DNA of 64,000 nucleotides from Anaerolineae bacterium (lineage in GTDB: Bacteria; Chloroflexota; Anaerolineae; Anaerolineales; E44-bin32): positions 18,539 through 82,538 of the forward strand of contig DUET01000025.1 of assembly GCA_011192015.1 (NCBI GenBank). Reading direction: 5' to 3'. A model generated the notes under the pieces. That model was not told the DNA's origin. It saw only the letters and a list, made by a program, of their open reading frames with translations, and ran no database searches. The translations under genes were made by a program, and so were the position numbers. Numbering within the stretch: the first letter of the stretch is position 1; each line of letters opens with the position of its first letter. Below are positions 1 to 64,000 of this stretch, one piece after another.

Positions 1-78
1 GCGAATGCGCGAGACCTCGAACGGCAGGTACCATTCCCGGTCCCAATGGGTGTGGGGTACAAAGTGTATGGTGGACAT
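1..78 (-). CDS. N-terminal fragment of a GH38-like alpha-mannosidase / mannosylglycerate hydrolase; the gene body runs off the left edge
   Basis: A minus-strand ATG at 78 opens MSTIHFVPHTHWDREWYLPFEVSRIR. The H-x-H-W-D-R-E-W-Y motif is the typical GH38 N-terminal metal site (MngB-like). It is not in the ORF track because the window truncates it. Confidence 0.5.
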   Translation of the reverse strand, partial: MSTIHFVPHTHWDREWYLPFEVSRIR

Positions 79-160
79 GGGATTTAATAGGACCCTTTTT
101 CTGGATCGAGTCTACAGGTTGCGCACAGTTATCGCTGGACCTGTCAACAGCAGCATGCGG

Positions 161-1024
161 TTATGAATGCTCGCTTGGAGATCCAGAAGCAATGGGACGA
201 GAGCTGTCCGCGCACCATTCGGACCACGATCCTGCGTACAAACGCGTTCCGTGTATTCCAGCATGCTCCAGGGCCAGCATGTTGTGGCTTGCGGTGACAC
301 CCGAACCACAGTACACGATCACGTTCTCGGGTGCAGCCCCGGCGAGTTGCGTCTCGAATTCATCCTTGAGTATTTCCGAAGGCTTGAAGCGTCCTTCAGT
401 GTCCAGGTTATCCTGCCAAAACCGGTTGCGTGCTCCGGGAATGCGGCCTGCGACCGGATCCCGGGGTTCCTGCTCTCCCCGGTACCGCTCAGGAGAACGA
501 GAATCCAGCAGGAGTACATCGGCATCCTCGAGGTTCGCCAGAACCTGCTCAGCCTTTATGAGCATTCCGGGGCGGGGAGCAGGTTGGAAGGTACTCGATG
601 GTCGGTCCTCACGCCCCGACCGCATGGGAAAACCTTCACGTTTCCAGGCGTCGATACCACCGTCGAGCACGGCTGCGGCATCATGCCCCAGGAATCGCAA
701 GGACCACCATAATCGTGCTGCAAAGGGGCCTCCGGCATCGTCATAGGCGACGACTTGTGTGCTCTCGTTGATCCCTATTCGCGAGAACAGAGCGCTCATA
801 TCTTGGACGGAGGGAAGAGGATGACGCCCGTTGAAGCCATCCATCGGAGCGGTGAGGTCATGATCCAGGTCGACGTATACTGCGCCGGGAATGTGCGCCT
901 CATGATACGCACTTTGGCTCCAATCCGGCTTGTCCAAGTCGAAACGGCAATCTACGATCAGCCAATCGGGGTCATTGAGATGGTGTTGTAGATCTTGCAC
1001 GGAGATGAGCGTGGTGTATTCCAT
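161..1024 (-). CDS. Tandem-rhodanese sulfurtransferase (thiosulfate/3-mercaptopyruvate sulfurtransferase-like)
   Basis: 287 aa with a two-rhodanese-domain layout. The C-terminal active-site loop is CGSGVTA, followed by SWSEW; SseA/TST-like. Confidence 0.85.
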   Translation of the reverse strand: MEYTTLISVQDLQHHLNDPDWLIVDCRFDLDKPDWSQSAYHEAHIPGAVYVDLDHDLTAPMDGFNGRHPLPSVQDMSALFSRIGINESTQVVAYDDAGGPFAARLWWSLRFLGHDAAAVLDGGIDAWKREGFPMRSGREDRPSSTFQPAPRPGMLIKAEQVLANLEDADVLLLDSRSPERYRGEQEPRDPVAGRIPGARNRFWQDNLDTEGRFKPSEILKDEFETQLAGAAPENVIVYCGSGVTASHNMLALEHAGIHGTRLYAGSWSEWCADSSRPIASGSPSEHS

Positions 1025-1175
1025 GGAGATGATCCTGTTGTGATGAAATGTGTCGCTTTGGGTTCTGTAGATGCGTCGATCCCCTCGATACGCGCTACAA
1101 CGGATGTTGGATCCACCAGAATCTGCTTTATGGGTGAGATCCTTTCCTCATCCGGATGCAACTGGCAGCCCGATA

Positions 1176-1385
1176 TCATTCTTCGGTCTTGGGTTCTTCC
1201 TTCTTCCGGATTCTGGAAGCTTCCTGGCGGAGGCGTTCGAGTGAAACCCGATTCGTGTGGCGGCAGCGGTTGCATCGTACGTCGTAGTGTTTTCCACCCT
1301 CCTCTTCCAGGGCTTGCAAGACGAATGCAATCTCGTCCTGCTTGATGGACATGGTGGCACCGCATCGATAACATCTGACTTGCAT
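1176..1385 (-). CDS. Small zinc-ribbon protein of unknown function
   Basis: 69 aa with CxxC (CYRCG) and CxxC (CNRCR) pairs. A strong AGGAGGA lies 5 nt upstream of the ATG. The C-terminal tail is basic. Confidence 0.6.
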   Translation of the reverse strand: MQVRCYRCGATMSIKQDEIAFVLQALEEEGGKHYDVRCNRCRHTNRVSLERLRQEASRIRKKEEPKTEE

Positions 1386-1428
1386 ACGTATCCTCCTGTC
1401 CTGAATTCTACCTTGAAGTTCAGGACTC

Positions 1429-2370
1429 CTACGCGGAATTGCCTCGCAAACTCCGGCTTGAGGCCACGACGATCCCCGCTAGAATTAGCACACCACCGAC
1501 AAGCATCAAGGCGGTGGGTTGTTCCCCCAGCAGCAGGAAGGCAAGGATCGTCGATCCAATCGGTTCACCGAGAACAGTGATCGAGACATAGGCAGCCGAG
1601 AGATAGCGCAGCGCCCAATTATAGGTCGAGTGGGCGACGAGCTGCGGCAGCAAGGCCAGCATCAAGAACCAGAAGTAAGCTTCCGGTGCGTAGCCTAGGG
1701 GGGATTGTCCTGCGCCGAACATGATGCCGATCAGAACGATGGCGGCTGTGCCATAGGTCAGGTTGAGGTAAACCAGGAGGGGGATGTGCGGCCTGAGTTT
1801 CTTGCCGATGAGGATGTAGCCTGCACCTGCAAGAGCCCCCATGAGTGCAAGCAGATCGCCTTTGATGGCCGAACCGCGGACGAAATCAGCAAACGGGGGG
1901 CACTGTAATCCAGCCTGCCAGGTGCAGGCATCGCTGAGACCCACGATCACCGATCCGATCAGCGCCAAACCCAGGCCGATGCCGATCGTGGGCGTGAGTG
2001 ATTCACCCAGGATCCATGGTGCGAGCAGAGCTACGAAGAGCGGCATCATGGAGACCAGGACCACGGAACTGGCAACGGTCGTGTATTCGAGAGACGTGAT
2101 CCATGTGGCGAAGTGGATGGCCAGGAAAAATCCAGAGAGCATTGCCAACCAGATTTGCCGCCTGTTGAGATGGCGCAGGGCTGCACGCTGCTTGGTCAGC
2201 GTGAACGGTAAAAGGATCAGGGTTGCGATGCTCAGGCGGAATGCAGCGATGACCAACGAGGGAGCGAGTGCCTGCGCAAACCGGATGAAGATCGACGAAG
2301 TCGAGGCGGCAAAGAAGGCGACCAGGATGCCCAACAGGGGGTGGATGGCCGGACGAGGGTTTGATTCCAT
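1429..2370 (-). CDS. EamA/DMT-family transporter
   Basis: 313 aa, about 10 hydrophobic helices in two EamA-like halves. Confidence 0.8.
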   Translation of the reverse strand: MESNPRPAIHPLLGILVAFFAASTSSIFIRFAQALAPSLVIAAFRLSIATLILLPFTLTKQRAALRHLNRRQIWLAMLSGFFLAIHFATWITSLEYTTVASSVVLVSMMPLFVALLAPWILGESLTPTIGIGLGLALIGSVIVGLSDACTWQAGLQCPPFADFVRGSAIKGDLLALMGALAGAGYILIGKKLRPHIPLLVYLNLTYGTAAIVLIGIMFGAGQSPLGYAPEAYFWFLMLALLPQLVAHSTYNWALRYLSAAYVSITVLGEPIGSTILAFLLLGEQPTALMLVGGVLILAGIVVASSRSLRGNSA

Positions 2371-2408
2371 CGATTGCTACCTCATGCCGTTCTGAAAACG
2401 GTTCCAGC

Positions 2409-2438
2409 TTGACACATCTCGAATCAGCCGTCTACAAT
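2409..2438 (+). promoter_or_regulatory. Sigma-70-type promoter for the SOD gene
   Basis: TTGACA (2409-2414), an 18-nt spacer, then TACAAT (2433-2438). This implies a leader of roughly 120 nt before the ATG at 2563. Confidence 0.5.
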
Positions 2439-2562
2439 GAGAATCGATCGCCGGACATGTTCATGCCCATGGCGCCAGGAATGGATCGTAGTAGATTTGA
2501 ACTCCGTGGTCAACCTGAATCGCTATATTCCCAAGGACGCTGTAAAAGGAGGAGATCTAAAG

Positions 2563-3177
2563 ATGGCACATACACTTCCCCCATTGCCATACGCATACGA
2601 TGCGTTGGAGCCCCATTATGATGCCCAGACGCTGGAAATCCATCATGGCAAGCATCACGCGGCATACGTTCGGAACCTGAACACTGCCCTCGAGGGGCAT
2701 CCAGCGGAAATGGCCAAATCGATCGATGAACTGCTTGGAGACCTGGACGCTGTTCCTGAAGCGATCCGAACCGCTGTCCGAAACCATGGTGGTGGGCATG
2801 CCAATCATGCTCTTTTCTGGACGATCATGGCGCCGGGAGGAGGCGGAAAACCCTCAGGGAGCCTGGCCAAAGCGATCGACAAGGCGTTCGGTAGTTACGA
2901 TGAATTCAAGGACGAACTATCCCTCAGCGCAGCCAAGCAGTTCGGTAGCGGTTGGGCGTGGTTGGTGGTGGATGCATCGGAAGGATTGAAGATCCTTTCG
3001 ACCTCCAATCAGATCACACCGGTCTCTGTGGGTCAGAAGCCGTTGATCACGCTTGATGTTTGGGAACATGCTTATTATCTCAAATATCAAAACCGCCGAG
3101 CGGAATGGATCGCTGCCTGGTGGAACCTGGTCCATTGGGATGAGATAGCGAAACGCTACGAAGAAGCCATGTTCTAG
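2563..3177 (+). CDS. sod: Fe/Mn superoxide dismutase
   Basis: [18 protein letters not shown]..., HHGKHH, and [15 protein letters not shown] motifs. AGGAGGAG lies 8 nt upstream of ATG 2563. The track ORF start at 2437 falls in the leader. Confidence 0.95.
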
Positions 3178-3219
3178 AATCACGTCATCCGGTCCAGCGA
3201 AGTGGAGGAGGATTGCACG

Positions 3220-3633
3220 ATGACTCACATCATCACAAGCCTGTGTCTGCGTGATTCCTCTTGCGTGGATGTGTGTCCTGTCGAGTGTATCGTGCCTGGT
3301 GAGCCGGTCGATGAATGGCCCTGGTTCTACGTCGATCCGGATACGTGTATCGATTGCGGAGCTTGTATCACCGAATGTCCGTTTGAAGCCATCTTTCCTG
3401 AAGAAGAGGTCCCGGCAGCCTTCGTGGCCAAGGCGGATCAGGTTCAAAGCATGCCCGAGGGCAGTTCTGGATTTGACCAGGCCTATGAGGGCGAAAACGA
3501 GCATGGAGTACCTGTGCATTTGAAGGCCACACGAGTGCTCGAAGAGGGTCAGGTGATCGATCTGACCGGTGATATACAGGCCAACTATGACTACTTCGCA
3601 TCAGGACCAGGTTACGCATCGATGGAGACTTGA
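3220..3633 (+). CDS. 4Fe-4S ferredoxin with a C-terminal extension
   Basis: MTHIITSLCLRDSSCVDVCPVECI and CIDCGACITECP cluster motifs. GGAGGAGGA sits upstream of ATG 3220. Confidence 0.85.
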   Translation: MTHIITSLCLRDSSCVDVCPVECIVPGEPVDEWPWFYVDPDTCIDCGACITECPFEAIFPEEEVPAAFVAKADQVQSMPEGSSGFDQAYEGENEHGVPVHLKATRVLEEGQVIDLTGDIQANYDYFASGPGYASMET

Positions 3634-3648
3634 TGGAGTTATGCGGAC

Positions 3649-3696
3649 AAAAAGCGGGTCTGTCCCCGAGCAGGGAACAGACCCGCCTTGCTTTTC
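3649..3696. terminator. Bidirectional intrinsic terminator between the convergent ferredoxin and ABC-2 permease genes
   Basis: Stem of 13 paired positions around one C/A mismatch (3654-3667 with 3673-3686) and a 5-nt loop. It is flanked by an A5 run on the left and CTTGCTTTT on the right. Confidence 0.75.
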
Positions 3697-3715
3697 GTGC
3701 GACAAACTGACCTGC

Positions 3716-4603
3716 TTAGGATGAACTCTCCATCGTTGAGGACGATTTGGGGAAAGTTCTCCTTCGATTCCGTCGGAAGGTATCGAGCAGGGACCAACTC
3801 CCTTCACCTGCAACGCGGATATCCCGTCTCTGGTATTGCCACCAAGAAAGCAAAACGAAGAGCAGCGCGAATCCCAACAGTCCAGCAACCCAATTCCAAT
3901 TCAAGCCATTGAGTGCATCTCCACCCTGGTAGTACTTCAGCGGTAGGAAATCCGCGATCGGTTGGAGATCCTCATTGATGCTCGCAAAACCGTTGATGAA
4001 GAAGCTTGCTACGAGCAGGATTCCCGTGACCATCGCCGCACTTCGTCGCGACGGGAGCAACATGCTCATCAGCAAAGCCAGAGAGGTAAAGAGAAGCAGG
4101 ATGGCCAGCAAGGAGAGAAACGGGAGGAACAATTCACCCCAATGGATCGAAAAGGACTCAGTCGTCAGGCTGGGGATCCCGATTCCGAGCCAGGCGATGA
4201 TGATGATGGATATCAATGTCAGAAAAACCGAAAGCACGCGACCAATAAAGAAGGAGGTGCGGCTCAAGGGGTAGCCCATGATGAGATCGAGCGTGCCGTT
4301 TTCTTCATCCCCTACGATCAACCCACTTCCAGCGATGATGCCATAGATCCCCAGGATGAGCGGCATGTACGAAAAATATTCAATGCCCAGGAAACCGGAG
4401 GGGGAGGCGATTTCCGAGAAATCCCCGAAGAAGGCAATGAGCTCGGGTGGGTACATCTCAAGGAGCTGGTTGAGCTGCTCCTGCTGATCGGCGAGAATGT
4501 CGAAGATCGGTATGATCATCAATCCGAGGGCAAACAAACCCAATCCCCAACCCAGGATTGCGCCACGTGAGCGGCGGAAGGTATGGCGGAAGATGGTGCC
4601 CAT
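3716..4603 (-). CDS. ABC-2 type transporter permease
   Basis: 295 aa, 6 predicted TM segments. Its start abuts the stop of the upstream ATPase gene. Confidence 0.75.
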   Translation of the reverse strand: MGTIFRHTFRRSRGAILGWGLGLFALGLMIIPIFDILADQQEQLNQLLEMYPPELIAFFGDFSEIASPSGFLGIEYFSYMPLILGIYGIIAGSGLIVGDEENGTLDLIMGYPLSRTSFFIGRVLSVFLTLISIIIIAWLGIGIPSLTTESFSIHWGELFLPFLSLLAILLLFTSLALLMSMLLPSRRSAAMVTGILLVASFFINGFASINEDLQPIADFLPLKYYQGGDALNGLNWNWVAGLLGFALLFVLLSWWQYQRRDIRVAGEGSWSLLDTFRRNRRRTFPKSSSTMESSS

Positions 4604-5518
4604 CTAGCTCACCTCCTCTTTCTCCGTTTCGTAGTACGTCATGAAGATCGATTCGAGCGATGGCCGCGTGGTTTGCATGTCGACGACGGGGTAGCTGCCG
4701 AGGGCTTTGATGAGTGTATCCATGTCGCCGGTGATCTGCAGTTCGACCGTGGTGTGATTATCCTGGCTGAGCAGCGAAACACCGGGAAGTTGGATCAAGG
4801 CTGAGATATCAACCGGCTCGCGGAACGTGATCAGGGCTCGACGTAGGGCACGTGTGAGCAATTCTGCGACGTCGACGACTTCGACCACCACGCCTTCGCG
4901 GATGATGTTTACCTGGTCGGCAACAGCTTCCACCTCGGTGATGTTGTGGGAGGAGAAGAATACCGTGGCGCCATCCGCTCGCGCTTCCTTGATGAGCCGC
5001 AGCACCTCACGCTGCATGAGGGGATCGAGGCCGCCGGTGGGCTCATCGAGCATCAGGATCTCCGGACGATGCATCATCGCCTGGATCACACCAACTTTCT
5101 TCTTGTTCCCGCTGGATAGATTCTTGATGGGGCGCTTGATATCGAGGTCGAATCGCTCCACGAGCTGCTCGATATAGCTCCATTCGGCCTGCTTTTGGCG
5201 CAATGCGTTGAAGAAGCGCAGCGCACCCTCAGCAGTCATGTTGTCGTCCAGGTGCAGCTCGCCGGGCAGGTAGCCTACCAGCGATCGCGCGGCAACGGGA
5301 TCGGCTTGAGGATCGATCCCGGCGACTTTGATCGTGCCTCCGTTGGGGCGGATCATGTCCAGCATGCAGCGGATGGTGGTCGTCTTACCCGCACCGTTGG
5401 GTCCCAGGAAGCCTGCGATGCTGCCACGCTTCACACTCAAATCAACTCCGAACAGGGCTTGAACTCTGCCGTAAGATTTGGTCAATGCTTGTGTATGAAT
5501 CGCGAGGGGTTCGGCCAT
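4604..5518 (-). CDS. ABC transporter ATP-binding protein (ABC-2/DrrA-like)
   Basis: Walker A GPNGAGKTT, signature LSSGNKKK, Walker B LMLDEP. AGGAGA lies upstream of the ATG at 5518 (MAEPLAIH...). Confidence 0.9.
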   Translation of the reverse strand: MAEPLAIHTQALTKSYGRVQALFGVDLSVKRGSIAGFLGPNGAGKTTTIRCMLDMIRPNGGTIKVAGIDPQADPVAARSLVGYLPGELHLDDNMTAEGALRFFNALRQKQAEWSYIEQLVERFDLDIKRPIKNLSSGNKKKVGVIQAMMHRPEILMLDEPTGGLDPLMQREVLRLIKEARADGATVFFSSHNITEVEAVADQVNIIREGVVVEVVDVAELLTRALRRALITFREPVDISALIQLPGVSLLSQDNHTTVELQITGDMDTLIKALGSYPVVDMQTTRPSLESIFMTYYETEKEEVS

Positions 5519-5777
5519 GGGTTTCTCCTTTGAATGCATGCAGGGGAGTGCGATGACCTTGAAAGTGATGATTAATTCCTTACCAACAAAAGGATTATAG
5601 CCAAACTGCACTGGCCCTCAACCCGCAACACCCGGACATCCATCTGACACTTGACTGCCCTCCCCGATTCCCAAGGGAAAGGGATCAGGAGGCATGGTGC
5701 CGACGGTGTTTGTGAAACCTTCAGCTGTGTGCGGGGTTTTACGATCTGAGCAGCACTATCGAAGGGAGATGGATTTC

Positions 5778-6443
5778 ATGCAGGTTCTGGCGAGGTTGGC
5801 TGTACTCGCAGCGACATATCTTCTTGGTTCACTGCCACTCGGTTTCCTGATCGTCAAAATCCTAACGGGCAAGGATGTGCGCAGGGAACACAGCGGACGC
5901 ACCGGCGGTACGAACGTCATGCGATCAGCTGGTTTTGCGGCGGGTTTTATCACAGCGGTGGGAGATGTCCTCAAAGGGGCTGCTGCGGTTTGGATTGCCA
6001 TGATCTTGGCTCCTGAGGTGTATTGGATGCATGCGGCAGCAGGTTTGTTGGTGATCCTGGGACACAACTATTCCATCTTTCTCATCGAGCGGGTGGATGG
6101 CAAGTGGAGATTGCGTGGGGGAGCTGGAGGAGGCCCATCCACGGGAGCCGCTCTGGGTCTCTGGCCCCCGAGCATCGCGATCATCATCCCCTTGGGACTC
6201 ATCATGCTCTTCGGAGTGGGATACGCATCGTTAGCAACGATCAGCGTAGGGCTGTTGGAGGTGGTGATCTTCAGCTTGAGAGCCATGCTCGGTATCGGTC
6301 CTTGGGAGTACGCAGGATTCGGCTTGCTTGCACTGGTGATCCTGCTGTGGAGTCTGCGGCCGAATATCAGTCGGTTGATAAGGGGCGAGGAACGCTTGGT
6401 TGGCTGGCGGGCGAAAGCCAACCAAGCCGACGAGCCCTCGTGA
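5778..6443 (+). CDS. plsY: Glycerol-3-phosphate acyltransferase PlsY
   Basis: YLLGSLPLGFLIVK, SGRTGGTNVMR, and GHNYSIFL motifs. The start was chosen at the ATG 9 nt after AAGGGAG. Confidence 0.85.
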   Translation: MQVLARLAVLAATYLLGSLPLGFLIVKILTGKDVRREHSGRTGGTNVMRSAGFAAGFITAVGDVLKGAAAVWIAMILAPEVYWMHAAAGLLVILGHNYSIFLIERVDGKWRLRGGAGGGPSTGAALGLWPPSIAIIIPLGLIMLFGVGYASLATISVGLLEVVIFSLRAMLGIGPWEYAGFGLLALVILLWSLRPNISRLIRGEERLVGWRAKANQADEPS

Positions 6444-6474
6444 AGATTCGCTCACAAGGGGTCCTGATAGGGAT

Positions 6475-6503
6475 GCATCCATTCTCATGAAGAGAATGGA
6501 TGC
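6475..6503. terminator. Hairpin between convergent plsY and a membrane-protein gene
   Basis: Perfect 12-bp stem GCATCCATTCTC / GAGAATGGATGC with a 5-nt loop. The flanks are only weakly T-rich. Confidence 0.5.
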
Positions 6504-6528
6504 TGCTTGTTGACGAGATGTTCTCCGA

Positions 6529-7344
6529 TCAGGTGGCGAAGACGATGACGATCAGGGAGAGAACGGTCAGAATGGCGAACTCCAGGGTTTTGCTTCTGGT
6601 GATGCCTTCCTTTTGATGGGCGATGATGAAACCCTCTCCGAGATAGGTCGCTAAACCCAGGACCATTGCCAGCTTGATGGCCGTGATGGGCCAATAGTGC
6701 AATCCCCAGGCTAATTCGGCGGTTACAAGACCGATGAGCAGCGCGTACTGCCACACGCGCACTCCCGGCAATCCCAGGCGCAACAACCTCCATGCAACGG
6801 CTGAGCTGCATAGCATCACGATCGGCACGCCGTAGACAGCGCGCATACCAACGGCGCGCACGGCAAACAAGGCTCCACTCAAGAGCAGATAGGCAAGGAT
6901 ACGCAGACCGAGCGCGGCCACGGCATAGCGAGGATCTGCCGGATCGAAAACGATGTATTCCGCCACCAGGACGGCGATCAGGAGTCCAGCTGCCAGGGCG
7001 AGGCCGATCCCCAATCCCACTCCCAAGGGAACACGTGCGAGGATGGCACCTAAACCCAGGGTGGCCAACCACGGCATCACCCAGTGTTCGAACGTGGATT
7101 GTTGAGTTCTGGCTTGTGGGTGGGATTGCATCAACCAGGCTGCGCCGGCACTGGTCAACCCGGCTGCAAGCGAGAGCATCACGAACTGCGTGTCGATTTC
7201 AAAACGAACCAGCAGCCCGAGGACGGAGAATTCGGTGAAGATCGTCGGCAGGACCACCAGGCGCGTAAGCGCATAGGATAGCAGAACCAGAGCGGCCATG
7301 ACGCTCAGATGATCGCGGTCGGGATTTGGGAGTTCGCGGTTCAC
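6529..7344 (-). CDS. Integral membrane protein, function unknown
   Basis: 271 aa, about 8 hydrophobic segments. I recognise no catalytic motif. Confidence 0.6.
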   Translation of the reverse strand: MNRELPNPDRDHLSVMAALVLLSYALTRLVVLPTIFTEFSVLGLLVRFEIDTQFVMLSLAAGLTSAGAAWLMQSHPQARTQQSTFEHWVMPWLATLGLGAILARVPLGVGLGIGLALAAGLLIAVLVAEYIVFDPADPRYAVAALGLRILAYLLLSGALFAVRAVGMRAVYGVPIVMLCSSAVAWRLLRLGLPGVRVWQYALLIGLVTAELAWGLHYWPITAIKLAMVLGLATYLGEGFIIAHQKEGITRSKTLEFAILTVLSLIVIVFAT

Positions 7345-7494
7345 GTGCGCATTCTAGCACAAGAGTCACAAACCCCAACTGCGCTATGAGCTTGCTGGTA
7401 TGGATCGATGGGTTGGTGCAGGCATCCATATAGGAGGAGAGATGGGGGGAGAACAAACGGGCGCGGAGTACAGAGCAACTGTATAATAGTCTCC

Positions 7495-8286
7495 ATGCTG
7501 CTACTCATCGGACTGCTTGGGTGGATCCTGGGCGGCGTGATCAATGCATTGGCCGACAGCCTTCCCCATCTTCGGAAACCGCGACTGCCGCGCTGCATAC
7601 ACTGTGGGGCGCAACGGACCCCGGCGGCTTGGCTGGGCATCACGGCATGGCCCTTGGGTGCCTGGCGATGCCCCGAATGCGAGAAACCGCGCGGACTACG
7701 GGCCGTGATTGTGGAAGGGATTGCCATTGCGGGCGCCGTGCTGCTCCATCTGTACGATCCATCGGCGATTTCCTTCTGGACTGGCCTGCTGGTGGGGTTT
7801 GTATTCTTGCTGATCACCGTGATCGATATCGAGCATCGCCTGATTCTGGAAGTGGTCTCGCTGCCCTCGATGGCAGTTTTCGGGATCATCGGGATCCTGA
7901 GGCCGGATTTTGGATGGTGGAAAACGCTGCTGGGTGGATTGGTGGGATTCGGCATCGTGCTCGGGCTCTTCTTCCTGGGAAGCTTTTTCGCACGATGGGT
8001 TGCGCTGAGGCGAGAGCAGGAATTGGATGAGGTTGCCTTCGGCTTCGGCGATGTTATGCTGGCTGGTTTGATCGGATTGATCGTTGGATGGCCGGGAGTG
8101 GTCGTTGCCATTTTGTTGGGTGTTTTCACCGCCGGCGCATTCAGTTTGATCTACATCCTGATCACGATACTGAGACGGCAATACTCGCCCTTCAGGGCCA
8201 TCCCCTACGGTCCGTTTCTCATTCTAGGAGCGGCGTTCATCTATTATGGTGGTGCAGAACTGCTGCAGGCTGCCTATGGATTGTAG
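7495..8286 (+). CDS. A24-family prepilin peptidase (PilD-like)
   Basis: CIHCG...CPECE cysteine pairs, then the FGFGDV and IPYGPFL aspartyl-protease motifs. TATAAT (7482-7487) lies 7 nt before the ATG and there is no Shine-Dalgarno (SD) sequence. Confidence 0.85.
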   Translation: MLLLIGLLGWILGGVINALADSLPHLRKPRLPRCIHCGAQRTPAAWLGITAWPLGAWRCPECEKPRGLRAVIVEGIAIAGAVLLHLYDPSAISFWTGLLVGFVFLLITVIDIEHRLILEVVSLPSMAVFGIIGILRPDFGWWKTLLGGLVGFGIVLGLFFLGSFFARWVALRREQELDEVAFGFGDVMLAGLIGLIVGWPGVVVAILLGVFTAGAFSLIYILITILRRQYSPFRAIPYGPFLILGAAFIYYGGAELLQAAYGL

Positions 8287-8428
8287 ACGTTCGATACGCT
8301 GATTGCGGCAGCGAGCAGAACATGCTGTGCTGAGGGAGCTATGGCGAAACCAGAATCCGCTCGGGAGAGAGCATTGTCGTAGTCACTGTCGAATACCTTG
8401 CGGATTGAAAGGCTTACCTGAATCAACA

Positions 8429-8454
8429 CGAGCTGGCAGATCTCCGCCAGCTCG
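8429..8454. terminator. Hairpin between the convergent prepilin peptidase and secF genes
   Basis: Perfect 9-bp stem CGAGCTGGC / GCCAGCTCG with an 8-nt loop. No clean U-tract. Confidence 0.35.
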
Positions 8455-8472
8455 CTGGTCTTCTGTGTCAGA

Positions 8473-9396
8473 TCAGCCTGAGGCTCTTGCTGGTTTTCTT
8501 CGGAACCATTGACGCCATTCCCGGTTCTCCCAAACCACCAGGATGGGAGCGGCGTTGAAGATCGAGGAATAGGTCCCGCTGAGCACTCCGATGAGGAGGA
8601 TGGTCACGAAGTGGCGAGTGGTCACTCCGCCGAGCAGGAGCAGAGCCAGCAACGTGAGCATAACGGTGAGCTGCGTATTGATCGAGCGATCCAGAGTCTG
8701 CACGATGGAGTGATTGACCAGCGTCTCGTAATCCAGTCGGCGATAGGTGCGTTGATTCTCGCGGATGCGATCGAAGACGACGATGGAATCGTGCACCGAG
8801 AAACCGATCACGGTGAGCAAGGCAGTCAGGAAGAGCGCGTCGACCTCCCAACCCAGGAAATGACCCAGGATCGCCTCCACGCCCACAACGACCGCCACAT
8901 CATGCAGCATGGCCAGGATGGCGGCAAAACCGTAGCGGAAGGCGTTGGGAACCTTGCGAAAGGCCCAGGTGATGTAGCCCAGGATTCCGATGGCTGCCAA
9001 TCCAACCGCGCCTGCAGCGCGCTCGGCTACTTCAGCACCGACGGAAGGTCCAACGGATTCGAAGCGCAGTTCCTCAATCGGGCCTCCGAAGCGCGCTTCC
9101 ATCTCATCCAGCAGCTCGTATTTTATCTCGTCATCGATCTCCTTGCTGCGAGCGAGGATCCCATCCTCTCCGGCACTCTGCACGATGGGATCTCCGATGT
9201 TGAATTCCTGGTACAGCGCTACAACATCTGCTGGCGGTGGAGCATCCCCAGAGAGGAAACGCACCTCGAGCAGGCTGCCTCCGGTGAAATCGATCGCCAG
9301 GGGCAATCCCCAGAGGATCAGGGCGATCAATCCCGGAATGATCACAAGAAGCGAGAAGCCGAAGTACCAGTAACGTCTGCCTACGATGTTCAGCAT
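8473..9396 (-). CDS. secF: Protein translocase subunit SecF
   Basis: 307 aa with typical SecF TM layout, immediately downstream of secD. Confidence 0.9.
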   Translation of the reverse strand: MLNIVGRRYWYFGFSLLVIIPGLIALILWGLPLAIDFTGGSLLEVRFLSGDAPPPADVVALYQEFNIGDPIVQSAGEDGILARSKEIDDEIKYELLDEMEARFGGPIEELRFESVGPSVGAEVAERAAGAVGLAAIGILGYITWAFRKVPNAFRYGFAAILAMLHDVAVVVGVEAILGHFLGWEVDALFLTALLTVIGFSVHDSIVVFDRIRENQRTYRRLDYETLVNHSIVQTLDRSINTQLTVMLTLLALLLLGGVTTRHFVTILLIGVLSGTYSSIFNAAPILVVWENREWRQWFRRKPARASG

Positions 9397-9405
9397 GATG
9401 CGCTC

Positions 9406-10884
9406 CTAGATACCAAACCAGCGCGGGTGGTCAGCGATCTTGATGTTGTCGAGGACGATGTGCAGGAATGTGCGCGTCACCGTGATGGCTGTGAACAAGC
9501 TTACGAGCACGCCCAAGGCCAGGGTTAGGGAGAAGCCCTTGACGATGCTGGCGCCGAAGGTGTTCCCAAACCAGTACAGGATGCCGCACGTGATGAGCGT
9601 GGAAAGATTGGAATCACGGATCGACGGCCAGGCGCGTGAGAAGCCGAGATCAATTGCCTGACGCAGGCGAAGCCCGGAACGGAGCTCTTCTTTCATGCGT
9701 TCGAAGATGAGCACGTTGGCGTCCACGGCCACGCCGAGGGATAGCACGAAGCCGGCAATGCCCGGCAGGGTCAGCGTCACGGGTATGAGTTTGAACAGAG
9801 AGAAGGTGATCACAGCGTACACGAGCAGGGCAAGGTCGGCAAGCAAACCGGGCAGGCGGTAGTAGAGCGCCATGAAGACCATCACCACCAGAAGCCCCAC
9901 AAAGCCGGCGATGGTGCTCTTACGCAAAGAGTCCTGACCCAATGTGGGCCCGACGCTCTTGGTTTCCACTGTTACGAGCGCAACCGGGAGGGAACCATAG
10001 CGCAAGGTGACCGCCAGGTTGTTGGCTTCTTCGGCCGAGAATTGTCCTTCGATGTATCCGCTTCCTGTGGTGATGGGGGTGCTGATCTTCGGGGCGGCAA
10101 TGAGGCGCTTATCGAGCACAATGCCGAGGATTTCGCCAACATGGTTGGTGGTGTAATCACCAAAAATGTCGCTTCCTTCATCGGTGAGATCGAAGGCGAC
10201 GATGAGTTCATTGGTTGTCTGATCGCGACTCACATAGGCGTTCTTGATGATTGCCCCAGTCATCACCGTGGTATAGACAGGGGTGGTGGGAGCGGGGCTC
10301 TCCGTTGGCTCTGCAGATCCCTCGCCGGTAACGGGTGTCGGCTCTGCGGTGGCTTCTGGAGCACCGGGTATCACGAAACCAGGAGAGGTTTCGGGAGTTG
10401 GTGTGGGTTGCGCTGAGTCGTCGTCGGTCTCCGTTTCCGGGACTCTGCCGGTTAGGTAATCCGTTTCGACGATCGTTCCGCTGGGAATGAATTCATTGGC
10501 CGGGATCTGGATGAATTCCAGAAGCCCGGTTTCCTTGATCACGCCCACAGCATCTTCTGGATTGCCAATTCCGGGCAACTCGACCAGAATGCGGTTCGAT
10601 CCTGCAACCTGAACGAGCGGCTCGCTGACACCCAGGGCGTTCACACGTCGCTCGATGATGTCACGCGCGGTCTGCATCTGTTCGGCCGACACGTCCTCGC
10701 CAGGCGGCAGATCGGCCTCCAACAGTACCTGGAGCCCTCCCTGCAAATCCAAACCTTGCACGATTTTGATATCTCGATGGTAGGAGCCGATGTGAATGCC
10801 GGGGTTGGTAGGTAGAACCACCCAAATCGCAGCGGCGACGATGATCAAGATTGGAATGAGCCAACGGGTGTAGCTTCGAGACAT
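9406..10884 (-). CDS. secD: Protein translocase subunit SecD
   Basis: 492 aa. The conserved C-terminal TM bundle includes GIAGFVLSLGVAVDANVLIFER. The periplasmic head carries a Pro/Thr/Glu-rich insertion. Confidence 0.9.
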   Translation of the reverse strand: MSRSYTRWLIPILIIVAAAIWVVLPTNPGIHIGSYHRDIKIVQGLDLQGGLQVLLEADLPPGEDVSAEQMQTARDIIERRVNALGVSEPLVQVAGSNRILVELPGIGNPEDAVGVIKETGLLEFIQIPANEFIPSGTIVETDYLTGRVPETETDDDSAQPTPTPETSPGFVIPGAPEATAEPTPVTGEGSAEPTESPAPTTPVYTTVMTGAIIKNAYVSRDQTTNELIVAFDLTDEGSDIFGDYTTNHVGEILGIVLDKRLIAAPKISTPITTGSGYIEGQFSAEEANNLAVTLRYGSLPVALVTVETKSVGPTLGQDSLRKSTIAGFVGLLVVMVFMALYYRLPGLLADLALLVYAVITFSLFKLIPVTLTLPGIAGFVLSLGVAVDANVLIFERMKEELRSGLRLRQAIDLGFSRAWPSIRDSNLSTLITCGILYWFGNTFGASIVKGFSLTLALGVLVSLFTAITVTRTFLHIVLDNIKIADHPRWFGI

Positions 10885-11100
10885 GGGATCGCATTCCTCC
10901 GGAGGTCATGAAAAACCAGCCGCTCCTCGGCTGCAATTGCCGGAGGGCTGGCGAGGCGATTATACCCGCGAAGCAGGAAGCTGTCCAATTCGTACTTTCC
11001 GGCCGCGTGGGAAACTCGTGATTTGGGATCCAGGCATGCTGCTGGGGCTGTTTCTCGAAAGGGATTTCGGAGCAGGCTGCCGAGGGGAGCCTCCAGGATG

Positions 11101-11469
11101 CTAGATCAAGCCCTCCAGGGCTTGTACGGCGTGGGTGAGGATCTCATCCGGTGTAAGACCGTCGGTAAGAATGTAGATCTCACAATACTCACGCGCGTGC
11201 CGGAGACGATGGATTTGCTCGGCGTGATCCTTGAGGTTCCAATCCAGTCGTTTCCGTTGGTTGCAAGATTCGAAGGATGCATCCAAATAGATCAGGATAT
11301 CCGGTTTGGATACCACCTGCCACATATTGGGAACGTAGGAGTGTTCTTGTGCGATTTGATGGGCGTTGAAATGCCTTGCGCTCAACCCAGCGGCGAGCGT
11401 CGATTTTCCCGCTCCACACGGACCGACGATGGCGATGCGCGGGTGTGATGGTTCTACCGCACCGGGCAT
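11101..11469 (-). CDS. Small P-loop NTPase/kinase-like protein
   Basis: 122 aa. Walker A GPCGAGKST near the N-terminus and a hydrophobic strand ending in D (ILIYLD). Confidence 0.6.
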   Translation of the reverse strand: MPGAVEPSHPRIAIVGPCGAGKSTLAAGLSARHFNAHQIAQEHSYVPNMWQVVSKPDILIYLDASFESCNQRKRLDWNLKDHAEQIHRLRHAREYCEIYILTDGLTPDEILTHAVQALEGLI

Positions 11470-11487
11470 CTTTACTCCATTGCGAAA

Positions 11488-12189
11488 CTACAGAGGCATG
11501 CTCACAGTTAGAAGACGGTTTTGTTTTTCGCTGCGAGGCAACACGGTACCGACGAGCACGCTGATGTCGTCACTGGGACGTCCGTCATCGAGCTCCACAG
11601 CCACATCGAGAAGGTGATTCGCCCACAGCAGCGGATCCACGAATTCATCGTCGAGCAATTCCTGCACGCAACCGATGATTTGCATGGGCCGTCCCCGCCT
11701 ATCGCCGGCATGGACGAGCCCGTCGGTGAATACGATCGCTGTGAGACCCAGATTCAACGGAACCTCACAGATCGAAGGGCGAATGTTCTGACGTGATCCG
11801 ACGGCTTCCGATGGAGAATCCAAGGTACGAATCTTGCTATCATCGATGAGTACGACCGGAGCGGGATTGTTGCGTGTGATCACCAGGCTGCGACTGGCAA
11901 GATCGACGGAAAGGATGTTCAGCGTAGCCACGACCTTGCCTGAGCGGTACGTGAACAAATAATCCGATGCCGCGCGCGCTGCAGCCCCATCGCGAACGCC
12001 ATCCGCCAACAGACTGATGGCTTTGCGCGTGACGACATTGGAGATTGCCTTTGCCGATTTGCCGGATCGCTGGCCATCGGCGAGGACAAAGGACAGACCT
12101 CCGGACGGACGCTCGATCATCTCCAGCGTATCGCCGCTTTCGGATGTGGCGTATTTCCCCACCTTGGCGGCAGCAACTCGAAACTCCAT
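11488..12189 (-). CDS. Stand-alone PP2C/SpoIIE-type serine phosphatase domain protein
   Basis: 233 aa with SGD, ADGQRSG, TDGL and DDISV motifs in the order expected for SpoIIE/PP2C metal ligands. Confidence 0.65.
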   Translation of the reverse strand: MEFRVAAAKVGKYATSESGDTLEMIERPSGGLSFVLADGQRSGKSAKAISNVVTRKAISLLADGVRDGAAARAASDYLFTYRSGKVVATLNILSVDLASRSLVITRNNPAPVVLIDDSKIRTLDSPSEAVGSRQNIRPSICEVPLNLGLTAIVFTDGLVHAGDRRGRPMQIIGCVQELLDDEFVDPLLWANHLLDVAVELDDGRPSDDISVLVGTVLPRSEKQNRLLTVSMPL

Positions 12190-12288
12190 GCACGCTATTC
12201 TACATCTTGCGAATAACCAAGTCCACTCGCCATACGCGATGGCTACATGATCGAGGGAGTTTTCGGTTCTCGAAGGGGATCCGTGTGA

Positions 12289-13320
12289 TCAGTAGATGTG
12301 AACGCGCGTGCCCAATCCGACAGCACTCATCTCAGTGGGGGCGATGAGCGGCAGCGCCCAACGATAGAGCCATTTGGCGTCCTGGTTGCGCATATTGATG
12401 CAACCGTGGCTGAGGGGGCGACCGAAATCGGAATGCCAGTACGTGCCATGGAAAGCCATGCCGTAGGAGTGGAAGAACGACACCCAGGGAACGCCGGGGA
12501 GCTCGTAGGCGAATAGGTTGGAGGTCAAATGACAATTTCCCATGTGCCGCAATGGGAATTTTCGATCCACGACGAAGACACCCGAGGGCGTGATGGTCGG
12601 AATACCGTTGACTCCGGGTTCTGTGTTCGGGATCCCACTGGATATGCGGGTGCGAAAAACCAATCGGCCGGATTCGAAGGCACGCAACTCCTGCTGAGTT
12701 AAGTCCACTTCGATACGTTTTTCGTTCTTGGGAACATCCGGAGAAATGGGAGTGAGTTCGCTGTAGGGAACGCGCCGGAAGTGCTCCGCGCGAGCGAAGT
12801 ATCGGACCTTGAGAATGTCATCCAGCAAGCCATACCATGTTCGACCGTCGGCGCCCTGCACAATCTCTTCGACCCATGCCGTTGACTCGTAGTAAAGGCG
12901 ATAGTAGGGGGTCGATGTGGGGTCCGGCCGGCTATAGGATCGACTGTAGGGAACACAGACTTCGAAGAGCGAACCGCCTTCCCGGATGTAGGTTTCCGGT
13001 TTCTGGGGATTCCATCGTACCGTTTGAATGCAACCCGAATGCACATAGCCATTGGGCGTACGAAACCAGAGCGGGTTGTGGTTGGGGCCATCGTCTGCTC
13101 TTTCGCTGGAGAGCAAAGTCAGCAATTCGTCCCGCCAAATCCAGGCCAGGCGTTTGGATCCGAAGGACGGCTCGCTATAGAGGCCGATCCACGCAATCGT
13201 GACACGCCCCAGACCGATGGGAGATTGCTCGAAGGCTGGAGGCATGGGGCGCATTGCCACAGCGCATGCAGAAAGTGCGCTGATCTTTAGGAAATCACGA
13301 CGTTGGAGTTTGGAGTTCAT
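12289..13320 (-). CDS. L,D-transpeptidase (YkuD fold) with a Tat-type signal peptide
   Basis: N-terminal RRDFLK twin-arginine motif and the C-terminal catalytic HGT...SHGCINM motif. Confidence 0.85.
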   Translation of the reverse strand: MNSKLQRRDFLKISALSACAVAMRPMPPAFEQSPIGLGRVTIAWIGLYSEPSFGSKRLAWIWRDELLTLLSSERADDGPNHNPLWFRTPNGYVHSGCIQTVRWNPQKPETYIREGGSLFEVCVPYSRSYSRPDPTSTPYYRLYYESTAWVEEIVQGADGRTWYGLLDDILKVRYFARAEHFRRVPYSELTPISPDVPKNEKRIEVDLTQQELRAFESGRLVFRTRISSGIPNTEPGVNGIPTITPSGVFVVDRKFPLRHMGNCHLTSNLFAYELPGVPWVSFFHSYGMAFHGTYWHSDFGRPLSHGCINMRNQDAKWLYRWALPLIAPTEMSAVGLGTRVHIY

Positions 13321-13409
13321 GGATTCAGATTACCGAATACCCTCACGTTCTACAATGGTTCATCCTACCCCCTTCTTCGTCATCCTGTGCAGGTTCTCCG
13401 ATCGACTGA

Positions 13410-14063
13410 CTAAGTGATCGCCGTCTCACGGATGTCGATCAAAGCTTCCACGACGGGTTTGACGGCCTTTTCCAGGGCTTTCTTGGTTACACCCGCAACC
13501 TTGAGCGTGACGGATCGATTTTCGGAACTCTCTCCCAGGAATTGACCCATGGCAACAATGTTGCCCTTGATATCTGCAATCGCAGTCGTGAGCTTCATCA
13601 ACTCTCCGGGTGTGTTTCGCAACAAGGCGGTGATTCGTACCCCAGGTTCTCGTGCCCCGAGCAGTTCCAGGAAGATCTTGAACAGATCGGTCTCTGTGAT
13701 GATGCCGACTAATTCCTCTCCACGCATGACGGGAAGACCGCCAATCTTGTGATCTGCCATGATACGGGCGGCTTCTTCAATCGGAGTATCCTCATTGACC
13801 GTGATGACCTCACTCGTCATGACCTCATCAACGGTTATGCGTGTCAGCAGGTAGTTCAACTCCCAAACACTCAGACTGGTCACGTCGGAGGGTTCGGCGT
13901 GCAAGAGATCCCTTTCGGAAACGATGCCGATCATCTTGCCTTGGGGGTTTACGACCGGAAGGCGGCGGATGCTCTCTTGGCGTATCAGTTGGAGGGCATC
14001 GTGAATGGGCATATCGGATTGAACGGTGACAACCGGGTGAGACATGCGTTTTTCAACAAGCAT
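13410..14063 (-). CDS. CBS-pair plus ACT domain protein (AcuB-like)
   Basis: 217 aa with two CBS repeats (RRLPVV, GGLPVM) and an ACT-like C-terminal domain. Confidence 0.75.
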   Translation of the reverse strand: MLVEKRMSHPVVTVQSDMPIHDALQLIRQESIRRLPVVNPQGKMIGIVSERDLLHAEPSDVTSLSVWELNYLLTRITVDEVMTSEVITVNEDTPIEEAARIMADHKIGGLPVMRGEELVGIITETDLFKIFLELLGAREPGVRITALLRNTPGELMKLTTAIADIKGNIVAMGQFLGESSENRSVTLKVAGVTKKALEKAVKPVVEALIDIRETAIT

Positions 14064-14363
14064 GGATTACCTCCTTCATTGTGACAGTTTCATTGTACCC
14101 GCAGATCGATGGAGATGTGACCTGACTTCATGCTTGGAGCCGCATGGTATAATCGCGCTCGTTTTACACGAGGAAGAAACTCCTTCGCCTTGCGTGTTTC
14201 TGGTAGAGATGCTTAAACACGATTCGAACGTGCAGCCATGCAGGTGAGGGTGGTTGTACAACCCGCCTGCGGTTCCGAATCCTGGAAAGGTATGTACTCG
14301 TTTGATGATTCCGTGTGTAACGGTCATGGAGAATGCATAGAATAGAAAGGAAGGCCGCGAAAC

Positions 14364-14945
14364 GTGCGTTTGTTCGTCGCCATCGAATTACCGACTGACC
14401 TTCGCCGTCTTCTGGAGGAGCACAGCGACACACTCTCCTCCATGATCCATACGAGGATCATTCGATGGGTTCGACCTGAGGGCATTCATCTAACCTTGAA
14501 ATTCCTGGGAGATGTTTCCGACGGGAAACTGGAAGCTGTAAAAGCAGCCGTAAGGACCGTCGGACCTCACTTCTCGCCTTTCGAGTACTCCGTAGGAAAT
14601 TTGGGTTGTTTCCCGAACGCACGACGGCCGCGTGTGATTTGGGTTGGTGTGCAGGAGCCGTCAGGGAGGCTGAAAGCTCTCCAGGCCGAGATCGAACAAG
14701 CATACCAAACCCTGGGATTCGAGAAGGAACGGCGGTCCTTCCATCCCCATCTGACCTTGGGGAGGGTCCGTCGTGGAGTGAGCCATGCAGAGCATCAGGC
14801 TGTAGCGGATGCGATCATAAATGTGGCGCCTATCTCCTTGGGAGATTATCGGGTAGAGGAGATCTGTCTCTACCGGAGTGAACTCAAGCCCACAGGAGCT
14901 GTCTACACCAAATTGCTTGTGGTTCGCTTGGAGAAACCATCATGA
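14364..14945 (+). CDS. thpR: RNA 2',3'-cyclic phosphodiesterase / 2'-5' RNA ligase family (2H phosphoesterase)
   Basis: Two H-x-T/S-x motifs (HLTLKF and HLTLGR). GTG start. Confidence 0.85.
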   Translation: MRLFVAIELPTDLRRLLEEHSDTLSSMIHTRIIRWVRPEGIHLTLKFLGDVSDGKLEAVKAAVRTVGPHFSPFEYSVGNLGCFPNARRPRVIWVGVQEPSGRLKALQAEIEQAYQTLGFEKERRSFHPHLTLGRVRRGVSHAEHQAVADAIINVAPISLGDYRVEEICLYRSELKPTGAVYTKLLVVRLEKPS

Positions 14946-15424
14946 CGGTTGTGCGACCAAGAGTAGTATCCTTGATCGGCGGGTCGGCATGCACACCCAG
15001 CCAAGCGCAAGATGCTGAGGCAGTAGGACGTTTGCTGGCTGAAAGGGGTATCATTCTTGTCTGTGGAGGACGAACGGGGGTGATGGAAGCTGCATGTCGA
15101 GGGGCTGTGGAGGTCGGGGGCACTACGATTGGTATCCTCCCAGGAGATTCTCCCTCCGAGGGGAATCCATACTTGACGGTGGCGCTTCCTACCGGGCTTG
15201 GTCATGCACGCAATATGCTGGTTGTCTTGGCTGGAGAAGCCGTGATCGCCATCGGTGGAGGTCCAGGGACCCTTTCGGAGATCGGTTTCGCCTTGAAGGT
15301 TAAGCGCAGAGTGATCGCGCTGGATAGCTGGACTGCATCGGATTTCGCTGGAGACCAAGCGCCCATCCTAACCGCCCAAAGTCCTGAAGATGCGGTGGAA
15401 TTCGCGCTGGCGAAAGAGGTGTGA
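14942..15424 (+). CDS. TIGR00725 / LOG-SLOG family Rossmann protein
   Basis: GGRTGVMEAA and GGGPGTLSE motifs (PGGxGTxxE-like). Its ATG overlaps the thpR stop (ATGA). Confidence 0.7.
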   Translation: MTVVRPRVVSLIGGSACTPSQAQDAEAVGRLLAERGIILVCGGRTGVMEAACRGAVEVGGTTIGILPGDSPSEGNPYLTVALPTGLGHARNMLVVLAGEAVIAIGGGPGTLSEIGFALKVKRRVIALDSWTASDFAGDQAPILTAQSPEDAVEFALAKEV

Positions 15425-15800
15425 ACTGAGTGAACAACCTGAATCGAAAATCGAATCCGCCCGAAAACTAGCGCATGCGATCTTGGACATTCTGGATGAA
15501 ACCAAGGGCGAGGACATCATGATCCTCGACCTGGTTGAGGTGTGCTCATTTACCGACTTCTTCGTCCTCAGCACGGGCAGCACGGAGCGGATGCTGGATG
15601 CCTTGGCAGATACGGTCCGTAGTACCCTGAAGAAGCAGCATGGGCTGGGTGTGGTGAAGATCGAAGGGGATGCGCAAAGTGGTTGGATCCTTCTCGATTA
15701 CGGAAACGTGATCGTGCACCTTTTCTCGCAAGACCTGCGAAAATACTACAACCTCGAGGATCTCTGGCGGGAAGGAAAGATCCTGATACGGATTCAATAA
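15390..15800 (+). CDS. rsfS: Ribosome silencing factor RsfS
   Basis: DFFVLSTGSTERM, WILLDYGNVIVHLF, and YNLEDLW motifs. It overlaps the upstream gene by 35 nt, and no alternative in-frame start is available. Confidence 0.8.
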   Translation: MRWNSRWRKRCELSEQPESKIESARKLAHAILDILDETKGEDIMILDLVEVCSFTDFFVLSTGSTERMLDALADTVRSTLKKQHGLGVVKIEGDAQSGWILLDYGNVIVHLFSQDLRKYYNLEDLWREGKILIRIQ

Positions 15801-15862
15801 GTGCGGAAGCGAACCGCTCGCCTTTGCGAGCGTTGTCTCGATTGGATCTCGAACTATGGTGA

Positions 15863-16174
15863 ATGAAGACGTCAACGCAACCAGCGGAAACCGATAACAA
15901 CAAAAACCTGGAGTATGCCCAAGTGGATGAACAAAAGGTTCGTACCGAGGAATTCCAAGTAAGCGGCGAGAAGCTAGTAGCCAAGATCAAAGAGCTTGTT
16001 CATGAAGGCAACATTCGACGCATCACGATCAAGGATCAAGACGGCAGCACACTGATCGTGATCCCTCTGACCTTGGGTGTGGTTGGCGCCATCATCATCC
16101 CCGTTTGGGCGGCCATTGGTGCCATCGCGGCATTGGTCGCAAACTTGACGATCGTCATCGAACGAATCGAGTAA
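15863..16174 (+). CDS. DUF4342-like small membrane-anchored protein
   Basis: 103 aa. The pattern EEFQVSGEKLVAKIKELVHEGNIRRITIKD is followed by a hydrophobic C-terminal segment. Confidence 0.6.
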   Translation: MKTSTQPAETDNNKNLEYAQVDEQKVRTEEFQVSGEKLVAKIKELVHEGNIRRITIKDQDGSTLIVIPLTLGVVGAIIIPVWAAIGAIAALVANLTIVIERIE

Positions 16175-16327
16175 TAGATCGGCAATACGCGAAGTTGGCT
16201 TCCCGGGCATAAAACGATCTGGGATTCCCGAACTCCATTCCCATGCTCCTAATCCCCTGGCTCCTGGTCAAAGCAGGAAGCAGGGGATTGCTTGTTTCAG
16301 CGGTGATGGACCAAGATGCGAGAAGAA

Positions 16328-17074
16328 TCAGTTATGAGGGCGGTTCCGAAGCCACCATTCTGCCAGCTGCTCTGTGGCTGGTCCCAGCAGGGTTTCATCG
16401 ACATAGGGCGAGAGGGGAGTGGCTTCCATGTTGATCTCGACGAGGCGGGCGCCTGCGTTTCGAGCAACAAGGGGGATGGCTGCCGCAGGGTGCACAATAG
16501 CGGAGGTGCCGATGATGAGCATCAGTCTGGATCGCGCCGCGGCTTGTTGCGCCTTTTGAAGGATTTTGATATCGAGCGACTCGCCAAACCAGACCACGTC
16601 GGGTCTGGCGGGTTCACCGCATGCGGGGCAGGCGGGGACTGGCTCCGGAACGGGAGCGCGTCTGTCTTCCCAACGCTCTTCGCAGGCTGAGCACCGCAGT
16701 CGCCAGATGGAGCCATGCAGTTCCAGGACATTTTGGCTGCCGGCGGCGTAATGTAGGCCGTCAATGTTCTGCGTGATCAACGTGTAGTCGGGGATCAGGT
16801 GCTCGATCTCCGCGAGCGTCTTGTGGGCTTGATTGGGCATGCAATTGGCAACCATCTCGCGCCGCCAATTGTAGAAACGCCAGACCAGTTCCGGATCGCG
16901 CTGGAACGACTCGGGGGTTGCCAGATCCACGGCGCGATACTTTTCCCACAATCCTCCGTCCCCTCGGAAGGTGGGAATGCCGCTCTCTGCTGATATGCCG
17001 GCTCCTGTGAGGACGACGAAGGGCTCGAGGTCTATCCCGGTCATCAAGATGCGCGTCTCGTTCGATCCCGTCAA
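16328..17074 (-). CDS. cobB: NAD-dependent protein deacylase (sirtuin, CobB-like)
   Basis: GAGISAESGIPTFRG, QNIDGLH, Zn ribbon CSAC...CPAC, GTS. Confidence 0.9.
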   Translation of the reverse strand: MTGSNETRILMTGIDLEPFVVLTGAGISAESGIPTFRGDGGLWEKYRAVDLATPESFQRDPELVWRFYNWRREMVANCMPNQAHKTLAEIEHLIPDYTLITQNIDGLHYAAGSQNVLELHGSIWRLRCSACEERWEDRRAPVPEPVPACPACGEPARPDVVWFGESLDIKILQKAQQAAARSRLMLIIGTSAIVHPAAAIPLVARNAGARLVEINMEATPLSPYVDETLLGPATEQLAEWWLRNRPHN

Positions 17075-17538
17075 ACGTTTTCAAAGATCCAGCGGTCTGT
17101 ATCCCGAGACCACTGGATCAGCTCCCTCTCTTGGAACCACAACTCGATCTCCACCTTGGCCGTTTCCTGCCCATCCGAAGCATGGGTCAGGTTTCGACCG
17201 ATCTCGAGAGCGAAATCATGCCGGATGGAGCCTGTTTGCGCCTCGGTTGGGCGTGTGGCGCCCATCGTTTGGCGAACCGCAGCTATGGCTCCGGGTCCCT
17301 CCCACACCATGGCCATGACGGGAGCAGAAGTGATGTAATCAATGAGCCCATCGTAAAAAGGCTTGCCTTTGTGTATGGCATAGTGTTTTTCAGCAAGTTC
17401 GCGATCAACGATCTGAAACTTGGCGGCGATAAGACGCAATCCCCGTCTTTCAAGTCGCCGAATGGTCTCACCGATCAAACCTCGCTGGACACCATCCGGC
17501 TTGACTAGCACGAGCGTTTGTTCCAAGGAGCCCTCCAT
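17071..17538 (-). CDS. ndk: Nucleoside diphosphate kinase
   Basis: TLVLVKPD, RGL...NLTHASD motifs. The internal ATG at 17538 gives a canonical N-terminus. Its stop overlaps the cobB start by 4 nt. Confidence 0.9.
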   Translation of the reverse strand: MEGSLEQTLVLVKPDGVQRGLIGETIRRLERRGLRLIAAKFQIVDRELAEKHYAIHKGKPFYDGLIDYITSAPVMAMVWEGPGAIAAVRQTMGATRPTEAQTGSIRHDFALEIGRNLTHASDGQETAKVEIELWFQERELIQWSRDTDRWIFENV

Positions 17539-17599
17539 CTTAAGGCGAACTCGGGCATGATCCCGAGTTCGGTGATGGTGCATTTCCGGTGGTAAATGC

Positions 17600-20500
17600 T
17601 CAAACGCGCTTGAGACCTCGCTGATAGGCTTTCATGGCTTCGGGCAACCGGTCGGCTTTCATGTGGGCATCCCCCAACACTTTCCAGAAGCTTGAGGCGT
17701 CGGGATGCAATTCCAAAGCCTTTTGTAAACTCTCGATAACCTTGGGTACAAGATACCTGCCCTTGACCAGCATGCCATAAACCTGTGTTGCGGTTTGGAT
17801 ATCACCGGCTCTAGCCGCCGACCATGCGCTCTGGAGTAGAGAAGCCGCATCTTGTTCGGTGAGTTTCGAACCAGATACATGTTTGGGAGGAATGGTTGGT
17901 TGTTCGGGTGTGCTAGGTTCAGCCTCGAAAGGTGTCTTGGTTATGATCACCTCGGCTTCACTGACAGCCTCGGCTTCACTGACAGCCTCGGCTTCAACGG
18001 GTTCCAACTCGCTGGGGATCTCCGCTTCCCTGGAAGCTTCTGCGAGGATCGGTTCTGCATCGACCGGGGTTTCGGCTTCGACGGGTTCCAACTCGTCGGG
18101 GATCTCTGCTTCTGTGGGAACTTCTGCGGCGATCGGCTCTGCATCGACCGGGGCTGCAACTTCGATGGATTCCCTTTCGCCGGGAATCTCCGCTTCGCCG
18201 CGTGCCTCTGTGATTGACGGCTCTGCCTCCGCAGTGGGTTCAGGTGTGAGGGATTCGAATTCGGTGGAGGACGGAATCTCACCAGGTGCTTCAGCTGAAA
18301 GCGGTTCTGAGACCTCATCCTCGCGGGCGATCTCGCTGGTACGAAATTCATCCTCACTGAGGATCCCGGTTGGCTCTGTAAGTCTTTCAACTTCCCTGAA
18401 GAGTTTCTGTGTGATTGTCTCGTCCTCATCGTCGGTTTCCATAGAAGGCAAGGCTTCAGACATCTCATGCAACCACGTAGGAACCTCAGGGAAATCATCC
18501 AGGTGATCTTCGGGCAGCGCTGCTTCGGAGATCGCTTCCGCGAGATGACGCAGCCGATCAATACTTTCTTGATCTGGTTCCTCGGACTCAAGTGCTTCCC
18601 TGTCATCAGGAAGCGGCCCCAGCGGACGAGTAACCTTGGAAGGATCGAATTCCTCCTGCCAGCCATGGAGGTCTGGTGAATCCGGCAGCGCTTCCGTACC
18701 AGGGATTAGATCCTCAATCCCATAATCTGGGATCTCTTCATCATCGGGAAGCGGTCCCAGCGGACGAGTAACCTTGGAAGGATCGAATTCCGGTTGCCAT
18801 CCAACCAATTCCTGCGCTTCGGCAGGAGCTTCAGTTTCGGGGGCTTCGGAGGAAATTGATTGGACCCAAGAAGGTGGTTCAATTGTGGGGAGAGGTTTCT
18901 CCTCTTCATCACCAGTTTCAAGATCGAAATCAGCTTCTTGGGGGATCTCTTGGATCAACGTTTCCTCATCGAATTCCTCAGAGATTTCACGAAGCCAAGT
19001 CGGCGGTTCTTCAGGGACGAAGGTGGATTCATCCTCCACCTCAGATGGCATCTCTTCTGCACTGATCTCTCTCAAGCGATCGAGACTCTTATCATCTTCT
19101 TCCTTCTTTTCCAATGCAGCAGCTTCTGCGAAGCCATCAAGCCAGGAGATATCTTCTTGCTTCTGTGGAAGCATTTCAGAATCAGGTGTTTCACTGTCGG
19201 GTACTTCTGATTCGGCGGTTTCTTCTTGGGTCGCTCTTTCCCCCAACCAACCGATGATTGTTTCCGATGCGCCAGGTTCAGGCCCGTCAAGCCAGCTTGG
19301 AAGCTCCTGGACTTGACGTTCCGCGGTCTCGGAATCCAGGATGACTTCTTCAGGCTCCTCTTCCTCGATAGGGGCATCTGTTTCATCTTCTGCAAATTGA
19401 GATTGGACAGATTCCAGGCTGCTGTCGCGCATTTCATCGGTCACACCCCTCAACCAGCCGGGCAAGCTGCCTGTTCTAGAGGGTTGTTCCCCATCCTGCG
19501 CACCAGCTTCTCCCATTCTCGCCTCAGGGGGAGCCATGTCCCGCAACCATTCCGGAATCTCTGCAGGTTTGATTTCGTCCTCTTCAAGCACACCGTGTTC
19601 GAGGTCTTCCAGTTCTTCGTCTGTAAAGGAAAGTCGTTCCTCCCTGATCTCACCTTCGGCTTCATCCCAACCGATATCCCGCATCCAGTCGGGGATCGTG
19701 GTGTCATCTTGAGGCACATCCTGAGTAAACGGGTCGGTTTTGATCCGTTCGGCCTCATCGGATTCAGGGATGTCGGAGTTTGATACGAAATCCTGCCACG
19801 AAGAAGCGTCTTCTTCCGGCTCCTCATCCGTGGCCAGTTCCTCGCCGAGTGAAGATGTCCAATCCGGTTTCTTGTGCAAGAAATCCGATATATCTTGCCC
19901 TGGAATATATTCCAATTTCTCGATCGTGATGCTCTCGGCATCCACACGGGCAACATCATCCATGGCTGATTCGATGAAAGCGGTGTAAGGATCCAGCGCC
20001 GCCACACGGCGTAAGTACACTGCGCCGTCTTCCGATTTTTGATCGCTTTGCATCACAGCTGCCATGATGCGGTTGGCTACTAGGCAATGGGGAAGATCTG
20101 TGAGGATCTTGTTGCAGATATCCGCGGCTTTGCGAGGCTCGTTGGTGAGCCAGTACATCTCCGCCAACAGGACTTGCAAATCGGGGCGGTTGGGATCCTC
20201 CTGTAGTGCGGCGTTCAATTCAGCAATTGCCTGTGGATAGAGATCGCCGTTGGCGTACATATGCGCGAGCGCTCCCCGAGTCAGGCGGATTTTCAGGGGT
20301 TCGATCGAATCACGAATGCCAAACAGGCGCTTCAATTCCTGCTGGATGACTTGATTGGCAGGATTGGTTTCGAAGGCGCGTTCCATGTGCCATATGGCCG
20401 AGTCCAAATTACCGTCATCCTCTCGGATGACAGACATGGCAACATGAGCCACATAGTCCCTCGGCTCGGCAGAAAGTACCCGTTGGAAGATGTCGGAAGC

Positions 20501-20674
20501 GTCGCCGTAGCGCTTAGCTTCCAAGTAGGCTTTGCCTAACAGTCGGTAGAAATCGATATCTTTGGGATAGATCTGGAGTACGTGGCGGCAATGAGCAATT
20601 GCCTCATCCAGCCGGTCGAGCTCAATGAGGGATTCGATCTCTTTTGCATACGATCGCAATGCAATTTCTGCCAT
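17600..20674 (-). CDS. Very large TPR - acidic repeat region - TPR protein
   Basis: About 1024 aa. The N-terminal ~240 aa and the C-terminal ~110 aa are TPR-like. The roughly 650-aa centre is very rich in D/E/P, with repeated P-x-W-L motifs and internal tandem repeats. Confidence 0.85.
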   Translation of the reverse strand: MAEIALRSYAKEIESLIELDRLDEAIAHCRHVLQIYPKDIDFYRLLGKAYLEAKRYGDASDIFQRVLSAEPRDYVAHVAMSVIREDDGNLDSAIWHMERAFETNPANQVIQQELKRLFGIRDSIEPLKIRLTRGALAHMYANGDLYPQAIAELNAALQEDPNRPDLQVLLAEMYWLTNEPRKAADICNKILTDLPHCLVANRIMAAVMQSDQKSEDGAVYLRRVAALDPYTAFIESAMDDVARVDAESITIEKLEYIPGQDISDFLHKKPDWTSSLGEELATDEEPEEDASSWQDFVSNSDIPESDEAERIKTDPFTQDVPQDDTTIPDWMRDIGWDEAEGEIREERLSFTDEELEDLEHGVLEEDEIKPAEIPEWLRDMAPPEARMGEAGAQDGEQPSRTGSLPGWLRGVTDEMRDSSLESVQSQFAEDETDAPIEEEEPEEVILDSETAERQVQELPSWLDGPEPGASETIIGWLGERATQEETAESEVPDSETPDSEMLPQKQEDISWLDGFAEAAALEKKEEDDKSLDRLREISAEEMPSEVEDESTFVPEEPPTWLREISEEFDEETLIQEIPQEADFDLETGDEEEKPLPTIEPPSWVQSISSEAPETEAPAEAQELVGWQPEFDPSKVTRPLGPLPDDEEIPDYGIEDLIPGTEALPDSPDLHGWQEEFDPSKVTRPLGPLPDDREALESEEPDQESIDRLRHLAEAISEAALPEDHLDDFPEVPTWLHEMSEALPSMETDDEDETITQKLFREVERLTEPTGILSEDEFRTSEIAREDEVSEPLSAEAPGEIPSSTEFESLTPEPTAEAEPSITEARGEAEIPGERESIEVAAPVDAEPIAAEVPTEAEIPDELEPVEAETPVDAEPILAEASREAEIPSELEPVEAEAVSEAEAVSEAEVIITKTPFEAEPSTPEQPTIPPKHVSGSKLTEQDAASLLQSAWSAARAGDIQTATQVYGMLVKGRYLVPKVIESLQKALELHPDASSFWKVLGDAHMKADRLPEAMKAYQRGLKRV
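17950..18248 (-). repeat. In-frame tandem DNA repeats inside the TPR-acidic gene
   Basis: An 18-nt unit CCTCGGCTTCACTGACAG occurs about 2.6 times (17950-17996). An 84-nt unit occurs 3 times with decay (17997, 18081, 18165), encoding EAEIP(D/S)ELEPVEAE...-type 28-aa repeats. Confidence 0.85.
18603..18802 (-). repeat. Two near-identical ~62-nt segments spaced 138 nt apart inside the same gene
   Basis: 18603-18664 and 18741-18802 encode GWQ(P/E)EFDPSKVTRPLGPLPDD(E/R)E twice, 46 aa apart. Confidence 0.85.
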
Positions 20675-20828
20675 ACACAATCCCTATTAGGAGTATGCCG
20701 TAGATGACAGGATTGCGCAAGAGTATTTCGGTTCGATCAAAATTACGTCCATGCAGGCATGATTAATCATGGGATTCGGTGTTGGTTATGGTAAGTTTCG
20801 ACGCTACCGGATAGGGCTACCGCACTTG

Positions 20829-21869
20829 CTAGCGCATATTATGGAGGGATAGGACTGTATCAATCAGGGCATCCGTGTCAGGTTCTGGATAGGGCGCTGA
20901 GCCCATCGGATCGCTTGGAAGAGTGGCGAGTCGCAATCCCTGGATGATGGCCATCGCACTGTAGACGATGGCTTTCGGATCATATCCTCCCTCCAAGACC
21001 ACAAACACCTTCCCTGGGCAATGTTCTTGCACGATCTGTGCCAACATGGTAGCTATCTGGTAGTAGCCAGCACTCGTGAGCTGCAATCCGGCAAGGGGAT
21101 CGCGCCAATGCGCATCGAATCCCGCTGAAACCAGCATCACATCCGGAGAGAAGCGATTCGCCAGCGGATGGACCACACGCCGCAAGACGTTTTCAAAGAC
21201 CTCATCCCCTGCACGCGCAGGCAGGGGTATATTGACCACGCTGTTCTCCCCTTCTTCTGTCCCTGTGTCGTGCAGCATACCGGTTCCGGGATAGATTCCG
21301 GATTGATGTGTAGATAGGTAGAGGATATCCGGATCGTTCTCGAGAATTTCCTGGGTCCCATTTCCATGATGCACATCGATGTCCACGATCATCACACGCT
21401 GGAAACCTCGCTCTTGGGCATGCCGGGCAGCGATGGCGATATTGTTGAGCAGACAGAATCCCATAGCCCTTGTCGCCGTGGCGTGGTGACCTGGAGGTCT
21501 GACGAGGGCGAAGCCTCCCTGCGCTTGCCCAAGCAGGACCGCATCAAGTACGTTCAACGTGCCGCCAGCGGATAGAAAGGCCGCCTCATAGGACGCCGGC
21601 GTGACATAAGTGGGGGCGTAATCGACATAGGCCGGTCCTTTCCCCACGACTTCCTGCAATGCTTCCAGGTAACTGGGATGGTGCACGCTGCTGACGACAT
21701 CCATCGAGGCCGGAGAGCTTTGAACCTCCAGCAAGTGCTGTTCCCCGGCCAGTTTCTCCAATAAATCGAAATGCTGGAAGCGGCCAGCATTCTCGGGATG
21801 ACCGGCATAGTCATGTTCGGGAGATGGGACGATGGTATAAGCGAAGTTCGGTTCCTTTGAAACTGACAT
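20829..21869 (-). CDS. Zn-dependent histone deacetylase-family enzyme (acetoin utilisation / acetylpolyamine amidohydrolase-like)
   Basis: RPPGHHA, DIDVHHGNGTQ, and EGGY motifs. Confidence 0.85.
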   Translation of the reverse strand: MSVSKEPNFAYTIVPSPEHDYAGHPENAGRFQHFDLLEKLAGEQHLLEVQSSPASMDVVSSVHHPSYLEALQEVVGKGPAYVDYAPTYVTPASYEAAFLSAGGTLNVLDAVLLGQAQGGFALVRPPGHHATATRAMGFCLLNNIAIAARHAQERGFQRVMIVDIDVHHGNGTQEILENDPDILYLSTHQSGIYPGTGMLHDTGTEEGENSVVNIPLPARAGDEVFENVLRRVVHPLANRFSPDVMLVSAGFDAHWRDPLAGLQLTSAGYYQIATMLAQIVQEHCPGKVFVVLEGGYDPKAIVYSAMAIIQGLRLATLPSDPMGSAPYPEPDTDALIDTVLSLHNMR

Positions 21870-22176
21870 AGGAAATCACCATTCTGCTCTTGGAAAGCCG
21901 CGTTTATTTCGCGAGCGCGTTGTTCGTTCTGAGGCATGATCTATCGGCCTCGGGAGTCGTCGCCGCCTAATCAACTTCGGCATCGGAATCAAGCCCATCG
22001 ACTCCGCGATTCCTTGGCGGATCAGGCTCGACGAATTACACCATTCTTCCATTGAATATAACGGCTGTGATTACACTTGCCAAGGCCCTCAGACGCAGCA
22101 TGGGATCACGCGGAATATGGTTTAGGTTTGGATGTGCTGGGGTTGCGCGCGTTGCTGAGGAGGGGGATGGTTGGAA

Positions 22177-22959
22177 TCAGTGATTGGGCTCCCATTCCAA
22201 TTTCTTGATCTCAATGCTCTCTTCATCCACAAGAGCGGCATCATCCATGGGGGATTCGATGAACGTGGTGTAGGGATCCAGAGCCGCTAGACGGCGCAGA
22301 TATACCGTACTGGCATTGGAATTCCCGTTGGTTTTATTCACTGCAGCCATGATGCGGTTGGCTGTCATACAGTGAGGAAGCGTTTCGAGGATTTCCGTGC
22401 ATACCTCGGCTGCTCTGGTGATATCTTTGGTAAGCCAATACATTTCCGCCAGCAGGACTTGAAGGTCGGGTCGATTGGGGTCTTCCTGCAATGCAGCATG
22501 TAGTTCTGCTATCGCCTGTGTGTAGAGATCCCCGCTGGCGTACATATGCGCAAGAGCGCCCCGCGTCAGACGGATTTTCAGAGGCTCAAACTCATCGCGG
22601 ATGCCGATCAGGCGTTTTAATTCCTTCTGGATCACCTGGTTGGATGGATTGGTTTCGAAGGCACGCTCCATGTGCCATATGGCCGTGTCGATATTGCCTT
22701 CATCCTCACGGATGACAGACATGGCGACATGTGCCAAGTAGTCTGTGGGTTCCGCAGAAAGCACCCGCTGGAAGATGTCGGAAGCTTCACCGAAGCGTTT
22801 GGCTTCCAAGTAGGCTTTGCCCAACAACCGGTAGGAATCGACATATTTGGGATAAATCTGAAGGATGTGGCGGCAATGGGCGATAGCCTCATCCAGCCGC
22901 TCAAGCTCGATGAGGACTTCGATCCCCTTCGCGTATGATCGCAACGTGATCACGTCCAT
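22177..22959 (-). CDS. Short TPR protein, truncated paralogue of the N-terminal module of 17600-20674
   Basis: About 260 aa. It aligns by eye along its whole length with the first ~260 aa of the large protein, and most positions are identical. Confidence 0.8.
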   Translation of the reverse strand: MDVITLRSYAKGIEVLIELERLDEAIAHCRHILQIYPKYVDSYRLLGKAYLEAKRFGEASDIFQRVLSAEPTDYLAHVAMSVIREDEGNIDTAIWHMERAFETNPSNQVIQKELKRLIGIRDEFEPLKIRLTRGALAHMYASGDLYTQAIAELHAALQEDPNRPDLQVLLAEMYWLTKDITRAAEVCTEILETLPHCMTANRIMAAVNKTNGNSNASTVYLRRLAALDPYTTFIESPMDDAALVDEESIEIKKLEWEPNH

Positions 22960-23248
22960 ACACAATCTCAATTCCGAGTATGCCGCAGTTGATGGGCCAG
23001 TTCAATAGCAATTGGGTTTGATTTATATTATGTCAAGTAAATTTATGGAAGTGAGTACAAAAGAGCGTTCAAGGTACTCGAAATGCTCATTTCGACCGTC
23101 TGCGCAGGGAGAAAACTCCCACGATGGTTTCGGTGGAAGCAGGGAGAATTACATCGGGATGGGCATTCTTTTCAGCTGCCGATTGCATAGGTAACCTACG
23201 GACAATCGCTTCGCTTGCGCCATCTCTGGACGAATCTTCCGGAATGAG

Positions 23249-23274
23249 CAGAGCCTGGCAGTCGCCAGGCTCTG
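23249..23274 (-). terminator. Hairpin downstream of hppA
   Basis: 11-bp GC-rich stem (CAGAGCCTGGC / GCCAGGCTCTG) with a 4-nt loop, about 25 nt after the stop. No U-tract. Confidence 0.45.
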
Positions 23275-23299
23275 GATACTGCTACAGGATGGAAACGAG

Positions 23300-25645
23300 T
23301 TATTCGTTGGTTTCCTGCTCCTTGGGTAGGATCGAGGGTGTGGGTTGCTTGCTTCGCCATATGGACCATACCAAACCTGCGACAAGCACAATCACGATGG
23401 CCCATCCGCCCACACCGAGTTTCTCGTATTGGACGATAATCGGGGCGATGATCACCGAGACCAGGTTGACCACCTTGATCATCGGATTCAGGGCTGGTCC
23501 GGCGGTGTCCTTCATCGGATCACCGACCGTATCCCCGACCACCCCCGCAACGTGTCGTTCAGAACCCTTGCCCAGGTTCTTGGCAGGATCGGAAGGCTCA
23601 TCCTCGATTAGCTTCTTGGCGTTATCCCATGCGCCGCCGGCGTTGTTCATGAAGACGGCCAGCAATTGCCCAGACAGGATAATGCCCGCCAGGAAACCAC
23701 CGAGCGCTTCCACCTTGAGCAACATGCCCACCAGGATCGGAACCAGCACGCCTAGCAGCGCCAGGGGGACGAGCTCCTTCTGCGCTGCCTGTGTCGAGAT
23801 GGTGACAGCCCGGGTGTAGTCTGGTTGAGCCTTGCCCTCCAACACGCCGAGTTTGAATTGCCGTCGAACCTCCTCGATGATCAATGCCGATGCGCGGCTT
23901 ACGGCATTGATGGCAAAGGAGGAGAAGAGCCAGGGCAGGGCGCCGCCGATGAGCATGCCCACGAACACCTGCGGTATGTCCACGCGAATGCCTACGGATT
24001 GAATGCGTAGAGCCTCGTCGATTCCTAGAAGCGCCTGGGCGCGGGTGACATCCACCAGGTAGGAGCCGAAGAGGGCTACAGCGGCAATGACCGCCGATCC
24101 AATCGCCACGCCTTTCGTGATGGCTTTGGTGGTGTTGCCCACGGCATCCAGATCGGCCATGATCTTGCGGGCTTGCACGCTCTCCTCATCGGTGTCCTCG
24201 TGCCATGCCATCTCGCCGATGCCGTTGGCGTTGTCGGCAATCGGACCAAAGGAATCCATGGCGACGTTGTTGCCGGTGAGCGTGAGCATGCCGATGCCGG
24301 TCATGGCGACGCCGTAGAGCGTGAAAGTGATCTGCTCCGCGGCGCTGAGACCGGGGGTCGTTCCAAAGATCAGGATCGAGGCCACAATGGTGATGGCGAT
24401 CACGATGATCGACCACACGCTGGACTCATAACCAGCCGCGATGCCCGAGAGAATCGTGGTCGCTGGTCCGGTATCTGCAGCCTTCTTGATCTCCTGCACG
24501 GGAGCGCTGTGGCTTCCGGTGAAGTATTCGGTCAACCGGTCGATGAAGATGGCCAGCAGCACACCGACCGTGGTTGTCGCAAACGGACGCCACCAGCCGC
24601 CGAGAATGTCGGGCATGTAGAAGTAGGCCACCAGACCAAAGAGCACGATCGAGATGGCAGCTGAGGAGAGGAAGCCTCGGAAGATGGCCCGCATGGCGTT
24701 GCCGCTCTTGCCAGAACCGCCTTTGACGGCGTAGGTGCCGATGATCGAGGACAGCACACCGATGCCGCGAACGAGCAGCGGATAGATGATCCAATGCAGA
24801 TCGCCGGTGATGTGCCAGAGAGCCAGCCCCAGGATCAAGCCGGATACAATTGTGACCTCGTAGGATTCGAAGATGTCGGCGGCCATGCCGGCGCAATCGC
24901 CGACATTGTCGCCAACCAGGTCGGCTATCACAGCGGGGTTGCGAGGATCGTCCTCGGGAATTCCGGCTTCGATCTTCCCCACCAGGTCAGCGCCGACATC
25001 GGCAGCCTTCGTGAAGATGCCCCCGCCCACGCGCATGAACAGCGCAAGCAGCGTGCCTCCAAAGCCGAATCCCAGCAGGGCATCCGGAGCGGCGATGCCG
25101 AAGACGATGAAGATGATCGTTCCTCCGGCAAGTCCCAAACCATCGGTGAGCATCCCCGTGATCGTTCCTGCTCGATAGGCGATGCGCAGCGCATCCCCGA
25201 AGGAACGGCGTGCTGCGGAGGCCACGCGTACATTGCCTTGCACGGCCATGCGCATGCCGATCTGGCCGACGATCAAACTGAAGGTTGCGCCCATCACGAA
25301 GGCAATCGCGCGTCCCAATCCGACCTGCAGACGGATGCTGGCTTCGGACTGACCCGCAAAACGGATCATGGCTTCTTCCGTGGGGGGCACGATGTAGACA
25401 GAGAGAAAGAGTGCGACAGTCAGCAGCGCGATCAGGGGCAGGATCGAACGCAATTGACGGCGTAGATAGGCATCCGCGCCGACGCGAATTGCGTTCCAAA
25501 CCTCCTGCATCTTGGACGTGCCTTTGTCCTCGCGAAGGATCTGTGATCGCAAAAAGACCGCGTAGAGCAAGCCCAGGAGCGCGACTCCGAACACGGCCCA
25601 AATGGCGATGGCTTCAAACGTCTCTAAACCTGGCATCAAATACAT
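23300..25645 (-). CDS. hppA: Membrane-bound proton/sodium-translocating pyrophosphatase
   Basis: GGIFTKAADVGADLVGK, DNVGDCAGMAADIFESY, and GDTVGDPMKDTAGPA motifs. AGGAGG lies about 10 nt upstream of the ATG at 25645. Confidence 0.95.
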   Translation of the reverse strand: MYLMPGLETFEAIAIWAVFGVALLGLLYAVFLRSQILREDKGTSKMQEVWNAIRVGADAYLRRQLRSILPLIALLTVALFLSVYIVPPTEEAMIRFAGQSEASIRLQVGLGRAIAFVMGATFSLIVGQIGMRMAVQGNVRVASAARRSFGDALRIAYRAGTITGMLTDGLGLAGGTIIFIVFGIAAPDALLGFGFGGTLLALFMRVGGGIFTKAADVGADLVGKIEAGIPEDDPRNPAVIADLVGDNVGDCAGMAADIFESYEVTIVSGLILGLALWHITGDLHWIIYPLLVRGIGVLSSIIGTYAVKGGSGKSGNAMRAIFRGFLSSAAISIVLFGLVAYFYMPDILGGWWRPFATTTVGVLLAIFIDRLTEYFTGSHSAPVQEIKKAADTGPATTILSGIAAGYESSVWSIIVIAITIVASILIFGTTPGLSAAEQITFTLYGVAMTGIGMLTLTGNNVAMDSFGPIADNANGIGEMAWHEDTDEESVQARKIMADLDAVGNTTKAITKGVAIGSAVIAAVALFGSYLVDVTRAQALLGIDEALRIQSVGIRVDIPQVFVGMLIGGALPWLFSSFAINAVSRASALIIEEVRRQFKLGVLEGKAQPDYTRAVTISTQAAQKELVPLALLGVLVPILVGMLLKVEALGGFLAGIILSGQLLAVFMNNAGGAWDNAKKLIEDEPSDPAKNLGKGSERHVAGVVGDTVGDPMKDTAGPALNPMIKVVNLVSVIIAPIIVQYEKLGVGGWAIVIVLVAGLVWSIWRSKQPTPSILPKEQETNE

Positions 25646-25765
25646 GAATCCGTAATCCTCCTGCTTCGGTGTTGCTCCATTCCATGGAGCGGAGCGATTG
25701 TACTGGTCGCATTTCGTCATGTCAAGCTGGGCGGGATCGGGCGGGATTCAGTGACAGATTGCTTC

Positions 25766-25795
25766 TTGACATTGGGGTGGAGTTTTCTGTATAGT
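25766..25795 (+). promoter_or_regulatory. Near-consensus sigma-70-type promoter for the gldA-like ABC operon
   Basis: TTGACA (25766-25771), an 18-nt spacer, then TATAGT (25790-25795). Confidence 0.55.
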
Positions 25796-25913
25796 GTTCA
25801 CCGTAGTTTTGTTTCGTGTTGTACTTCAACGCGAAGCACATGCAACCTCAATCGCGGTTGGTGTGCTTCTTCTTCATGCTTGGGCAGGATGGACCGAACT
25901 CAAATCGTAAGGA

Positions 25914-26858
25914 ATGCAGATGATACAGGTTGAATCTCTAACCAAACTGTACGGTTCGCATGTCGCCATCCAGGATGTGAGTTTTAAGGCGAAAAAGGGG
26001 GAGATCCTCGGTCTTCTGGGGCCGAATGGAGCCGGAAAAACCACTACCATGCGCATCCTGACAGCCTACATGCCGCCCACAGAAGGATCAGCCAGCATCG
26101 CCGGTTTCGATGTGGTTGCTCAATCACTGGACGTGCGCCGTCGTGTGGGCTACATGCCTGAAACCGTCCCGCTCTACCCGGAGATGTCGGTCGTCGAGTA
26201 TCTCGCCTACATGGGAGCGCTTCGACGTGTTGAGGACATCGATGAGCGCATCGAAACCGTCGTGGAAGAGGTGGGATTGGTGGAGCGTTCCCAGAGTTTC
26301 ATCGGGAACCTATCCAAGGGGCTTCGGCAGCGTGTCGGCTTGGCTCAGGCGCTGCTGCACGAGCCCGATGTGTTGATCCTGGATGAACCAACCATCGGGT
26401 TGGACCCAGCCCAGATCATCGAAGTCCGCAAGCTCATCCAGGAACTCGGACGCAAACGGACCGTGGTGCTGTCCACCCACATCCTGCCCGAGGCGCAGCA
26501 GGTTTGCGATCGGGTTCTGATCCTCAACAAGGGCAGAATCGTCGCAAAAGGCACGCCGGCGGATTTACAGAAACAACTCGAAGGTGTCGATCGATTTGTC
26601 GTGCAGGCCGGTTGTAAGAGTTCGAAGTTGCTCAAGCTTTTCAAGGACATACCAGGGGTGAGTGAGGTTCAGAAGGGGCTGCAGGAAGGCATGATTGAGG
26701 TCTCCAGTGAAGGAGGCCAGGATTTACGGCCGCTGTTCGCTCGGCGCGTTGTGGAAGCCGGGATCGATCTCTTGGAGATCCGTTCCACCGGATTGGATCT
26801 GGAGAAGATCTTCGTGAAGCTTACGAAAGATGATATTCAAACTGGGGAGGAGCAGTAG
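25914..26858 (+). CDS. ABC transporter ATP-binding protein (GldA-like)
   Basis: Walker A GPNGAGKTT, LSKGLRQR signature, ILDEPT Walker B. Confidence 0.9.
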   Translation: MQMIQVESLTKLYGSHVAIQDVSFKAKKGEILGLLGPNGAGKTTTMRILTAYMPPTEGSASIAGFDVVAQSLDVRRRVGYMPETVPLYPEMSVVEYLAYMGALRRVEDIDERIETVVEEVGLVERSQSFIGNLSKGLRQRVGLAQALLHEPDVLILDEPTIGLDPAQIIEVRKLIQELGRKRTVVLSTHILPEAQQVCDRVLILNKGRIVAKGTPADLQKQLEGVDRFVVQAGCKSSKLLKLFKDIPGVSEVQKGLQEGMIEVSSEGGQDLRPLFARRVVEAGIDLLEIRSTGLDLEKIFVKLTKDDIQTGEEQ

Positions 26859-26861
26859 CCG

Positions 26862-27587
26862 ATGCGCAATGTATGGATTATCGCTCGAAGGGAATTCCGG
26901 CATTACTTCGTCTCCCCGCTCGCATATGCTGTGCTGACCATGGTCTTTCTCATCCTTGGCGGGATCTTCTTCATCAACATCTACGTTGGGATGCAGATGG
27001 GGGGGATCAGCCCGGATGGACGCATCGTTATCCAACCCTTGGTCACGATCTTACTCTTCGCCACACCGGCTCTTACCATGAGGCTGTTAGCGGATGAGCA
27101 GCGCATGGGGACCATGGAATTGTTGCTCACCGCTCCCGTTCGAGATTGGGAGTTGGTGGTCGGCAAATGGCTCGGTTCCTTCTTCTTCATGCTGCTCATC
27201 TTGGCAACCACGTGGATCTATCCCTTCATTCTCGACTTGATGACCGACCCGGGGATCGATCAGGGTATGCTGGTTTCGGCTTATGTAGGTTTGACATTCA
27301 TGGTCGCCAGCATGTTGGCGATGGGAGTGCTGATTTCCTCTCTCTTCAAGAACCAGGTCCCGGCGTTCTTTGCCACGCTGGGATTGCTGCTCTTCCTATG
27401 GATCTTGGGCGGATTTGCAGGCAGCGGAGGGAACCCCGTAACGCGCTACTTGAGTTTCCTCGGTCACTTCTATGACAACCTCTTCCGGGGCGTGCTGCAT
27501 CTGACTGATCTGATCTACTACCTGAGTCTCACCATCCTGGCGCTGTTCCTCGGGACACAGGCGGTGGAAGCAAGGAGGTGGCGATGA
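26862..27587 (+). CDS. ABC-2 permease (GldF-like)
   Basis: 241 aa, 6 TM segments, immediately after the ATPase gene. Confidence 0.8.
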   Translation: MRNVWIIARREFRHYFVSPLAYAVLTMVFLILGGIFFINIYVGMQMGGISPDGRIVIQPLVTILLFATPALTMRLLADEQRMGTMELLLTAPVRDWELVVGKWLGSFFFMLLILATTWIYPFILDLMTDPGIDQGMLVSAYVGLTFMVASMLAMGVLISSLFKNQVPAFFATLGLLLFLWILGGFAGSGGNPVTRYLSFLGHFYDNLFRGVLHLTDLIYYLSLTILALFLGTQAVEARRWR

Positions 27588-29137
27588 AGATCCATCGAGG
27601 GCGTGCCGCCTTGGTATGTTACATCGTGGCGATTGTGGCACTGCTGGCTGCAGGAGCTTGGTACGTCGTGAACCGGCAGTTTGACATCTACCTGCAGATC
27701 GGTTTGGGATTGGGCGTGATCGGGATTGCGGCCGGGATCTTGTTCGATCCCCAGCGCGTTCGCAAGGCCCTCACCGGGCGAAGAGCGCGCTACGGCAGCA
27801 ATGCCCTGCTGTTTACCCTGGCCGCCATCGGCATCCTCGTTATCATCAACTTCCTGGCATACAACAATCCAGCTCGTTTGGATCTGACGGAAGACAGCCT
27901 CTACTCGCTTTCGGATGAGACCATCCTCGCCATCTCAGAGCTATCCCAAGATGTGGAAATCAAGGGCTTCTTCACGCCCGATCTCGAAGGACGGCAGGAG
28001 GCGATTCGGCCGTTGTTGGACGAGTACCGCATCGAGAGTCAGGGGAGGGTGCAGTACGAGTTCATCGATCCGATCGAGAACATCGCTGCCACAGAGCTAT
28101 ACGGTGTGACCTATGATGGTTCTCTGGTGGTCATCGTTGGTGAGGCTACGGAGATCATCCAATACCAATATGCGGAGGAGCGGGAAATCACTTCCGCGAT
28201 TGTCCGTCTGACCAATCCGGGCGAACGCGTGGTCTACTTCCTGACCGGACATGGTGAGCGTGATCTGGAAGACACGGACCGAACGGGCTACAGCCAGTTG
28301 AAGAGCGTGCTTGAGAACAAGAATTACACCGTCTCGCAGCTCAACCTTCTCGCTGAACCGGAGATCCCCGAGGATGCCCTGGTGATCATCATCGCAGGCC
28401 CTTCATCCGCAATCACGCAAGGCGAAGTCGATCTCCTGCGCGAGAGCGAGGTAGCAGTCATCTACCTGCAGGATCCAAACTACGATTTGGATGCGGGTAA
28501 CGATACATTCCCGCTGGTGGAGTATTTCACATCCTCATGGGGCCTCGTCCTGCATGATGATCTGATCATCGATAGTTATTCCCTCTCTGGAACCACAGTC
28601 TATCAGTTCGAATATGGGGATCATGTGATCACCGAACGGCTGCATTCGTTGGCGAGCTACTTCTCCGACGCACGCAGCCTGGAGATCATCGCGCCCTTGG
28701 ATTCCCTGCTGCGGCAGACGGCACTGGTCGTGACCGGCAGCCATACCTGGGGAGAGACCGACCTGGAGACCCTCATCCAGGAACACGCCGCAAACTTCAA
28801 TCCCGATGAAGATTTCATAGGCCCCCTGTATGTGGCGGCTGTGGCTGAGAACTCGCTGAATGGATCCAAGGTGGTTCTCTTTGGTGACTCGGATTTCGCC
28901 GCCAATGGGAATTTTGGGGAATTTGGCAACGGCGATCTGATTATCAACAGCATCGATTGGGCATCCGGCCAAGAAGATCTGATCGATCTCACACCGAAGG
29001 AATACACGAGCCGTTATGTGGTCCTTCCCAATGTTCGCACGTTGGGTTTGATCTTCCTGGTCTCGGTCATCGTCATCCCCGGAACCGTTATCGGGCTTGG
29101 CATCTCAACATGGTTGCAACGCCGCAAGGTTGTCTAG
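27584..29137 (+). CDS. GldG-like ABC-transport auxiliary protein
   Basis: N- and C-terminal TM anchors around a large exported domain. The ATG overlaps the upstream stop (ATGA), with AAGGAGG upstream. Confidence 0.7.
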   Translation: MKIHRGRAALVCYIVAIVALLAAGAWYVVNRQFDIYLQIGLGLGVIGIAAGILFDPQRVRKALTGRRARYGSNALLFTLAAIGILVIINFLAYNNPARLDLTEDSLYSLSDETILAISELSQDVEIKGFFTPDLEGRQEAIRPLLDEYRIESQGRVQYEFIDPIENIAATELYGVTYDGSLVVIVGEATEIIQYQYAEEREITSAIVRLTNPGERVVYFLTGHGERDLEDTDRTGYSQLKSVLENKNYTVSQLNLLAEPEIPEDALVIIIAGPSSAITQGEVDLLRESEVAVIYLQDPNYDLDAGNDTFPLVEYFTSSWGLVLHDDLIIDSYSLSGTTVYQFEYGDHVITERLHSLASYFSDARSLEIIAPLDSLLRQTALVVTGSHTWGETDLETLIQEHAANFNPDEDFIGPLYVAAVAENSLNGSKVVLFGDSDFAANGNFGEFGNGDLIINSIDWASGQEDLIDLTPKEYTSRYVVLPNVRTLGLIFLVSVIVIPGTVIGLGISTWLQRRKVV

Positions 29138-29149
29138 GAGCGCAGAGCG

Positions 29150-29779
29150 ATGATTCGGCGAACGACTTGGATTACATTGGCGGTGTTCATCGTTCTGCTG
29201 GGTTTTGCGATCTGGTGGACGAATTTCCGACCGGAGAGACCGGAAGACGTTGCCCTCGCGACTCCAACGCCACTATGGTCTCTGACAGCCGCTGATGTGG
29301 CGATGTTGCGTGTGGAGGATCCCACAAGTGGGGAGGCCGTCGAGTTGCACAGGGATGCCGATGAATTTTGGGTGCTCGTAGAACCCGTGGCAGGAGCAGC
29401 AGACGTTTCGCGGGTGGAATCTGCCGTATCCTGGTTGGAAGCACCTGTGCCGACGCGAACTTTGGATCAGGTTGACGATCTCGCACTCTATGGATTGACA
29501 GAACCACGAAGGGTCGTGGAAGTAGCACTGAAGGATGGTAGCAGTCTGATCTTGAATGTGGGAAGGGAGGCTCCCACCGGTTCAGTGGCCTATGTTCATG
29601 TGGACGATCGACCTGAGATTCACACGATGAGCATCTATGCCCTCGATACGGTGCTTGATCTGCTGAGCGAGATTCCCTTGCTTGCGCCCACTCCCACATC
29701 GACATCCATTCCAACGGAAGTCCCAACGGAAACCGAAGCAACGGAAACGCCTACTGTGGAGGCGACAGCGACACCTTGA
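29150..29779 (+). CDS. DUF4340-like exported protein with a Thr/Pro/Glu-rich tail
   Basis: N-terminal TM anchor. It occupies the usual fourth position after gldAFG-like genes. Confidence 0.6.
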   Translation: MIRRTTWITLAVFIVLLGFAIWWTNFRPERPEDVALATPTPLWSLTAADVAMLRVEDPTSGEAVELHRDADEFWVLVEPVAGAADVSRVESAVSWLEAPVPTRTLDQVDDLALYGLTEPRRVVEVALKDGSSLILNVGREAPTGSVAYVHVDDRPEIHTMSIYALDTVLDLLSEIPLLAPTPTSTSIPTEVPTETEATETPTVEATATP

Positions 29780-29910
29780 GCTAGCCACCATTGGCTGCAG
29801 GACCCGCGTGGCTTGCTGATGGAGTCGAGCGCGCTCCATCGGGTGACTTGTTGGCGCATCCCCCGATTCGATGATTGATTTCACCAATTTTTCGCAGTAT
29901 TCTGAGAGTG

Positions 29911-31179
29911 ATGATGGCTAGGAAATCCAAAGGAACCCAACGTCTTTCAACCAAGCAGGTTGTAGAAGACATGGAAAAAGAGAGCCTGGAGGAAACCAGG
30001 GTGGATGAGACCACGGTTGTTGAGGAGCAACCGGGGATCGAAGCGCTTATCGATCTCGGGCGGCAGCGTGGGTACGTGACCTACGACGACATCCTCCATG
30101 CGTTTCCCGAAGTGGAGCGGGACATCGATCAACTCGAGGATGCGTTTGCTGCGTTGATGGCCGCCGGTGTGATGTATGTGGACGATGCTGACGAGGTGGA
30201 AACGATCTCTGTGGAAGATCCTGTTGCAGAGAAGGATGAGCAACCTGAAGAGGCGGGTCTGGAAGCCATCGACGCCGATGATAGCGTTGGCCTGTATCTC
30301 AAAGAGGTGGGGAGAGTTCCCCTTCTAACGGCAAACGAGGAAGTGCAGCTGGCCAAGCGTATCGAGCGCGGCCGCAAGGCGCGGGAGAGGCTGGCAAGCG
30401 ACCCGGTTTCTGCAAAGGAGCGCCTCGAGCTGCGCATGCAGATCGAAGATGGATGGGCCGCTCGTGAGCATCTGGTTACGGCCAACTCAAGGCTCGTGAT
30501 CAGCGTGGCCAAGAAATACATGGGGCGCGGCGTTCCCTTCCTCGATCTGATCCAAGAGGGCAACATCGGTTTGATCCGGGCTACGAAGAAGTTCGATTAC
30601 CGCCGGGGTCATAAATTCTCCACCTATGCCACATGGTGGATTCGCCAGGCGGTCACTCGCGCCATCGCCGATCAGGGGCGCACGATCCGTGTGCCGGTGC
30701 ATATGGGCGATCAGATCAATAAGCTGCTGCGCCTCTCGCATCAGCTGACTCAGAAACTGGGGCGCGATCCCTCCACGGAGGAACTAGCCGAGGTTCTGGA
30801 AGTGCATCCCAAGAAGGTGGAGAACATGATCCAGGTGGCTCGTCGCCCGCTTTCTCTGGAGACGCCCACAGACGACGAAGAAGATTCGGTGCTGGGCGAT
30901 TTCGTGGAAGATGAGGAAGCCGCCGAGCCTGCCGAATTGGCCACCCAGCATCTGCTGCGCGAACAATTAAAGGATGTCCTCAACCGCCTGCCGCCACGCG
31001 AAGTACGCATCCTGCAGTTGAGGTACGGCCTGCTGGATGGCAAGAGCTACACGCTGGAGGAGGTGGGGCATAAGATGGGCGTGACGCGTGAGCGCGTGCG
31101 CCAGATCGAAGCCCAAGCTCTCAGCAGGCTTCGCCATCCCGATCACAAACGCGTGCTCGTGGATTACCTGCGGAGCTGA
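29911..31179 (+). CDS. rpoD: Primary (group 1) RNA polymerase sigma factor
   Basis: Acidic region 1, then [36 protein letters not shown] (region 2), regions 3 and 4 with [21 protein letters not shown]. Confidence 0.95.
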
Positions 31180-31299
31180 TCCTCCACACCATAACTTTCC
31201 CACCAACCGAACTCTGATTGAATCCCATTTCATTTGTGATTCCACCGAGATCCGTTCGCATGCGCTTCTCGATTGCGTCGAAGACGCCTCGGAGCCTGT

Positions 31300-31326
31300 T
31301 GCCCCTACAGGTGAGGGGCGGTTTTC
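31300..31326 (+). terminator. Candidate intrinsic terminator after rpoD
   Basis: GCCCCT / AGGGGC stem with a 7-nt loop, followed by GGTTTTCT. Confidence 0.45.
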
Positions 31327-31420
31327 TGGAGGGAGGGAATCCAGAAGGATGAAAGTTGGACCGAGAGCATTGCGCATAGCCATGAAGAACAAAGGGATCT
31401 TGCGGTGAATGCGGGCTTTG

Positions 31421-32941
31421 TCAATCGAGGGCGCTTCTTGCGTAGATCAGCATGCCTTCACTGCCGTACATGTCGGTGGGGATGGTCTCGATGCGCGTGT
31501 ACATGTGCTCGAATTCGGGATCGCGCAGCAGGGTGTGGCGGCCATAGACCTCGAGTATGACCAGGTAATCGGGCTCGAGATCCGTGATCAGGCGTGTAGG
31601 AATGGCGTAATTGATCTCATAGTCGGCTGCGGGGAGGGGGTAGTAGCGCGTGGCTTCGGTGGAGATCAGACCGACCGTATCGAGGATGGGCGCGTCGGTC
31701 AGGTAGCCCAACGTGCCGATATCGCCTGCAGCCAGGACCTGACCAGGTTGGATCTCATCCACCAGAGCGATAGCTACCTGTTCGTACAGTAATTCAAGAC
31801 GAATGAAAGCCATCTCGGGAGCGGGGCGATCAGGACCGTGATCCGGATGCAGTCTCCAGGTGCGGAGCGAAAGCGCCACGGCCAGCGCTGCGAAAACGGT
31901 CGTCAGATGGTGGAACTTCAGGCTGCGCCCCAGACGTTCGATCCCCAGAAAGACTCCCAGGAAGAACATCGGCAAGGGCGGGACGAGATACCAGCGGAAG
32001 AGCAGCGGGTTGGCCAGCGCGAACACGGCGAAGTAGATCCAGGGATAGGAGAGCATGGGCCAGGTTTCCGGTTGGCGGCGGATGATCTCCAAACTGCCGA
32101 TGACATGCAGAACAGGGTACAGCAACAACCCGGCTCCGATCCACCACAGACCGAAGGTCTCGTGCGCCAAAAACGGCGTGGCATAGTGCTGAAGCAGACG
32201 CACCAGACCGGCTTCTGGCGGCAGGAGGTAGGCAGCGGTTTTGGCTGTGATCGAATGGGGGATCGGATTGCCATAGAACCAGAAGCCAAAGGCGGCCCAT
32301 GCGAGAAGGGGTAGGGTGAAGGCTGCAATCTCCCCGAGTGAGATGCGTATGGGCTTGCGGTTGAAACGACCTTCCGGAAGGGTTTGCCGCAACCGTTCGA
32401 GCACGAGCGGGCCCACGAGGAGCAGTGAGTCGGGGCGCGTGAGTAGACAAAGGCTTGCCAGGAGAGCGGTCGGTTTTGGGCATCGAGAGACATACATGTA
32501 CAATGTAGCCATCATGAGAGCGATCAGGACACTGGTCTCCATGCCTCCGATGGCGAAGGTGACTGAGAAAGGCGCCACGGCCCACACGAACGCCGCTGCC
32601 AGACCCGCGTTGCGGCGATCGAGGCGATCTGCCATTCGTATGAACAGCCAGCAGGTGATCCCATCGGCGAGTGTGTTGAGCAACCATGCGATCATGGGTA
32701 GGGGAGCTTGGCTCCCACCGCTCACCGATCCCAGACCTGTGAGGATCAAGGCGTACAGGGGGGAAGTCGTGCCCAGGACGGCTTCACCGGGGTTGTATAC
32801 CAACCCCGCGCCTCCGAGCACATTGCGAGCATAGCGGAAGGTGATGTAGGCATCATCCACGATGCGGGGTCCGGGGATGAGACGGACCCCGACTGCAAGC
32901 AGGATGACGAGGATCTCGACGTGGATTCTGAACTTTCGCAC
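31421..32941 (-). CDS. GT-C-like polytopic membrane protein 1 (DDAYI...YARN family), paralogue of 45502-46989
   Basis: GTG at 32941 gives VRKFRIHVEILVILLAVG...RIVDDAYITFRYARNVLGG...GTTSPLY. About 506 aa, many TM segments, and a soluble C-terminal domain containing AAGDIGTLGY. The 212 codons upstream in the track ORF are basic low-complexity, and most of that stretch lies antisense to the neighbouring gene. Confidence 0.7.
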   Translation of the reverse strand: MRKFRIHVEILVILLAVGVRLIPGPRIVDDAYITFRYARNVLGGAGLVYNPGEAVLGTTSPLYALILTGLGSVSGGSQAPLPMIAWLLNTLADGITCWLFIRMADRLDRRNAGLAAAFVWAVAPFSVTFAIGGMETSVLIALMMATLYMYVSRCPKPTALLASLCLLTRPDSLLLVGPLVLERLRQTLPEGRFNRKPIRISLGEIAAFTLPLLAWAAFGFWFYGNPIPHSITAKTAAYLLPPEAGLVRLLQHYATPFLAHETFGLWWIGAGLLLYPVLHVIGSLEIIRRQPETWPMLSYPWIYFAVFALANPLLFRWYLVPPLPMFFLGVFLGIERLGRSLKFHHLTTVFAALAVALSLRTWRLHPDHGPDRPAPEMAFIRLELLYEQVAIALVDEIQPGQVLAAGDIGTLGYLTDAPILDTVGLISTEATRYYPLPAADYEINYAIPTRLITDLEPDYLVILEVYGRHTLLRDPEFEHMYTRIETIPTDMYGSEGMLIYARSALD

Positions 32942-33010
32942 GCGCGGATTATACAGGCATCGAAAGAGAGCGGAAAGTCCGGCAGGATATCCCTTCCCTG
33001 GGGATGGACC

Positions 33011-34582
33011 GTGCTGGGCGTTGCGCTGCTGGCGGTAGTGTGGAAGATCGTGCTGCTTGCCCTGGATGCCTTCCCCTTCAACGCCGATGAGGCCATCGTG
33101 GGTTTGATGGCGCGTCACATCCTGCAGGGGCGCTGGCCGGTGTTCTTCTACGGCCAAGCCTACATGGGGAGTCTGGATGCGACTCTGGTGGCAGGCGCCT
33201 TTGGCGTTATTGGTGCGAAGGTGATCGCCATTCGTGCCGTGCAGTGCCTGCTCTACATGGGCACGGTGGCAACGACCATGATCCTGGTCCGGCAGGGATT
33301 GGGTTCCAGGAGGGCAGCGATTGCTGCCGGATTGTTGATGGCCCTGCCCCCCGTCAACGCCACGCTGTACTCGACAGTCTCGCTCGGTGGGTACGGAGAA
33401 GCGCTGCTTATAGGCAACCTTCTCCTGATGCTGAGCCTTTCGATTCGACAGCGGCCGGCAAGGATTTGGCCGTTCTTCGTCTGGGGATTGCTGGCGGGAT
33501 TGGGCTTCTGGACCTTCGGACTCAGCCTGGTGTACATCCTTCCAACGGGGTTCTTGCTCCTGGCTTCCCTTTGGCAAAGCAAGGAGAGGCGAGCGTTATC
33601 CGCAGCGGTTATCGTTGCTGGAATACTCGTTGGCGCCGGTCCATGGATCGGGCATGCGTTGGTGGAGGGGCTCGGCCCCCTTATGGCTGAACTTGGTGGT
33701 TCGGCCATCGATGTGGGAAATGGCGGGAACCCCATTTGGAGCCGTTTGTCGAATGCGCTGCTCTTCGGTTCGACCGTCACCATAGGACTGCGGCCTCCTT
33801 GGGAGGTGAGTTGGCTGGCATTGCCGCTGGCACCGCTGGCGCTGGCTTTCTGGGGAGGTGTATTGATCCATACTTTCTCCTCCCTGCGCGCGCCGGATCA
33901 AAGCGGTCGAGGCTGGGAACTGCGCTGGCTGCTGCTCGGCGTGGCTGCTGTGTTGTTTCTGGGCTTCCTGTTGACGCCCTTTGGCGGTGATCCCTCGGGC
34001 CGCTACTTTGTACCTCTGGTAGTGCCGATGGCGATCTTGGGGGCAGATTTCGTGGAGAGGTTGTGTTTGCGAACCGGCAGAGGGGCGGTGTACGGTCTGC
34101 TGGCCATTCCGCTGATCTTCCATCTCTGGGGGACCTTTCAAGCGCTTGCCGAAAGCCCGACCGGCCTGACGACCCAGTTCGATCCCATAACCTGGATTGA
34201 TCGTGACCATGATGCCGAGTTGATCACGTTCCTGGAACAAAACGGCGAGCGGTACGGCTACACAAACTACTGGGTCGCTTATCCGCTGGCGTTCCTCTCG
34301 GACGAGCAGTTCATCTTCGTACCCATGCTTCCATACCATCAGGATTTCCGTTATACAGAACGTGACAACCGCTATCCACCCTACGATGAGCTCGTGGAGG
34401 CAGCTTCCCAAGCTGCCTACATCACGACCCATCATCTCGAGCTCGACGAGCAACTGCGGGCGGCTTTTTCGGATTTGGAAGTCACCTGGCAGGAAGCGAA
34501 GATCGGCGATTACCAGATCTTCTACGCATTTTCGGAGAGGATTTCCCCTCACGAAATCGGGTTGGGGGTCAATCTGCCGTGA
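33011..34582 (+). CDS. GT-C-like membrane protein 2 (GT39/PMT_2/ArnT-like)
   Basis: After the first hydrophobic segment: FPFNADEAIVGLMARHILQGRWPVFFYGQAYMGSL. About 11 TM segments plus a C-terminal soluble domain. The start is uncertain: GTG 33011 was chosen, but GTG 32921 is also in frame. Confidence 0.7.
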   Translation: MLGVALLAVVWKIVLLALDAFPFNADEAIVGLMARHILQGRWPVFFYGQAYMGSLDATLVAGAFGVIGAKVIAIRAVQCLLYMGTVATTMILVRQGLGSRRAAIAAGLLMALPPVNATLYSTVSLGGYGEALLIGNLLLMLSLSIRQRPARIWPFFVWGLLAGLGFWTFGLSLVYILPTGFLLLASLWQSKERRALSAAVIVAGILVGAGPWIGHALVEGLGPLMAELGGSAIDVGNGGNPIWSRLSNALLFGSTVTIGLRPPWEVSWLALPLAPLALAFWGGVLIHTFSSLRAPDQSGRGWELRWLLLGVAAVLFLGFLLTPFGGDPSGRYFVPLVVPMAILGADFVERLCLRTGRGAVYGLLAIPLIFHLWGTFQALAESPTGLTTQFDPITWIDRDHDAELITFLEQNGERYGYTNYWVAYPLAFLSDEQFIFVPMLPYHQDFRYTERDNRYPPYDELVEAASQAAYITTHHLELDEQLRAAFSDLEVTWQEAKIGDYQIFYAFSERISPHEIGLGVNLP

Positions 34583-34729
34583 GCTTCCCTCTGAGCGAAA
34601 GCGACCTCCATCCAGAACCATCCCTGACTTCTCAGTTGCCTCAGCGTCGAAATTGGCGCAGAATGGTTCATCCATGATGCATGCAAATCTGGAGGTCGGA
34701 TAGGAGAGGCTTCCGAAGAGAGGAAACCC

Positions 34730-36202
34730 TTGAGCTTCCGGCGATTCATTTTGATCCTCACATTGCTGGCGATCCTGATCATGGCGGCGCGTGTGTCGGT
34801 AGACACCGACACATGGTGGCATCTGCGCGCCGGATCGTGGATGGTTGAGAACGGCAGCATCCTGAGAACCGATCCCTTCAGCCTGACGCGCCAGGGGCAG
34901 GATTGGATCTATCCCGGGTGGTTGGCGCAGGTGGCGTTGTTCGGCGTTTACCAAGCCATGGGGTATGCGGGCTTGAATCTCTTTACGGCCCTGATGGTCG
35001 TCCTTGCCCTGAGTCTTCTATGGCCGGCGATGGACGGTCCACCTCTGATGAAGGCTTTTGTGCTGGTGCTTGCGGCGACGGCTTCCGGGGTCTATTGGGC
35101 GGCGCGCCCGCACATTCTCTCGTTCGTCTTTTCGGCGGCCTTTCTATTGATCCTCGAACATGTCCAACGCGGCAGGCTGCGCCTGCTGTGGGTGCTACCG
35201 CCGCTGATGGCGCTCTGGGTGAACGTGCATGGGGGTTTCGCCTTCGGCTTCATGTTCCTGGTGTTGGTTCTGGCAGGTGAGGTAGTCGATCTGCTTATCG
35301 ACATCGGGCCACGAAAGCGAAGATTGGCCGAGGCTTGGCAAGCGCGAAAATCAATCATCCTTGGTCTGGTGCTCGTGGGATTGGGCTGCGCCTTGGCCTG
35401 CATGCTCAATCCTCATGGTCCGCAGATGCTGCTCTATCCGTTCAAGACGGTTTCCATCGGTGTGCTGAGAGAATACATCCAGGAGTGGCAATCCCCTGAT
35501 TTCCATCAATTGGAGCTGCAGCCTTTCCTGCTGATGCTGTTCCTGAGCATGGGCGCCCTGGCGCTTTCTCCACGCCGGAAGACAGCCGCAGAAATGCTGC
35601 TGCTCTTCGTGCTGGCGGCCATGAGTCTCGTTGCGGCGCGCAACATTGCCCAATTTGCCCTCATCGGAGCCATCGTCCTGGCGAGGCATGTTCATGCAGT
35701 CCTCGATCCACTGCTCAGCGATCTTCCCAAAGGGAAGCAGGTCCCTGAACGACTCGCTCGAACCATCAACATCCTCTTGCTGTTGCTCGCTGCTGCGTTG
35801 GCAGTCATCAAGATTGCCTCCGTGAGCACGGTCGAGATCAACCAGCAGGCGATCGATGATCGTCACCCCACGCAAGCCGTGGCGTATCTTCAGGATCATC
35901 TTCCTGAGGGACCGCTCCTCAATTCCTACAACTGGGGAGGTTACGTGGTCTGGGAACTCTATCCCGACTATCTGAGTTTCGTCGACGGTCGCACAGATCT
36001 ATTCGATGACGAGATCCTCAATGACTACCTTCGTGTGTGGCGAACGGATCCGTATTGGGAAGGTGTATTGGAGAGATGGGACATCCGTCTGACCCTGCTT
36101 GAACCTGAAGCCCCCTTGAACGATGCGCTGTTGAATCGAGGTTGGCAGCAGCTCTATGCGGATGAACAGGCCGTCGTCCTGGCGTGGGATGGCAGCGAAT
36201 GA
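34730..36202 (+). CDS. GT-C-like membrane protein 3 (D-T-D-T-W-W-H-L motif)
   Basis: TTG start with GAGAGGA 5 nt upstream. RVSVDTDTWWHLRAGSWM follows TM1. Polytopic, with a C-terminal soluble domain (YNWGGYVVWE...FVDGRTDLFDD). Confidence 0.7.
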   Translation: MSFRRFILILTLLAILIMAARVSVDTDTWWHLRAGSWMVENGSILRTDPFSLTRQGQDWIYPGWLAQVALFGVYQAMGYAGLNLFTALMVVLALSLLWPAMDGPPLMKAFVLVLAATASGVYWAARPHILSFVFSAAFLLILEHVQRGRLRLLWVLPPLMALWVNVHGGFAFGFMFLVLVLAGEVVDLLIDIGPRKRRLAEAWQARKSIILGLVLVGLGCALACMLNPHGPQMLLYPFKTVSIGVLREYIQEWQSPDFHQLELQPFLLMLFLSMGALALSPRRKTAAEMLLLFVLAAMSLVAARNIAQFALIGAIVLARHVHAVLDPLLSDLPKGKQVPERLARTINILLLLLAAALAVIKIASVSTVEINQQAIDDRHPTQAVAYLQDHLPEGPLLNSYNWGGYVVWELYPDYLSFVDGRTDLFDDEILNDYLRVWRTDPYWEGVLERWDIRLTLLEPEAPLNDALLNRGWQQLYADEQAVVLAWDGSE

Positions 36203-37278
36203 GAAAGGCTTTTCTTCCTACCATCCTCGCATTCTTCATCGTTGCAGCCTTCGTGATCACGATCCTTGCCACGCATGCTTGGGATCCGATGGCCTTCGTG
36301 CTGGAGCGGCCTGGCGATGTTCCCGACGATCAGACATGGGGTATCGGCTACGATGGGCAGCAAGCTTATGCCATCGCCGTGGATCCATTGGGGGCATCAT
36401 CCAAGCTGGATCATCCTGCCTATCGCTACCAGCGAATTCTCTATCCGATGCTTGCACGCATCCTTGTATTGGGTGTCGAGGATTTGATCCCTTGGAGTTT
36501 ACTCGTCGTGAACATGCTGGCGGCGTGCGCCGGCGTGTTCTTCGTATCGCAGCTGCTCATCGAACGCGGCGTCAGCGTTTGGTGGGCGCTGGTGCCTCTC
36601 CTCTCGTTCAACTATCTGATCAGCATGCGTTTGGATTTGAACGAGCCGCTGGCTTACGCCCTTGCCCTGGGAGGTCTTTGGGCCTTCGAGCGCAAGCGAA
36701 TGGGCTGGGCGTTGGTGGCATTTGGTCTGGCTGGGTTGGCGCGGGAAGCCGCGCTTGTGTTTCCGATCGGTTTGGTGCTCTGGTTGTGGCTGAAGCGGAG
36801 ATGGCGCTCCGGGGCGGCCATCCTTGCTGCAAGCGCCTTGCCCTATGTGGGCTGGGCGCTATGGGTGTCTCGTTGGTTGGGGAAATCCCCCTTTGCGACT
36901 ACACTGGCAAAACCGCTGGTCATTCCCTTCGCAGGGCTCTTCGTCATGGAAGGCGTCGAAGGCAGGGTGATGGTCGGGATTTGGGCTGTCCTTCCAGCGC
37001 TGATCGGAGGCGCGGCGGGATTGGTGCATTTGATGCGGAATCGATCTGCATTGGAATCCCCGGAAGGATTACTCGTACTGACCAACGCCGCACTTATCGC
37101 CATACTGCCTTCGCCGACTTGGGTGGATGCATTGGCGGTACTTCGCCTGGGTGTTGGATTGATGATCGCGCTCCTGCTTTGGTTGGCGAGAGCGCGCCCG
37201 TCATGGCTGCTTTTCACTGCCGGTTTGTGGGGACCTTCGCTGCTGCTTCTGTTCATGATCCCGGGGTTCATACGATGA
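36199..37278 (+). CDS. Polytopic membrane protein 4 (GYDGQ-x-Y / YRYQRILYP motif), glycopolymer-assembly-like
   Basis: The ATG overlaps the upstream stop (ATGA). WGIGYDGQQAYAIAVDP and HPAYRYQRILYP lie in the first loop. About 359 aa, about 9 TM segments. Confidence 0.65.
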   Translation: MRKAFLPTILAFFIVAAFVITILATHAWDPMAFVLERPGDVPDDQTWGIGYDGQQAYAIAVDPLGASSKLDHPAYRYQRILYPMLARILVLGVEDLIPWSLLVVNMLAACAGVFFVSQLLIERGVSVWWALVPLLSFNYLISMRLDLNEPLAYALALGGLWAFERKRMGWALVAFGLAGLAREAALVFPIGLVLWLWLKRRWRSGAAILAASALPYVGWALWVSRWLGKSPFATTLAKPLVIPFAGLFVMEGVEGRVMVGIWAVLPALIGGAAGLVHLMRNRSALESPEGLLVLTNAALIAILPSPTWVDALAVLRLGVGLMIALLLWLARARPSWLLFTAGLWGPSLLLLFMIPGFIR

Positions 37279-38474
37279 ACAAGTTCAGGAATCCATCAGC
37301 GAAGTCAAGGAATGGAGCGGACGCATATCTGCCCATGCTCAGCTTGCTGTGTGTGCGCTTCGTCATGCTGGCTGCGCTGCCCTTCGAGACCTTGATTTCC
37401 TATGGGGATTATCATCACTTCTTCAAACTTGCCCGTTTGAGCGCAGAGGGGGGCGGTCTGCCGTTTATCGGCCATTGGATCGAATTCCCTCCGCTGTTCC
37501 CGTATCTCTCCCTGGCCATCGAGCGCCTCGTCAACGGACAGTTGCATGCCTATGTGTACTCCATTGCTCTTTTGATGCTCGTCTTTGATCTGGGCAATCT
37601 TTGGCTCTTCTCGCGCCTGATCCAACGCGTTGCGGGCGAATTGCGTGGTGAGCGGATGACCTGGCTTTACATGGTGTTCCTCTCGCTGCCCGCCTTTGGA
37701 TGGTGGACGTTCGAGCCCATGGCGGTGTTCCTCATGCTGCTCTCGCTGTGGTTGATCCTGGAACGCAGACCGCTGGGCGCGGGATTGGCAGCAGGCTTCG
37801 GTTTCCTGACAAAGCTGTTTCCGGTGCTTTCCGTAGTGGTTGCCTGGCGGTTTCGTTCCAGACATATGGCGATCTGGACCACATTGACAGCTGTCGTGGT
37901 TATCGTGGCAGTGTTGGGGACGTTGTTTGCGGTCAATCCAAGCATGGCGAGCGCCTCGCTGCGTTCACAGCTCAACAAGGGATCATGGGAGACCGTCTGG
38001 GCATTGATTGATGGTAATTTCGGTACCGGCACTTTCGGCCCCCTGCAGGAACGATTGGATCCCGACTTCGCGCTTCAACCGATCGGGAAACCGGCCAGGA
38101 TCCCGCTCTGGATTCCCACGCTTGTGGCTGGATTGATCTTGCTTTGGATCTTCATCCGGGCGAAATCAGTCGACGATCGATCGGCCTTCCCCTTTCTGGT
38201 ATGCTTCTGGTGTATCCTCTTGCTCTGGTCGCGCGGTTGGAGCCCGCAGTGGGTTGCTTATTTAATCCCGCTCCTGTTTCTCTGTTTTTCCCAAAACCGT
38301 GCGCTGATCTATGGAGTAAGCTTGATCATGATCGCTTTGCTCGAGTGGCCGGTCTTACTCTCCCGCGGGCGCTTCGATCTACTCTGGCTGCCGATCATCG
38401 TACGAACCTTGTTGCTGGTCATGATGGCGGTGGAAAGTGGCTGGTCCGTTTTCCGGAAACCGGAATGGACCTAG
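37275..38474 (+). CDS. GT-C-like membrane protein 5 (DUF2029/GT87-like)
   Basis: The ATG overlaps the upstream stop (ATGA). MNKFRNPS..., with YGDYHHFFKLARL...WIEFPPLFPY after TM1. About 399 aa, polytopic. The 373 upstream codons of the 772-aa track ORF are a frame shadow of gene 4. Confidence 0.7.
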   Translation: MNKFRNPSAKSRNGADAYLPMLSLLCVRFVMLAALPFETLISYGDYHHFFKLARLSAEGGGLPFIGHWIEFPPLFPYLSLAIERLVNGQLHAYVYSIALLMLVFDLGNLWLFSRLIQRVAGELRGERMTWLYMVFLSLPAFGWWTFEPMAVFLMLLSLWLILERRPLGAGLAAGFGFLTKLFPVLSVVVAWRFRSRHMAIWTTLTAVVVIVAVLGTLFAVNPSMASASLRSQLNKGSWETVWALIDGNFGTGTFGPLQERLDPDFALQPIGKPARIPLWIPTLVAGLILLWIFIRAKSVDDRSAFPFLVCFWCILLLWSRGWSPQWVAYLIPLLFLCFSQNRALIYGVSLIMIALLEWPVLLSRGRFDLLWLPIIVRTLLLVMMAVESGWSVFRKPEWT

Positions 38475-38487
38475 CAAGGAGCCCAAC

Positions 38488-39732
38488 TTGCGTGCATTGA
38501 GATTCCTGCAGTTTCGAAGGATGATTCCCGTTTTCATCGTCCTGATGTTGCTGGCTTTGGGAATAGCGAACTACCAATTTGCGGTTCGTGCTTTGGGCGG
38601 TAACGATTTCCTGCCAGGGTGGGTGGCGGCACGCCAGTGGTTATCGGAAAGCTTCAATCCCTACGAGCCGGCGGTCAGCCAAGAAGCCCAGGAGATGATC
38701 TATGGTCGTCCTGCCAATCCGGAGGATGGGGAGACCCAGGCATTGTTTCTTTATCCACTCTGGGCGATGATCCTTTACGTCCCTCTCAGCCTGCTTCCGT
38801 ACCCTTTGGCGCTGGCTCTGTGGATGACGATCCTCGAGTTGGGATTGCCGTTCCTCATGTGGTTGGGAACGCGTTTCTTCCGATGGAAGCCATCGCCACG
38901 CATGCTTGTGGCATTGATGGTGTTTCCGATCGTCTGCTACCACGGCATTCGCTCGATTGTGATTGGGCAATTTGCCGTGGTTGAAATGCTGCTGATCGTT
39001 GCATCGCTGTTGGCAATCCAACGCCGCCAGGATGTGTTGGGAGGGGTGCTGCTGGCGCTGACGTTGATCAAACCGCAGCTATCGCTCCCGCTTATGCTCT
39101 TCATCCTCCTTTGGTCGATATCCGCGGGCAGATGGCGCCTTCTGACCACAACGCTTCTCGTTCCCATCCTGCTGCTTGTGATTTCCATTTTGGTGAACCG
39201 GGAATGGATTCTCTGGTGGCTGCGTTCGATTGTGCGCTTTGTTGAATACGTGGACATTCGGCCTCCGATCCTGGCCATCGGAGCTAATCTCTCCACCATC
39301 GGTTTCTGGGTGGCCTTGGGACTAATGATCGTGCTTGTGATCTTCATGATCCTGCAGTGGTTCAGAGCTTTCGATAAAACGGATCACTGGTTCCAATGGA
39401 CAACATCGCTGACGCTTGTGATCACAAGCCTGATCACGATACGAACCACAACAGCCAATCTCGTTTTGACCATCCCTGCGTTGATCCTCATCCTCAAGGT
39501 GTGGCTGGATCGTAAGAAGGAAGCGGGAACACGAACGGCTTGGATTGTAGCTTCGGTGTTGATGGCGATCATCTGGCTGCTTTTCTTTGTGATCCCCCAG
39601 GGGCCATTTGAACATCCCATACTCTATCTACCACTTCCGCTGTTTGCATTCATTGGCTTGTTGTGGTCGAGATGGTGGATCACAAGCGGGCCTGGCGCCT
39701 TGATCGATTCCGAACCGCTTGTGTGGGTTTGA
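38488..39732 (+). CDS. GT-C-like membrane protein 6 (DUF2029/GT87-like)
   Basis: TTG 38488 with AAGGAG 6 nt upstream. GGNDFLPGWVAARQWL follows TM1, and there is an LTLIKPQLS motif. About 414 aa, polytopic. Confidence 0.7.
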   Translation: MRALRFLQFRRMIPVFIVLMLLALGIANYQFAVRALGGNDFLPGWVAARQWLSESFNPYEPAVSQEAQEMIYGRPANPEDGETQALFLYPLWAMILYVPLSLLPYPLALALWMTILELGLPFLMWLGTRFFRWKPSPRMLVALMVFPIVCYHGIRSIVIGQFAVVEMLLIVASLLAIQRRQDVLGGVLLALTLIKPQLSLPLMLFILLWSISAGRWRLLTTTLLVPILLLVISILVNREWILWWLRSIVRFVEYVDIRPPILAIGANLSTIGFWVALGLMIVLVIFMILQWFRAFDKTDHWFQWTTSLTLVITSLITIRTTTANLVLTIPALILILKVWLDRKKEAGTRTAWIVASVLMAIIWLLFFVIPQGPFEHPILYLPLPLFAFIGLLWSRWWITSGPGALIDSEPLVWV

Positions 39733-39890
39733 AATCCAGGCGGTGGGATCGTGCTCCTGAATTCATCATGACCATCGATGCAGCGAGTGTTGTGTCCCAT
39801 CCGTCTGCTCTTCCCGCTGTATCGAATAGCAAGTAATATCCCGTTCGCTGCGCAAGGTATCGGATGTCATAGGATCCAGACCCACTTTCC

Positions 39891-39915
39891 CGCCCGCATG
39901 CCTGGGGGCGTTTTT
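39891..39915 (+). terminator. Candidate intrinsic terminator inside the 546-bp gap of the membrane-protein array
   Basis: CGCCC / GGGCG stem with a 10-nt loop, followed by TTTTT. Confidence 0.4.
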
Positions 39916-40278
39916 CGTTGCAGATAATCCCGGCAAGGGCGAATGTCCGAGTTGGCGCTGGATTGGACGAAGATCGTGTGCTTCAGAATCTCGGTATTGC
40001 GCAAAGGAGATCGACAACGGCATTCCAGCCTGAAACAAGCATCTGAATTGCTTTGGTCATTGGGCGGAGAACATGTACTATAGTGAGGAATCCGTACTGT
40101 TCTTGGGTTTCCAGGATGATATGCAGAATGATGCTCGAAGCTCGATATCCAGGGAACATGGCATGCACGATAGTTATCCCAATTCTCATGAGAGGGGACT
40201 CTCAGTTCGTGTCCTTCGATGCCGATCCTTCACTCGAATTGCCAGGCTGGAAGGTTGCGATTTTCAAGGGTGTATTCC

Positions 40279-42315
40279 ATGAGCCATGAAACGAGACCAC
40301 AAGGTGCGCGTGCTGGGCTAGAAACGGCGTGGATCCTGATCAGTGTGCTTTGGGGCATTATGGTCTTCCTGGCCTACTATGTGGTGCACAAACCGGTGAC
40401 GATCGATGAGGCGGTGGCCGTGGCCCGCCTGGCCCTGATCCTCCTCGGATGGTTAGGAACGATCGCCCTGGCCAATCTGATCGGGCAGGCGATCCAACCT
40501 CTTCTGGCGTATCTGCGCGAGAGGACTGCCTTGGCCTTGCGGACTGGCTTCGGACTTGCCGTGCTGGGGTACTTCCTGCTTGCCTTGGGTGCGGTCCGTG
40601 GGTACTGGCCGCTCGTGACCTGGATTGTGACGGGGGTGGCCCTACCGATTGCCCTGCCTAAACTGATCTCGGATATTCGCACATCATTGCCCATCCGTCC
40701 CCACACCAACATCCAGCGCGCATTGGCAGCTTTTACGGTCCTCATGCTGGTCATCGCCTTCCTGCTCGCGTTGGCTCCACCAACGGCATGGGATTCGCTC
40801 GTGTACCATCTTACAGGTCCCAAGCTGTATTTACAGGAAAGGGGATTGCATCATGATCTGGATCTTCCCTATTTGGGATTTCCCCAAGCGGGAGCGATGC
40901 TCTTCCTGTGGGGTCAGATGCTGGTGGGACCGGAGCTGGCCCAATTGATCCATCTGACGTTCGTGATCCTGACCTTGATGCTCCTCTCGCATATGGTCAG
41001 AACCTTCTCACAGACGAGCCGTTGGTTGACGGCGGCCCTGCTTCTGGGTGTTCCCACAGCGGTCATGCTGGCCTCCTGGGCTTATGTCGAGTGGATCACC
41101 ATGTTCGCTGTGTTGGCAAGTTTCCTGCTCATCCGGGAGGAAGGCGGGGGCGCTTCTGCTGGAAAGCAGGGGGATCGATGGCGGTTGTGGATGATGGCTC
41201 TGGCAGGCTTCTTCGCCGCCATGGCGTTCAACGCCAAGTACACCGCCATCGGCGCTCTTCTGGGTTTGGTGGCGGTGGTCCTGCTGGAGCGGCGTTCATG
41301 GCGAGGTTTGGGCGTGTTCATCGGTGTGGCTGTTTTGTCCGTCCTGCCCTACTTGCTGAAGAATCTGGTGCTCACAGGGAACCCGGTCTATCCCTTCTTC
41401 TTGGATGGAAAGTTCTGGGACAGCGCGCGTGCCTATTGGTACAGTCGTGGGGGAACGGGCTTGACACTCCTGCAACTGCTCATCTCTCCATGGGAAGCGA
41501 CGATCTTCGGCTTGGAGGGGGGAGTGGTGGTGGGGCATGCTCCTTATAGCGCCACGGTTGGCCCGGCTTTATTGGCTTTGATGCCGCTCCTGGCGCTGCG
41601 TTTCCGCCAACGCAACCAGGAAACGCGACGATTGCTGCGTGCCTTGCTGCTGCTTTGCGGAATTGCCTTCATCGTCTGGATCGTACAATGCGCCTCCTCG
41701 CTCCTGCTGGTTCAGACGCGCCTGCTTTTCCCGATCCTGCCGCTGGCGGCAATCCTCGCAGGAGTGGGTTTTGATAGTTTGTCCGAGAAGGGGCGATGGA
41801 CGCGGCTGGTTCACCTCATCTTTGGCACGCTGATCGGCGTGATGCTGGCGTTGAATGCCTTTGAGGGGATCATCCATGCTGTGGAGGCTTCCCCGGTACG
41901 AGTCTTGCTTGGTTTGGATACGGAGGCTGAATATCTGGCTTCACATCTGGGTGAGCATGCTTATGTGATGGCGGATGTCAATCAACTTCCGGAGGGAGCG
42001 CGCATCCGGTTCCTTTGGGAACCAAGAAGCTATTACTGTGCTGGTCATGTGATCTGCGAACCGGATGCTTTGCTCGATCGCTGGTGGCATGATCACCAGC
42101 AGTTGGCGAATCCCGGCGAGATTGCAGAGAGTTGGCGCGCAGAGGGGGTCACGCATGTCCTCATCTTCCACGCCGGCAGCCAGGCTGTCCGAGCGGAGGG
42201 CTTCGATCCTCTCAACGAAGATGCCTGGGATGCGTTGGATGAATTCATGGAAGCGCATTTGGTGAAGCTGACGCTGCGGGACGGCGGCTACGCGATTTAC
42301 GCTCTGCGTCAGTGA
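40279..42315 (+). CDS. GT-C-like membrane protein 7 (GT39-like with an N-terminal TM extension)
   Basis: About 678 aa. The motif APPTAWDSLVYHLTGPKLYL follows an N-terminal block of TM segments. There are many TM segments and a ~170-aa C-terminal soluble domain. Confidence 0.65.
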   Translation: MSHETRPQGARAGLETAWILISVLWGIMVFLAYYVVHKPVTIDEAVAVARLALILLGWLGTIALANLIGQAIQPLLAYLRERTALALRTGFGLAVLGYFLLALGAVRGYWPLVTWIVTGVALPIALPKLISDIRTSLPIRPHTNIQRALAAFTVLMLVIAFLLALAPPTAWDSLVYHLTGPKLYLQERGLHHDLDLPYLGFPQAGAMLFLWGQMLVGPELAQLIHLTFVILTLMLLSHMVRTFSQTSRWLTAALLLGVPTAVMLASWAYVEWITMFAVLASFLLIREEGGGASAGKQGDRWRLWMMALAGFFAAMAFNAKYTAIGALLGLVAVVLLERRSWRGLGVFIGVAVLSVLPYLLKNLVLTGNPVYPFFLDGKFWDSARAYWYSRGGTGLTLLQLLISPWEATIFGLEGGVVVGHAPYSATVGPALLALMPLLALRFRQRNQETRRLLRALLLLCGIAFIVWIVQCASSLLLVQTRLLFPILPLAAILAGVGFDSLSEKGRWTRLVHLIFGTLIGVMLALNAFEGIIHAVEASPVRVLLGLDTEAEYLASHLGEHAYVMADVNQLPEGARIRFLWEPRSYYCAGHVICEPDALLDRWWHDHQQLANPGEIAESWRAEGVTHVLIFHAGSQAVRAEGFDPLNEDAWDALDEFMEAHLVKLTLRDGGYAIYALRQ

Positions 42316-42364
42316 AACCAGGCTCAGTGTCCTGCAACGATGAATCGATGAGGCGATCCGTACA

Positions 42365-43903
42365 ATGTCTGAACAAGGCGTTTGTATGGCAGCGATGATG
42401 AGAAAAGCCTTGAGAGAGCCCTGGATCTTGATCCTGATCCTGCTTGTGGCGCTGCTTGTGCGTCTGCCATGCCTGACGAGCAGGCCGCTTTGGTACGACG
42501 AGGCGTTCTCGGTGCTTTTCTCGAGCCAGGGACCATCGGCGATGGCATACGGAACGCTCACGCAGGAAGCAGGAGTTGCTGCGGACATCCATCCCCTGGG
42601 CTACTACACGTTGCTCTGGCTTTGGGCAAAGATCGTGGGAACCACTCCCTTTGCCGTTCGCTCCCTTTCCCTGATACTCGGTCTGGGGATCGTCGCACTG
42701 GGGTATGGGCTGGCGAGAGAGCTATTTAGCGAGCGCATCGCCATGCTGGCAGGATGGGTGCTGGCGTTCTCGCCTTTTCAAGTGCATTACGCTCAAGAAG
42801 CACGCATGTACGCCCTGTTGGCTTTGTTCATGCTCGGGGCTACGCTGGCCTTCTGGCATGCACTACATGGCGGTTCGAACTGGTTATGGCTGGCTTTTTC
42901 CATGCTGGCTGCTGCTGGCATGTATGTACACAATCTGGCGGCTCTCTATTTGGTCTGTCTGGCACTCACGCCGTTGTTTCTCTGTCGATGGAGAGCTCTG
43001 GGAAAGACCGTGCTGGCTGGCTTGGGTGCCATTTGCCTCTACCTGCCTTGGCTGCTGCGTCTGCCCAGTCAAGTGGCACGTTTGCAGTGGGCATATTGGA
43101 TCGAGCCTCCAAGATTGACCGAACTGGTGCGGACGTTGCTGGTCTTCGTCTCCTATCTTCCCCTGCAACGATGGCTATTGCCGATTGTCTTGTTCTTGGG
43201 CATCCTGATGGTTGTCGTTGGGTGTTGGGCGACCCTGCGCGCTTTGAGAACCGTGGGGAGAAGTGGAAGGCGGGCGGTATGGCTGGTTGGTCTTTCAGGG
43301 GGGCCGGTGCTGTTGATGTTCTTGGTTTCTCAATGGCAGCCCATCTATCTCGAGAGGGCGATGCTACCCGCAGGAGCGATCTTCACCATCTGGCTGGCGT
43401 GGTGCTTAGGAACTCCTGTGCTGCCCTTGCCCGCCCGGCGGGTTGCTTGGTTGGCGCTGGGCTTGGCTTTCGTGGTGGGATTGTTCTCGCACTTTTCGTA
43501 TCTCGGGTTTCCATACGCTCCCTTTGGGGAAGTCAACGCATTGTTGCGCGAACAAGCAACGAGCGGGGAGATCGTACTGCACAGCAACAAGATCACTGCC
43601 TTACCCGCAGCCTATGACGATCCAGAAATCGAACACCGCTATCTTGCGGATCCGCAAGGAACGGGATCGGATACGCTGGCTCCTGCCACACAGCTTGTGT
43701 TGGGCATGATAGCGGATGATGACGCCGCCGGTGCTGTGGGAAGTAGTCCAGGAGTATGGTTCGTCATCTTCTCTCGGGAGATCGAGGATTATCTTGTTCT
43801 TGGATTGGAAGAACATCCTGCTCTGGGATGGCTGCAATCGGAGTTCGAGTGCAGAGATGAGTATGCGTTTGGGGAACTTCATGTCTACCACTTCATACGA
43901 TAG
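42365..43903 (+). CDS. GT-C-like membrane protein 8 (GT39/PMT_2-like)
   Basis: RLPCLTSRPLWYDEAFSVLF follows TM1. Polytopic with a C-terminal soluble domain. The start could instead be the ATGs about 30 nt downstream (MMRKAL). Confidence 0.7.
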   Translation: MSEQGVCMAAMMRKALREPWILILILLVALLVRLPCLTSRPLWYDEAFSVLFSSQGPSAMAYGTLTQEAGVAADIHPLGYYTLLWLWAKIVGTTPFAVRSLSLILGLGIVALGYGLARELFSERIAMLAGWVLAFSPFQVHYAQEARMYALLALFMLGATLAFWHALHGGSNWLWLAFSMLAAAGMYVHNLAALYLVCLALTPLFLCRWRALGKTVLAGLGAICLYLPWLLRLPSQVARLQWAYWIEPPRLTELVRTLLVFVSYLPLQRWLLPIVLFLGILMVVVGCWATLRALRTVGRSGRRAVWLVGLSGGPVLLMFLVSQWQPIYLERAMLPAGAIFTIWLAWCLGTPVLPLPARRVAWLALGLAFVVGLFSHFSYLGFPYAPFGEVNALLREQATSGEIVLHSNKITALPAAYDDPEIEHRYLADPQGTGSDTLAPATQLVLGMIADDDAAGAVGSSPGVWFVIFSREIEDYLVLGLEEHPALGWLQSEFECRDEYAFGELHVYHFIR

Positions 43904-43924
43904 CCGAAGCGTGAGACCTCAAGG

Positions 43925-45505
43925 ATGAACATGAGCCGGCGTCGATGGATCGTGCTGCTTATGTTGGGACTGTGTGTCGCAGGTTTGGGAGCCGTGTGGG
44001 TGCAAGCGCCCGGTTACATGGATGCCGACTACTACCAAGCCACGGCGGAACGTCTCGCCTCAGGGCAAGGTTTCACGGAACCCTTTCTTTGGAACTACCT
44101 GGATGACCCCAACGAAATACCGCATCCATCGCATATGTACTGGATGCCGCTGACGAGCCTCGTTGCTGCAGCACCGATGGCCATCTTTGGGATCGGTTTT
44201 CGCATTGCCCAGATTCCCTTCATTCTGCTGACCGCCGCATTGCCCTTGCTGACAGCGTCCACGGCTCTGCACCTGGGAATGGGGGAGCGCAAGGCATGGT
44301 TGGCGGGTTTGTTGGCTTGCACTTCTGGATTCTATCTGCCGTATTTCGTGACTACGGATAATTTCTCGATCTTTGCCGTTGTAGGAAGCGCTGCGCTTTG
44401 GATGATGGCGGTGGCTGTGCAACGACCGGCTGCGCATCGATGGATTCTCATTGGTGCGTTTGTTGGTTTGGCGCACATGGCGCGGGCAGATGGCTTGCTG
44501 CTATTGGTTCCAGCCATGCTCGCTGTCTGGTATGCCGGAGACAGGCGTTTCTCGGCTGCGGTACTCGTTCTGGTGGGGTATGGGGTGCTGATGGCGCCTT
44601 GGTGGACGCGCAACATCCTGCTTCTGGGGACCCCGTTACCGCAGGGAGCGAGCCGGTCGATCTGGCTGGTGCGCTACGATGAGCTTTATTCCTATCCGGC
44701 TTCGATCCTCACCCCGGAACGTTGGTGGAGTGCCGGGTGGCAGAAGCTACTCCAGGCGCGAGGTCAAGCCTTGCTATCCAATTTACAGAGCCTCCTGGCG
44801 GTGAATGGTTATGTGTTCCTTGCACCGCTGATGATCGTGGGCATCCAACGCGGTTGGAAGCGACCTCTCGTTCGCATAGCCATGACCTATCTCATCCTGC
44901 TCATGATCGTTATGAGCCTGGTCTTCCCGCATATCGGCGCTCGTGGTGGTTTCTTCCATTCCAGCGCGGCTCTGATGCCTGTGCTCTGGGTCCTGGCTGT
45001 AGAAGGTTTGGAGAGGATCGTCTCCTGGGCAGGGGAGAGGCGTGGCTGGGTACCCGAACAATCCTTGGTCGTTTTCAATACGGCAGCGATCGCGCTGGGG
45101 GCGGCTCTGGCATTGTTCGTTTATTGGGGGCGTGTGATCGGTCCTGATCCATCGCAGCCTGTTTGGTCATCATCGGATGCGCTCTACAGCGATGTCGGAG
45201 AACAGCTGAAAGCACTCGATCCCGAGCCGGGGATCGTTGCCGTGAACAATCCGCCAGGTTTTTACCGAGCCACTGACCTTGAAGCGGTTGTCATCCCGAA
45301 CGGAAATCCCGAAACCCTGTATCAAGTTGTCGAACGATACGACGTGGAGTGGATTATCCTCGAGGCCAATCATCCAGAAGCGCTGCAGGATTTCTACGCA
45401 TTGGGCGTGGATATCGATTGGCTCGAAACCGTGGTTACGCTTGCCGACCGTGAGGATCAAGCGGTGCACCTGATGCGCGTTCGGGCTTCTGAGGGGATGC
45501 CATGA
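43925..45505 (+). CDS. GT-C-like membrane protein 9 (ArnT/PMT_2-like)
   Basis: APGYMDADYYQATAERLASGQGF follows TM1. 526 aa, polytopic, with a C-terminal soluble domain. Confidence 0.7.
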   Translation: MNMSRRRWIVLLMLGLCVAGLGAVWVQAPGYMDADYYQATAERLASGQGFTEPFLWNYLDDPNEIPHPSHMYWMPLTSLVAAAPMAIFGIGFRIAQIPFILLTAALPLLTASTALHLGMGERKAWLAGLLACTSGFYLPYFVTTDNFSIFAVVGSAALWMMAVAVQRPAAHRWILIGAFVGLAHMARADGLLLLVPAMLAVWYAGDRRFSAAVLVLVGYGVLMAPWWTRNILLLGTPLPQGASRSIWLVRYDELYSYPASILTPERWWSAGWQKLLQARGQALLSNLQSLLAVNGYVFLAPLMIVGIQRGWKRPLVRIAMTYLILLMIVMSLVFPHIGARGGFFHSSAALMPVLWVLAVEGLERIVSWAGERRGWVPEQSLVVFNTAAIALGAALALFVYWGRVIGPDPSQPVWSSSDALYSDVGEQLKALDPEPGIVAVNNPPGFYRATDLEAVVIPNGNPETLYQVVERYDVEWIILEANHPEALQDFYALGVDIDWLETVVTLADREDQAVHLMRVRASEGMP

Positions 45506-46989
45506 CGATCCAAGAGCGGCGCAGGACCCAAGGATTGAATTTGGGATTGGTGTTGGCGATCGTTCTGTCGATCGGCTTCTACCTGTGGATGAGTTGGCGA
45601 ACACTCGGACTTGCATTCCCCCTGGACGATGCATGGATCCATCAGAGCTACGCCCGCAACCTCGCGCTGCGGGGCGAATGGGCTTTTCTGCCCGGCCAAC
45701 CCAGCGCGGGCTCCACGTCCCCTCTTTGGGCGGCGGTCCTGGCCGGGGGGCATGCCTTGGGATTGGATCCTCGGGCTTGGACCTATGGCATGGGCACGAT
45801 CCTGCTTGGGATCACAGCCTGGCTTGGCGCGCGGTGGGTTTCCCAACGTCAAGGGAGTGAGCGCTCCTGGCATTGGCTGGCCGCGTTGCTGCTGGTCTTC
45901 GAATGGCACTTGGTTTGGGCCGCGATTTCTGGAATGGAAGTGCCTGCGATGGCCTTGTTGGTCGTCGTTGTCCTCTACGCGCTGGATGGGAACCGCTGGC
46001 GAGCTCTCTTCATCGGCTTCCTGATCGGCTTGGGCGTTTGGCTGCGTCCGGATGCGGTGCTGCTCGCTTTGGCTGCGGCTTGGGTAATCATGACGCGCGA
46101 ACGTTTCCAAATCAGGAGGATCCTGAAGGCTTTTGGTGGACTGCTGCTCGGGATGGCGCTTCCCATCGCGCCCTATTTAGTCTTCAATCGCTTACTCTCT
46201 GGCGCATGGTGGCCAACAACGTTTTACGCCAAGCAGGCAGAGTATGCCATACTCCGGCAAACGCCTCTGCTGCAACGAGTGGTCGAGCAAGCCGGTCTGC
46301 CTTTGGTGGGCGTGATTGCGCTGCTGCTTCCGGGCATCGTGCTCGGTGGGGTGAGGGCGATCCGCAGTCGGCAGTGGTTTCGGTTCGCCCCCTTGCTTTG
46401 GGTTTGTCTGCATCTGGGAGCATATGCCCTGCGTCTCCCACTGGACTACCACTACCAGCATGGCCGCTACGCCATGCCAACGGTACCGATATTGCTCATC
46501 TTGGGAGTGGAAGGTCTCCTGGGATGGTTACAGCTAGATACAGAGACTGTGTATAAAAGGGTTATCTCACGCGCATGGCTGGCGAGTGTCATCATTGTCG
46601 CGGCCATTTTCTGGTTCCTTGGCGCGCAAGCCTACGCACGCGACGTAGCCATCATCGAGAGTGAAATGGTGGCCACGGCACATTGGGTACGAGAGAACAC
46701 CCATGAGGATGATCTCATTGCAGCTCACGATATCGGCGCCATGGGGTACTTCGGAGAGCGCGAGATTTTAGACCTTGCAGGTCTTGTGGATCCGATCGTG
46801 ATTCCATACATTCGAGACGAACAGGCGTTGGAAGCCTTGTTGGATGCGCAACAGGCTGACTATCTTGTAACTTTTCCTGGTTGGTACCCACAATTGATCT
46901 CCGGAGGGACGCAAGTATTCACTACGAACGGCTCCTTCAGCCCTTTGGCGGGTGGTGAAAACATGACCGTGTATCTTTGGCGAAAATAG
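45502..46989 (+). CDS. GT-C-like membrane protein 10 (DDAWI...YARN family), paralogue of 31421-32941
   Basis: The ATG overlaps the upstream stop (ATGA). FPLDDAWIHQSYARNLALRGEW...GSTSPLW follows TM1, and the C-terminal domain contains AAHDIGAMGY. Confidence 0.7.
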   Translation: MTIQERRRTQGLNLGLVLAIVLSIGFYLWMSWRTLGLAFPLDDAWIHQSYARNLALRGEWAFLPGQPSAGSTSPLWAAVLAGGHALGLDPRAWTYGMGTILLGITAWLGARWVSQRQGSERSWHWLAALLLVFEWHLVWAAISGMEVPAMALLVVVVLYALDGNRWRALFIGFLIGLGVWLRPDAVLLALAAAWVIMTRERFQIRRILKAFGGLLLGMALPIAPYLVFNRLLSGAWWPTTFYAKQAEYAILRQTPLLQRVVEQAGLPLVGVIALLLPGIVLGGVRAIRSRQWFRFAPLLWVCLHLGAYALRLPLDYHYQHGRYAMPTVPILLILGVEGLLGWLQLDTETVYKRVISRAWLASVIIVAAIFWFLGAQAYARDVAIIESEMVATAHWVRENTHEDDLIAAHDIGAMGYFGEREILDLAGLVDPIVIPYIRDEQALEALLDAQQADYLVTFPGWYPQLISGGTQVFTTNGSFSPLAGGENMTVYLWRK

Positions 46990-46993
46990 GTGT

Positions 46994-47023
46994 TTGCTCC
47001 TATTGACTTGACTATGCTATACT
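46994..47023 (+). promoter_or_regulatory. Candidate promoter for the two-component operon, with a TTGAC-TTGAC direct repeat in the spacer
   Basis: TTGCTC (46994-46999), an 18-nt spacer, then TATACT (47018-47023). The repeat TTGACTTGAC lies at 47003-47012. Confidence 0.35.
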
Positions 47024-47052
47024 CGCCGCAAGTGCCAAAGAAAGGAAAAATC

Positions 47053-47745
47053 ATGGATGATATAGATATCATAATCGTTGATGATCATCCTCTCTTTCGC
47101 GAGGGGGTGCGCAATGTTATCGAGGCAGAAGATGATCTAAATGTAGTGGGTGAAGCCGTGAGCGGCGATCAAGCGCTTGATACGATACGGCGGCACAATC
47201 CTCAGGTTGCATTGATTGATATCAACCTGCCGGTGGTCAACGGTATTCAAGTCACGCGTCAGATCGTGTCTGAAAAGCTTTCCACAGTGGTTGTATTACT
47301 GACCGCATACGATGATGTGGAACAGGTCCTGCATGCATTCCGCGCAGGAGCGGCGGCCTATTGCTCGAAGGATGTTGAAGCCGGTAAGCTTGTAGATGTT
47401 ATCCGTCAAGTTGCCCGAGGGAATTTCGTTGTTGGTGATCTGATCTATGATCGCGAGGGTCTAGAAAACTGGCTAGAGAAGGGCGTGGAGACAGTTCGGC
47501 GACCCCATCTCCAGGGCGAACTACCGCCCTATGCACCTCTTTCCCCGCGTGAGATGGAAATCCTGCAATATGTAACCCGGGGGATGAGCAATAAAGAAAT
47601 CGCAGTGCGATTGGGGATCAGCCATCAGACCGTGAAGAATCATATGACATCCATTCTGCATAAGCTGGATGTCGAAGACCGTACGCAAGCGGCTGTTTAC
47701 GCTTTGCGGCATGGGTGGGTGCGTCTTCAAGACACGCGCAAATGA
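47053..47745 (+). CDS. NarL/FixJ (DegU-like) response regulator
   Basis: REC domain (IIIVDDH, ALIDINLP, K in AAAYCSKD) plus a LuxR-type HTH (LSPREMEILQYV...GMSNKEIA...SHQTVKNH). Confidence 0.9.
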   Translation: MDDIDIIIVDDHPLFREGVRNVIEAEDDLNVVGEAVSGDQALDTIRRHNPQVALIDINLPVVNGIQVTRQIVSEKLSTVVVLLTAYDDVEQVLHAFRAGAAAYCSKDVEAGKLVDVIRQVARGNFVVGDLIYDREGLENWLEKGVETVRRPHLQGELPPYAPLSPREMEILQYVTRGMSNKEIAVRLGISHQTVKNHMTSILHKLDVEDRTQAAVYALRHGWVRLQDTRK

Positions 47746-47757
47746 GAAGAAGGGCTC

Positions 47758-48813
47758 ATGGCCGAAACGGAAGGCAGTAAACCGACCAATGCGATAGAGG
47801 ATTTTATCGCTACTACGAAGCAGGAATTGGAAAAAGTCCATAGTCAGATAGATGAAATCAATCTGCTGATTGAACAAAGCCAAGGTGAAGTGGAGAAGCT
47901 CGTTGAGCGCAATGCCAGCATCACAGCCGAGGTCCACTTCCTTCAAAGCAATTTCGATACGGTTCCCAGAGACGACATCCGCTCTACATACGAGGCTGCT
48001 CAAGACGCTCAGCAGCGTCTCTTTACCATGCGTGGGCAGGTCGAGAAGCTCGCGAGCGACAAGAAGATCCTCGAGCGCTTCGCTGAATTCTTGAACCGCA
48101 CGGCCAGCATTTTCGACAGCACACAGGGTTTGACCACATCCAGTGCTGCGATTGCATCGGATTCGGTAATCGAGCAGATCATCGCTGCTCAGGAGGAAGA
48201 GCGGAGGATGATCACGCGCCAGATCCATGATGGTCCAGCACAGGGGCTCTCCAACTTCATCCTGCAAGCTGAAATTGCATTGCGTTTACTCGACATCGAT
48301 CAAGATAAAGCGCGTCAGGAAATTGCCAATCTACAGCAAACAGCCGGCGCAACGTTTTCGCAATTACGCGATTTCATCTTCGATCTTCGTCCGATGATGC
48401 TCGACGATCTGGGACTGATTCCCACCATACGCCGCTATGTGGATGCCATTCAGGAGAAATCGGGAATGAGCATCAGCCTGGTGGTGACAGGTTCTGAACG
48501 CCGTCTGGATTCGCATCGCGAAGTGCTGATCTTCCGCGCGGTTCAGGATGCGTTAGCCAACGTACGGGATTTTGCCCAGGCCACACAGACAAAGATAACG
48601 GTTGACATCGGGGAGAGGTTGGTACGCACAACCATCGAAGACAATGGCAGTGGTTTCGATCCACAAACGATAAACTCCAATGAGGACATAGGTCAGGGAG
48701 GTGGATTGCGTAAGCTCCGTGATCGCATCAATATGGTTGGCGGTACCATCGATGTACAAAGTAATCCTGGCCAAGGCAGTCGTGTCATTTTTGCCATCCC
48801 CACAACTGGCTGA
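47758..48813 (+). CDS. Cytoplasmic HisKA_3 histidine kinase (DegS-like)
   Basis: No TM segment. A coiled-coil N-terminal half, the H-box EEERRMITRQIHDGPAQ, and HATPase_c (EDNGSGF, GLRKLRDR). Confidence 0.85.
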   Translation: MAETEGSKPTNAIEDFIATTKQELEKVHSQIDEINLLIEQSQGEVEKLVERNASITAEVHFLQSNFDTVPRDDIRSTYEAAQDAQQRLFTMRGQVEKLASDKKILERFAEFLNRTASIFDSTQGLTTSSAAIASDSVIEQIIAAQEEERRMITRQIHDGPAQGLSNFILQAEIALRLLDIDQDKARQEIANLQQTAGATFSQLRDFIFDLRPMMLDDLGLIPTIRRYVDAIQEKSGMSISLVVTGSERRLDSHREVLIFRAVQDALANVRDFAQATQTKITVDIGERLVRTTIEDNGSGFDPQTINSNEDIGQGGGLRKLRDRINMVGGTIDVQSNPGQGSRVIFAIPTTG

Positions 48814-48889
48814 ACTTTCCAAGTTCAGATCGGAAAACTCTGTGTTCAGCCAGAGCGTCCTCGCTTTCCCATATCGGATATTTGTCCTA

Positions 48890-48919
48890 TTGCTATGTTT
48901 TCCTTTTAATCCCTATAAT
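48890..48919 (+). promoter_or_regulatory. Candidate promoter of the flp pilin gene
   Basis: TTGCTA (48890-48895), an 18-nt spacer, then consensus TATAAT (48914-48919), about 50 nt upstream of the pilin ATG. Confidence 0.5.
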
Positions 48920-48972
48920 GTGGTCAGCCTGCATCCGACAGGCAAATCTTTAAAAGGAAGGTGGTGAGTTAG

Positions 48973-49119
48973 ATGCTGTACGCTCCGAAAGAGAAAGGCC
49001 AGGGCCTCGTAGAGTACGCCTTGATTCTTGTTTTGGTCGCGGTCGTCGTGATTGTCATTCTGGCATTGCTTGGCCCTGCTATCGGCAACGTTTTCAGCAA
49101 CATCATTTCAAACATCTAA
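48973..49119 (+). CDS. flp: Flp-family (type IVb / Tad) prepilin
   Basis: 48 aa, below the ORF-track cutoff: MLYAPKEKG|QGLVEYALILVLVAVVVIVILALLGPAIGNVFSNIISNI. It has the G/xxxxEY processing motif followed by a hydrophobic helix. A purine-rich stretch (AAAAGGAAGGTGGTGA) lies upstream, and the gene sits directly upstream of cpaB. Confidence 0.85.
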   Translation: MLYAPKEKGQGLVEYALILVLVAVVVIVILALLGPAIGNVFSNIISNI

Positions 49120-49168
49120 ACAAGCCAGTATGAAATTTGAATCGGGATTTACGACCACCTGGCGATGG

Positions 49169-49199
49169 CACGGGGCCCTATCCCAAATAGGGCTCCGTG
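49169..49199 (+). terminator. Strong hairpin after the pilin gene (possible partial terminator or stabiliser)
   Basis: 12-bp stem CACGGGGCCCTA / TAGGGCTCCGTG with one G-T pair and a 7-nt loop, 50 nt after the flp stop. No clear U-tract. Confidence 0.5.
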
Positions 49200-49337
49200 T
49201 CTGAATCGAAACAGATATGCGATCGGGAGAATACCCCGATGGCGCATCTCTTGACATTTGATTCGGAACCGGTATCATTGCCTCACAGATTTGAAGGCTG
49301 CGAGAGTGGATCCTAGAGGTAGAAAGAAGGAGGCATC

Positions 49338-50429
49338 ATGCGTCGTGGAAGAGTATTGATCCTACTTGCATTCGTTCTGATATTAGGGGCGGTTGCTATA
49401 TACCTCGTGATGAATAGGTTGGGTGGTGACGGTGATGCGGGGACCGAAGGCGGCACTCCGGAGCCTGGTACAGATCTGGGACTGATCGTAACATCAGCCC
49501 AAGCGATTACTCGAGGTTCAACCATCGTCGAAGAGAACCTGGCGCTATCACCCTTCCCCGTGGAATTGATCGATGCCAATATGATCACAGATACGTCTTT
49601 GGTTATCGGCAAGATCGCACGCATGGACATTGCTCAAGGTGTGACCATCACTCCAAACATGATCACAGATCATCCCGGTGATCTCGTGTTTGTGAGTTCA
49701 GAAGCCGCTCTTTCCATTCCGCCTGGATACACCGCCATGGCCATTCCGATGAACCGTCTCTCGGGTGTGGCCTATGCGCTGCGCGCTGGTGACAGGGTCG
49801 ATGTGCTCATCGCATTCTTGGTGGTCGATCTGGATGCGGAATTTCAAACCGTTCTGCCCAATCTGACAGGAGTTTTTGTCTCTCCTGGGAGCCCGAGTGT
49901 TAGCACCCCAGTTTATTTGACGGCATCGAACGATCAGCAATCAACTGAATTGGGGCGAATCGAAACGGAACCGGTAACAGGGCAGTTGCTTTACATCCTT
50001 CCACGAGGGGAACAAAGACCACGCTTGGTTACACAGCGTTTGATCGAGAATGCCACTGTACTGCATGTGGGGAATTTCCCGCTGGAAAGCCAGGCAACTG
50101 CCGAGGCTGCTCAGGGTGTGGGGGCACCTGCTCAACCGACAGGACAGGATGCAGCCCCTGCAGGACCCGCACCTCCGGACATTGTAACCTTGATCGTCAC
50201 GCCTCAGGATGCGCTGGCCCTCAATTGGGCTCTCAAGGCGCGAGCGGATCTGATGCTCACTCTAAGGGGGCCTGGGGACAAGATGCTGACGGAAACCACC
50301 AGCGTCACATTCCAATATCTGCTTGAGAATTATCGCATTGCAATTCCCACATCTTTGCCCTACGGTCTTGAACCGGCGGTGCTTGAGGCGACAAATCCAT
50401 CCCTATCGGAGGGCAGTACTGCAGAGTGA
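49338..50429 (+). CDS. cpaB: Flp pilus assembly protein CpaB/RcpC
   Basis: N-terminal TM anchor and a SAF-like region (ITRGSTIVEENL), plus locus position. Confidence 0.8.
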   Translation: MRRGRVLILLAFVLILGAVAIYLVMNRLGGDGDAGTEGGTPEPGTDLGLIVTSAQAITRGSTIVEENLALSPFPVELIDANMITDTSLVIGKIARMDIAQGVTITPNMITDHPGDLVFVSSEAALSIPPGYTAMAIPMNRLSGVAYALRAGDRVDVLIAFLVVDLDAEFQTVLPNLTGVFVSPGSPSVSTPVYLTASNDQQSTELGRIETEPVTGQLLYILPRGEQRPRLVTQRLIENATVLHVGNFPLESQATAEAAQGVGAPAQPTGQDAAPAGPAPPDIVTLIVTPQDALALNWALKARADLMLTLRGPGDKMLTETTSVTFQYLLENYRIAIPTSLPYGLEPAVLEATNPSLSEGSTAE

Positions 50430-50468
50430 ACTAGCCAATGGGGGATGATTGAGGGAATGGAGGCCTTG

Positions 50469-51734
50469 ATGGTTACTAACGCGGAAGATTCCATCCGCGT
50501 TCTCATCGTTGATGATATCGCTGAAACAAGAGAGAACCTGCGCAAGCTGCTCCAATTTGAATCCGACGTCAATGTCGTAGGCGCAGCTCGCACGGGCGAA
50601 GAAGGTATCCAACAGGCACGCGATCTGTTGCCGGATGTCATCCTGATGGACATCAACATGCCGGACATGGACGGCATCACGGCAACGCAAGCGATAATCA
50701 AAGAGGTGCCGTTTGCTCAAATTGTGATCCTCTCTGTCCAGAGCGATGCCAATTACATGCGGCGCGCGATGCAGGCAGGAGCACGAGATTTTATCCCCAA
50801 ACCTCCATCCGGGGATGAGTTGATTTCAACAATCCGATCGGTAGCCGTGCGGGCGCGTGAACAACGGGAGAAATACACCAAGCCTGCACCGCAAGCGGCC
50901 GTGGCGGGCCCTGGTCTTCGCGGCGCAACCGCATTCGATCGGCAAGGAAAGCTTATCGCCATATATAGTTCCAAGGGCGGCGTAGGTTGCACAACCCTGT
51001 TATCCAACATGGCTGTAGGATTGCATTCCGACCAAACGCCCACGGTGTTGGTGGATACAAGTCTGCAATTTGGCGATGTGTCCGTGTTCTTAAACATGCA
51101 AATCAAAACGAGCATTGTGGATCTCGCGATGCATATCGAAGAGCTGGATCGCGAATTGCTGGATGACGTGCTCATGGTGCACGAGTGTGGATTGCGAATA
51201 TTGGCTGCTCCCCCGCGTCCGGAATTGGCCGACGAGATTACAGCCGAGCACATCCGCAAGATCCTGCAATCATTGAAGCGCACCTTTCCCTATGTGCTCG
51301 TCGATACCAGTTCGACCATGGACGATATCACCCTGGCCGTTCTGGACAGCGCGGATCTGCTGATCACGGTGGCCACACCGGATATTCCAGCTATCAAAGA
51401 TGCCCGCCTGCTCTTCGATCTGTTGGCGGTATTGGACTTTCCGACAAGCAAAGTGATGTTTGTGCTCAACAAGATGGACCGGCGGACGGGCATCACGGCT
51501 GAAGCCGTGGCGGAAAATCTCAAATGCGACGTGGATGGATGGATCCCGGCAGAGGAGCGTTTGGTGACCACTTCCATCAATCGTGGAGAACCTCTCTTGA
51601 TGGGAGACACCAATCGACCGCCGGCGAAGAATATTCTCGAGCTACTCGGTATGGTTGAGGAACGGATCAGCGTCAACGAGCAGGAAGAAGTGGATTTGGA
51701 CCAACTCAGCCCCAGAAGATTAATCGGGCGTTAG
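50469..51734 (+). CDS. tadZ: TadZ/CpaE-like pilus assembly ATPase with an N-terminal receiver domain
   Basis: The REC domain has intact acidic residues (VLIVDD, ILMDINMPDMDG). It is followed by a MinD/ParA-type deviant Walker A SSKGGVGCTT. GGAGG lies 5 nt before ATG 50469. Confidence 0.85.
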   Translation: MVTNAEDSIRVLIVDDIAETRENLRKLLQFESDVNVVGAARTGEEGIQQARDLLPDVILMDINMPDMDGITATQAIIKEVPFAQIVILSVQSDANYMRRAMQAGARDFIPKPPSGDELISTIRSVAVRAREQREKYTKPAPQAAVAGPGLRGATAFDRQGKLIAIYSSKGGVGCTTLLSNMAVGLHSDQTPTVLVDTSLQFGDVSVFLNMQIKTSIVDLAMHIEELDRELLDDVLMVHECGLRILAAPPRPELADEITAEHIRKILQSLKRTFPYVLVDTSSTMDDITLAVLDSADLLITVATPDIPAIKDARLLFDLLAVLDFPTSKVMFVLNKMDRRTGITAEAVAENLKCDVDGWIPAEERLVTTSINRGEPLLMGDTNRPPAKNILELLGMVEERISVNEQEEVDLDQLSPRRLIGR

Positions 51735-51772
51735 CGTGACTGACGCCGGGTGTGACGGTATGGAGGTCATCA

Positions 51773-53179
51773 GTGTCATTGCTGAAGCGCATTGAAAAAG
51801 GACATACGCAAAGCTCAGGCGCAGAGGATGCCGGAGAATCCTCTGGAGGAACTTCCCGCCTAACATCCTTGAATGCCCGGCGTGTATCACCCCCTGGCGG
51901 CAAACAACGCGAGACATACTTCGATCTGAAGAACAGGGTTCAGAATAAGCTCCTTGCCGAAATCGATCCGTCTATGGATGTGAGCCGGACAGCAGATGTA
52001 CGCAGAACGATCGAAGAATTATTCGAGAGCATTTTATCGGAAGAGAAGATCGTTCTATCGCGTCCAGAGCGTCGTCGCCTATTTGAGCAGATCGTCCATG
52101 AGATCTTGGGATTGGGACCATTGGAGCCGTTGCTGGAAGATGAGGGCATCACGGAAGTCATGGTTAACGGAGCCAAGAACATCTACATCGAACGCGCCGG
52201 CAAGATATCCCGGGTAGGCGCAACATTCGAGACCGATGACCACTTGATGCGCATCATCGACCGCATCGTGGCTCCCCTGGGCAGGCGCATTGATGAATCC
52301 AGCCCCTATGTCGATGCAAGGCTCGCGGATGGGTCACGTGTCAATGCTGTGATCCCTCCGATTTCTCTCGTCGGTCCTGTCCTGACGATCCGAAAATTCT
52401 CGCGCAATCCGATCACGATCGAGCAGTTGATCGAATACGGAACGATTACGAACGAGTCGATCGAGTTCCTGAAAGCCTGTGTTATCTCTCGCGTCAACAC
52501 GATCATCTCCGGCGGCACTGGTTCCGGAAAGACCACGTTGCTGAACGTTCTCTCGCAGTACATTCCCCCTGACGAACGCATCGTGACGATCGAGGATGCG
52601 GCGGAAATTCAGCTGCGCCAGGAACATGTCGTGTCTCTGGAGAAACGGCCCCCCAACATCGAGGGCAGGGGTGAGGTAACCATCCAGAATCTGGTCGTGA
52701 ATTCATTGCGCATGAGACCTGATCGCATCATCGTGGGAGAGATCCGTGATGCTGCAGCCCTTGACATGCTGCAAGCGATGAACACTGGTCATGACGGTTC
52801 TCTGACAACGGCGCACTCCAACAGCCCACGCGATACCCTTACGCGCATCGAAACCATGACCCTCATGGCAGGTGTTGAACTCCCCGTACGCGCCATCCGA
52901 GAGCAGATCGCCTCAGCGCTTGACCTGGTTGTACACCTGGAACGTATGCGGGATGGAACACGACGAGTGACCAATATCACCGAAATCCAGGGTATGGAGG
53001 GGGACATGATCACGATGATGGACCTCTTCGTTTTTGAACAAACCGGTATCGAGGATGGTCGAGTCATCGGTCGATTGAGACCCACAGGTTTGCGGCCAAA
53101 ATTCCTGGATAGGATCGAAGCCTCCGGCATCGTATTACCGGCTACGATTTTCGGCGTGGGAGAGCGAAAGCGGTTCTAG
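51773..53179 (+). CDS. cpaF: Tad pilus secretion ATPase CpaF/TadA
   Basis: GGTGSGKTT Walker A, Asp/His boxes ([22 protein letters not shown]). GTG 51773 with GGAGG 6 nt upstream gives MSLLKRIE. Confidence 0.9.
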
Positions 53180-53182
53180 ACA

Positions 53183-54160
53183 ATGTGGACAACCGTTCTT
53201 TTGACCAGCGCAGGTTTGGGCCTGGTTTTGCTCATCATAGGTATTATTACAACCTTTCTGGGGCGTCGGTCCGTTGTCGATGAGAGGTTGGGCCAAGTTT
53301 CTGAAACGGTTGAAACTGGGGCTCTGCGAACTGCGATCGATGACGAAGCACCCGAGCGCGTCAGTCCGATCCGGGAGTTCATCTCCCGATTGGGAGAGGG
53401 CACGGCTCGTTACGAAGCCATCGCTCAGAGACTGGCAAGCGCGGATATCAAATTACGTCCCGGTGAATACATCTTTTCAATTCCGTTGATCGCACTCATC
53501 GTGGGCGCCTTGGGAGCCTTAATCGGGCGCTCGCTGGTCTTCGGAATCGCGTTAGCCATCGTTGGCGCCTTCCTGCCATCCCTGTATGTGCGCCGTGCTC
53601 GATCCGCACGGTTGAAGGCATTCAACAACCAGTTGAGCGACATGCTCAATCTGATGGTCAATGGTTTACGGGCTGGCTATTCGACTCTGATGGCCATGGA
53701 AGCCGTAAGTAAGGAATTACCCTCTCCAATCTCGGATGAATTCCGACGCGTCGTGCAGGAAGTTCAGCTCGGCATCCCCCTTGAGGAAGCCTTGGACCAT
53801 CTCGTTCGACGCATCCACAGTGATGACCTCGACATGATTATCACGGCGATCAACGTGCAGCGTGAGTCCGGTGGTAACCTGGCCGAGATATTCGACAACA
53901 TCTCGCATACCATTCGTGAGCGCGTTCGGATCCGAGGTGAGATCCAAGCGCTCACAGCCATGGGGCGCGCTACAGCTTGGGTCATTTCGTTGATGCCCGT
54001 TGCTCTTGTAGGCGCACTGTTTCTCATCAATCGACCTTACGTGATGCTGTTCTTCAATCCCGAAACCCGCGGTTGTGGCATCCCGATGCTTGTCATTGTG
54101 GTCATCATGGTCGGAACGGGTATCACCATCGTGCAGAAGATCGTGAACATCGATATCTAG
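53183..54160 (+). CDS. tadB: Tad pilus platform protein TadB (T2SSF domain)
   Basis: 325 aa, TM-cytoplasmic-TM layout, follows cpaF. Confidence 0.8.
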   Translation: MWTTVLLTSAGLGLVLLIIGIITTFLGRRSVVDERLGQVSETVETGALRTAIDDEAPERVSPIREFISRLGEGTARYEAIAQRLASADIKLRPGEYIFSIPLIALIVGALGALIGRSLVFGIALAIVGAFLPSLYVRRARSARLKAFNNQLSDMLNLMVNGLRAGYSTLMAMEAVSKELPSPISDEFRRVVQEVQLGIPLEEALDHLVRRIHSDDLDMIITAINVQRESGGNLAEIFDNISHTIRERVRIRGEIQALTAMGRATAWVISLMPVALVGALFLINRPYVMLFFNPETRGCGIPMLVIVVIMVGTGITIVQKIVNIDI

Positions 54161-54245
54161 CGTTGCGTCGTCAATTGGGGTTTGGTATTCACGCTCGATA
54201 CAGCAGGATGGACTATTCCTGCGGAGTAGAAACAGGAAGAATCAT

Positions 54246-55181
54246 ATGTGGACCATAGGCATCTTAGCATTTGCGGTCATCATGGCGATTGTGCTGGTCA
54301 TTGCAGCGCTGAGGGCGCCGGAACCCACTGATCCCGTTACACAGCGTTTGGTCGAATATAGTGGTCGGGATGATGTGATGACGCTCGAAGAAATCGAGCT
54401 CTCTCAGGGTTTCTACGACCGGATCGTACTGCCCATGTTGAATCATATCGGCCGAATCGTCTTGCGCTTCACGCCACAAGCCACGCTGGAGAGCGCCAGA
54501 AAGCGTTTGGAGATGGCCGGGAATCCGATGCGTCTCGAACCTGGTTTCTTCCTGGCGATGCGAATCATGCTTGCCATCATGCTCGGTGGCGTGGTGTTCT
54601 TCGTCTTTGCAGTCAGCAGGAGGAATTGGGGTCAGGGATTGCTGCTTACAGGCTTGTTTCTGGCGCTGGGATTTGTCCTGCCCGATATGTGGTTGACGGG
54701 ACGTATCAAAAGCCGCCAACAAGAAACCTTCAGATCCATGCCGGATGCGCTAGATCTTCTGACCATCAGTGTAGAAGCGGGATTGGGCTTCGATGCCGCC
54801 ATGGCTCATGTGTCTGAGAAGTGGGAAGATGTCCTTTCCCTGGAATTCGGTCGCGTGCTGCGTGAGATTCGTTTGGGCAAGACCCGGCGGCAGGCGCTGC
54901 GTGCGATGGCCGACCGGCTTGGTGTTCCAGAGATGACCAGTTTCGTAGCAGCTGTGATCCAGTCGGAGCAATTGGGCGTGAGCATGGGCACGGTGCTGCG
55001 GGTCCAATCCGACCAAATGCGTGTTCGAAGACGGCAGATGGCAGAAGAAGAGGCGCAGAGGGCTCCGGTCAAGATCGTCTTTCCCATTGGTCTGCTGATC
55101 TTCCCATCCTTGCTCATCATTTTGCTCGGACCTGCGGCGCTGCAAATGCTGACCTCACCGATGGGAGCGATGTTCCGTTAG
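54246..55181 (+). CDS. tadC: Tad pilus platform protein TadC (T2SSF domain)
   Basis: 311 aa. The core (LPDALDLLTISVEAGLGFDAA) aligns by eye with the matching region of the tadB product. Confidence 0.8.
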   Translation: MWTIGILAFAVIMAIVLVIAALRAPEPTDPVTQRLVEYSGRDDVMTLEEIELSQGFYDRIVLPMLNHIGRIVLRFTPQATLESARKRLEMAGNPMRLEPGFFLAMRIMLAIMLGGVVFFVFAVSRRNWGQGLLLTGLFLALGFVLPDMWLTGRIKSRQQETFRSMPDALDLLTISVEAGLGFDAAMAHVSEKWEDVLSLEFGRVLREIRLGKTRRQALRAMADRLGVPEMTSFVAAVIQSEQLGVSMGTVLRVQSDQMRVRRRQMAEEEAQRAPVKIVFPIGLLIFPSLLIILLGPAALQMLTSPMGAMFR

Positions 55182-55227
55182 CCTCCGTAACTAGAAAACC
55201 TCGCTTCACCAGGGGGATAGGGATGCC

Positions 55228-55935
55228 ATGACTGCTACGATTCCCTGTCTAGTCAGGAAATTCTGGCAATCTGGACTCGATTTACTCTTCCCTCCACGTT
55301 GTGCCGGCTGTGGAATTCCAGGAACGGTTTGGTGCGCCACTTGTGACGACCGGTTGATCAAGCTACGGGCAAGAATCTGTCCGCTCTGTGGAGGCAGGCT
55401 GCCTCGTTCCGGCATATGTCGCAACTGCAGCACGAACCCACTGCCGCTTCCTGTGCGTTCCTATGCTCTGTACGAAGGTCCCTTAACCCGCGCCCTGCTG
55501 CAACTCAAATACCGACCCAATCGGCGTCTGGCTGAGACAATGGCAGTTTGGTTGACGAGCTTGTTCCAGCGGGAGGGTTGGAGCGCTTCCATGGTTGTTG
55601 CGGTCCCTCTCGCAGTTTCCCGTCTGCGTCAGCGAGGGTATAATCAAGTTACCTTGATCGCCTCAGCTTTAGCCAGGATGCTTGAGTTGCCCTATGATGC
55701 AAAAGCGCTGCGACGCATCCGAGATACTCCTTCCCAGGTTGGACTCAACCCAACAGAGCGATGGAACAACGTTTCAGGAGCCTTCAGGTCTTACCTCTCA
55801 AACGGATCCTCACAGACGGTGCTCCTGGTGGACGACCTCTTCACCACCGGCGCTACGATGGCCGCTTGTGCATCCGCTTTGAAGGCAAGCGGGGTGAAGA
55901 ATCTCATGGGATTGACTGTTGCACGCGCACGTTAG
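55228..55935 (+). CDS. comF: ComF-family phosphoribosyltransferase-domain protein
   Basis: N-terminal double CxxC zinc ribbon and C-terminal PRTase motif VLLVDDLFTTGAT. Confidence 0.8.
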   Translation: MTATIPCLVRKFWQSGLDLLFPPRCAGCGIPGTVWCATCDDRLIKLRARICPLCGGRLPRSGICRNCSTNPLPLPVRSYALYEGPLTRALLQLKYRPNRRLAETMAVWLTSLFQREGWSASMVVAVPLAVSRLRQRGYNQVTLIASALARMLELPYDAKALRRIRDTPSQVGLNPTERWNNVSGAFRSYLSNGSSQTVLLVDDLFTTGATMAACASALKASGVKNLMGLTVARAR

Positions 55936-55965
55936 TTTCCTAATCACGAATTTCAAGGAGAGATA

Positions 55966-56532
55966 ATGGCAGTCAAAGTGGTAATCAACACTCACAATCT
56001 CGATCTGAGTGACCGACTGCGAGATTATGTCACGAGCAAAGTGTCGAAGCTCGATCGGTACCTGGATGTACTCGAAGAAGCCAAGGTCGATCTTTCCTAT
56101 GCCAAGACGGCACGAGATGCGAACGACCGTCAGGTGGCTCAATTGACGGTACGTGGAAGAGGCGTGCTGCTGCGGGCGGAGGAGCGCACGGATGACATCT
56201 TCGCCTCCGTGGACGCGGTGTTGGATAAGATCAGCCGTCAGATTGAACGTTATAAGGGGCGCCGCTGGCGCAAACGAGGAGACGGGCGCACGGCCACGGA
56301 TGCAGGAAGCAGAGCTATAGCCATGGAGGAGGAGGCCGAACCCGAGGAAACGATTGTGCGGCGGAAACAGTTCCTGCTCACACCCATGGATGTGGAGGAA
56401 GCCATTGATCAGATGGAACTGCTCAGCCATGATCAATTCTTCGTGTTCCTGAACGCCGATACCAATCAAACCAATATCCTGTATCGGCGACGAGACGGAA
56501 CTCTGGGGCTCATCGAAACAGAGATCGGATAA
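55966..56532 (+). CDS. hpf: Long-form ribosome hibernation promoting factor
   Basis: 188 aa with an N-terminal sigma-54-modulation/S30AE fold pattern and a C-terminal dimerisation domain (FLLTPMDVEEAI...FFVFLN). AAGGAGAG SD. Confidence 0.85.
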   Translation: MAVKVVINTHNLDLSDRLRDYVTSKVSKLDRYLDVLEEAKVDLSYAKTARDANDRQVAQLTVRGRGVLLRAEERTDDIFASVDAVLDKISRQIERYKGRRWRKRGDGRTATDAGSRAIAMEEEAEPEETIVRRKQFLLTPMDVEEAIDQMELLSHDQFFVFLNADTNQTNILYRRRDGTLGLIETEIG

Positions 56533-56575
56533 TCCATCGGATACATCCTTGCCAGTATCCAATAACAGACACACC

Positions 56576-57688
56576 ATGAAGACGACCATCCCCGCCATTG
56601 TCATGACGCCTCCTTCGGGCTCCTCCCGAGCCGAGCAGTGGATGGCCCTTGGCCGCCGGGCGGCAACCCTCGATTTACTTTCCCTACTCATAAATCATGA
56701 GGCAATCGATCCCGTCTTCGTAATGGCCGCGGGAGATCGGGACCGGGAAGCGTTTACCTCTGCGGGAGCGGTAGCACTGGAGGAGCAAGCCGAGCCCTTC
56801 CATTTCGGCAGAGCCCTGGCGGGATTTACCGAGCATGGAGGGTTTGACAGCTTGGCGTATTTCGGTGGCGCAAGTGCGCCCCTGCTGCAGGAGGGTCTCC
56901 TCCATCAAGCCGTCGAGCGCCTGCACCGAACAAAAGGGCCAACGGCAGTCGTCAACAATCTGCATTCCACAGATTGGGCGCTGCTCAATTCCGCCCAGGC
57001 TCTCTCGGATTTGATCGAACAGCTTCCAGCGGACAATCCCCTGGGTTGGGTTCTCGAGCGGAAAGCCGGGTTTGATGTGCACGCACTCGAACCCTGTGCC
57101 GCCACCCAGGTCGACTTGGATACCCCGGCGGATTTGATCCTGCTGCTGGACCATCCTCATTTGGGTGAAAGGTTGGCATCGTTTCTACTGAAATCGCCGG
57201 GTTTCCTGAGGCAGCGTGTTGAAAGATTGCGAGAGATTCTCTCTTCGTATGGGAGCACGTTGATTGTGATCGGAAGATCGTCTTCCAACGCTTGGATGCT
57301 GCTCGAGCGGAAAACACAGATCTGGGTGCGGATGTTCGTCGAGGAACGGGGCATGTCTGCCAGCGGACGTCTGCAACGGGGGGAGGTGCGATCCCTGCTG
57401 GCGGCAATGCTCGAGGGTATGGGACCTGAAACCTTCGTCGAGGAGCTTTCTTCGCTGGGTGATGCGGTGTTGTGGGATAGTCGTGTTTGGATGGCACACC
57501 GTGGCCCATTTCCCTCACCGGCCGACCGCTTCGCTGCAGATCTCGGATGGGTGGATCAGATTGCGGATCCAGCATTGCGTCGATTGACCTACGCAGTCAA
57601 TCATGCTTCCATTCCGATCATCACCGGCGGACATGGTGTGGTTTCCGGGGGCGTGTATGCGCTGGTTGAGGGAATGAAGGGGGACTGA
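56576..57688 (+). CDS. Hypothetical protein; the N-terminal half is reminiscent of MobA/CofC-type nucleotidyltransferase folds
   Basis: About 370 aa and soluble. The only recognisable element is a DLDTPADL-type motif. The start is uncertain (track TTG at 56549 or ATG at 56576). Confidence 0.45.
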   Translation: MKTTIPAIVMTPPSGSSRAEQWMALGRRAATLDLLSLLINHEAIDPVFVMAAGDRDREAFTSAGAVALEEQAEPFHFGRALAGFTEHGGFDSLAYFGGASAPLLQEGLLHQAVERLHRTKGPTAVVNNLHSTDWALLNSAQALSDLIEQLPADNPLGWVLERKAGFDVHALEPCAATQVDLDTPADLILLLDHPHLGERLASFLLKSPGFLRQRVERLREILSSYGSTLIVIGRSSSNAWMLLERKTQIWVRMFVEERGMSASGRLQRGEVRSLLAAMLEGMGPETFVEELSSLGDAVLWDSRVWMAHRGPFPSPADRFAADLGWVDQIADPALRRLTYAVNHASIPIITGGHGVVSGGVYALVEGMKGD

Positions 57689-57689
57689 A

Positions 57690-58193
57690 TTACCAGCCTT
57701 CGAGGAACTGGCGCCAGTCCTGATTCTTTGTGAGGTGTGTGCCGTAGAGGTAGACAGCCGTTGGGCGTGGTTCGGATGGTCGGTGAAGCAGGTGCATCCG
57801 GGCTTCCCCCAGCGTTCGGCCGCCCTTTTTCGTGTTGCATGAAGCGCAAGCCGTGACGAGATTCGCCCAGCTGTGATCGCCGCCTCGATGCCGTGGGATC
57901 ACATGATCGATCGTCAGAAGAGCAGCCTTAGCCCCACAGTATTGGCAACGGTACTGATCGCGTCTGAAGAGTTCGCGTTTGCTGAGACGAACGCGAGGAT
58001 GTGGGCGTTTGATCATGTAGTCCAGGCGGATCACGGAGGGTCGAGGGTAGAGTTCGCGCACCGTGCGCACGAAGCCGCGGCCGTTCAAGAGCATTTCGGC
58101 TCTCCCACCGAGCATCAGGCCCAGGGCACGTTTCGTGGAGCAGACGTTCAGCGGTTCGAAATTGGCATTCAAAACCAGCACCGGCGTGTTCAT
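57690..58193 (-). CDS. HNH endonuclease family protein
   Basis: CQYCG...IDHVIPRHRGGDHSWANLVTACASCNTKKG (HNH with Cys4). Confidence 0.8.
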   Translation of the reverse strand: MNTPVLVLNANFEPLNVCSTKRALGLMLGGRAEMLLNGRGFVRTVRELYPRPSVIRLDYMIKRPHPRVRLSKRELFRRDQYRCQYCGAKAALLTIDHVIPRHRGGDHSWANLVTACASCNTKKGGRTLGEARMHLLHRPSEPRPTAVYLYGTHLTKNQDWRQFLEGW

Positions 58194-58260
58194 GCTCTCG
58201 TCCTCAACTTGGCAGAGATTATATCACTCGGCTCTCGCTCCGCAAGTTAGTGGATTTACA

Positions 58261-58300
58261 TAAAGAAAGAGCCCCGGTTTCGTGAGCAGAAACCGGGGCT
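58261..58300 (-). terminator. Intrinsic terminator of the phn operon
   Basis: Perfect 11-bp stem GCCCCGGTTTC / GAAACCGGGGC with a 7-nt loop, followed on the minus strand by TCTTTCTTTAT. Confidence 0.7.
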
Positions 58301-58319
58301 GTGATCGTGTTTGGCGAGG

Positions 58320-59843
58320 TTAAACGAACCGCTTCCGGATCTCAGCGCTGACGAAGTCCAGGATCGCAACCGTGATGGCAATGAACCAGACTGCGATACC
58401 TGCTGCACGATAATCCAGGAGTTTGATCCACTGATAGAGCAGGAAGCCGATGCCGCCGCCACCTACCATGCCGATGATGGTCGACATGCGAACATTGATG
58501 TCCCATCGATAGATCGTGAAGGAGACAAATGGAGGAATGATCTGTGGGATTACGCCATAAACGACCGTCTGCAGCCAATTGGCGCCCGTCGCTTGGATGG
58601 CTTCGATCGGCCCGGGATCGATGCTCTCGATGGCCTCGGAGTAGAGCTTGCCCAGCGCTGCGATGCTGTGCACGGTGAGTGCCAGGATGCCGGCAAAGGG
58701 ACCGAGGCCGACGATAATCGTCGCGATGACGGCCCAGATCAGGGGTTCGATCGATCGTACAATGTTGAGCACGCCTCGTACGAGGTAGTAGATGATGACG
58801 GTGATCCAGGAAGCCGACATCAGGTTTCGGGCCGCCAGGAAACTGATCGGAACTGAAAAGACAATCCCGAAGCATGTCGCCATCATGCCCAGAAAGATGG
58901 TCTCGATCATGTGGCTGATGGCGAGTTTCAGCTCCGTGCTCGCCTGGGCTTCACCCAGCGAGGCGACCTGCTGACCGAAGACAGCCCAATATTGGAATTC
59001 CCCCACATCTGTCGGCAGGAGCCGATAGGGCATGATGATATCGATCTCGAAGCCTCCCTCATCATCGCTCATGACCGAGATGTACTCACCGCCCTGACGC
59101 TGACGGAACTCGTTCCCGATGGGGTCCTCCCACATGATATCGACTTCCATGTTGGGGATGAAGTTGCCTCCGATGAGGTGCAGGGGGCTTCCCTCGGGAC
59201 CTTGTTGCACCGAGAGAACACCACACGTGGGATCGGAGATCACGTAAGCCTCATCCGGGAGTATCTCACTTTGCGCTGGTGGATTCTCCGAGCAGGGGAT
59301 TTCAATAATCGCCTCGCCGCGAATCAGCTCCTCTGGCCTTTCGATCGCTCGTGACCATGGCCACATGACCTGACTGAGTCTGTATCTGCCCTCATCCAGA
59401 CCGGTTATGAAACGAACCAAGTTGATGTCGCTGAGCTGCCATCCCAGGAAGAAGAACAGTACGGCGATCAAGATGAACAGTCCAGCAGCATTCCGTTCGA
59501 CGCCCCTTATAAGGAAGTAGGCGTCGATCGAGGCGAGAATCATGAAGATGATTGCGAGGATCAGAATGAATAGCAGCATCGGTTCGAGCCGTATCCCCTT
59601 CAGAAAGATGGGTACGAAGCCCGTGTCGCGTGGAGCCGCCTCGACGAAGCGCCAAACGATAAGCCCGCCGATGGTGGCATAGCTAGCCAGCATTAGGAGG
59701 GCTCGGCGAATTTTCCTCGCGAATAGCTGCCCGAGTCCAGGCAGGAAGAAGGTCAGAATCGCTACAACAATTGCTTGAATGGGATTTGGACGAGGTTGTA
59801 TCGGAGGGGATGGTTTGGGTTCAATCACCAGATTACTCCTCAT
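58320..59843 (-). CDS. phnE: Phosphonate ABC transporter permease PhnE with a long N-terminal extension
   Basis: The C-terminal ~270 aa are a canonical PhnE core. The N-terminal ~240 aa add extra TM segments and a roughly 150-aa exported domain. Confidence 0.8.
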   Translation of the reverse strand: MRSNLVIEPKPSPPIQPRPNPIQAIVVAILTFFLPGLGQLFARKIRRALLMLASYATIGGLIVWRFVEAAPRDTGFVPIFLKGIRLEPMLLFILILAIIFMILASIDAYFLIRGVERNAAGLFILIAVLFFFLGWQLSDINLVRFITGLDEGRYRLSQVMWPWSRAIERPEELIRGEAIIEIPCSENPPAQSEILPDEAYVISDPTCGVLSVQQGPEGSPLHLIGGNFIPNMEVDIMWEDPIGNEFRQRQGGEYISVMSDDEGGFEIDIIMPYRLLPTDVGEFQYWAVFGQQVASLGEAQASTELKLAISHMIETIFLGMMATCFGIVFSVPISFLAARNLMSASWITVIIYYLVRGVLNIVRSIEPLIWAVIATIIVGLGPFAGILALTVHSIAALGKLYSEAIESIDPGPIEAIQATGANWLQTVVYGVIPQIIPPFVSFTIYRWDINVRMSTIIGMVGGGGIGFLLYQWIKLLDYRAAGIAVWFIAITVAILDFVSAEIRKRFV

Positions 59844-60631
59844 GCGTCTTGGATAATTCCACCAATGGATTCTCCAACGCGTTCTGCTTCCTGCCCGTAG
59901 ATGTCCTTGAATTCAGCGTCTGTCATCGCTCGAATATCTCTTGCGCTGCCTCGATAGACAATCCTGCCTTCGTGTAGGCCGATCACGGTCGTGGCGTAGC
60001 GCTGGACTAGATCCAGGTAGTGCAGACTGCAGAGGATCGAGATGCGATCTTCTCTATTCAACCTTTCCAATTGCTGAAGGATCGAGTGAGCCAATACGGG
60101 GTCGAGGCTGGCCACGGGTTCGTCCGCAAGGATCAACTTGGGTTGCTGCATCAGTGCTCGGGCAATGCCCACACGCTGCTGCTGCCCGCCGCTCAACTCA
60201 TCGGCTCGTTTGCTTGCTTGTTCGGGGATTCCCAGACGCTCCAAAGCTTGATGTGCTAACTTCATATCTCCTTTGGAAAACCTCCCCATCACACTCAGTC
60301 GGATTGGTGTGTAGCCGAGTCTTCCAGCGAGGACATTGGTGAGAACGGAAGACCGTTTGACGAGGTTGAAATGCTGGAAGATCATACCAATGGATCGCCT
60401 TGTCTCTCGTAATTCCTTGCCTTTCAGCTTGGCCAGATCGATGCCGTTCCAAATGATCTCACCCTCAGTCGGATCGATCAGGCGGTTGATGCAGCGGAGC
60501 AAGGTCGATTTTCCCGAACCGCTCAGCCCGATGACGACCATGAATTCCCCATCCGGCAGTTTGAAACTCACATCGCGCAAGGCAACGGTTCCATCGTCAT
60601 AGATCTTGGTGAGATTGTGGACTTCAAGCAT
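59840..60631 (-). CDS. phnC: Phosphonate ABC transporter ATP-binding protein
   Basis: [29 protein letters not shown]; PhnC-like NVLAGRLG. Confidence 0.9.
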
Positions 60632-60645
60632 GTACGACCTCTCTG

Positions 60646-60680
60646 AAAAAACGCGGGAGGACAGGAGTTGTCCTCCCGCG
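60646..60680 (-). terminator. Intra-operon intrinsic terminator between phnD and phnC
   Basis: Perfect 12-bp stem CGCGGGAGGACA / TGTCCTCCCGCG with a 5-nt loop, followed on the minus strand by TTTTTT. Confidence 0.8.
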
Positions 60681-60720
60681 TCGTCAGTCTTGCTGACTAC
60701 TGACTTTCGCAGCGCTCTTT

Positions 60721-61635
60721 CTACTCGATATCGGCTGCCGAGACGCCATTGGCATCCAGGAACTGGCGGAAACCATCGTAGAAATCATCGCCTTGAAGCT
60801 CCAGACCACCCCACTGATAGGCGGTATCAAGAGCCTCCTGCCCTGCCTCAGTTTCGGCGAGTGCCAGGAGAGCCGTATTGATCTGATCGGCCAAATCCTG
60901 CGGGAAGTCTGTCTGATACTGAACACCGTCGTTGGGGATTCCTGTGAAGGTCTCGATGACCACAACGGCATCCATCACATCGGGGTATTCATCTTCGATG
61001 CGAGTGCGGGCGTCGATGTAGGAGCCACCGAGATCACATTGTCCGGTGTACACTCCCGCAACATTGGCATCGTGTGAATTGGTGTCGATGATCTCCAGAT
61101 CGGTGTCCGGATCGATACCAGCGCCCTTGAGCAGAATGCTCGGGATGATCCAGCTGCTCGTGCTGGTCTCATCACCACGGCAGTAGGTCTTGCCGGCCAT
61201 TTGATCCAGGCTCGTGAGACCCGAATCGGCGTGGACGAAGATCTGGCCGGAGTAGGTTGGGTCGCCATAGCGGGTGGCAACGAGCTGTGCTGCAACACAA
61301 CCCTGATCCGCGGCAACGATGTAGGAGAAGGTATTCAGTGATGCCATGTGGGCATTCGGCGGCGAACTGCAGAGAGCCTCAATGGCTGCTGCATTCGACG
61401 TGGCGACATACGTGTCGATCACCAAGCCGGTTTCCTGAAAGATCAAATCAGCCATGGCCTCGCCACCGGCGGCGACGCGTTCCATCTCACCGGATGGCAC
61501 GAATACCCAGATGATCGGGTTTTCTTCCGTGCCCAGCGGTGCTTTGACGAACAGGCCGCAGGAGCTCAGGAGCATGCTTGCCACGAGCACGAGGCCTAGT
61601 GCAACTGTGTAGAACAATCGCTTCTTATGCATCAT
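60721..61635 (-). CDS. phnD: Phosphonate/phosphite ABC transporter substrate-binding lipoprotein
   Basis: Lipobox LLSSCG. PhnD-family pattern, sitting upstream of phnC/E. Confidence 0.85.
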   Translation of the reverse strand: MMHKKRLFYTVALGLVLVASMLLSSCGLFVKAPLGTEENPIIWVFVPSGEMERVAAGGEAMADLIFQETGLVIDTYVATSNAAAIEALCSSPPNAHMASLNTFSYIVAADQGCVAAQLVATRYGDPTYSGQIFVHADSGLTSLDQMAGKTYCRGDETSTSSWIIPSILLKGAGIDPDTDLEIIDTNSHDANVAGVYTGQCDLGGSYIDARTRIEDEYPDVMDAVVVIETFTGIPNDGVQYQTDFPQDLADQINTALLALAETEAGQEALDTAYQWGGLELQGDDFYDGFRQFLDANGVSAADIE

Positions 61636-61823
61636 CTTCTCTTCCTTTTAGTCTGAGATTGCATGTAGCATTGGCTCTGGCGGTATCGGATAGAATTCTG
61701 TGATTGTCTTCGCGTTTCACCTCCTAGAAGTAGTTTGACGGACAGATCATAGCGCGGTTTTTCAACATGCGCAAGCAGTTGCGATCTTGTCCATGGTGGG
61801 TGTGAGGGTTACAATTCCACGTT

Positions 61824-63224
61824 ATGACCGATGCCCACACCTTCCAGGATGCTCTGGACTATCTCTACAGTTTTGCGGATTATAGCAAGAAACGCACGTA
61901 CCGCTACTCGGCAGAAGTCTTTGACCTGCAGCGCGTGCATGACCTGCTGCATGTGCTTGGAGATCCACAGGACCAATTCGCCAGCTTCCACATAGCCGGC
62001 ACGAAGGGGAAGGGGTCCGTTTCAGCGTTGATTGCTGCGGCTTTGGATGCTGCAGGATACCGAACGGGGCTTTATACCTCACCTCATCTCCGACACTTCA
62101 CCGAACGCATTCGCATCGGAGATGCGGATATCCCAGAGCAGGAAGTTGCAGATCTGGTGTTCGAAATCCGAGATAGGGCCGAGGGCATCACCGGCCTCAC
62201 AACTTACGAATGGATCACAGCACTGGGTTTCCTGTATTTCGCCCGACAGGAAGTCGATTTGGCTGTGGTAGAGGTCGGTTTAGGGGGCAGGTTGGATGCG
62301 ACCAATGTTCTCGATCCGATGGTGGTGGTAATCACGTCTCTTTCCTACGATCACATGCACCTTCTGGGAGATAGTCTCTCGGATATCGCACGTGAAAAAG
62401 CGGGCATCATCAAACCCGATGTGCCGATCGTGCTCGCTCCTCAGCAGTATGAAGCCGAACGTGTGGTGGAGGATATCGCCCGGGAGCTGAATGCTCCTCT
62501 CGTGCGTGTGGGGAAGGATTGGCTCTACGCACCCGGTACGCACGATCTCCATCGGCAGAATCTCTTCATCTGGCCGGATGACGAACAACCGCTCATGGAC
62601 GCCTATGTGGAATCAGGCGGCATGGAGGAATGGGTTCCGCCGCGTTTTGAGATCCCCCTGTTGGGCTACCATCAAGTCATCAACGCGACGGTGGCCTACG
62701 CAAGCCTCCGGGTTGCCCGGGATACGAAATTGAAGGTCGAGGACGAGGCCATTCGAGAAGGATTTCGATCTGTCCACTGGCCGGGGCGCTTCCAGGTCCT
62801 GAGTGAATCACCGACCGTAGTCATCGACAGCGCGCACAATCGGGATTCAGCGCTAAAGTTGCGCATTGCGTTGGATGACTATTTCCCGGGTCAGCTGGTT
62901 ACACTCGTGTTTGGCGCCTCTACGGATAAGGACATTTCCGGGATGTTTGCCGACCTGCTGCCGCGGGTTTCTCGCCTGGTTGTTACTCAGGCAGAGCATC
63001 CCCGAGCCGCCGATCTTCATTCTCTGGCAGTCTTGGCACACGGTTTCGCCTTACGCGTCGAAACGGTCACTCCTGTGGCGAAGGCGCTCGAACATGCGAT
63101 CTCGATCGCTCGACCGGGGGAAGTGGTAGTTGTTGCAGGCAGCATATTTGTGGCAGGCGAATCGCTGGCAGCCTGGGAAGAGATTCGGAAGAAGATGCCC
63201 CTGGTGACCACCGAAAGGCAGTGA
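61824..63224 (+). CDS. folC: Bifunctional folylpolyglutamate synthase / dihydrofolate synthase
   Basis: HIAGTKGKGS P-loop, Mur-ligase family central and C-terminal domains. Confidence 0.9.
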   Translation: MTDAHTFQDALDYLYSFADYSKKRTYRYSAEVFDLQRVHDLLHVLGDPQDQFASFHIAGTKGKGSVSALIAAALDAAGYRTGLYTSPHLRHFTERIRIGDADIPEQEVADLVFEIRDRAEGITGLTTYEWITALGFLYFARQEVDLAVVEVGLGGRLDATNVLDPMVVVITSLSYDHMHLLGDSLSDIAREKAGIIKPDVPIVLAPQQYEAERVVEDIARELNAPLVRVGKDWLYAPGTHDLHRQNLFIWPDDEQPLMDAYVESGGMEEWVPPRFEIPLLGYHQVINATVAYASLRVARDTKLKVEDEAIREGFRSVHWPGRFQVLSESPTVVIDSAHNRDSALKLRIALDDYFPGQLVTLVFGASTDKDISGMFADLLPRVSRLVVTQAEHPRAADLHSLAVLAHGFALRVETVTPVAKALEHAISIARPGEVVVVAGSIFVAGESLAAWEEIRKKMPLVTTERQ

Positions 63225-63226
63225 TC

Positions 63227-64000
63227 ATGGACACGATCATGCGATGGCCGTACCTACCCGCCGAATTGGGCGATCCGATGAGCAGGCGGGCGGACGAGCT
63301 CTACGATGTCGATGACGCGCCGATGGATGAGGATGGCTTGATCACGCTCTCGGTTTTCCCCCTGCGAGATGTCGTGCTTTTCCCCAACATGGTCACCCCA
63401 CTTTTCGTCACCAGCGAACAAACGTTGGAAGCCATCGATGAAGCCACCCATAACAGGGAGACCCTGATCGCCGTCGCCCAGAAGGATCCCAGCGAGAAGG
63501 AACCGAACGCGAGCGACCTCTACTCCGTCGGCACGGAAATCGCCGTCAGTCGCCTGATGCACATTCCCGACGGCTCAACGTCCGTCTTGACGCAGGGTAG
63601 GCGGCGTGCGCAGATCGTCGAATACTTCCTGGATGGAACCCGTCTGCGGGCGCGAGCACGACCCGTGGTGGAGGATGCCAAGCGCACGAATGAAACCCTG
63701 GCGCTGAGACGGGCCGTGCTGACGTTGTTCGAGCGCTGCGTGCGTTTGAATCGCAGCCTGCCGGAAGAGGCCTATGTCTACGCAGTCAACATCGACGATC
63801 CCGGTTGGCTGGCTGATCTGATCGCTTCGGCGTTGAGCTTGAGCATACCTGAGCGCCAAGTCATCCTGGAGAAATTCGATCCGGTCGAGCGTTTGCAGTA
63901 CATCAGTACCTTGCTGGGGAAGGAACTCGATGTCCTCGAACTTGAAGACCAGATCCAAACCCAGGTGCAGAGCGAAGTCGATCGCTCTCAGCGCGAGCTC
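63227..64000 (+). CDS. lon: Lon protease, N-terminal part (continues past the right edge)
   Basis: The ATG at 63227 opens a 258-codon frame that stays open to the window end. LFPLRDVVLFPNMVTPLFV and the LON N-terminal substrate-binding domain pattern. Absent from the track because it has no stop. Confidence 0.85.
   Translation, partial: MDTIMRWPYLPAELGDPMSRRADELYDVDDAPMDEDGLITLSVFPLRDVVLFPNMVTPLFVTSEQTLEAIDEATHNRETLIAVAQKDPSEKEPNASDLYSVGTEIAVSRLMHIPDGSTSVLTQGRRRAQIVEYFLDGTRLRARARPVVEDAKRTNETLALRRAVLTLFERCVRLNRSLPEEAYVYAVNIDDPGWLADLIASALSLSIPERQVILEKFDPVERLQYISTLLGKELDVLELEDQIQTQVQSEVDRSQREL

Follow-up and report, generated by a model that had tools for sequence, protein, structure and literature searches.

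The arabinogalactan and LM/LAM enzymes of mycobacteria and corynebacteria (PimE, MptA/B/C, EmbA/B/C and AftA-D) comprise many GT-C glycosyltransferases that work outside the membrane of a bacterium without LPS, passing sugars from polyprenyl-phosphate carriers onto lipoglycan and wall polysaccharide. Their genes are spread over several small clusters, of which the aftA-embCAB region is the densest in GT-Cs, whereas the locus described here, from an uncultured bacterium of the Anaerolineae (Chloroflexota), holds ten contiguous genes. Homology to AftB, down to the catalytic DD, E and R, can be detected in two of them (G1 and G10), and G4 and G6 resemble PimE/GT87; apart from the AftB pair, however, the likeness is one of fold or Pfam superfamily only, the phylum is a different one, and no DPA or PPM synthesis genes lie nearby. 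In the ER lumen, ALG3/9/12/6/8/10 serially extend a lipid-linked N-glycan from Dol-P-sugars on the non-cytoplasmic face before an STT3-type enzyme transfers it, an arrangement paralleled by the ALG/PimE-like G4-G6 and the STT3-like fold of G3. Yet G3 falls outside STT3 at the sequence level, and a pyrophosphate-linked oligosaccharide and a protein acceptor are established for the ER pathway alone. Three-component systems (GtrA/GtrB/Gtr*, ArnC/ArnE-F/ArnT and the GT136 pentofuranose systems) supply a GT-C with its sugar through a polyprenyl-phosphate sugar synthase and a flippase (PMC11127046), a logic shared by the pathway proposed below. While such systems use one GT-C to decorate a glycan made elsewhere, the array in our window has ten and neither synthase nor flippase.

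Members of the PMT/GT39 and ArnT (GT83) families share a DE/DD-type loop 1 motif with array members: G8 and G9 reach the Pfam family PMT_2, homologues of G7 pass both PMT and PMT_2, and G1 and G2 stay below. Unlike PMTs, the array members have no MIR domains, and their C-terminal soluble domains have no described relatives. Besides, G4 scores above the cutoff of AZOBR_p60025 (NF046093; 157.7 bits, cutoff 150), which NCBIfam names 'cell surface glycopolymer formation protein', and the Leptospira families LA_3751/LA_3752 (putative glycosyltransferase) and LIC_10190 are weakly matched by G10 (1.8e-13) and G7, respectively. For these annotation families we found no traceable function, and a literature search returned no mention of AZOBR_p60025. 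Against this background, our favoured reading, to which we lend slightly better than even confidence, is that the operon-like block of ten GT-Cs is an outer-face assembly line for an envelope glycoconjugate fed by polyprenyl-phosphate sugars.

At 31421-46989 of the window, i.e. the whole 64-kb stretch of DNA analysed, ten intact genes adjoin one another, each encoding a polytopic membrane protein (359-698 aa; Table 1). The ORF listing agreed with the earlier note on this point, on the strands (G1 minus, G2-G10 plus), on the 4-nt ATGA overlaps at G3/G4, G4/G5 and G9/G10 and on the 13-nt spacing of G5 and G6; such overlaps and narrow gaps fit an operon. Because every ORF has full-length orthologs in other species (40-68% identity), these are real genes rather than chance ORFs. 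For G2, the start at 32921 is preferred over 33011, the ortholog in the related locus L004 being 552 aa long. The array had been called uninterrupted, which is correct in that all ten genes are adjacent but not in the strict sense, as a non-coding gap separates G6 from G7. The sole ORF in this spacer, an antisense one of 90 aa, had no homolog that we could find, and similarity to the spacer was sought within the window and 87 related loci and not found, leaving its sequence unique; the equivalent spacer in L004 measures ∼55 nt. It may hold an internal promoter for G7-G10 and the downstream regulator and kinase genes.

Table 1. Positions in the 64-kb window of the array genes, the spacer and flanking genes, with predicted products.
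Feature	Position	Strand	Length	Predicted product or remark
GldA/F/G-like ABC transporter	25914-29779			just upstream of rpoD, outside the array
G1	31421-32941	-	506 aa	AftB-like GT-C, C-terminal soluble domain
G2	32921 or 33011-34582	+	553 or 523 aa	PMT_2/ArnT-like GT-C, C-terminal domain
G3	34730-36202	+	490 aa	orphan GT-C, STT3/DPY19-like fold, C-terminal alpha/beta domain
G4	36199-37278	+	359 aa	PimE/ALG-like GT-C, AZOBR_p60025 family, without soluble domain; accessory
G5	37275-38474	+	399 aa	GT87-like GT-C; accessory
G6	38488-39732	+	414 aa	GT87 (PimE/DUF2029) family GT-C
Spacer in array	39733-40278	none	546 nt	non-coding
G7	40219 or 40279-42315	+	698 or 678 aa	PMT/PMT_2-superfamily GT-C, C-terminal domain
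G8	42365-43903	+	512 aa	PMT_2 family GT-C, C-terminal domain; accessory
G9	43925-45505	+	526 aa	PMT_2-like GT-C, C-terminal domain
G10	45502-46989	+	495 aa	AftB-like GT-C, G1 paralogue, C-terminal domain
Response regulator	46990-47745	+		NarL/DegU-type; Pfam Response_reg and GerE
Histidine kinase	47758-48813	+		DegS-like; HisKA_3, HATPase_c, DegS

Fold or profile evidence covers each of the ten proteins and supports their membership in the GT-C superfamily, as had been proposed, and the families named in that proposal (PMT_2 for several genes, GT87 for two) proved right. Pfam thresholds were reached by G6 (GT87; 54.4 bits, cutoff 25), G8 (PMT_2; 43.4 bits, cutoff 26.1) and G9 (PMT_2; 26.1 bits, equal to the cutoff), and G8 also weakly matched Agl23 and MT1671 of NCBIfam. 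G1 and G10 are paralogues (25.6% identity in blastp, hhalign probability 100%) whose profile matched mycobacterial AftB (9dlf_C; E=5e-12) over the transmembrane module; G1 by itself gave sub-threshold matches to PMT_2, Glyco_transf_22, AftB and AZOBR_p60025 in Pfam and NCBIfam. G7, which has four additional N-terminal helices, is tied to PMT and PMT_2 through full-length homologues of 37-39% identity, and hhalign linked it to G9 (97.6%) and G10 (93%), and G9 in turn to G10 (98.5%). For G2 and G5, the assignment is supported by sub-threshold Pfam scores together with profile-profile links: G2 attained 21.8 bits with PMT_2 and was joined to G8 (97.5%), G10 (95.2%) and G9 (95.1%), while G5 attained 23.8 bits with GT87 (cutoff 25), had three orthologs with full-length, sub-threshold GT87 matches and was joined to G1 (90.6%) and G4 (86.8%). 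Altogether, the hhalign network connected G1, G2, G7, G8, G9 and G10 at 84-100%.

For the remaining two proteins, structural models carry the assignment. Neither G3 nor 52 of its relatives matched Pfam or NCBIfam, and both the STT3 Pfam signal and the WWDYG motif are absent from G3. Nevertheless, the top 23 PDB matches of its AF2 model (pLDDT 90.9) in Foldseek were all GT-Cs, namely STT3, DPY19, AglB, PglB, ArnT, AftA and AftD (E down to 1e-8, TMq 0.45-0.60), the closest being oligosaccharyltransferases and a C-mannosyltransferase, and its C-terminal domain matched the globular domain of AglB. Likewise, G4 has no Pfam match, yet the top 21 PDB matches of its model (pLDDT 93.2) all had the GT-C fold and included ALG9, PimE (TMq 0.58), ArnT, STT3, PglB, ALG12, ALG3 and PIG-U. 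Sequence profiles retrieved no solved relatives for G2, G3, G4, G6, G7, G8 or G9. Seven members have a homologous architecture of transmembrane module plus C-terminal domain, with hhalign alignments extending through the C-terminus. BLAST detected similarity among the ten for G1 and G10 only, and judging by such comparisons the ten are distinct, old families without recent duplication.

Conservation of the acidic residue of the first loop was complete or no lower than 90% in each of the ten families (alignments of 11-82 orthologs). Every motif quoted in the earlier note is present; the note had credited nine of the ten proteins with an acidic one, but the GYDGQ of G4 contains an invariant D52 (along with Y51), so that the feature is common to all. 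Invariant residues further comprise D29 and D30 in G1 (DD), D27, W30 and H31 in G3 (DTDTWWH), D45 in G5 (YGDY), D192, Y196 and H197 in G7 (WDSLVYH), W43, Y44, D45 and E46 in G8, D33 in G9 (DADYY) and D42 and D43 in G10 (DDAWI), with D26 and E27 conserved in G2 (ADEAIV; numbered from the 33011 start) and N39 and D40 in G6 (GNDF). The motifs lie 5-25 residues past a hydrophobic helix that is preceded by a K/R-rich N-terminal tail; as claimed before, this helix is the first hydrophobic segment in nine proteins, whereas in G7 it is the fifth. From the positive-inside rule and homology we infer that the motifs occupy the extracytoplasmic EL1 position, consistent with the outward orientation suggested earlier. 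In G1 and G10, the motif and the catalytic DD of AftB match position by position in the alignment; D62, E172, R221 and R372 of AftB align to D43, E146, R182 and R322 of G10, and the experimentally validated D62, E172 and R221 align to residues invariant in both the G1 and the G10 families. This bears on the idea that the ten, in part or in whole, lack transferase activity and instead act as scaffolds or transport proteins with a GT-C fold, like PIG-U in the GPI transamidase. The appearance of this non-catalytic subunit among the structures matched by G4 would fit, but the (near-)invariant acid at the catalytic position in every family and the retention in G1 and G10 of catalytic and phosphate-binding residues needed for AftB activity make the idea very improbable.

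The locus recurs in relatives, where homologues are strongly syntenic rather than scattered. Across Anaerolineales species, a colinear block runs from rpoD through the array and a response regulator/kinase pair to a Tad pilus operon, with gene order colinear in 63 of 80 related loci and six to nine of the ten genes in 25 of the 40 loci with full flanks; L004 carries one near-complete copy, L031 and L042 nine genes. Given this colinearity, the array is a lineage trait of Anaerolineales and not a peculiarity of one genome. The comparison likewise points to a core and an accessory gene set: among the full-flank loci, G1 occurs in 29, G2 in 33, G6 in 23 and G9 in 27 of 40, as opposed to 5 for G4, 7 for G5 and 13 for G8. 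In the species genomes of GTDB, at least 582 stretches match the G3 family, and 33,831 representative clusters match G3. The fluctuating gene content could also mean that independent GT-Cs act on different envelope molecules, comparable to Gtr-type systems or ArnT, and are grouped merely by shared regulation or genomic history. The rarity of the accessory genes and their replacement by other GT-Cs in relatives suit this alternative, as do families as distant from one another as unrelated GT-C families and the wide distribution of three-component systems with a single GT-C (PMC11127046). Still, we regard it as unlikely: the ATGA overlaps imply translational coupling, the core order is fixed across species whose G3 orthologs are just 40-69% identical to the window protein, the window does not provide ten donor synthases or flippases to go with the enzymes, and the architecture common to seven members suggests a shared type of acceptor.

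In the window, as previously asserted, no cytoplasmic glycosylation gene accompanies the array: none of the 40 larger flanking ORFs scanned is a GT-A/GT-B or sugar-nucleotide gene, and no donor synthase, flippase or primer-forming glycosyltransferase was found within the 64 kb. The assertion does not extend to relatives, since seven of 80 related loci have a DPM1/GtrB/ArnC-like GT2 with C-terminal transmembrane helices, akin to a polyprenyl-phosphate sugar synthase (best PDB matches DPMS 5mlz, ArnC and GtrB), inside the array. Some of these seven arrays also encode LPG_synthase_TM, a candidate flippase, as in three-component systems, and further in-array genes of relatives specify Wzy_C plus TPR, a methyltransferase and more PMT-like and PIG-V-like GT-Cs. 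Downstream, the regulator gene starts at the base right after the G10 stop; it and the kinase gene, which also follow the array in 19 of the 40 loci with full flanks, are probably co-transcribed with G10.

The Tad pilus operon follows immediately on this pair, which raises the prospect that the array glycosylates secreted or surface proteins, especially the Flp/Tad pilin, from polyprenyl-phosphate sugars; this would be the task of its PMT-like and AftB-like enzymes and of the STT3-like G3. PMT modifies Ser/Thr directly from such donors, as TfpW does the Pseudomonas pilin, and the PMT superfamily counts several of the array proteins among its members. No fewer than 19 relatives keep the order rpoD - array - regulator/kinase - Flp pilin - cpaB/E/F, including cases of a reduced array, and the structural neighbours of G3 and of its C-terminal domain point the same way. 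Moreover, surface filaments of another member of the Chloroflexota bear probable O-glycans made by machinery not yet identified (PMC12488501). Conversely, the transfer step of known O- and N-systems needs far fewer than ten distinct enzymes, G3 lacks the STT3 hallmarks, the mature pilin candidate of ∼37 aa has no N-X-S/T sequon, the neighbouring operons perhaps reflect mere inherited gene order, and the Tad operon remains where most of the array is gone, as in L081. Taken together, we find a role in protein glycosylation possible but rather doubtful.

We therefore retain the dedicated outer-face assembly line of the earlier note as the best reading of GT-C identity and synteny. With its active site on the outer face of the cytoplasmic membrane, each enzyme would rely on its conserved first-loop Asp/Glu to lengthen an acceptor by a sugar taken from a polyprenyl-phosphate-linked donor. 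A DPM1/GtrB/ArnC-type GT2 would synthesise the donors and a flippase would carry them across the membrane, the genes for both steps presumably lying elsewhere in this genome and, in some relatives, within the array; as the 64-kb window lacks these partners, its sequence alone leaves the pathway incomplete. Given ancient, distinct families, one-to-one orthology and a fixed order across Anaerolineales, the ten enzymes most likely work in sequence on one product, although clustering alone is no proof of this, accessory genes come and go, and G3 stands nearly alone in L001 and L081. We know of no chemically characterised Anaerolineae glycan to match with the locus. These filamentous bacteria are monoderm and LPS-less, and the product could be a lipoglycan, a polysaccharide linked to the wall or one of a sheath; the Chloroflexota envelope is described as devoid of BAM and LPS, with outer layers that have been proposed to consist of polysaccharide or protein (PMC13319060). 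The common part of the product would be made by the core set (G1, G2, G3, G6, G7, G9 and G10), whereas species-specific decoration would be left to the accessory G4, G5 and G8 or, in relatives, to other GT-Cs and Wzy_C. The DegS/DegU-like two-component system probably coordinates expression of the array with that of further surface structures, the Tad pilus operon among them. Since the block recurs in many related species, it probably encodes the so far unstudied apparatus that makes a surface sugar polymer for a poorly understood envelope.

The ORF listing shows ten adjoining long reading frames, G1 to G10, each for a polytopic membrane protein, in a single array next to rpoD (see table). The ORF coordinates confirm the ATGA overlaps of G3/G4, G4/G5 and G9/G10 and the 13-nt spacing of G5/G6 that the earlier note had described, and the gaps are likewise short between G7 and G8 (49 nt) and between G8 and G9 (21 nt). 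The array is not strictly uninterrupted as had been claimed, since a non-coding spacer separates G6 from G7. Within this spacer, the only reading frame is a 90-aa antisense ORF without a homolog, and the spacer resembles nothing else in the window and nothing in 87 loci. In L004, the related locus with the closest full array, only ~55 nt lie at this place. The spacer could contain an internal promoter or be the remnant of a lost gene. As for the start of G2, GTG 32921 (553 aa) is more probable than 33011, because only the earlier start yields a charged N-terminal tail and a full first helix and because the L004 ortholog has 552 aa. With this start, G2 would overlap the divergent G1 by 21 nt (32921-32941) at their 5' ends. 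Immediately downstream, the first base past the G10 stop codon is the start of a NarL/DegU-type response regulator, and a DegS-like kinase comes next. The scan for promoters and terminators stayed at background level and was uninformative on operon boundaries, and Rfam returned no RNA family within the window. The strongly negative AT skew of the plus strand between 36 and 46 kb (-0.20 to -0.27) is expected, as codons for hydrophobic residues are T-rich.

Coordinates of the array and of neighbouring features in the window
Feature	Position	Strand	Remarks
Prepilin peptidase gene	7408-8286		40 kb upstream of Tad operon
YkuD-type L,D-transpeptidase	12289-13320	-	
TPR-rich protein	17600-20680	-	1026 aa
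TPR-rich protein	22177-22971	-	264 aa
GldA/GldF/GldG-like ABC system	25914-29779		ABC_tran, ABC2_membrane, ABC_transp_aux/DUF7088, DUF4340; directly upstream of rpoD
Array (G1-G10)	31421-46989		G1 minus, G2-G10 all plus
G1	31421-32941	-	
G3	34730-36202	+	
Spacer G6-G7	39733-40278		non-coding, 546 nt, GC 51%, unique
Flp-type pilin candidate	48973-49119	+	48 aa, MLYAPKEKGQGLVEYALILV..., between histidine kinase and cpaB
Secretin-less Tad operon	49338-55181		cpaB, REC-domain cpaE, cpaF, tadB, tadC
ORF, 293 aa	55810-56691	-	no Pfam match
ORF, 188 aa	55966-56532	+	resembles ribosome hibernation factor
ORF, 379 aa	56549-57688	+	no Pfam match
Mur ligase	61824-63224	+	

All acidic motifs quoted in the earlier note are present in the proteins. 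However, the count of nine in ten was too low: all ten proteins carry one, including D52 in the GYDGQ stretch of G4, and each of the ten ortholog families keeps its acidic residue either invariably or in at least 90% of the sequences (G1 D29/D30, G2 D26/E27, G3 D27, G4 D52, G5 D45, G6 D40, G7 D192, G8 D45/E46, G9 D33 and G10 D42/D43). The motifs lie shortly past a hydrophobic helix that is preceded by a tail with two to four Lys/Arg residues; by the positive-inside rule, this arrangement would put them on the outer side. The motif of G7 does not follow the first hydrophobic segment, as had been stated, but helix 5, after four extra N-terminal helices; here, a positively charged loop precedes helix 5. 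Since a crude hydropathy-based predictor gave unreliable helix counts, our topology rests on the charge of the N-terminal tails and on homology: tail charge, helix position and the alignment with D62 of the mycobacterial enzyme AftB together suggest that the motifs face outward.

The assignment to the GT-C superfamily draws on several lines of evidence. In Pfam, G6 is a member of GT87 (PF09594; 54.4 bits, cutoff 25), G8 exceeds the PMT_2 cutoff (PF13231; 43.4 bits, cutoff 26.1) and G9 scores exactly at it (26.1 bits). G1 (17.9 bits) and G2 (21.8 bits) remained under the PMT_2 cutoff, and G5, with 23.8 bits, fell just short of the GT87 one; three G5 orthologs scored 16.8-18.5 with GT87. G7 itself has no Pfam match; homologues that cover its full length at 37-39% identity score above the cutoffs of both PMT (PF02366) and PMT_2. 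G3 and G4 have no Pfam match either (for G4, this includes GT87), and G4 passes the NCBIfam model AZOBR_p60025, a 'cell surface glycopolymer formation protein'. For both, structure models were built from deep alignments (pLDDT 90.9 and 93.2, respectively), and their best matches in the PDB, 23 for G3 and 21 for G4, were all proteins of GT-C fold, in keeping with the fold that had been proposed. The top 21 Foldseek matches of G4 comprise ALG9, PimE, ArnT, STT3, PglB, ALG12, ALG3 and PIG-U, with PimE (9dm5) reaching the highest TM-score (TMq 0.58). PDB profile searches, in turn, gave no GT-C match for G2, G3, G4, G6, G7, G8 or G9; only G1/G10 gave one, to AftB.

We also aligned the orthologs of each array protein from 80 GTDB loci and ran hhalign on every pair of these alignments. 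G1, G2, G7, G8, G9 and G10 were interlinked at probabilities of 84-100%, G5 was connected to G1 (90.6%) and G4 (86.8%), and G4 to G6 (66%), while G3 was not linked to any other array member. Judged from these relationships, the predicted groups are an AftB-like one (G1, G10), a PMT_2/ArnT-like one (G2, G7, G8, G9) and a GT87/PimE-like one (G4, G5, G6), with G3 as an orphan whose modelled fold is STT3/DPY19-like. All ten are placed in the GT-C superfamily, G3 and G4 by predicted structure and the other eight by homology; the evidence is direct for eight genes, and indirect but consistent for G2 and G5. A recent tandem duplication as the origin of the array was ruled out, with BLAST kinship among the ten limited to G1 and G10, which detect each other at 26% identity.

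The profile of G1 and G10 orthologs matched mycobacterial AftB (9dlf_C, E=5e-12) across the whole transmembrane module (profile 19-369, AftB 59-437), leaving the C-terminal domain outside the match. Mutagenesis or structure has identified D62 of the DD motif, E172, R221 and R372 as catalytic or donor-binding residues of AftB (PMC12041299). These align to D43, E146, R182 and R322 of G10, and the first three to D30, E135 and R169 of G1, whose counterpart of R372 is R316, one position upstream. The DD motif, the glutamate and the first arginine are invariant in both the G1 and G10 families; more generally, the aligned residues are invariant in their own families or, for G10 R322, at least 90% conserved. 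With catalytic residues conserved, non-catalytic roles of the array proteins appear unlikely. At the same time, given a score of 21.6 bits with the AftB equivalog model NF041481 against a cutoff of 1050, G1 and G10 are distant homologues rather than AftB orthologs, and genes for DPA synthesis were absent from the window. That the ten enzymes may use polyprenyl-(pyro)phosphate-linked sugars as donors is suggested indirectly, by the phosphate-binding arginines of AftB being kept in G1 and G10 and by a DPMS/GtrB/ArnC-like GT2 that lies within the array of 7 relatives.

The orphan G3 had 23 Foldseek matches in the PDB with E<=0.001 (down to 1e-8; TMq 0.45-0.60), namely STT3/OST, DPY19, AglB, PglB, ArnT, AftA and AftD, and it also matched the isolated C-terminal domain of AglB. 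However, the resemblance is one of fold only: the WWDYG motif is absent from the G3 sequence, which reads SYNWGGY at the equivalent position, and a sequence-family signal is missing, so that membership in the STT3-type oligosaccharyltransferase family was rejected. No Pfam or NCBIfam model matches the G3 family, and searching G3 and 52 family members against Pfam at E values up to 1 gave nothing but noise. G3 belongs to a large, uncurated family with a predicted GT-C fold; at 50% identity, 33,831 representative clusters match it with E<=1e-3, and 8,456 still do so with E<=1e-30. A 90%-clustered database gave more than 1,700 matches, none of which has a name beyond 'hypothetical' and most of which come from Anaerolineales MAGs. 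At least 582 matching stretches were found in a scan of GTDB species genomes that was seeded with the G3-family alignment (a single-sequence scan with G6 yielded nothing).

When the ten proteins and their flanks were mapped onto loci of 80 species, gene order was colinear in 63; the homologues are syntenic rather than scattered. Gene counts were taken from the 40 loci with full 10-kb flanks, where G2 occurred in 33, G1 in 29, rpoD in 28, G9 in 27, G6 in 23, G10 in 22 (a number that is too low, because the flank often stops short of this gene), G7 in 21, the regulator and kinase in 19, G8 in 13, G5 in 7 and G4 in 5. Six to nine of the ten genes were present in 25 of these loci. L004, whose G3 is 65% identical, retains G1-G9 in order up to the contig end, a partial array exists in Ca. 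Aquidulcis (class Limnocylindria), and G3 is nearly solitary in a few genomes (L001, L081). That the array is a co-located toolbox of independent modifiers seems to us improbable. One contig (L025, JAIWHF010000093.1) has PPase - rpoD - G1 - G2 - G3 in the order typical of Anaerolineae but was assigned to a 'Methanosarcinales archaeon' MAG, probably through a binning error. In a long-read MAG (L005, contig_57446, ~4200-5400 and 18400-20800), gene calling broke up rpoD, the response regulator and the G10 ortholog into several short genes, which probably reflects frameshift errors in the assembly rather than pseudogenes.

The earlier note saw no cytoplasmic glycosylation genes within the array; the 40 other window ORFs scanned likewise include no GT-A or GT-B enzyme, sugar-nucleotide enzyme, Wzx/Wzy or polyprenyl-phosphate sugar synthase. 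The array shares its logic with mycobacterial AG/LAM assembly, the ALG/STT3 pathway of the ER and bacterial three-component systems. Yet, the periplasmic three-component system pairs a synthase and a flippase with the GT-C enzyme, and neither of the two is among the scanned ORFs. Related loci contain further genes. An eleventh, PMT-like GT-C lies between rpoD and G1 in 20 of them, and a GT2 of 314 aa with membrane helices at its C-terminus lies inside the array in 7 of 80; among solved proteins, dolichol-phosphate mannose synthase (4e-18), ArnC and GtrB are the closest to this GT2. An LPG_synthase_TM protein lies there in 3 of 80, and a Wzy_C+TPR protein is found in 6 loci, taking the place of G4 in one (L006). 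Arrays of relatives also hold a methyltransferase, an FrhB-like protein and a PIG-V-like GT-C. Such extras are what one would expect around outer-face glycosylation that depends on lipid-phosphate sugars (compare PMC11127046).

Upstream of the array, a GldA/F/G-type ABC system occupies the position seen in the window in 17 of the 40 full-flank loci, and an H+-PPase replaces it in others; the system could be an exporter for something connected with the array. Downstream, the order of array, regulator/kinase and Tad operon (cpaB/E/F) is kept in at least 19 relatives' loci. Glycosylation of surface proteins, such as the Tad pilin, is a conceivable task of the array that we nevertheless rate as unlikely. 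The window also encodes a YkuD-type L,D-transpeptidase and a Mur ligase; the organism therefore makes peptidoglycan, a possible anchor for an array-built glycan. Elsewhere, two TPR-rich proteins with a near-identical N-terminal TPR pattern flank a histone-deacetylase-family gene, and the 293-aa minus-strand ORF, which overlaps the 188-aa plus-strand ORF, may not be real.

Overall, a dedicated assembly line for a glycan on the outer face of the membrane is the most economical reading of the locus, and one that we moderately favour. Distinct, individually conserved GT-C proteins come together here with translational coupling and a fixed order, and, much as O-antigen-type loci do, the array joins a conserved core to accessory enzymes that vary. 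The envelope of the host lineage, the Chloroflexota, lacks LPS and BAM, yet has extra layers (PMC13319060). A more specific version of the assembly line, which we put forward as quite speculative, is a machine for the outer layer(s) of the Anaerolineae or Chloroflexota envelope that would parallel, in bacteria, the ER-lumenal ALG-plus-OST pathway. Outside the membrane, a lipid-linked glycan would then be elongated by PimE/ALG-like, PMT-like and AftB-like GT-Cs, G3 would move it en bloc to a protein, to peptidoglycan or to a lipid anchor, and a Wzy_C-type ligase might replace G3 in some species.

The enzymes of the array belong to an already known superfamily, and the locus is not a new mechanism. 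What is new is that ten different GT-Cs, or eleven in relatives, form one contiguous and conserved array in Chloroflexota, that AftB-like relatives occur outside Actinomycetota, and that G3 represents a very large orphan GT-C family. We found no description in the literature of this locus, of GT-C arrays in Chloroflexi or Anaerolineae, or of AZOBR_p60025; to our knowledge, and within a search that was not exhaustive, no denser GT-C cluster has been described.

Sediments, sludge and soils are rich in Chloroflexota, and with up to ten or eleven distinct outer-face glycosyltransferases in a conserved block beside rpoD, the locus offers testable candidate machinery for their extra envelope layers and, with it, a solid lead on Chloroflexota envelope biogenesis. 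It also exposes a very large GT-C family, that of G3, with tens of thousands of sequence clusters, and reveals that AftB-like enzymes, familiar from the cell wall of mycobacteria, have distant relatives in a phylum other than Actinomycetota. If the product of the array is identified, mycobacterial-style, GT-C-driven envelope assembly would reach beyond Actinomycetota.
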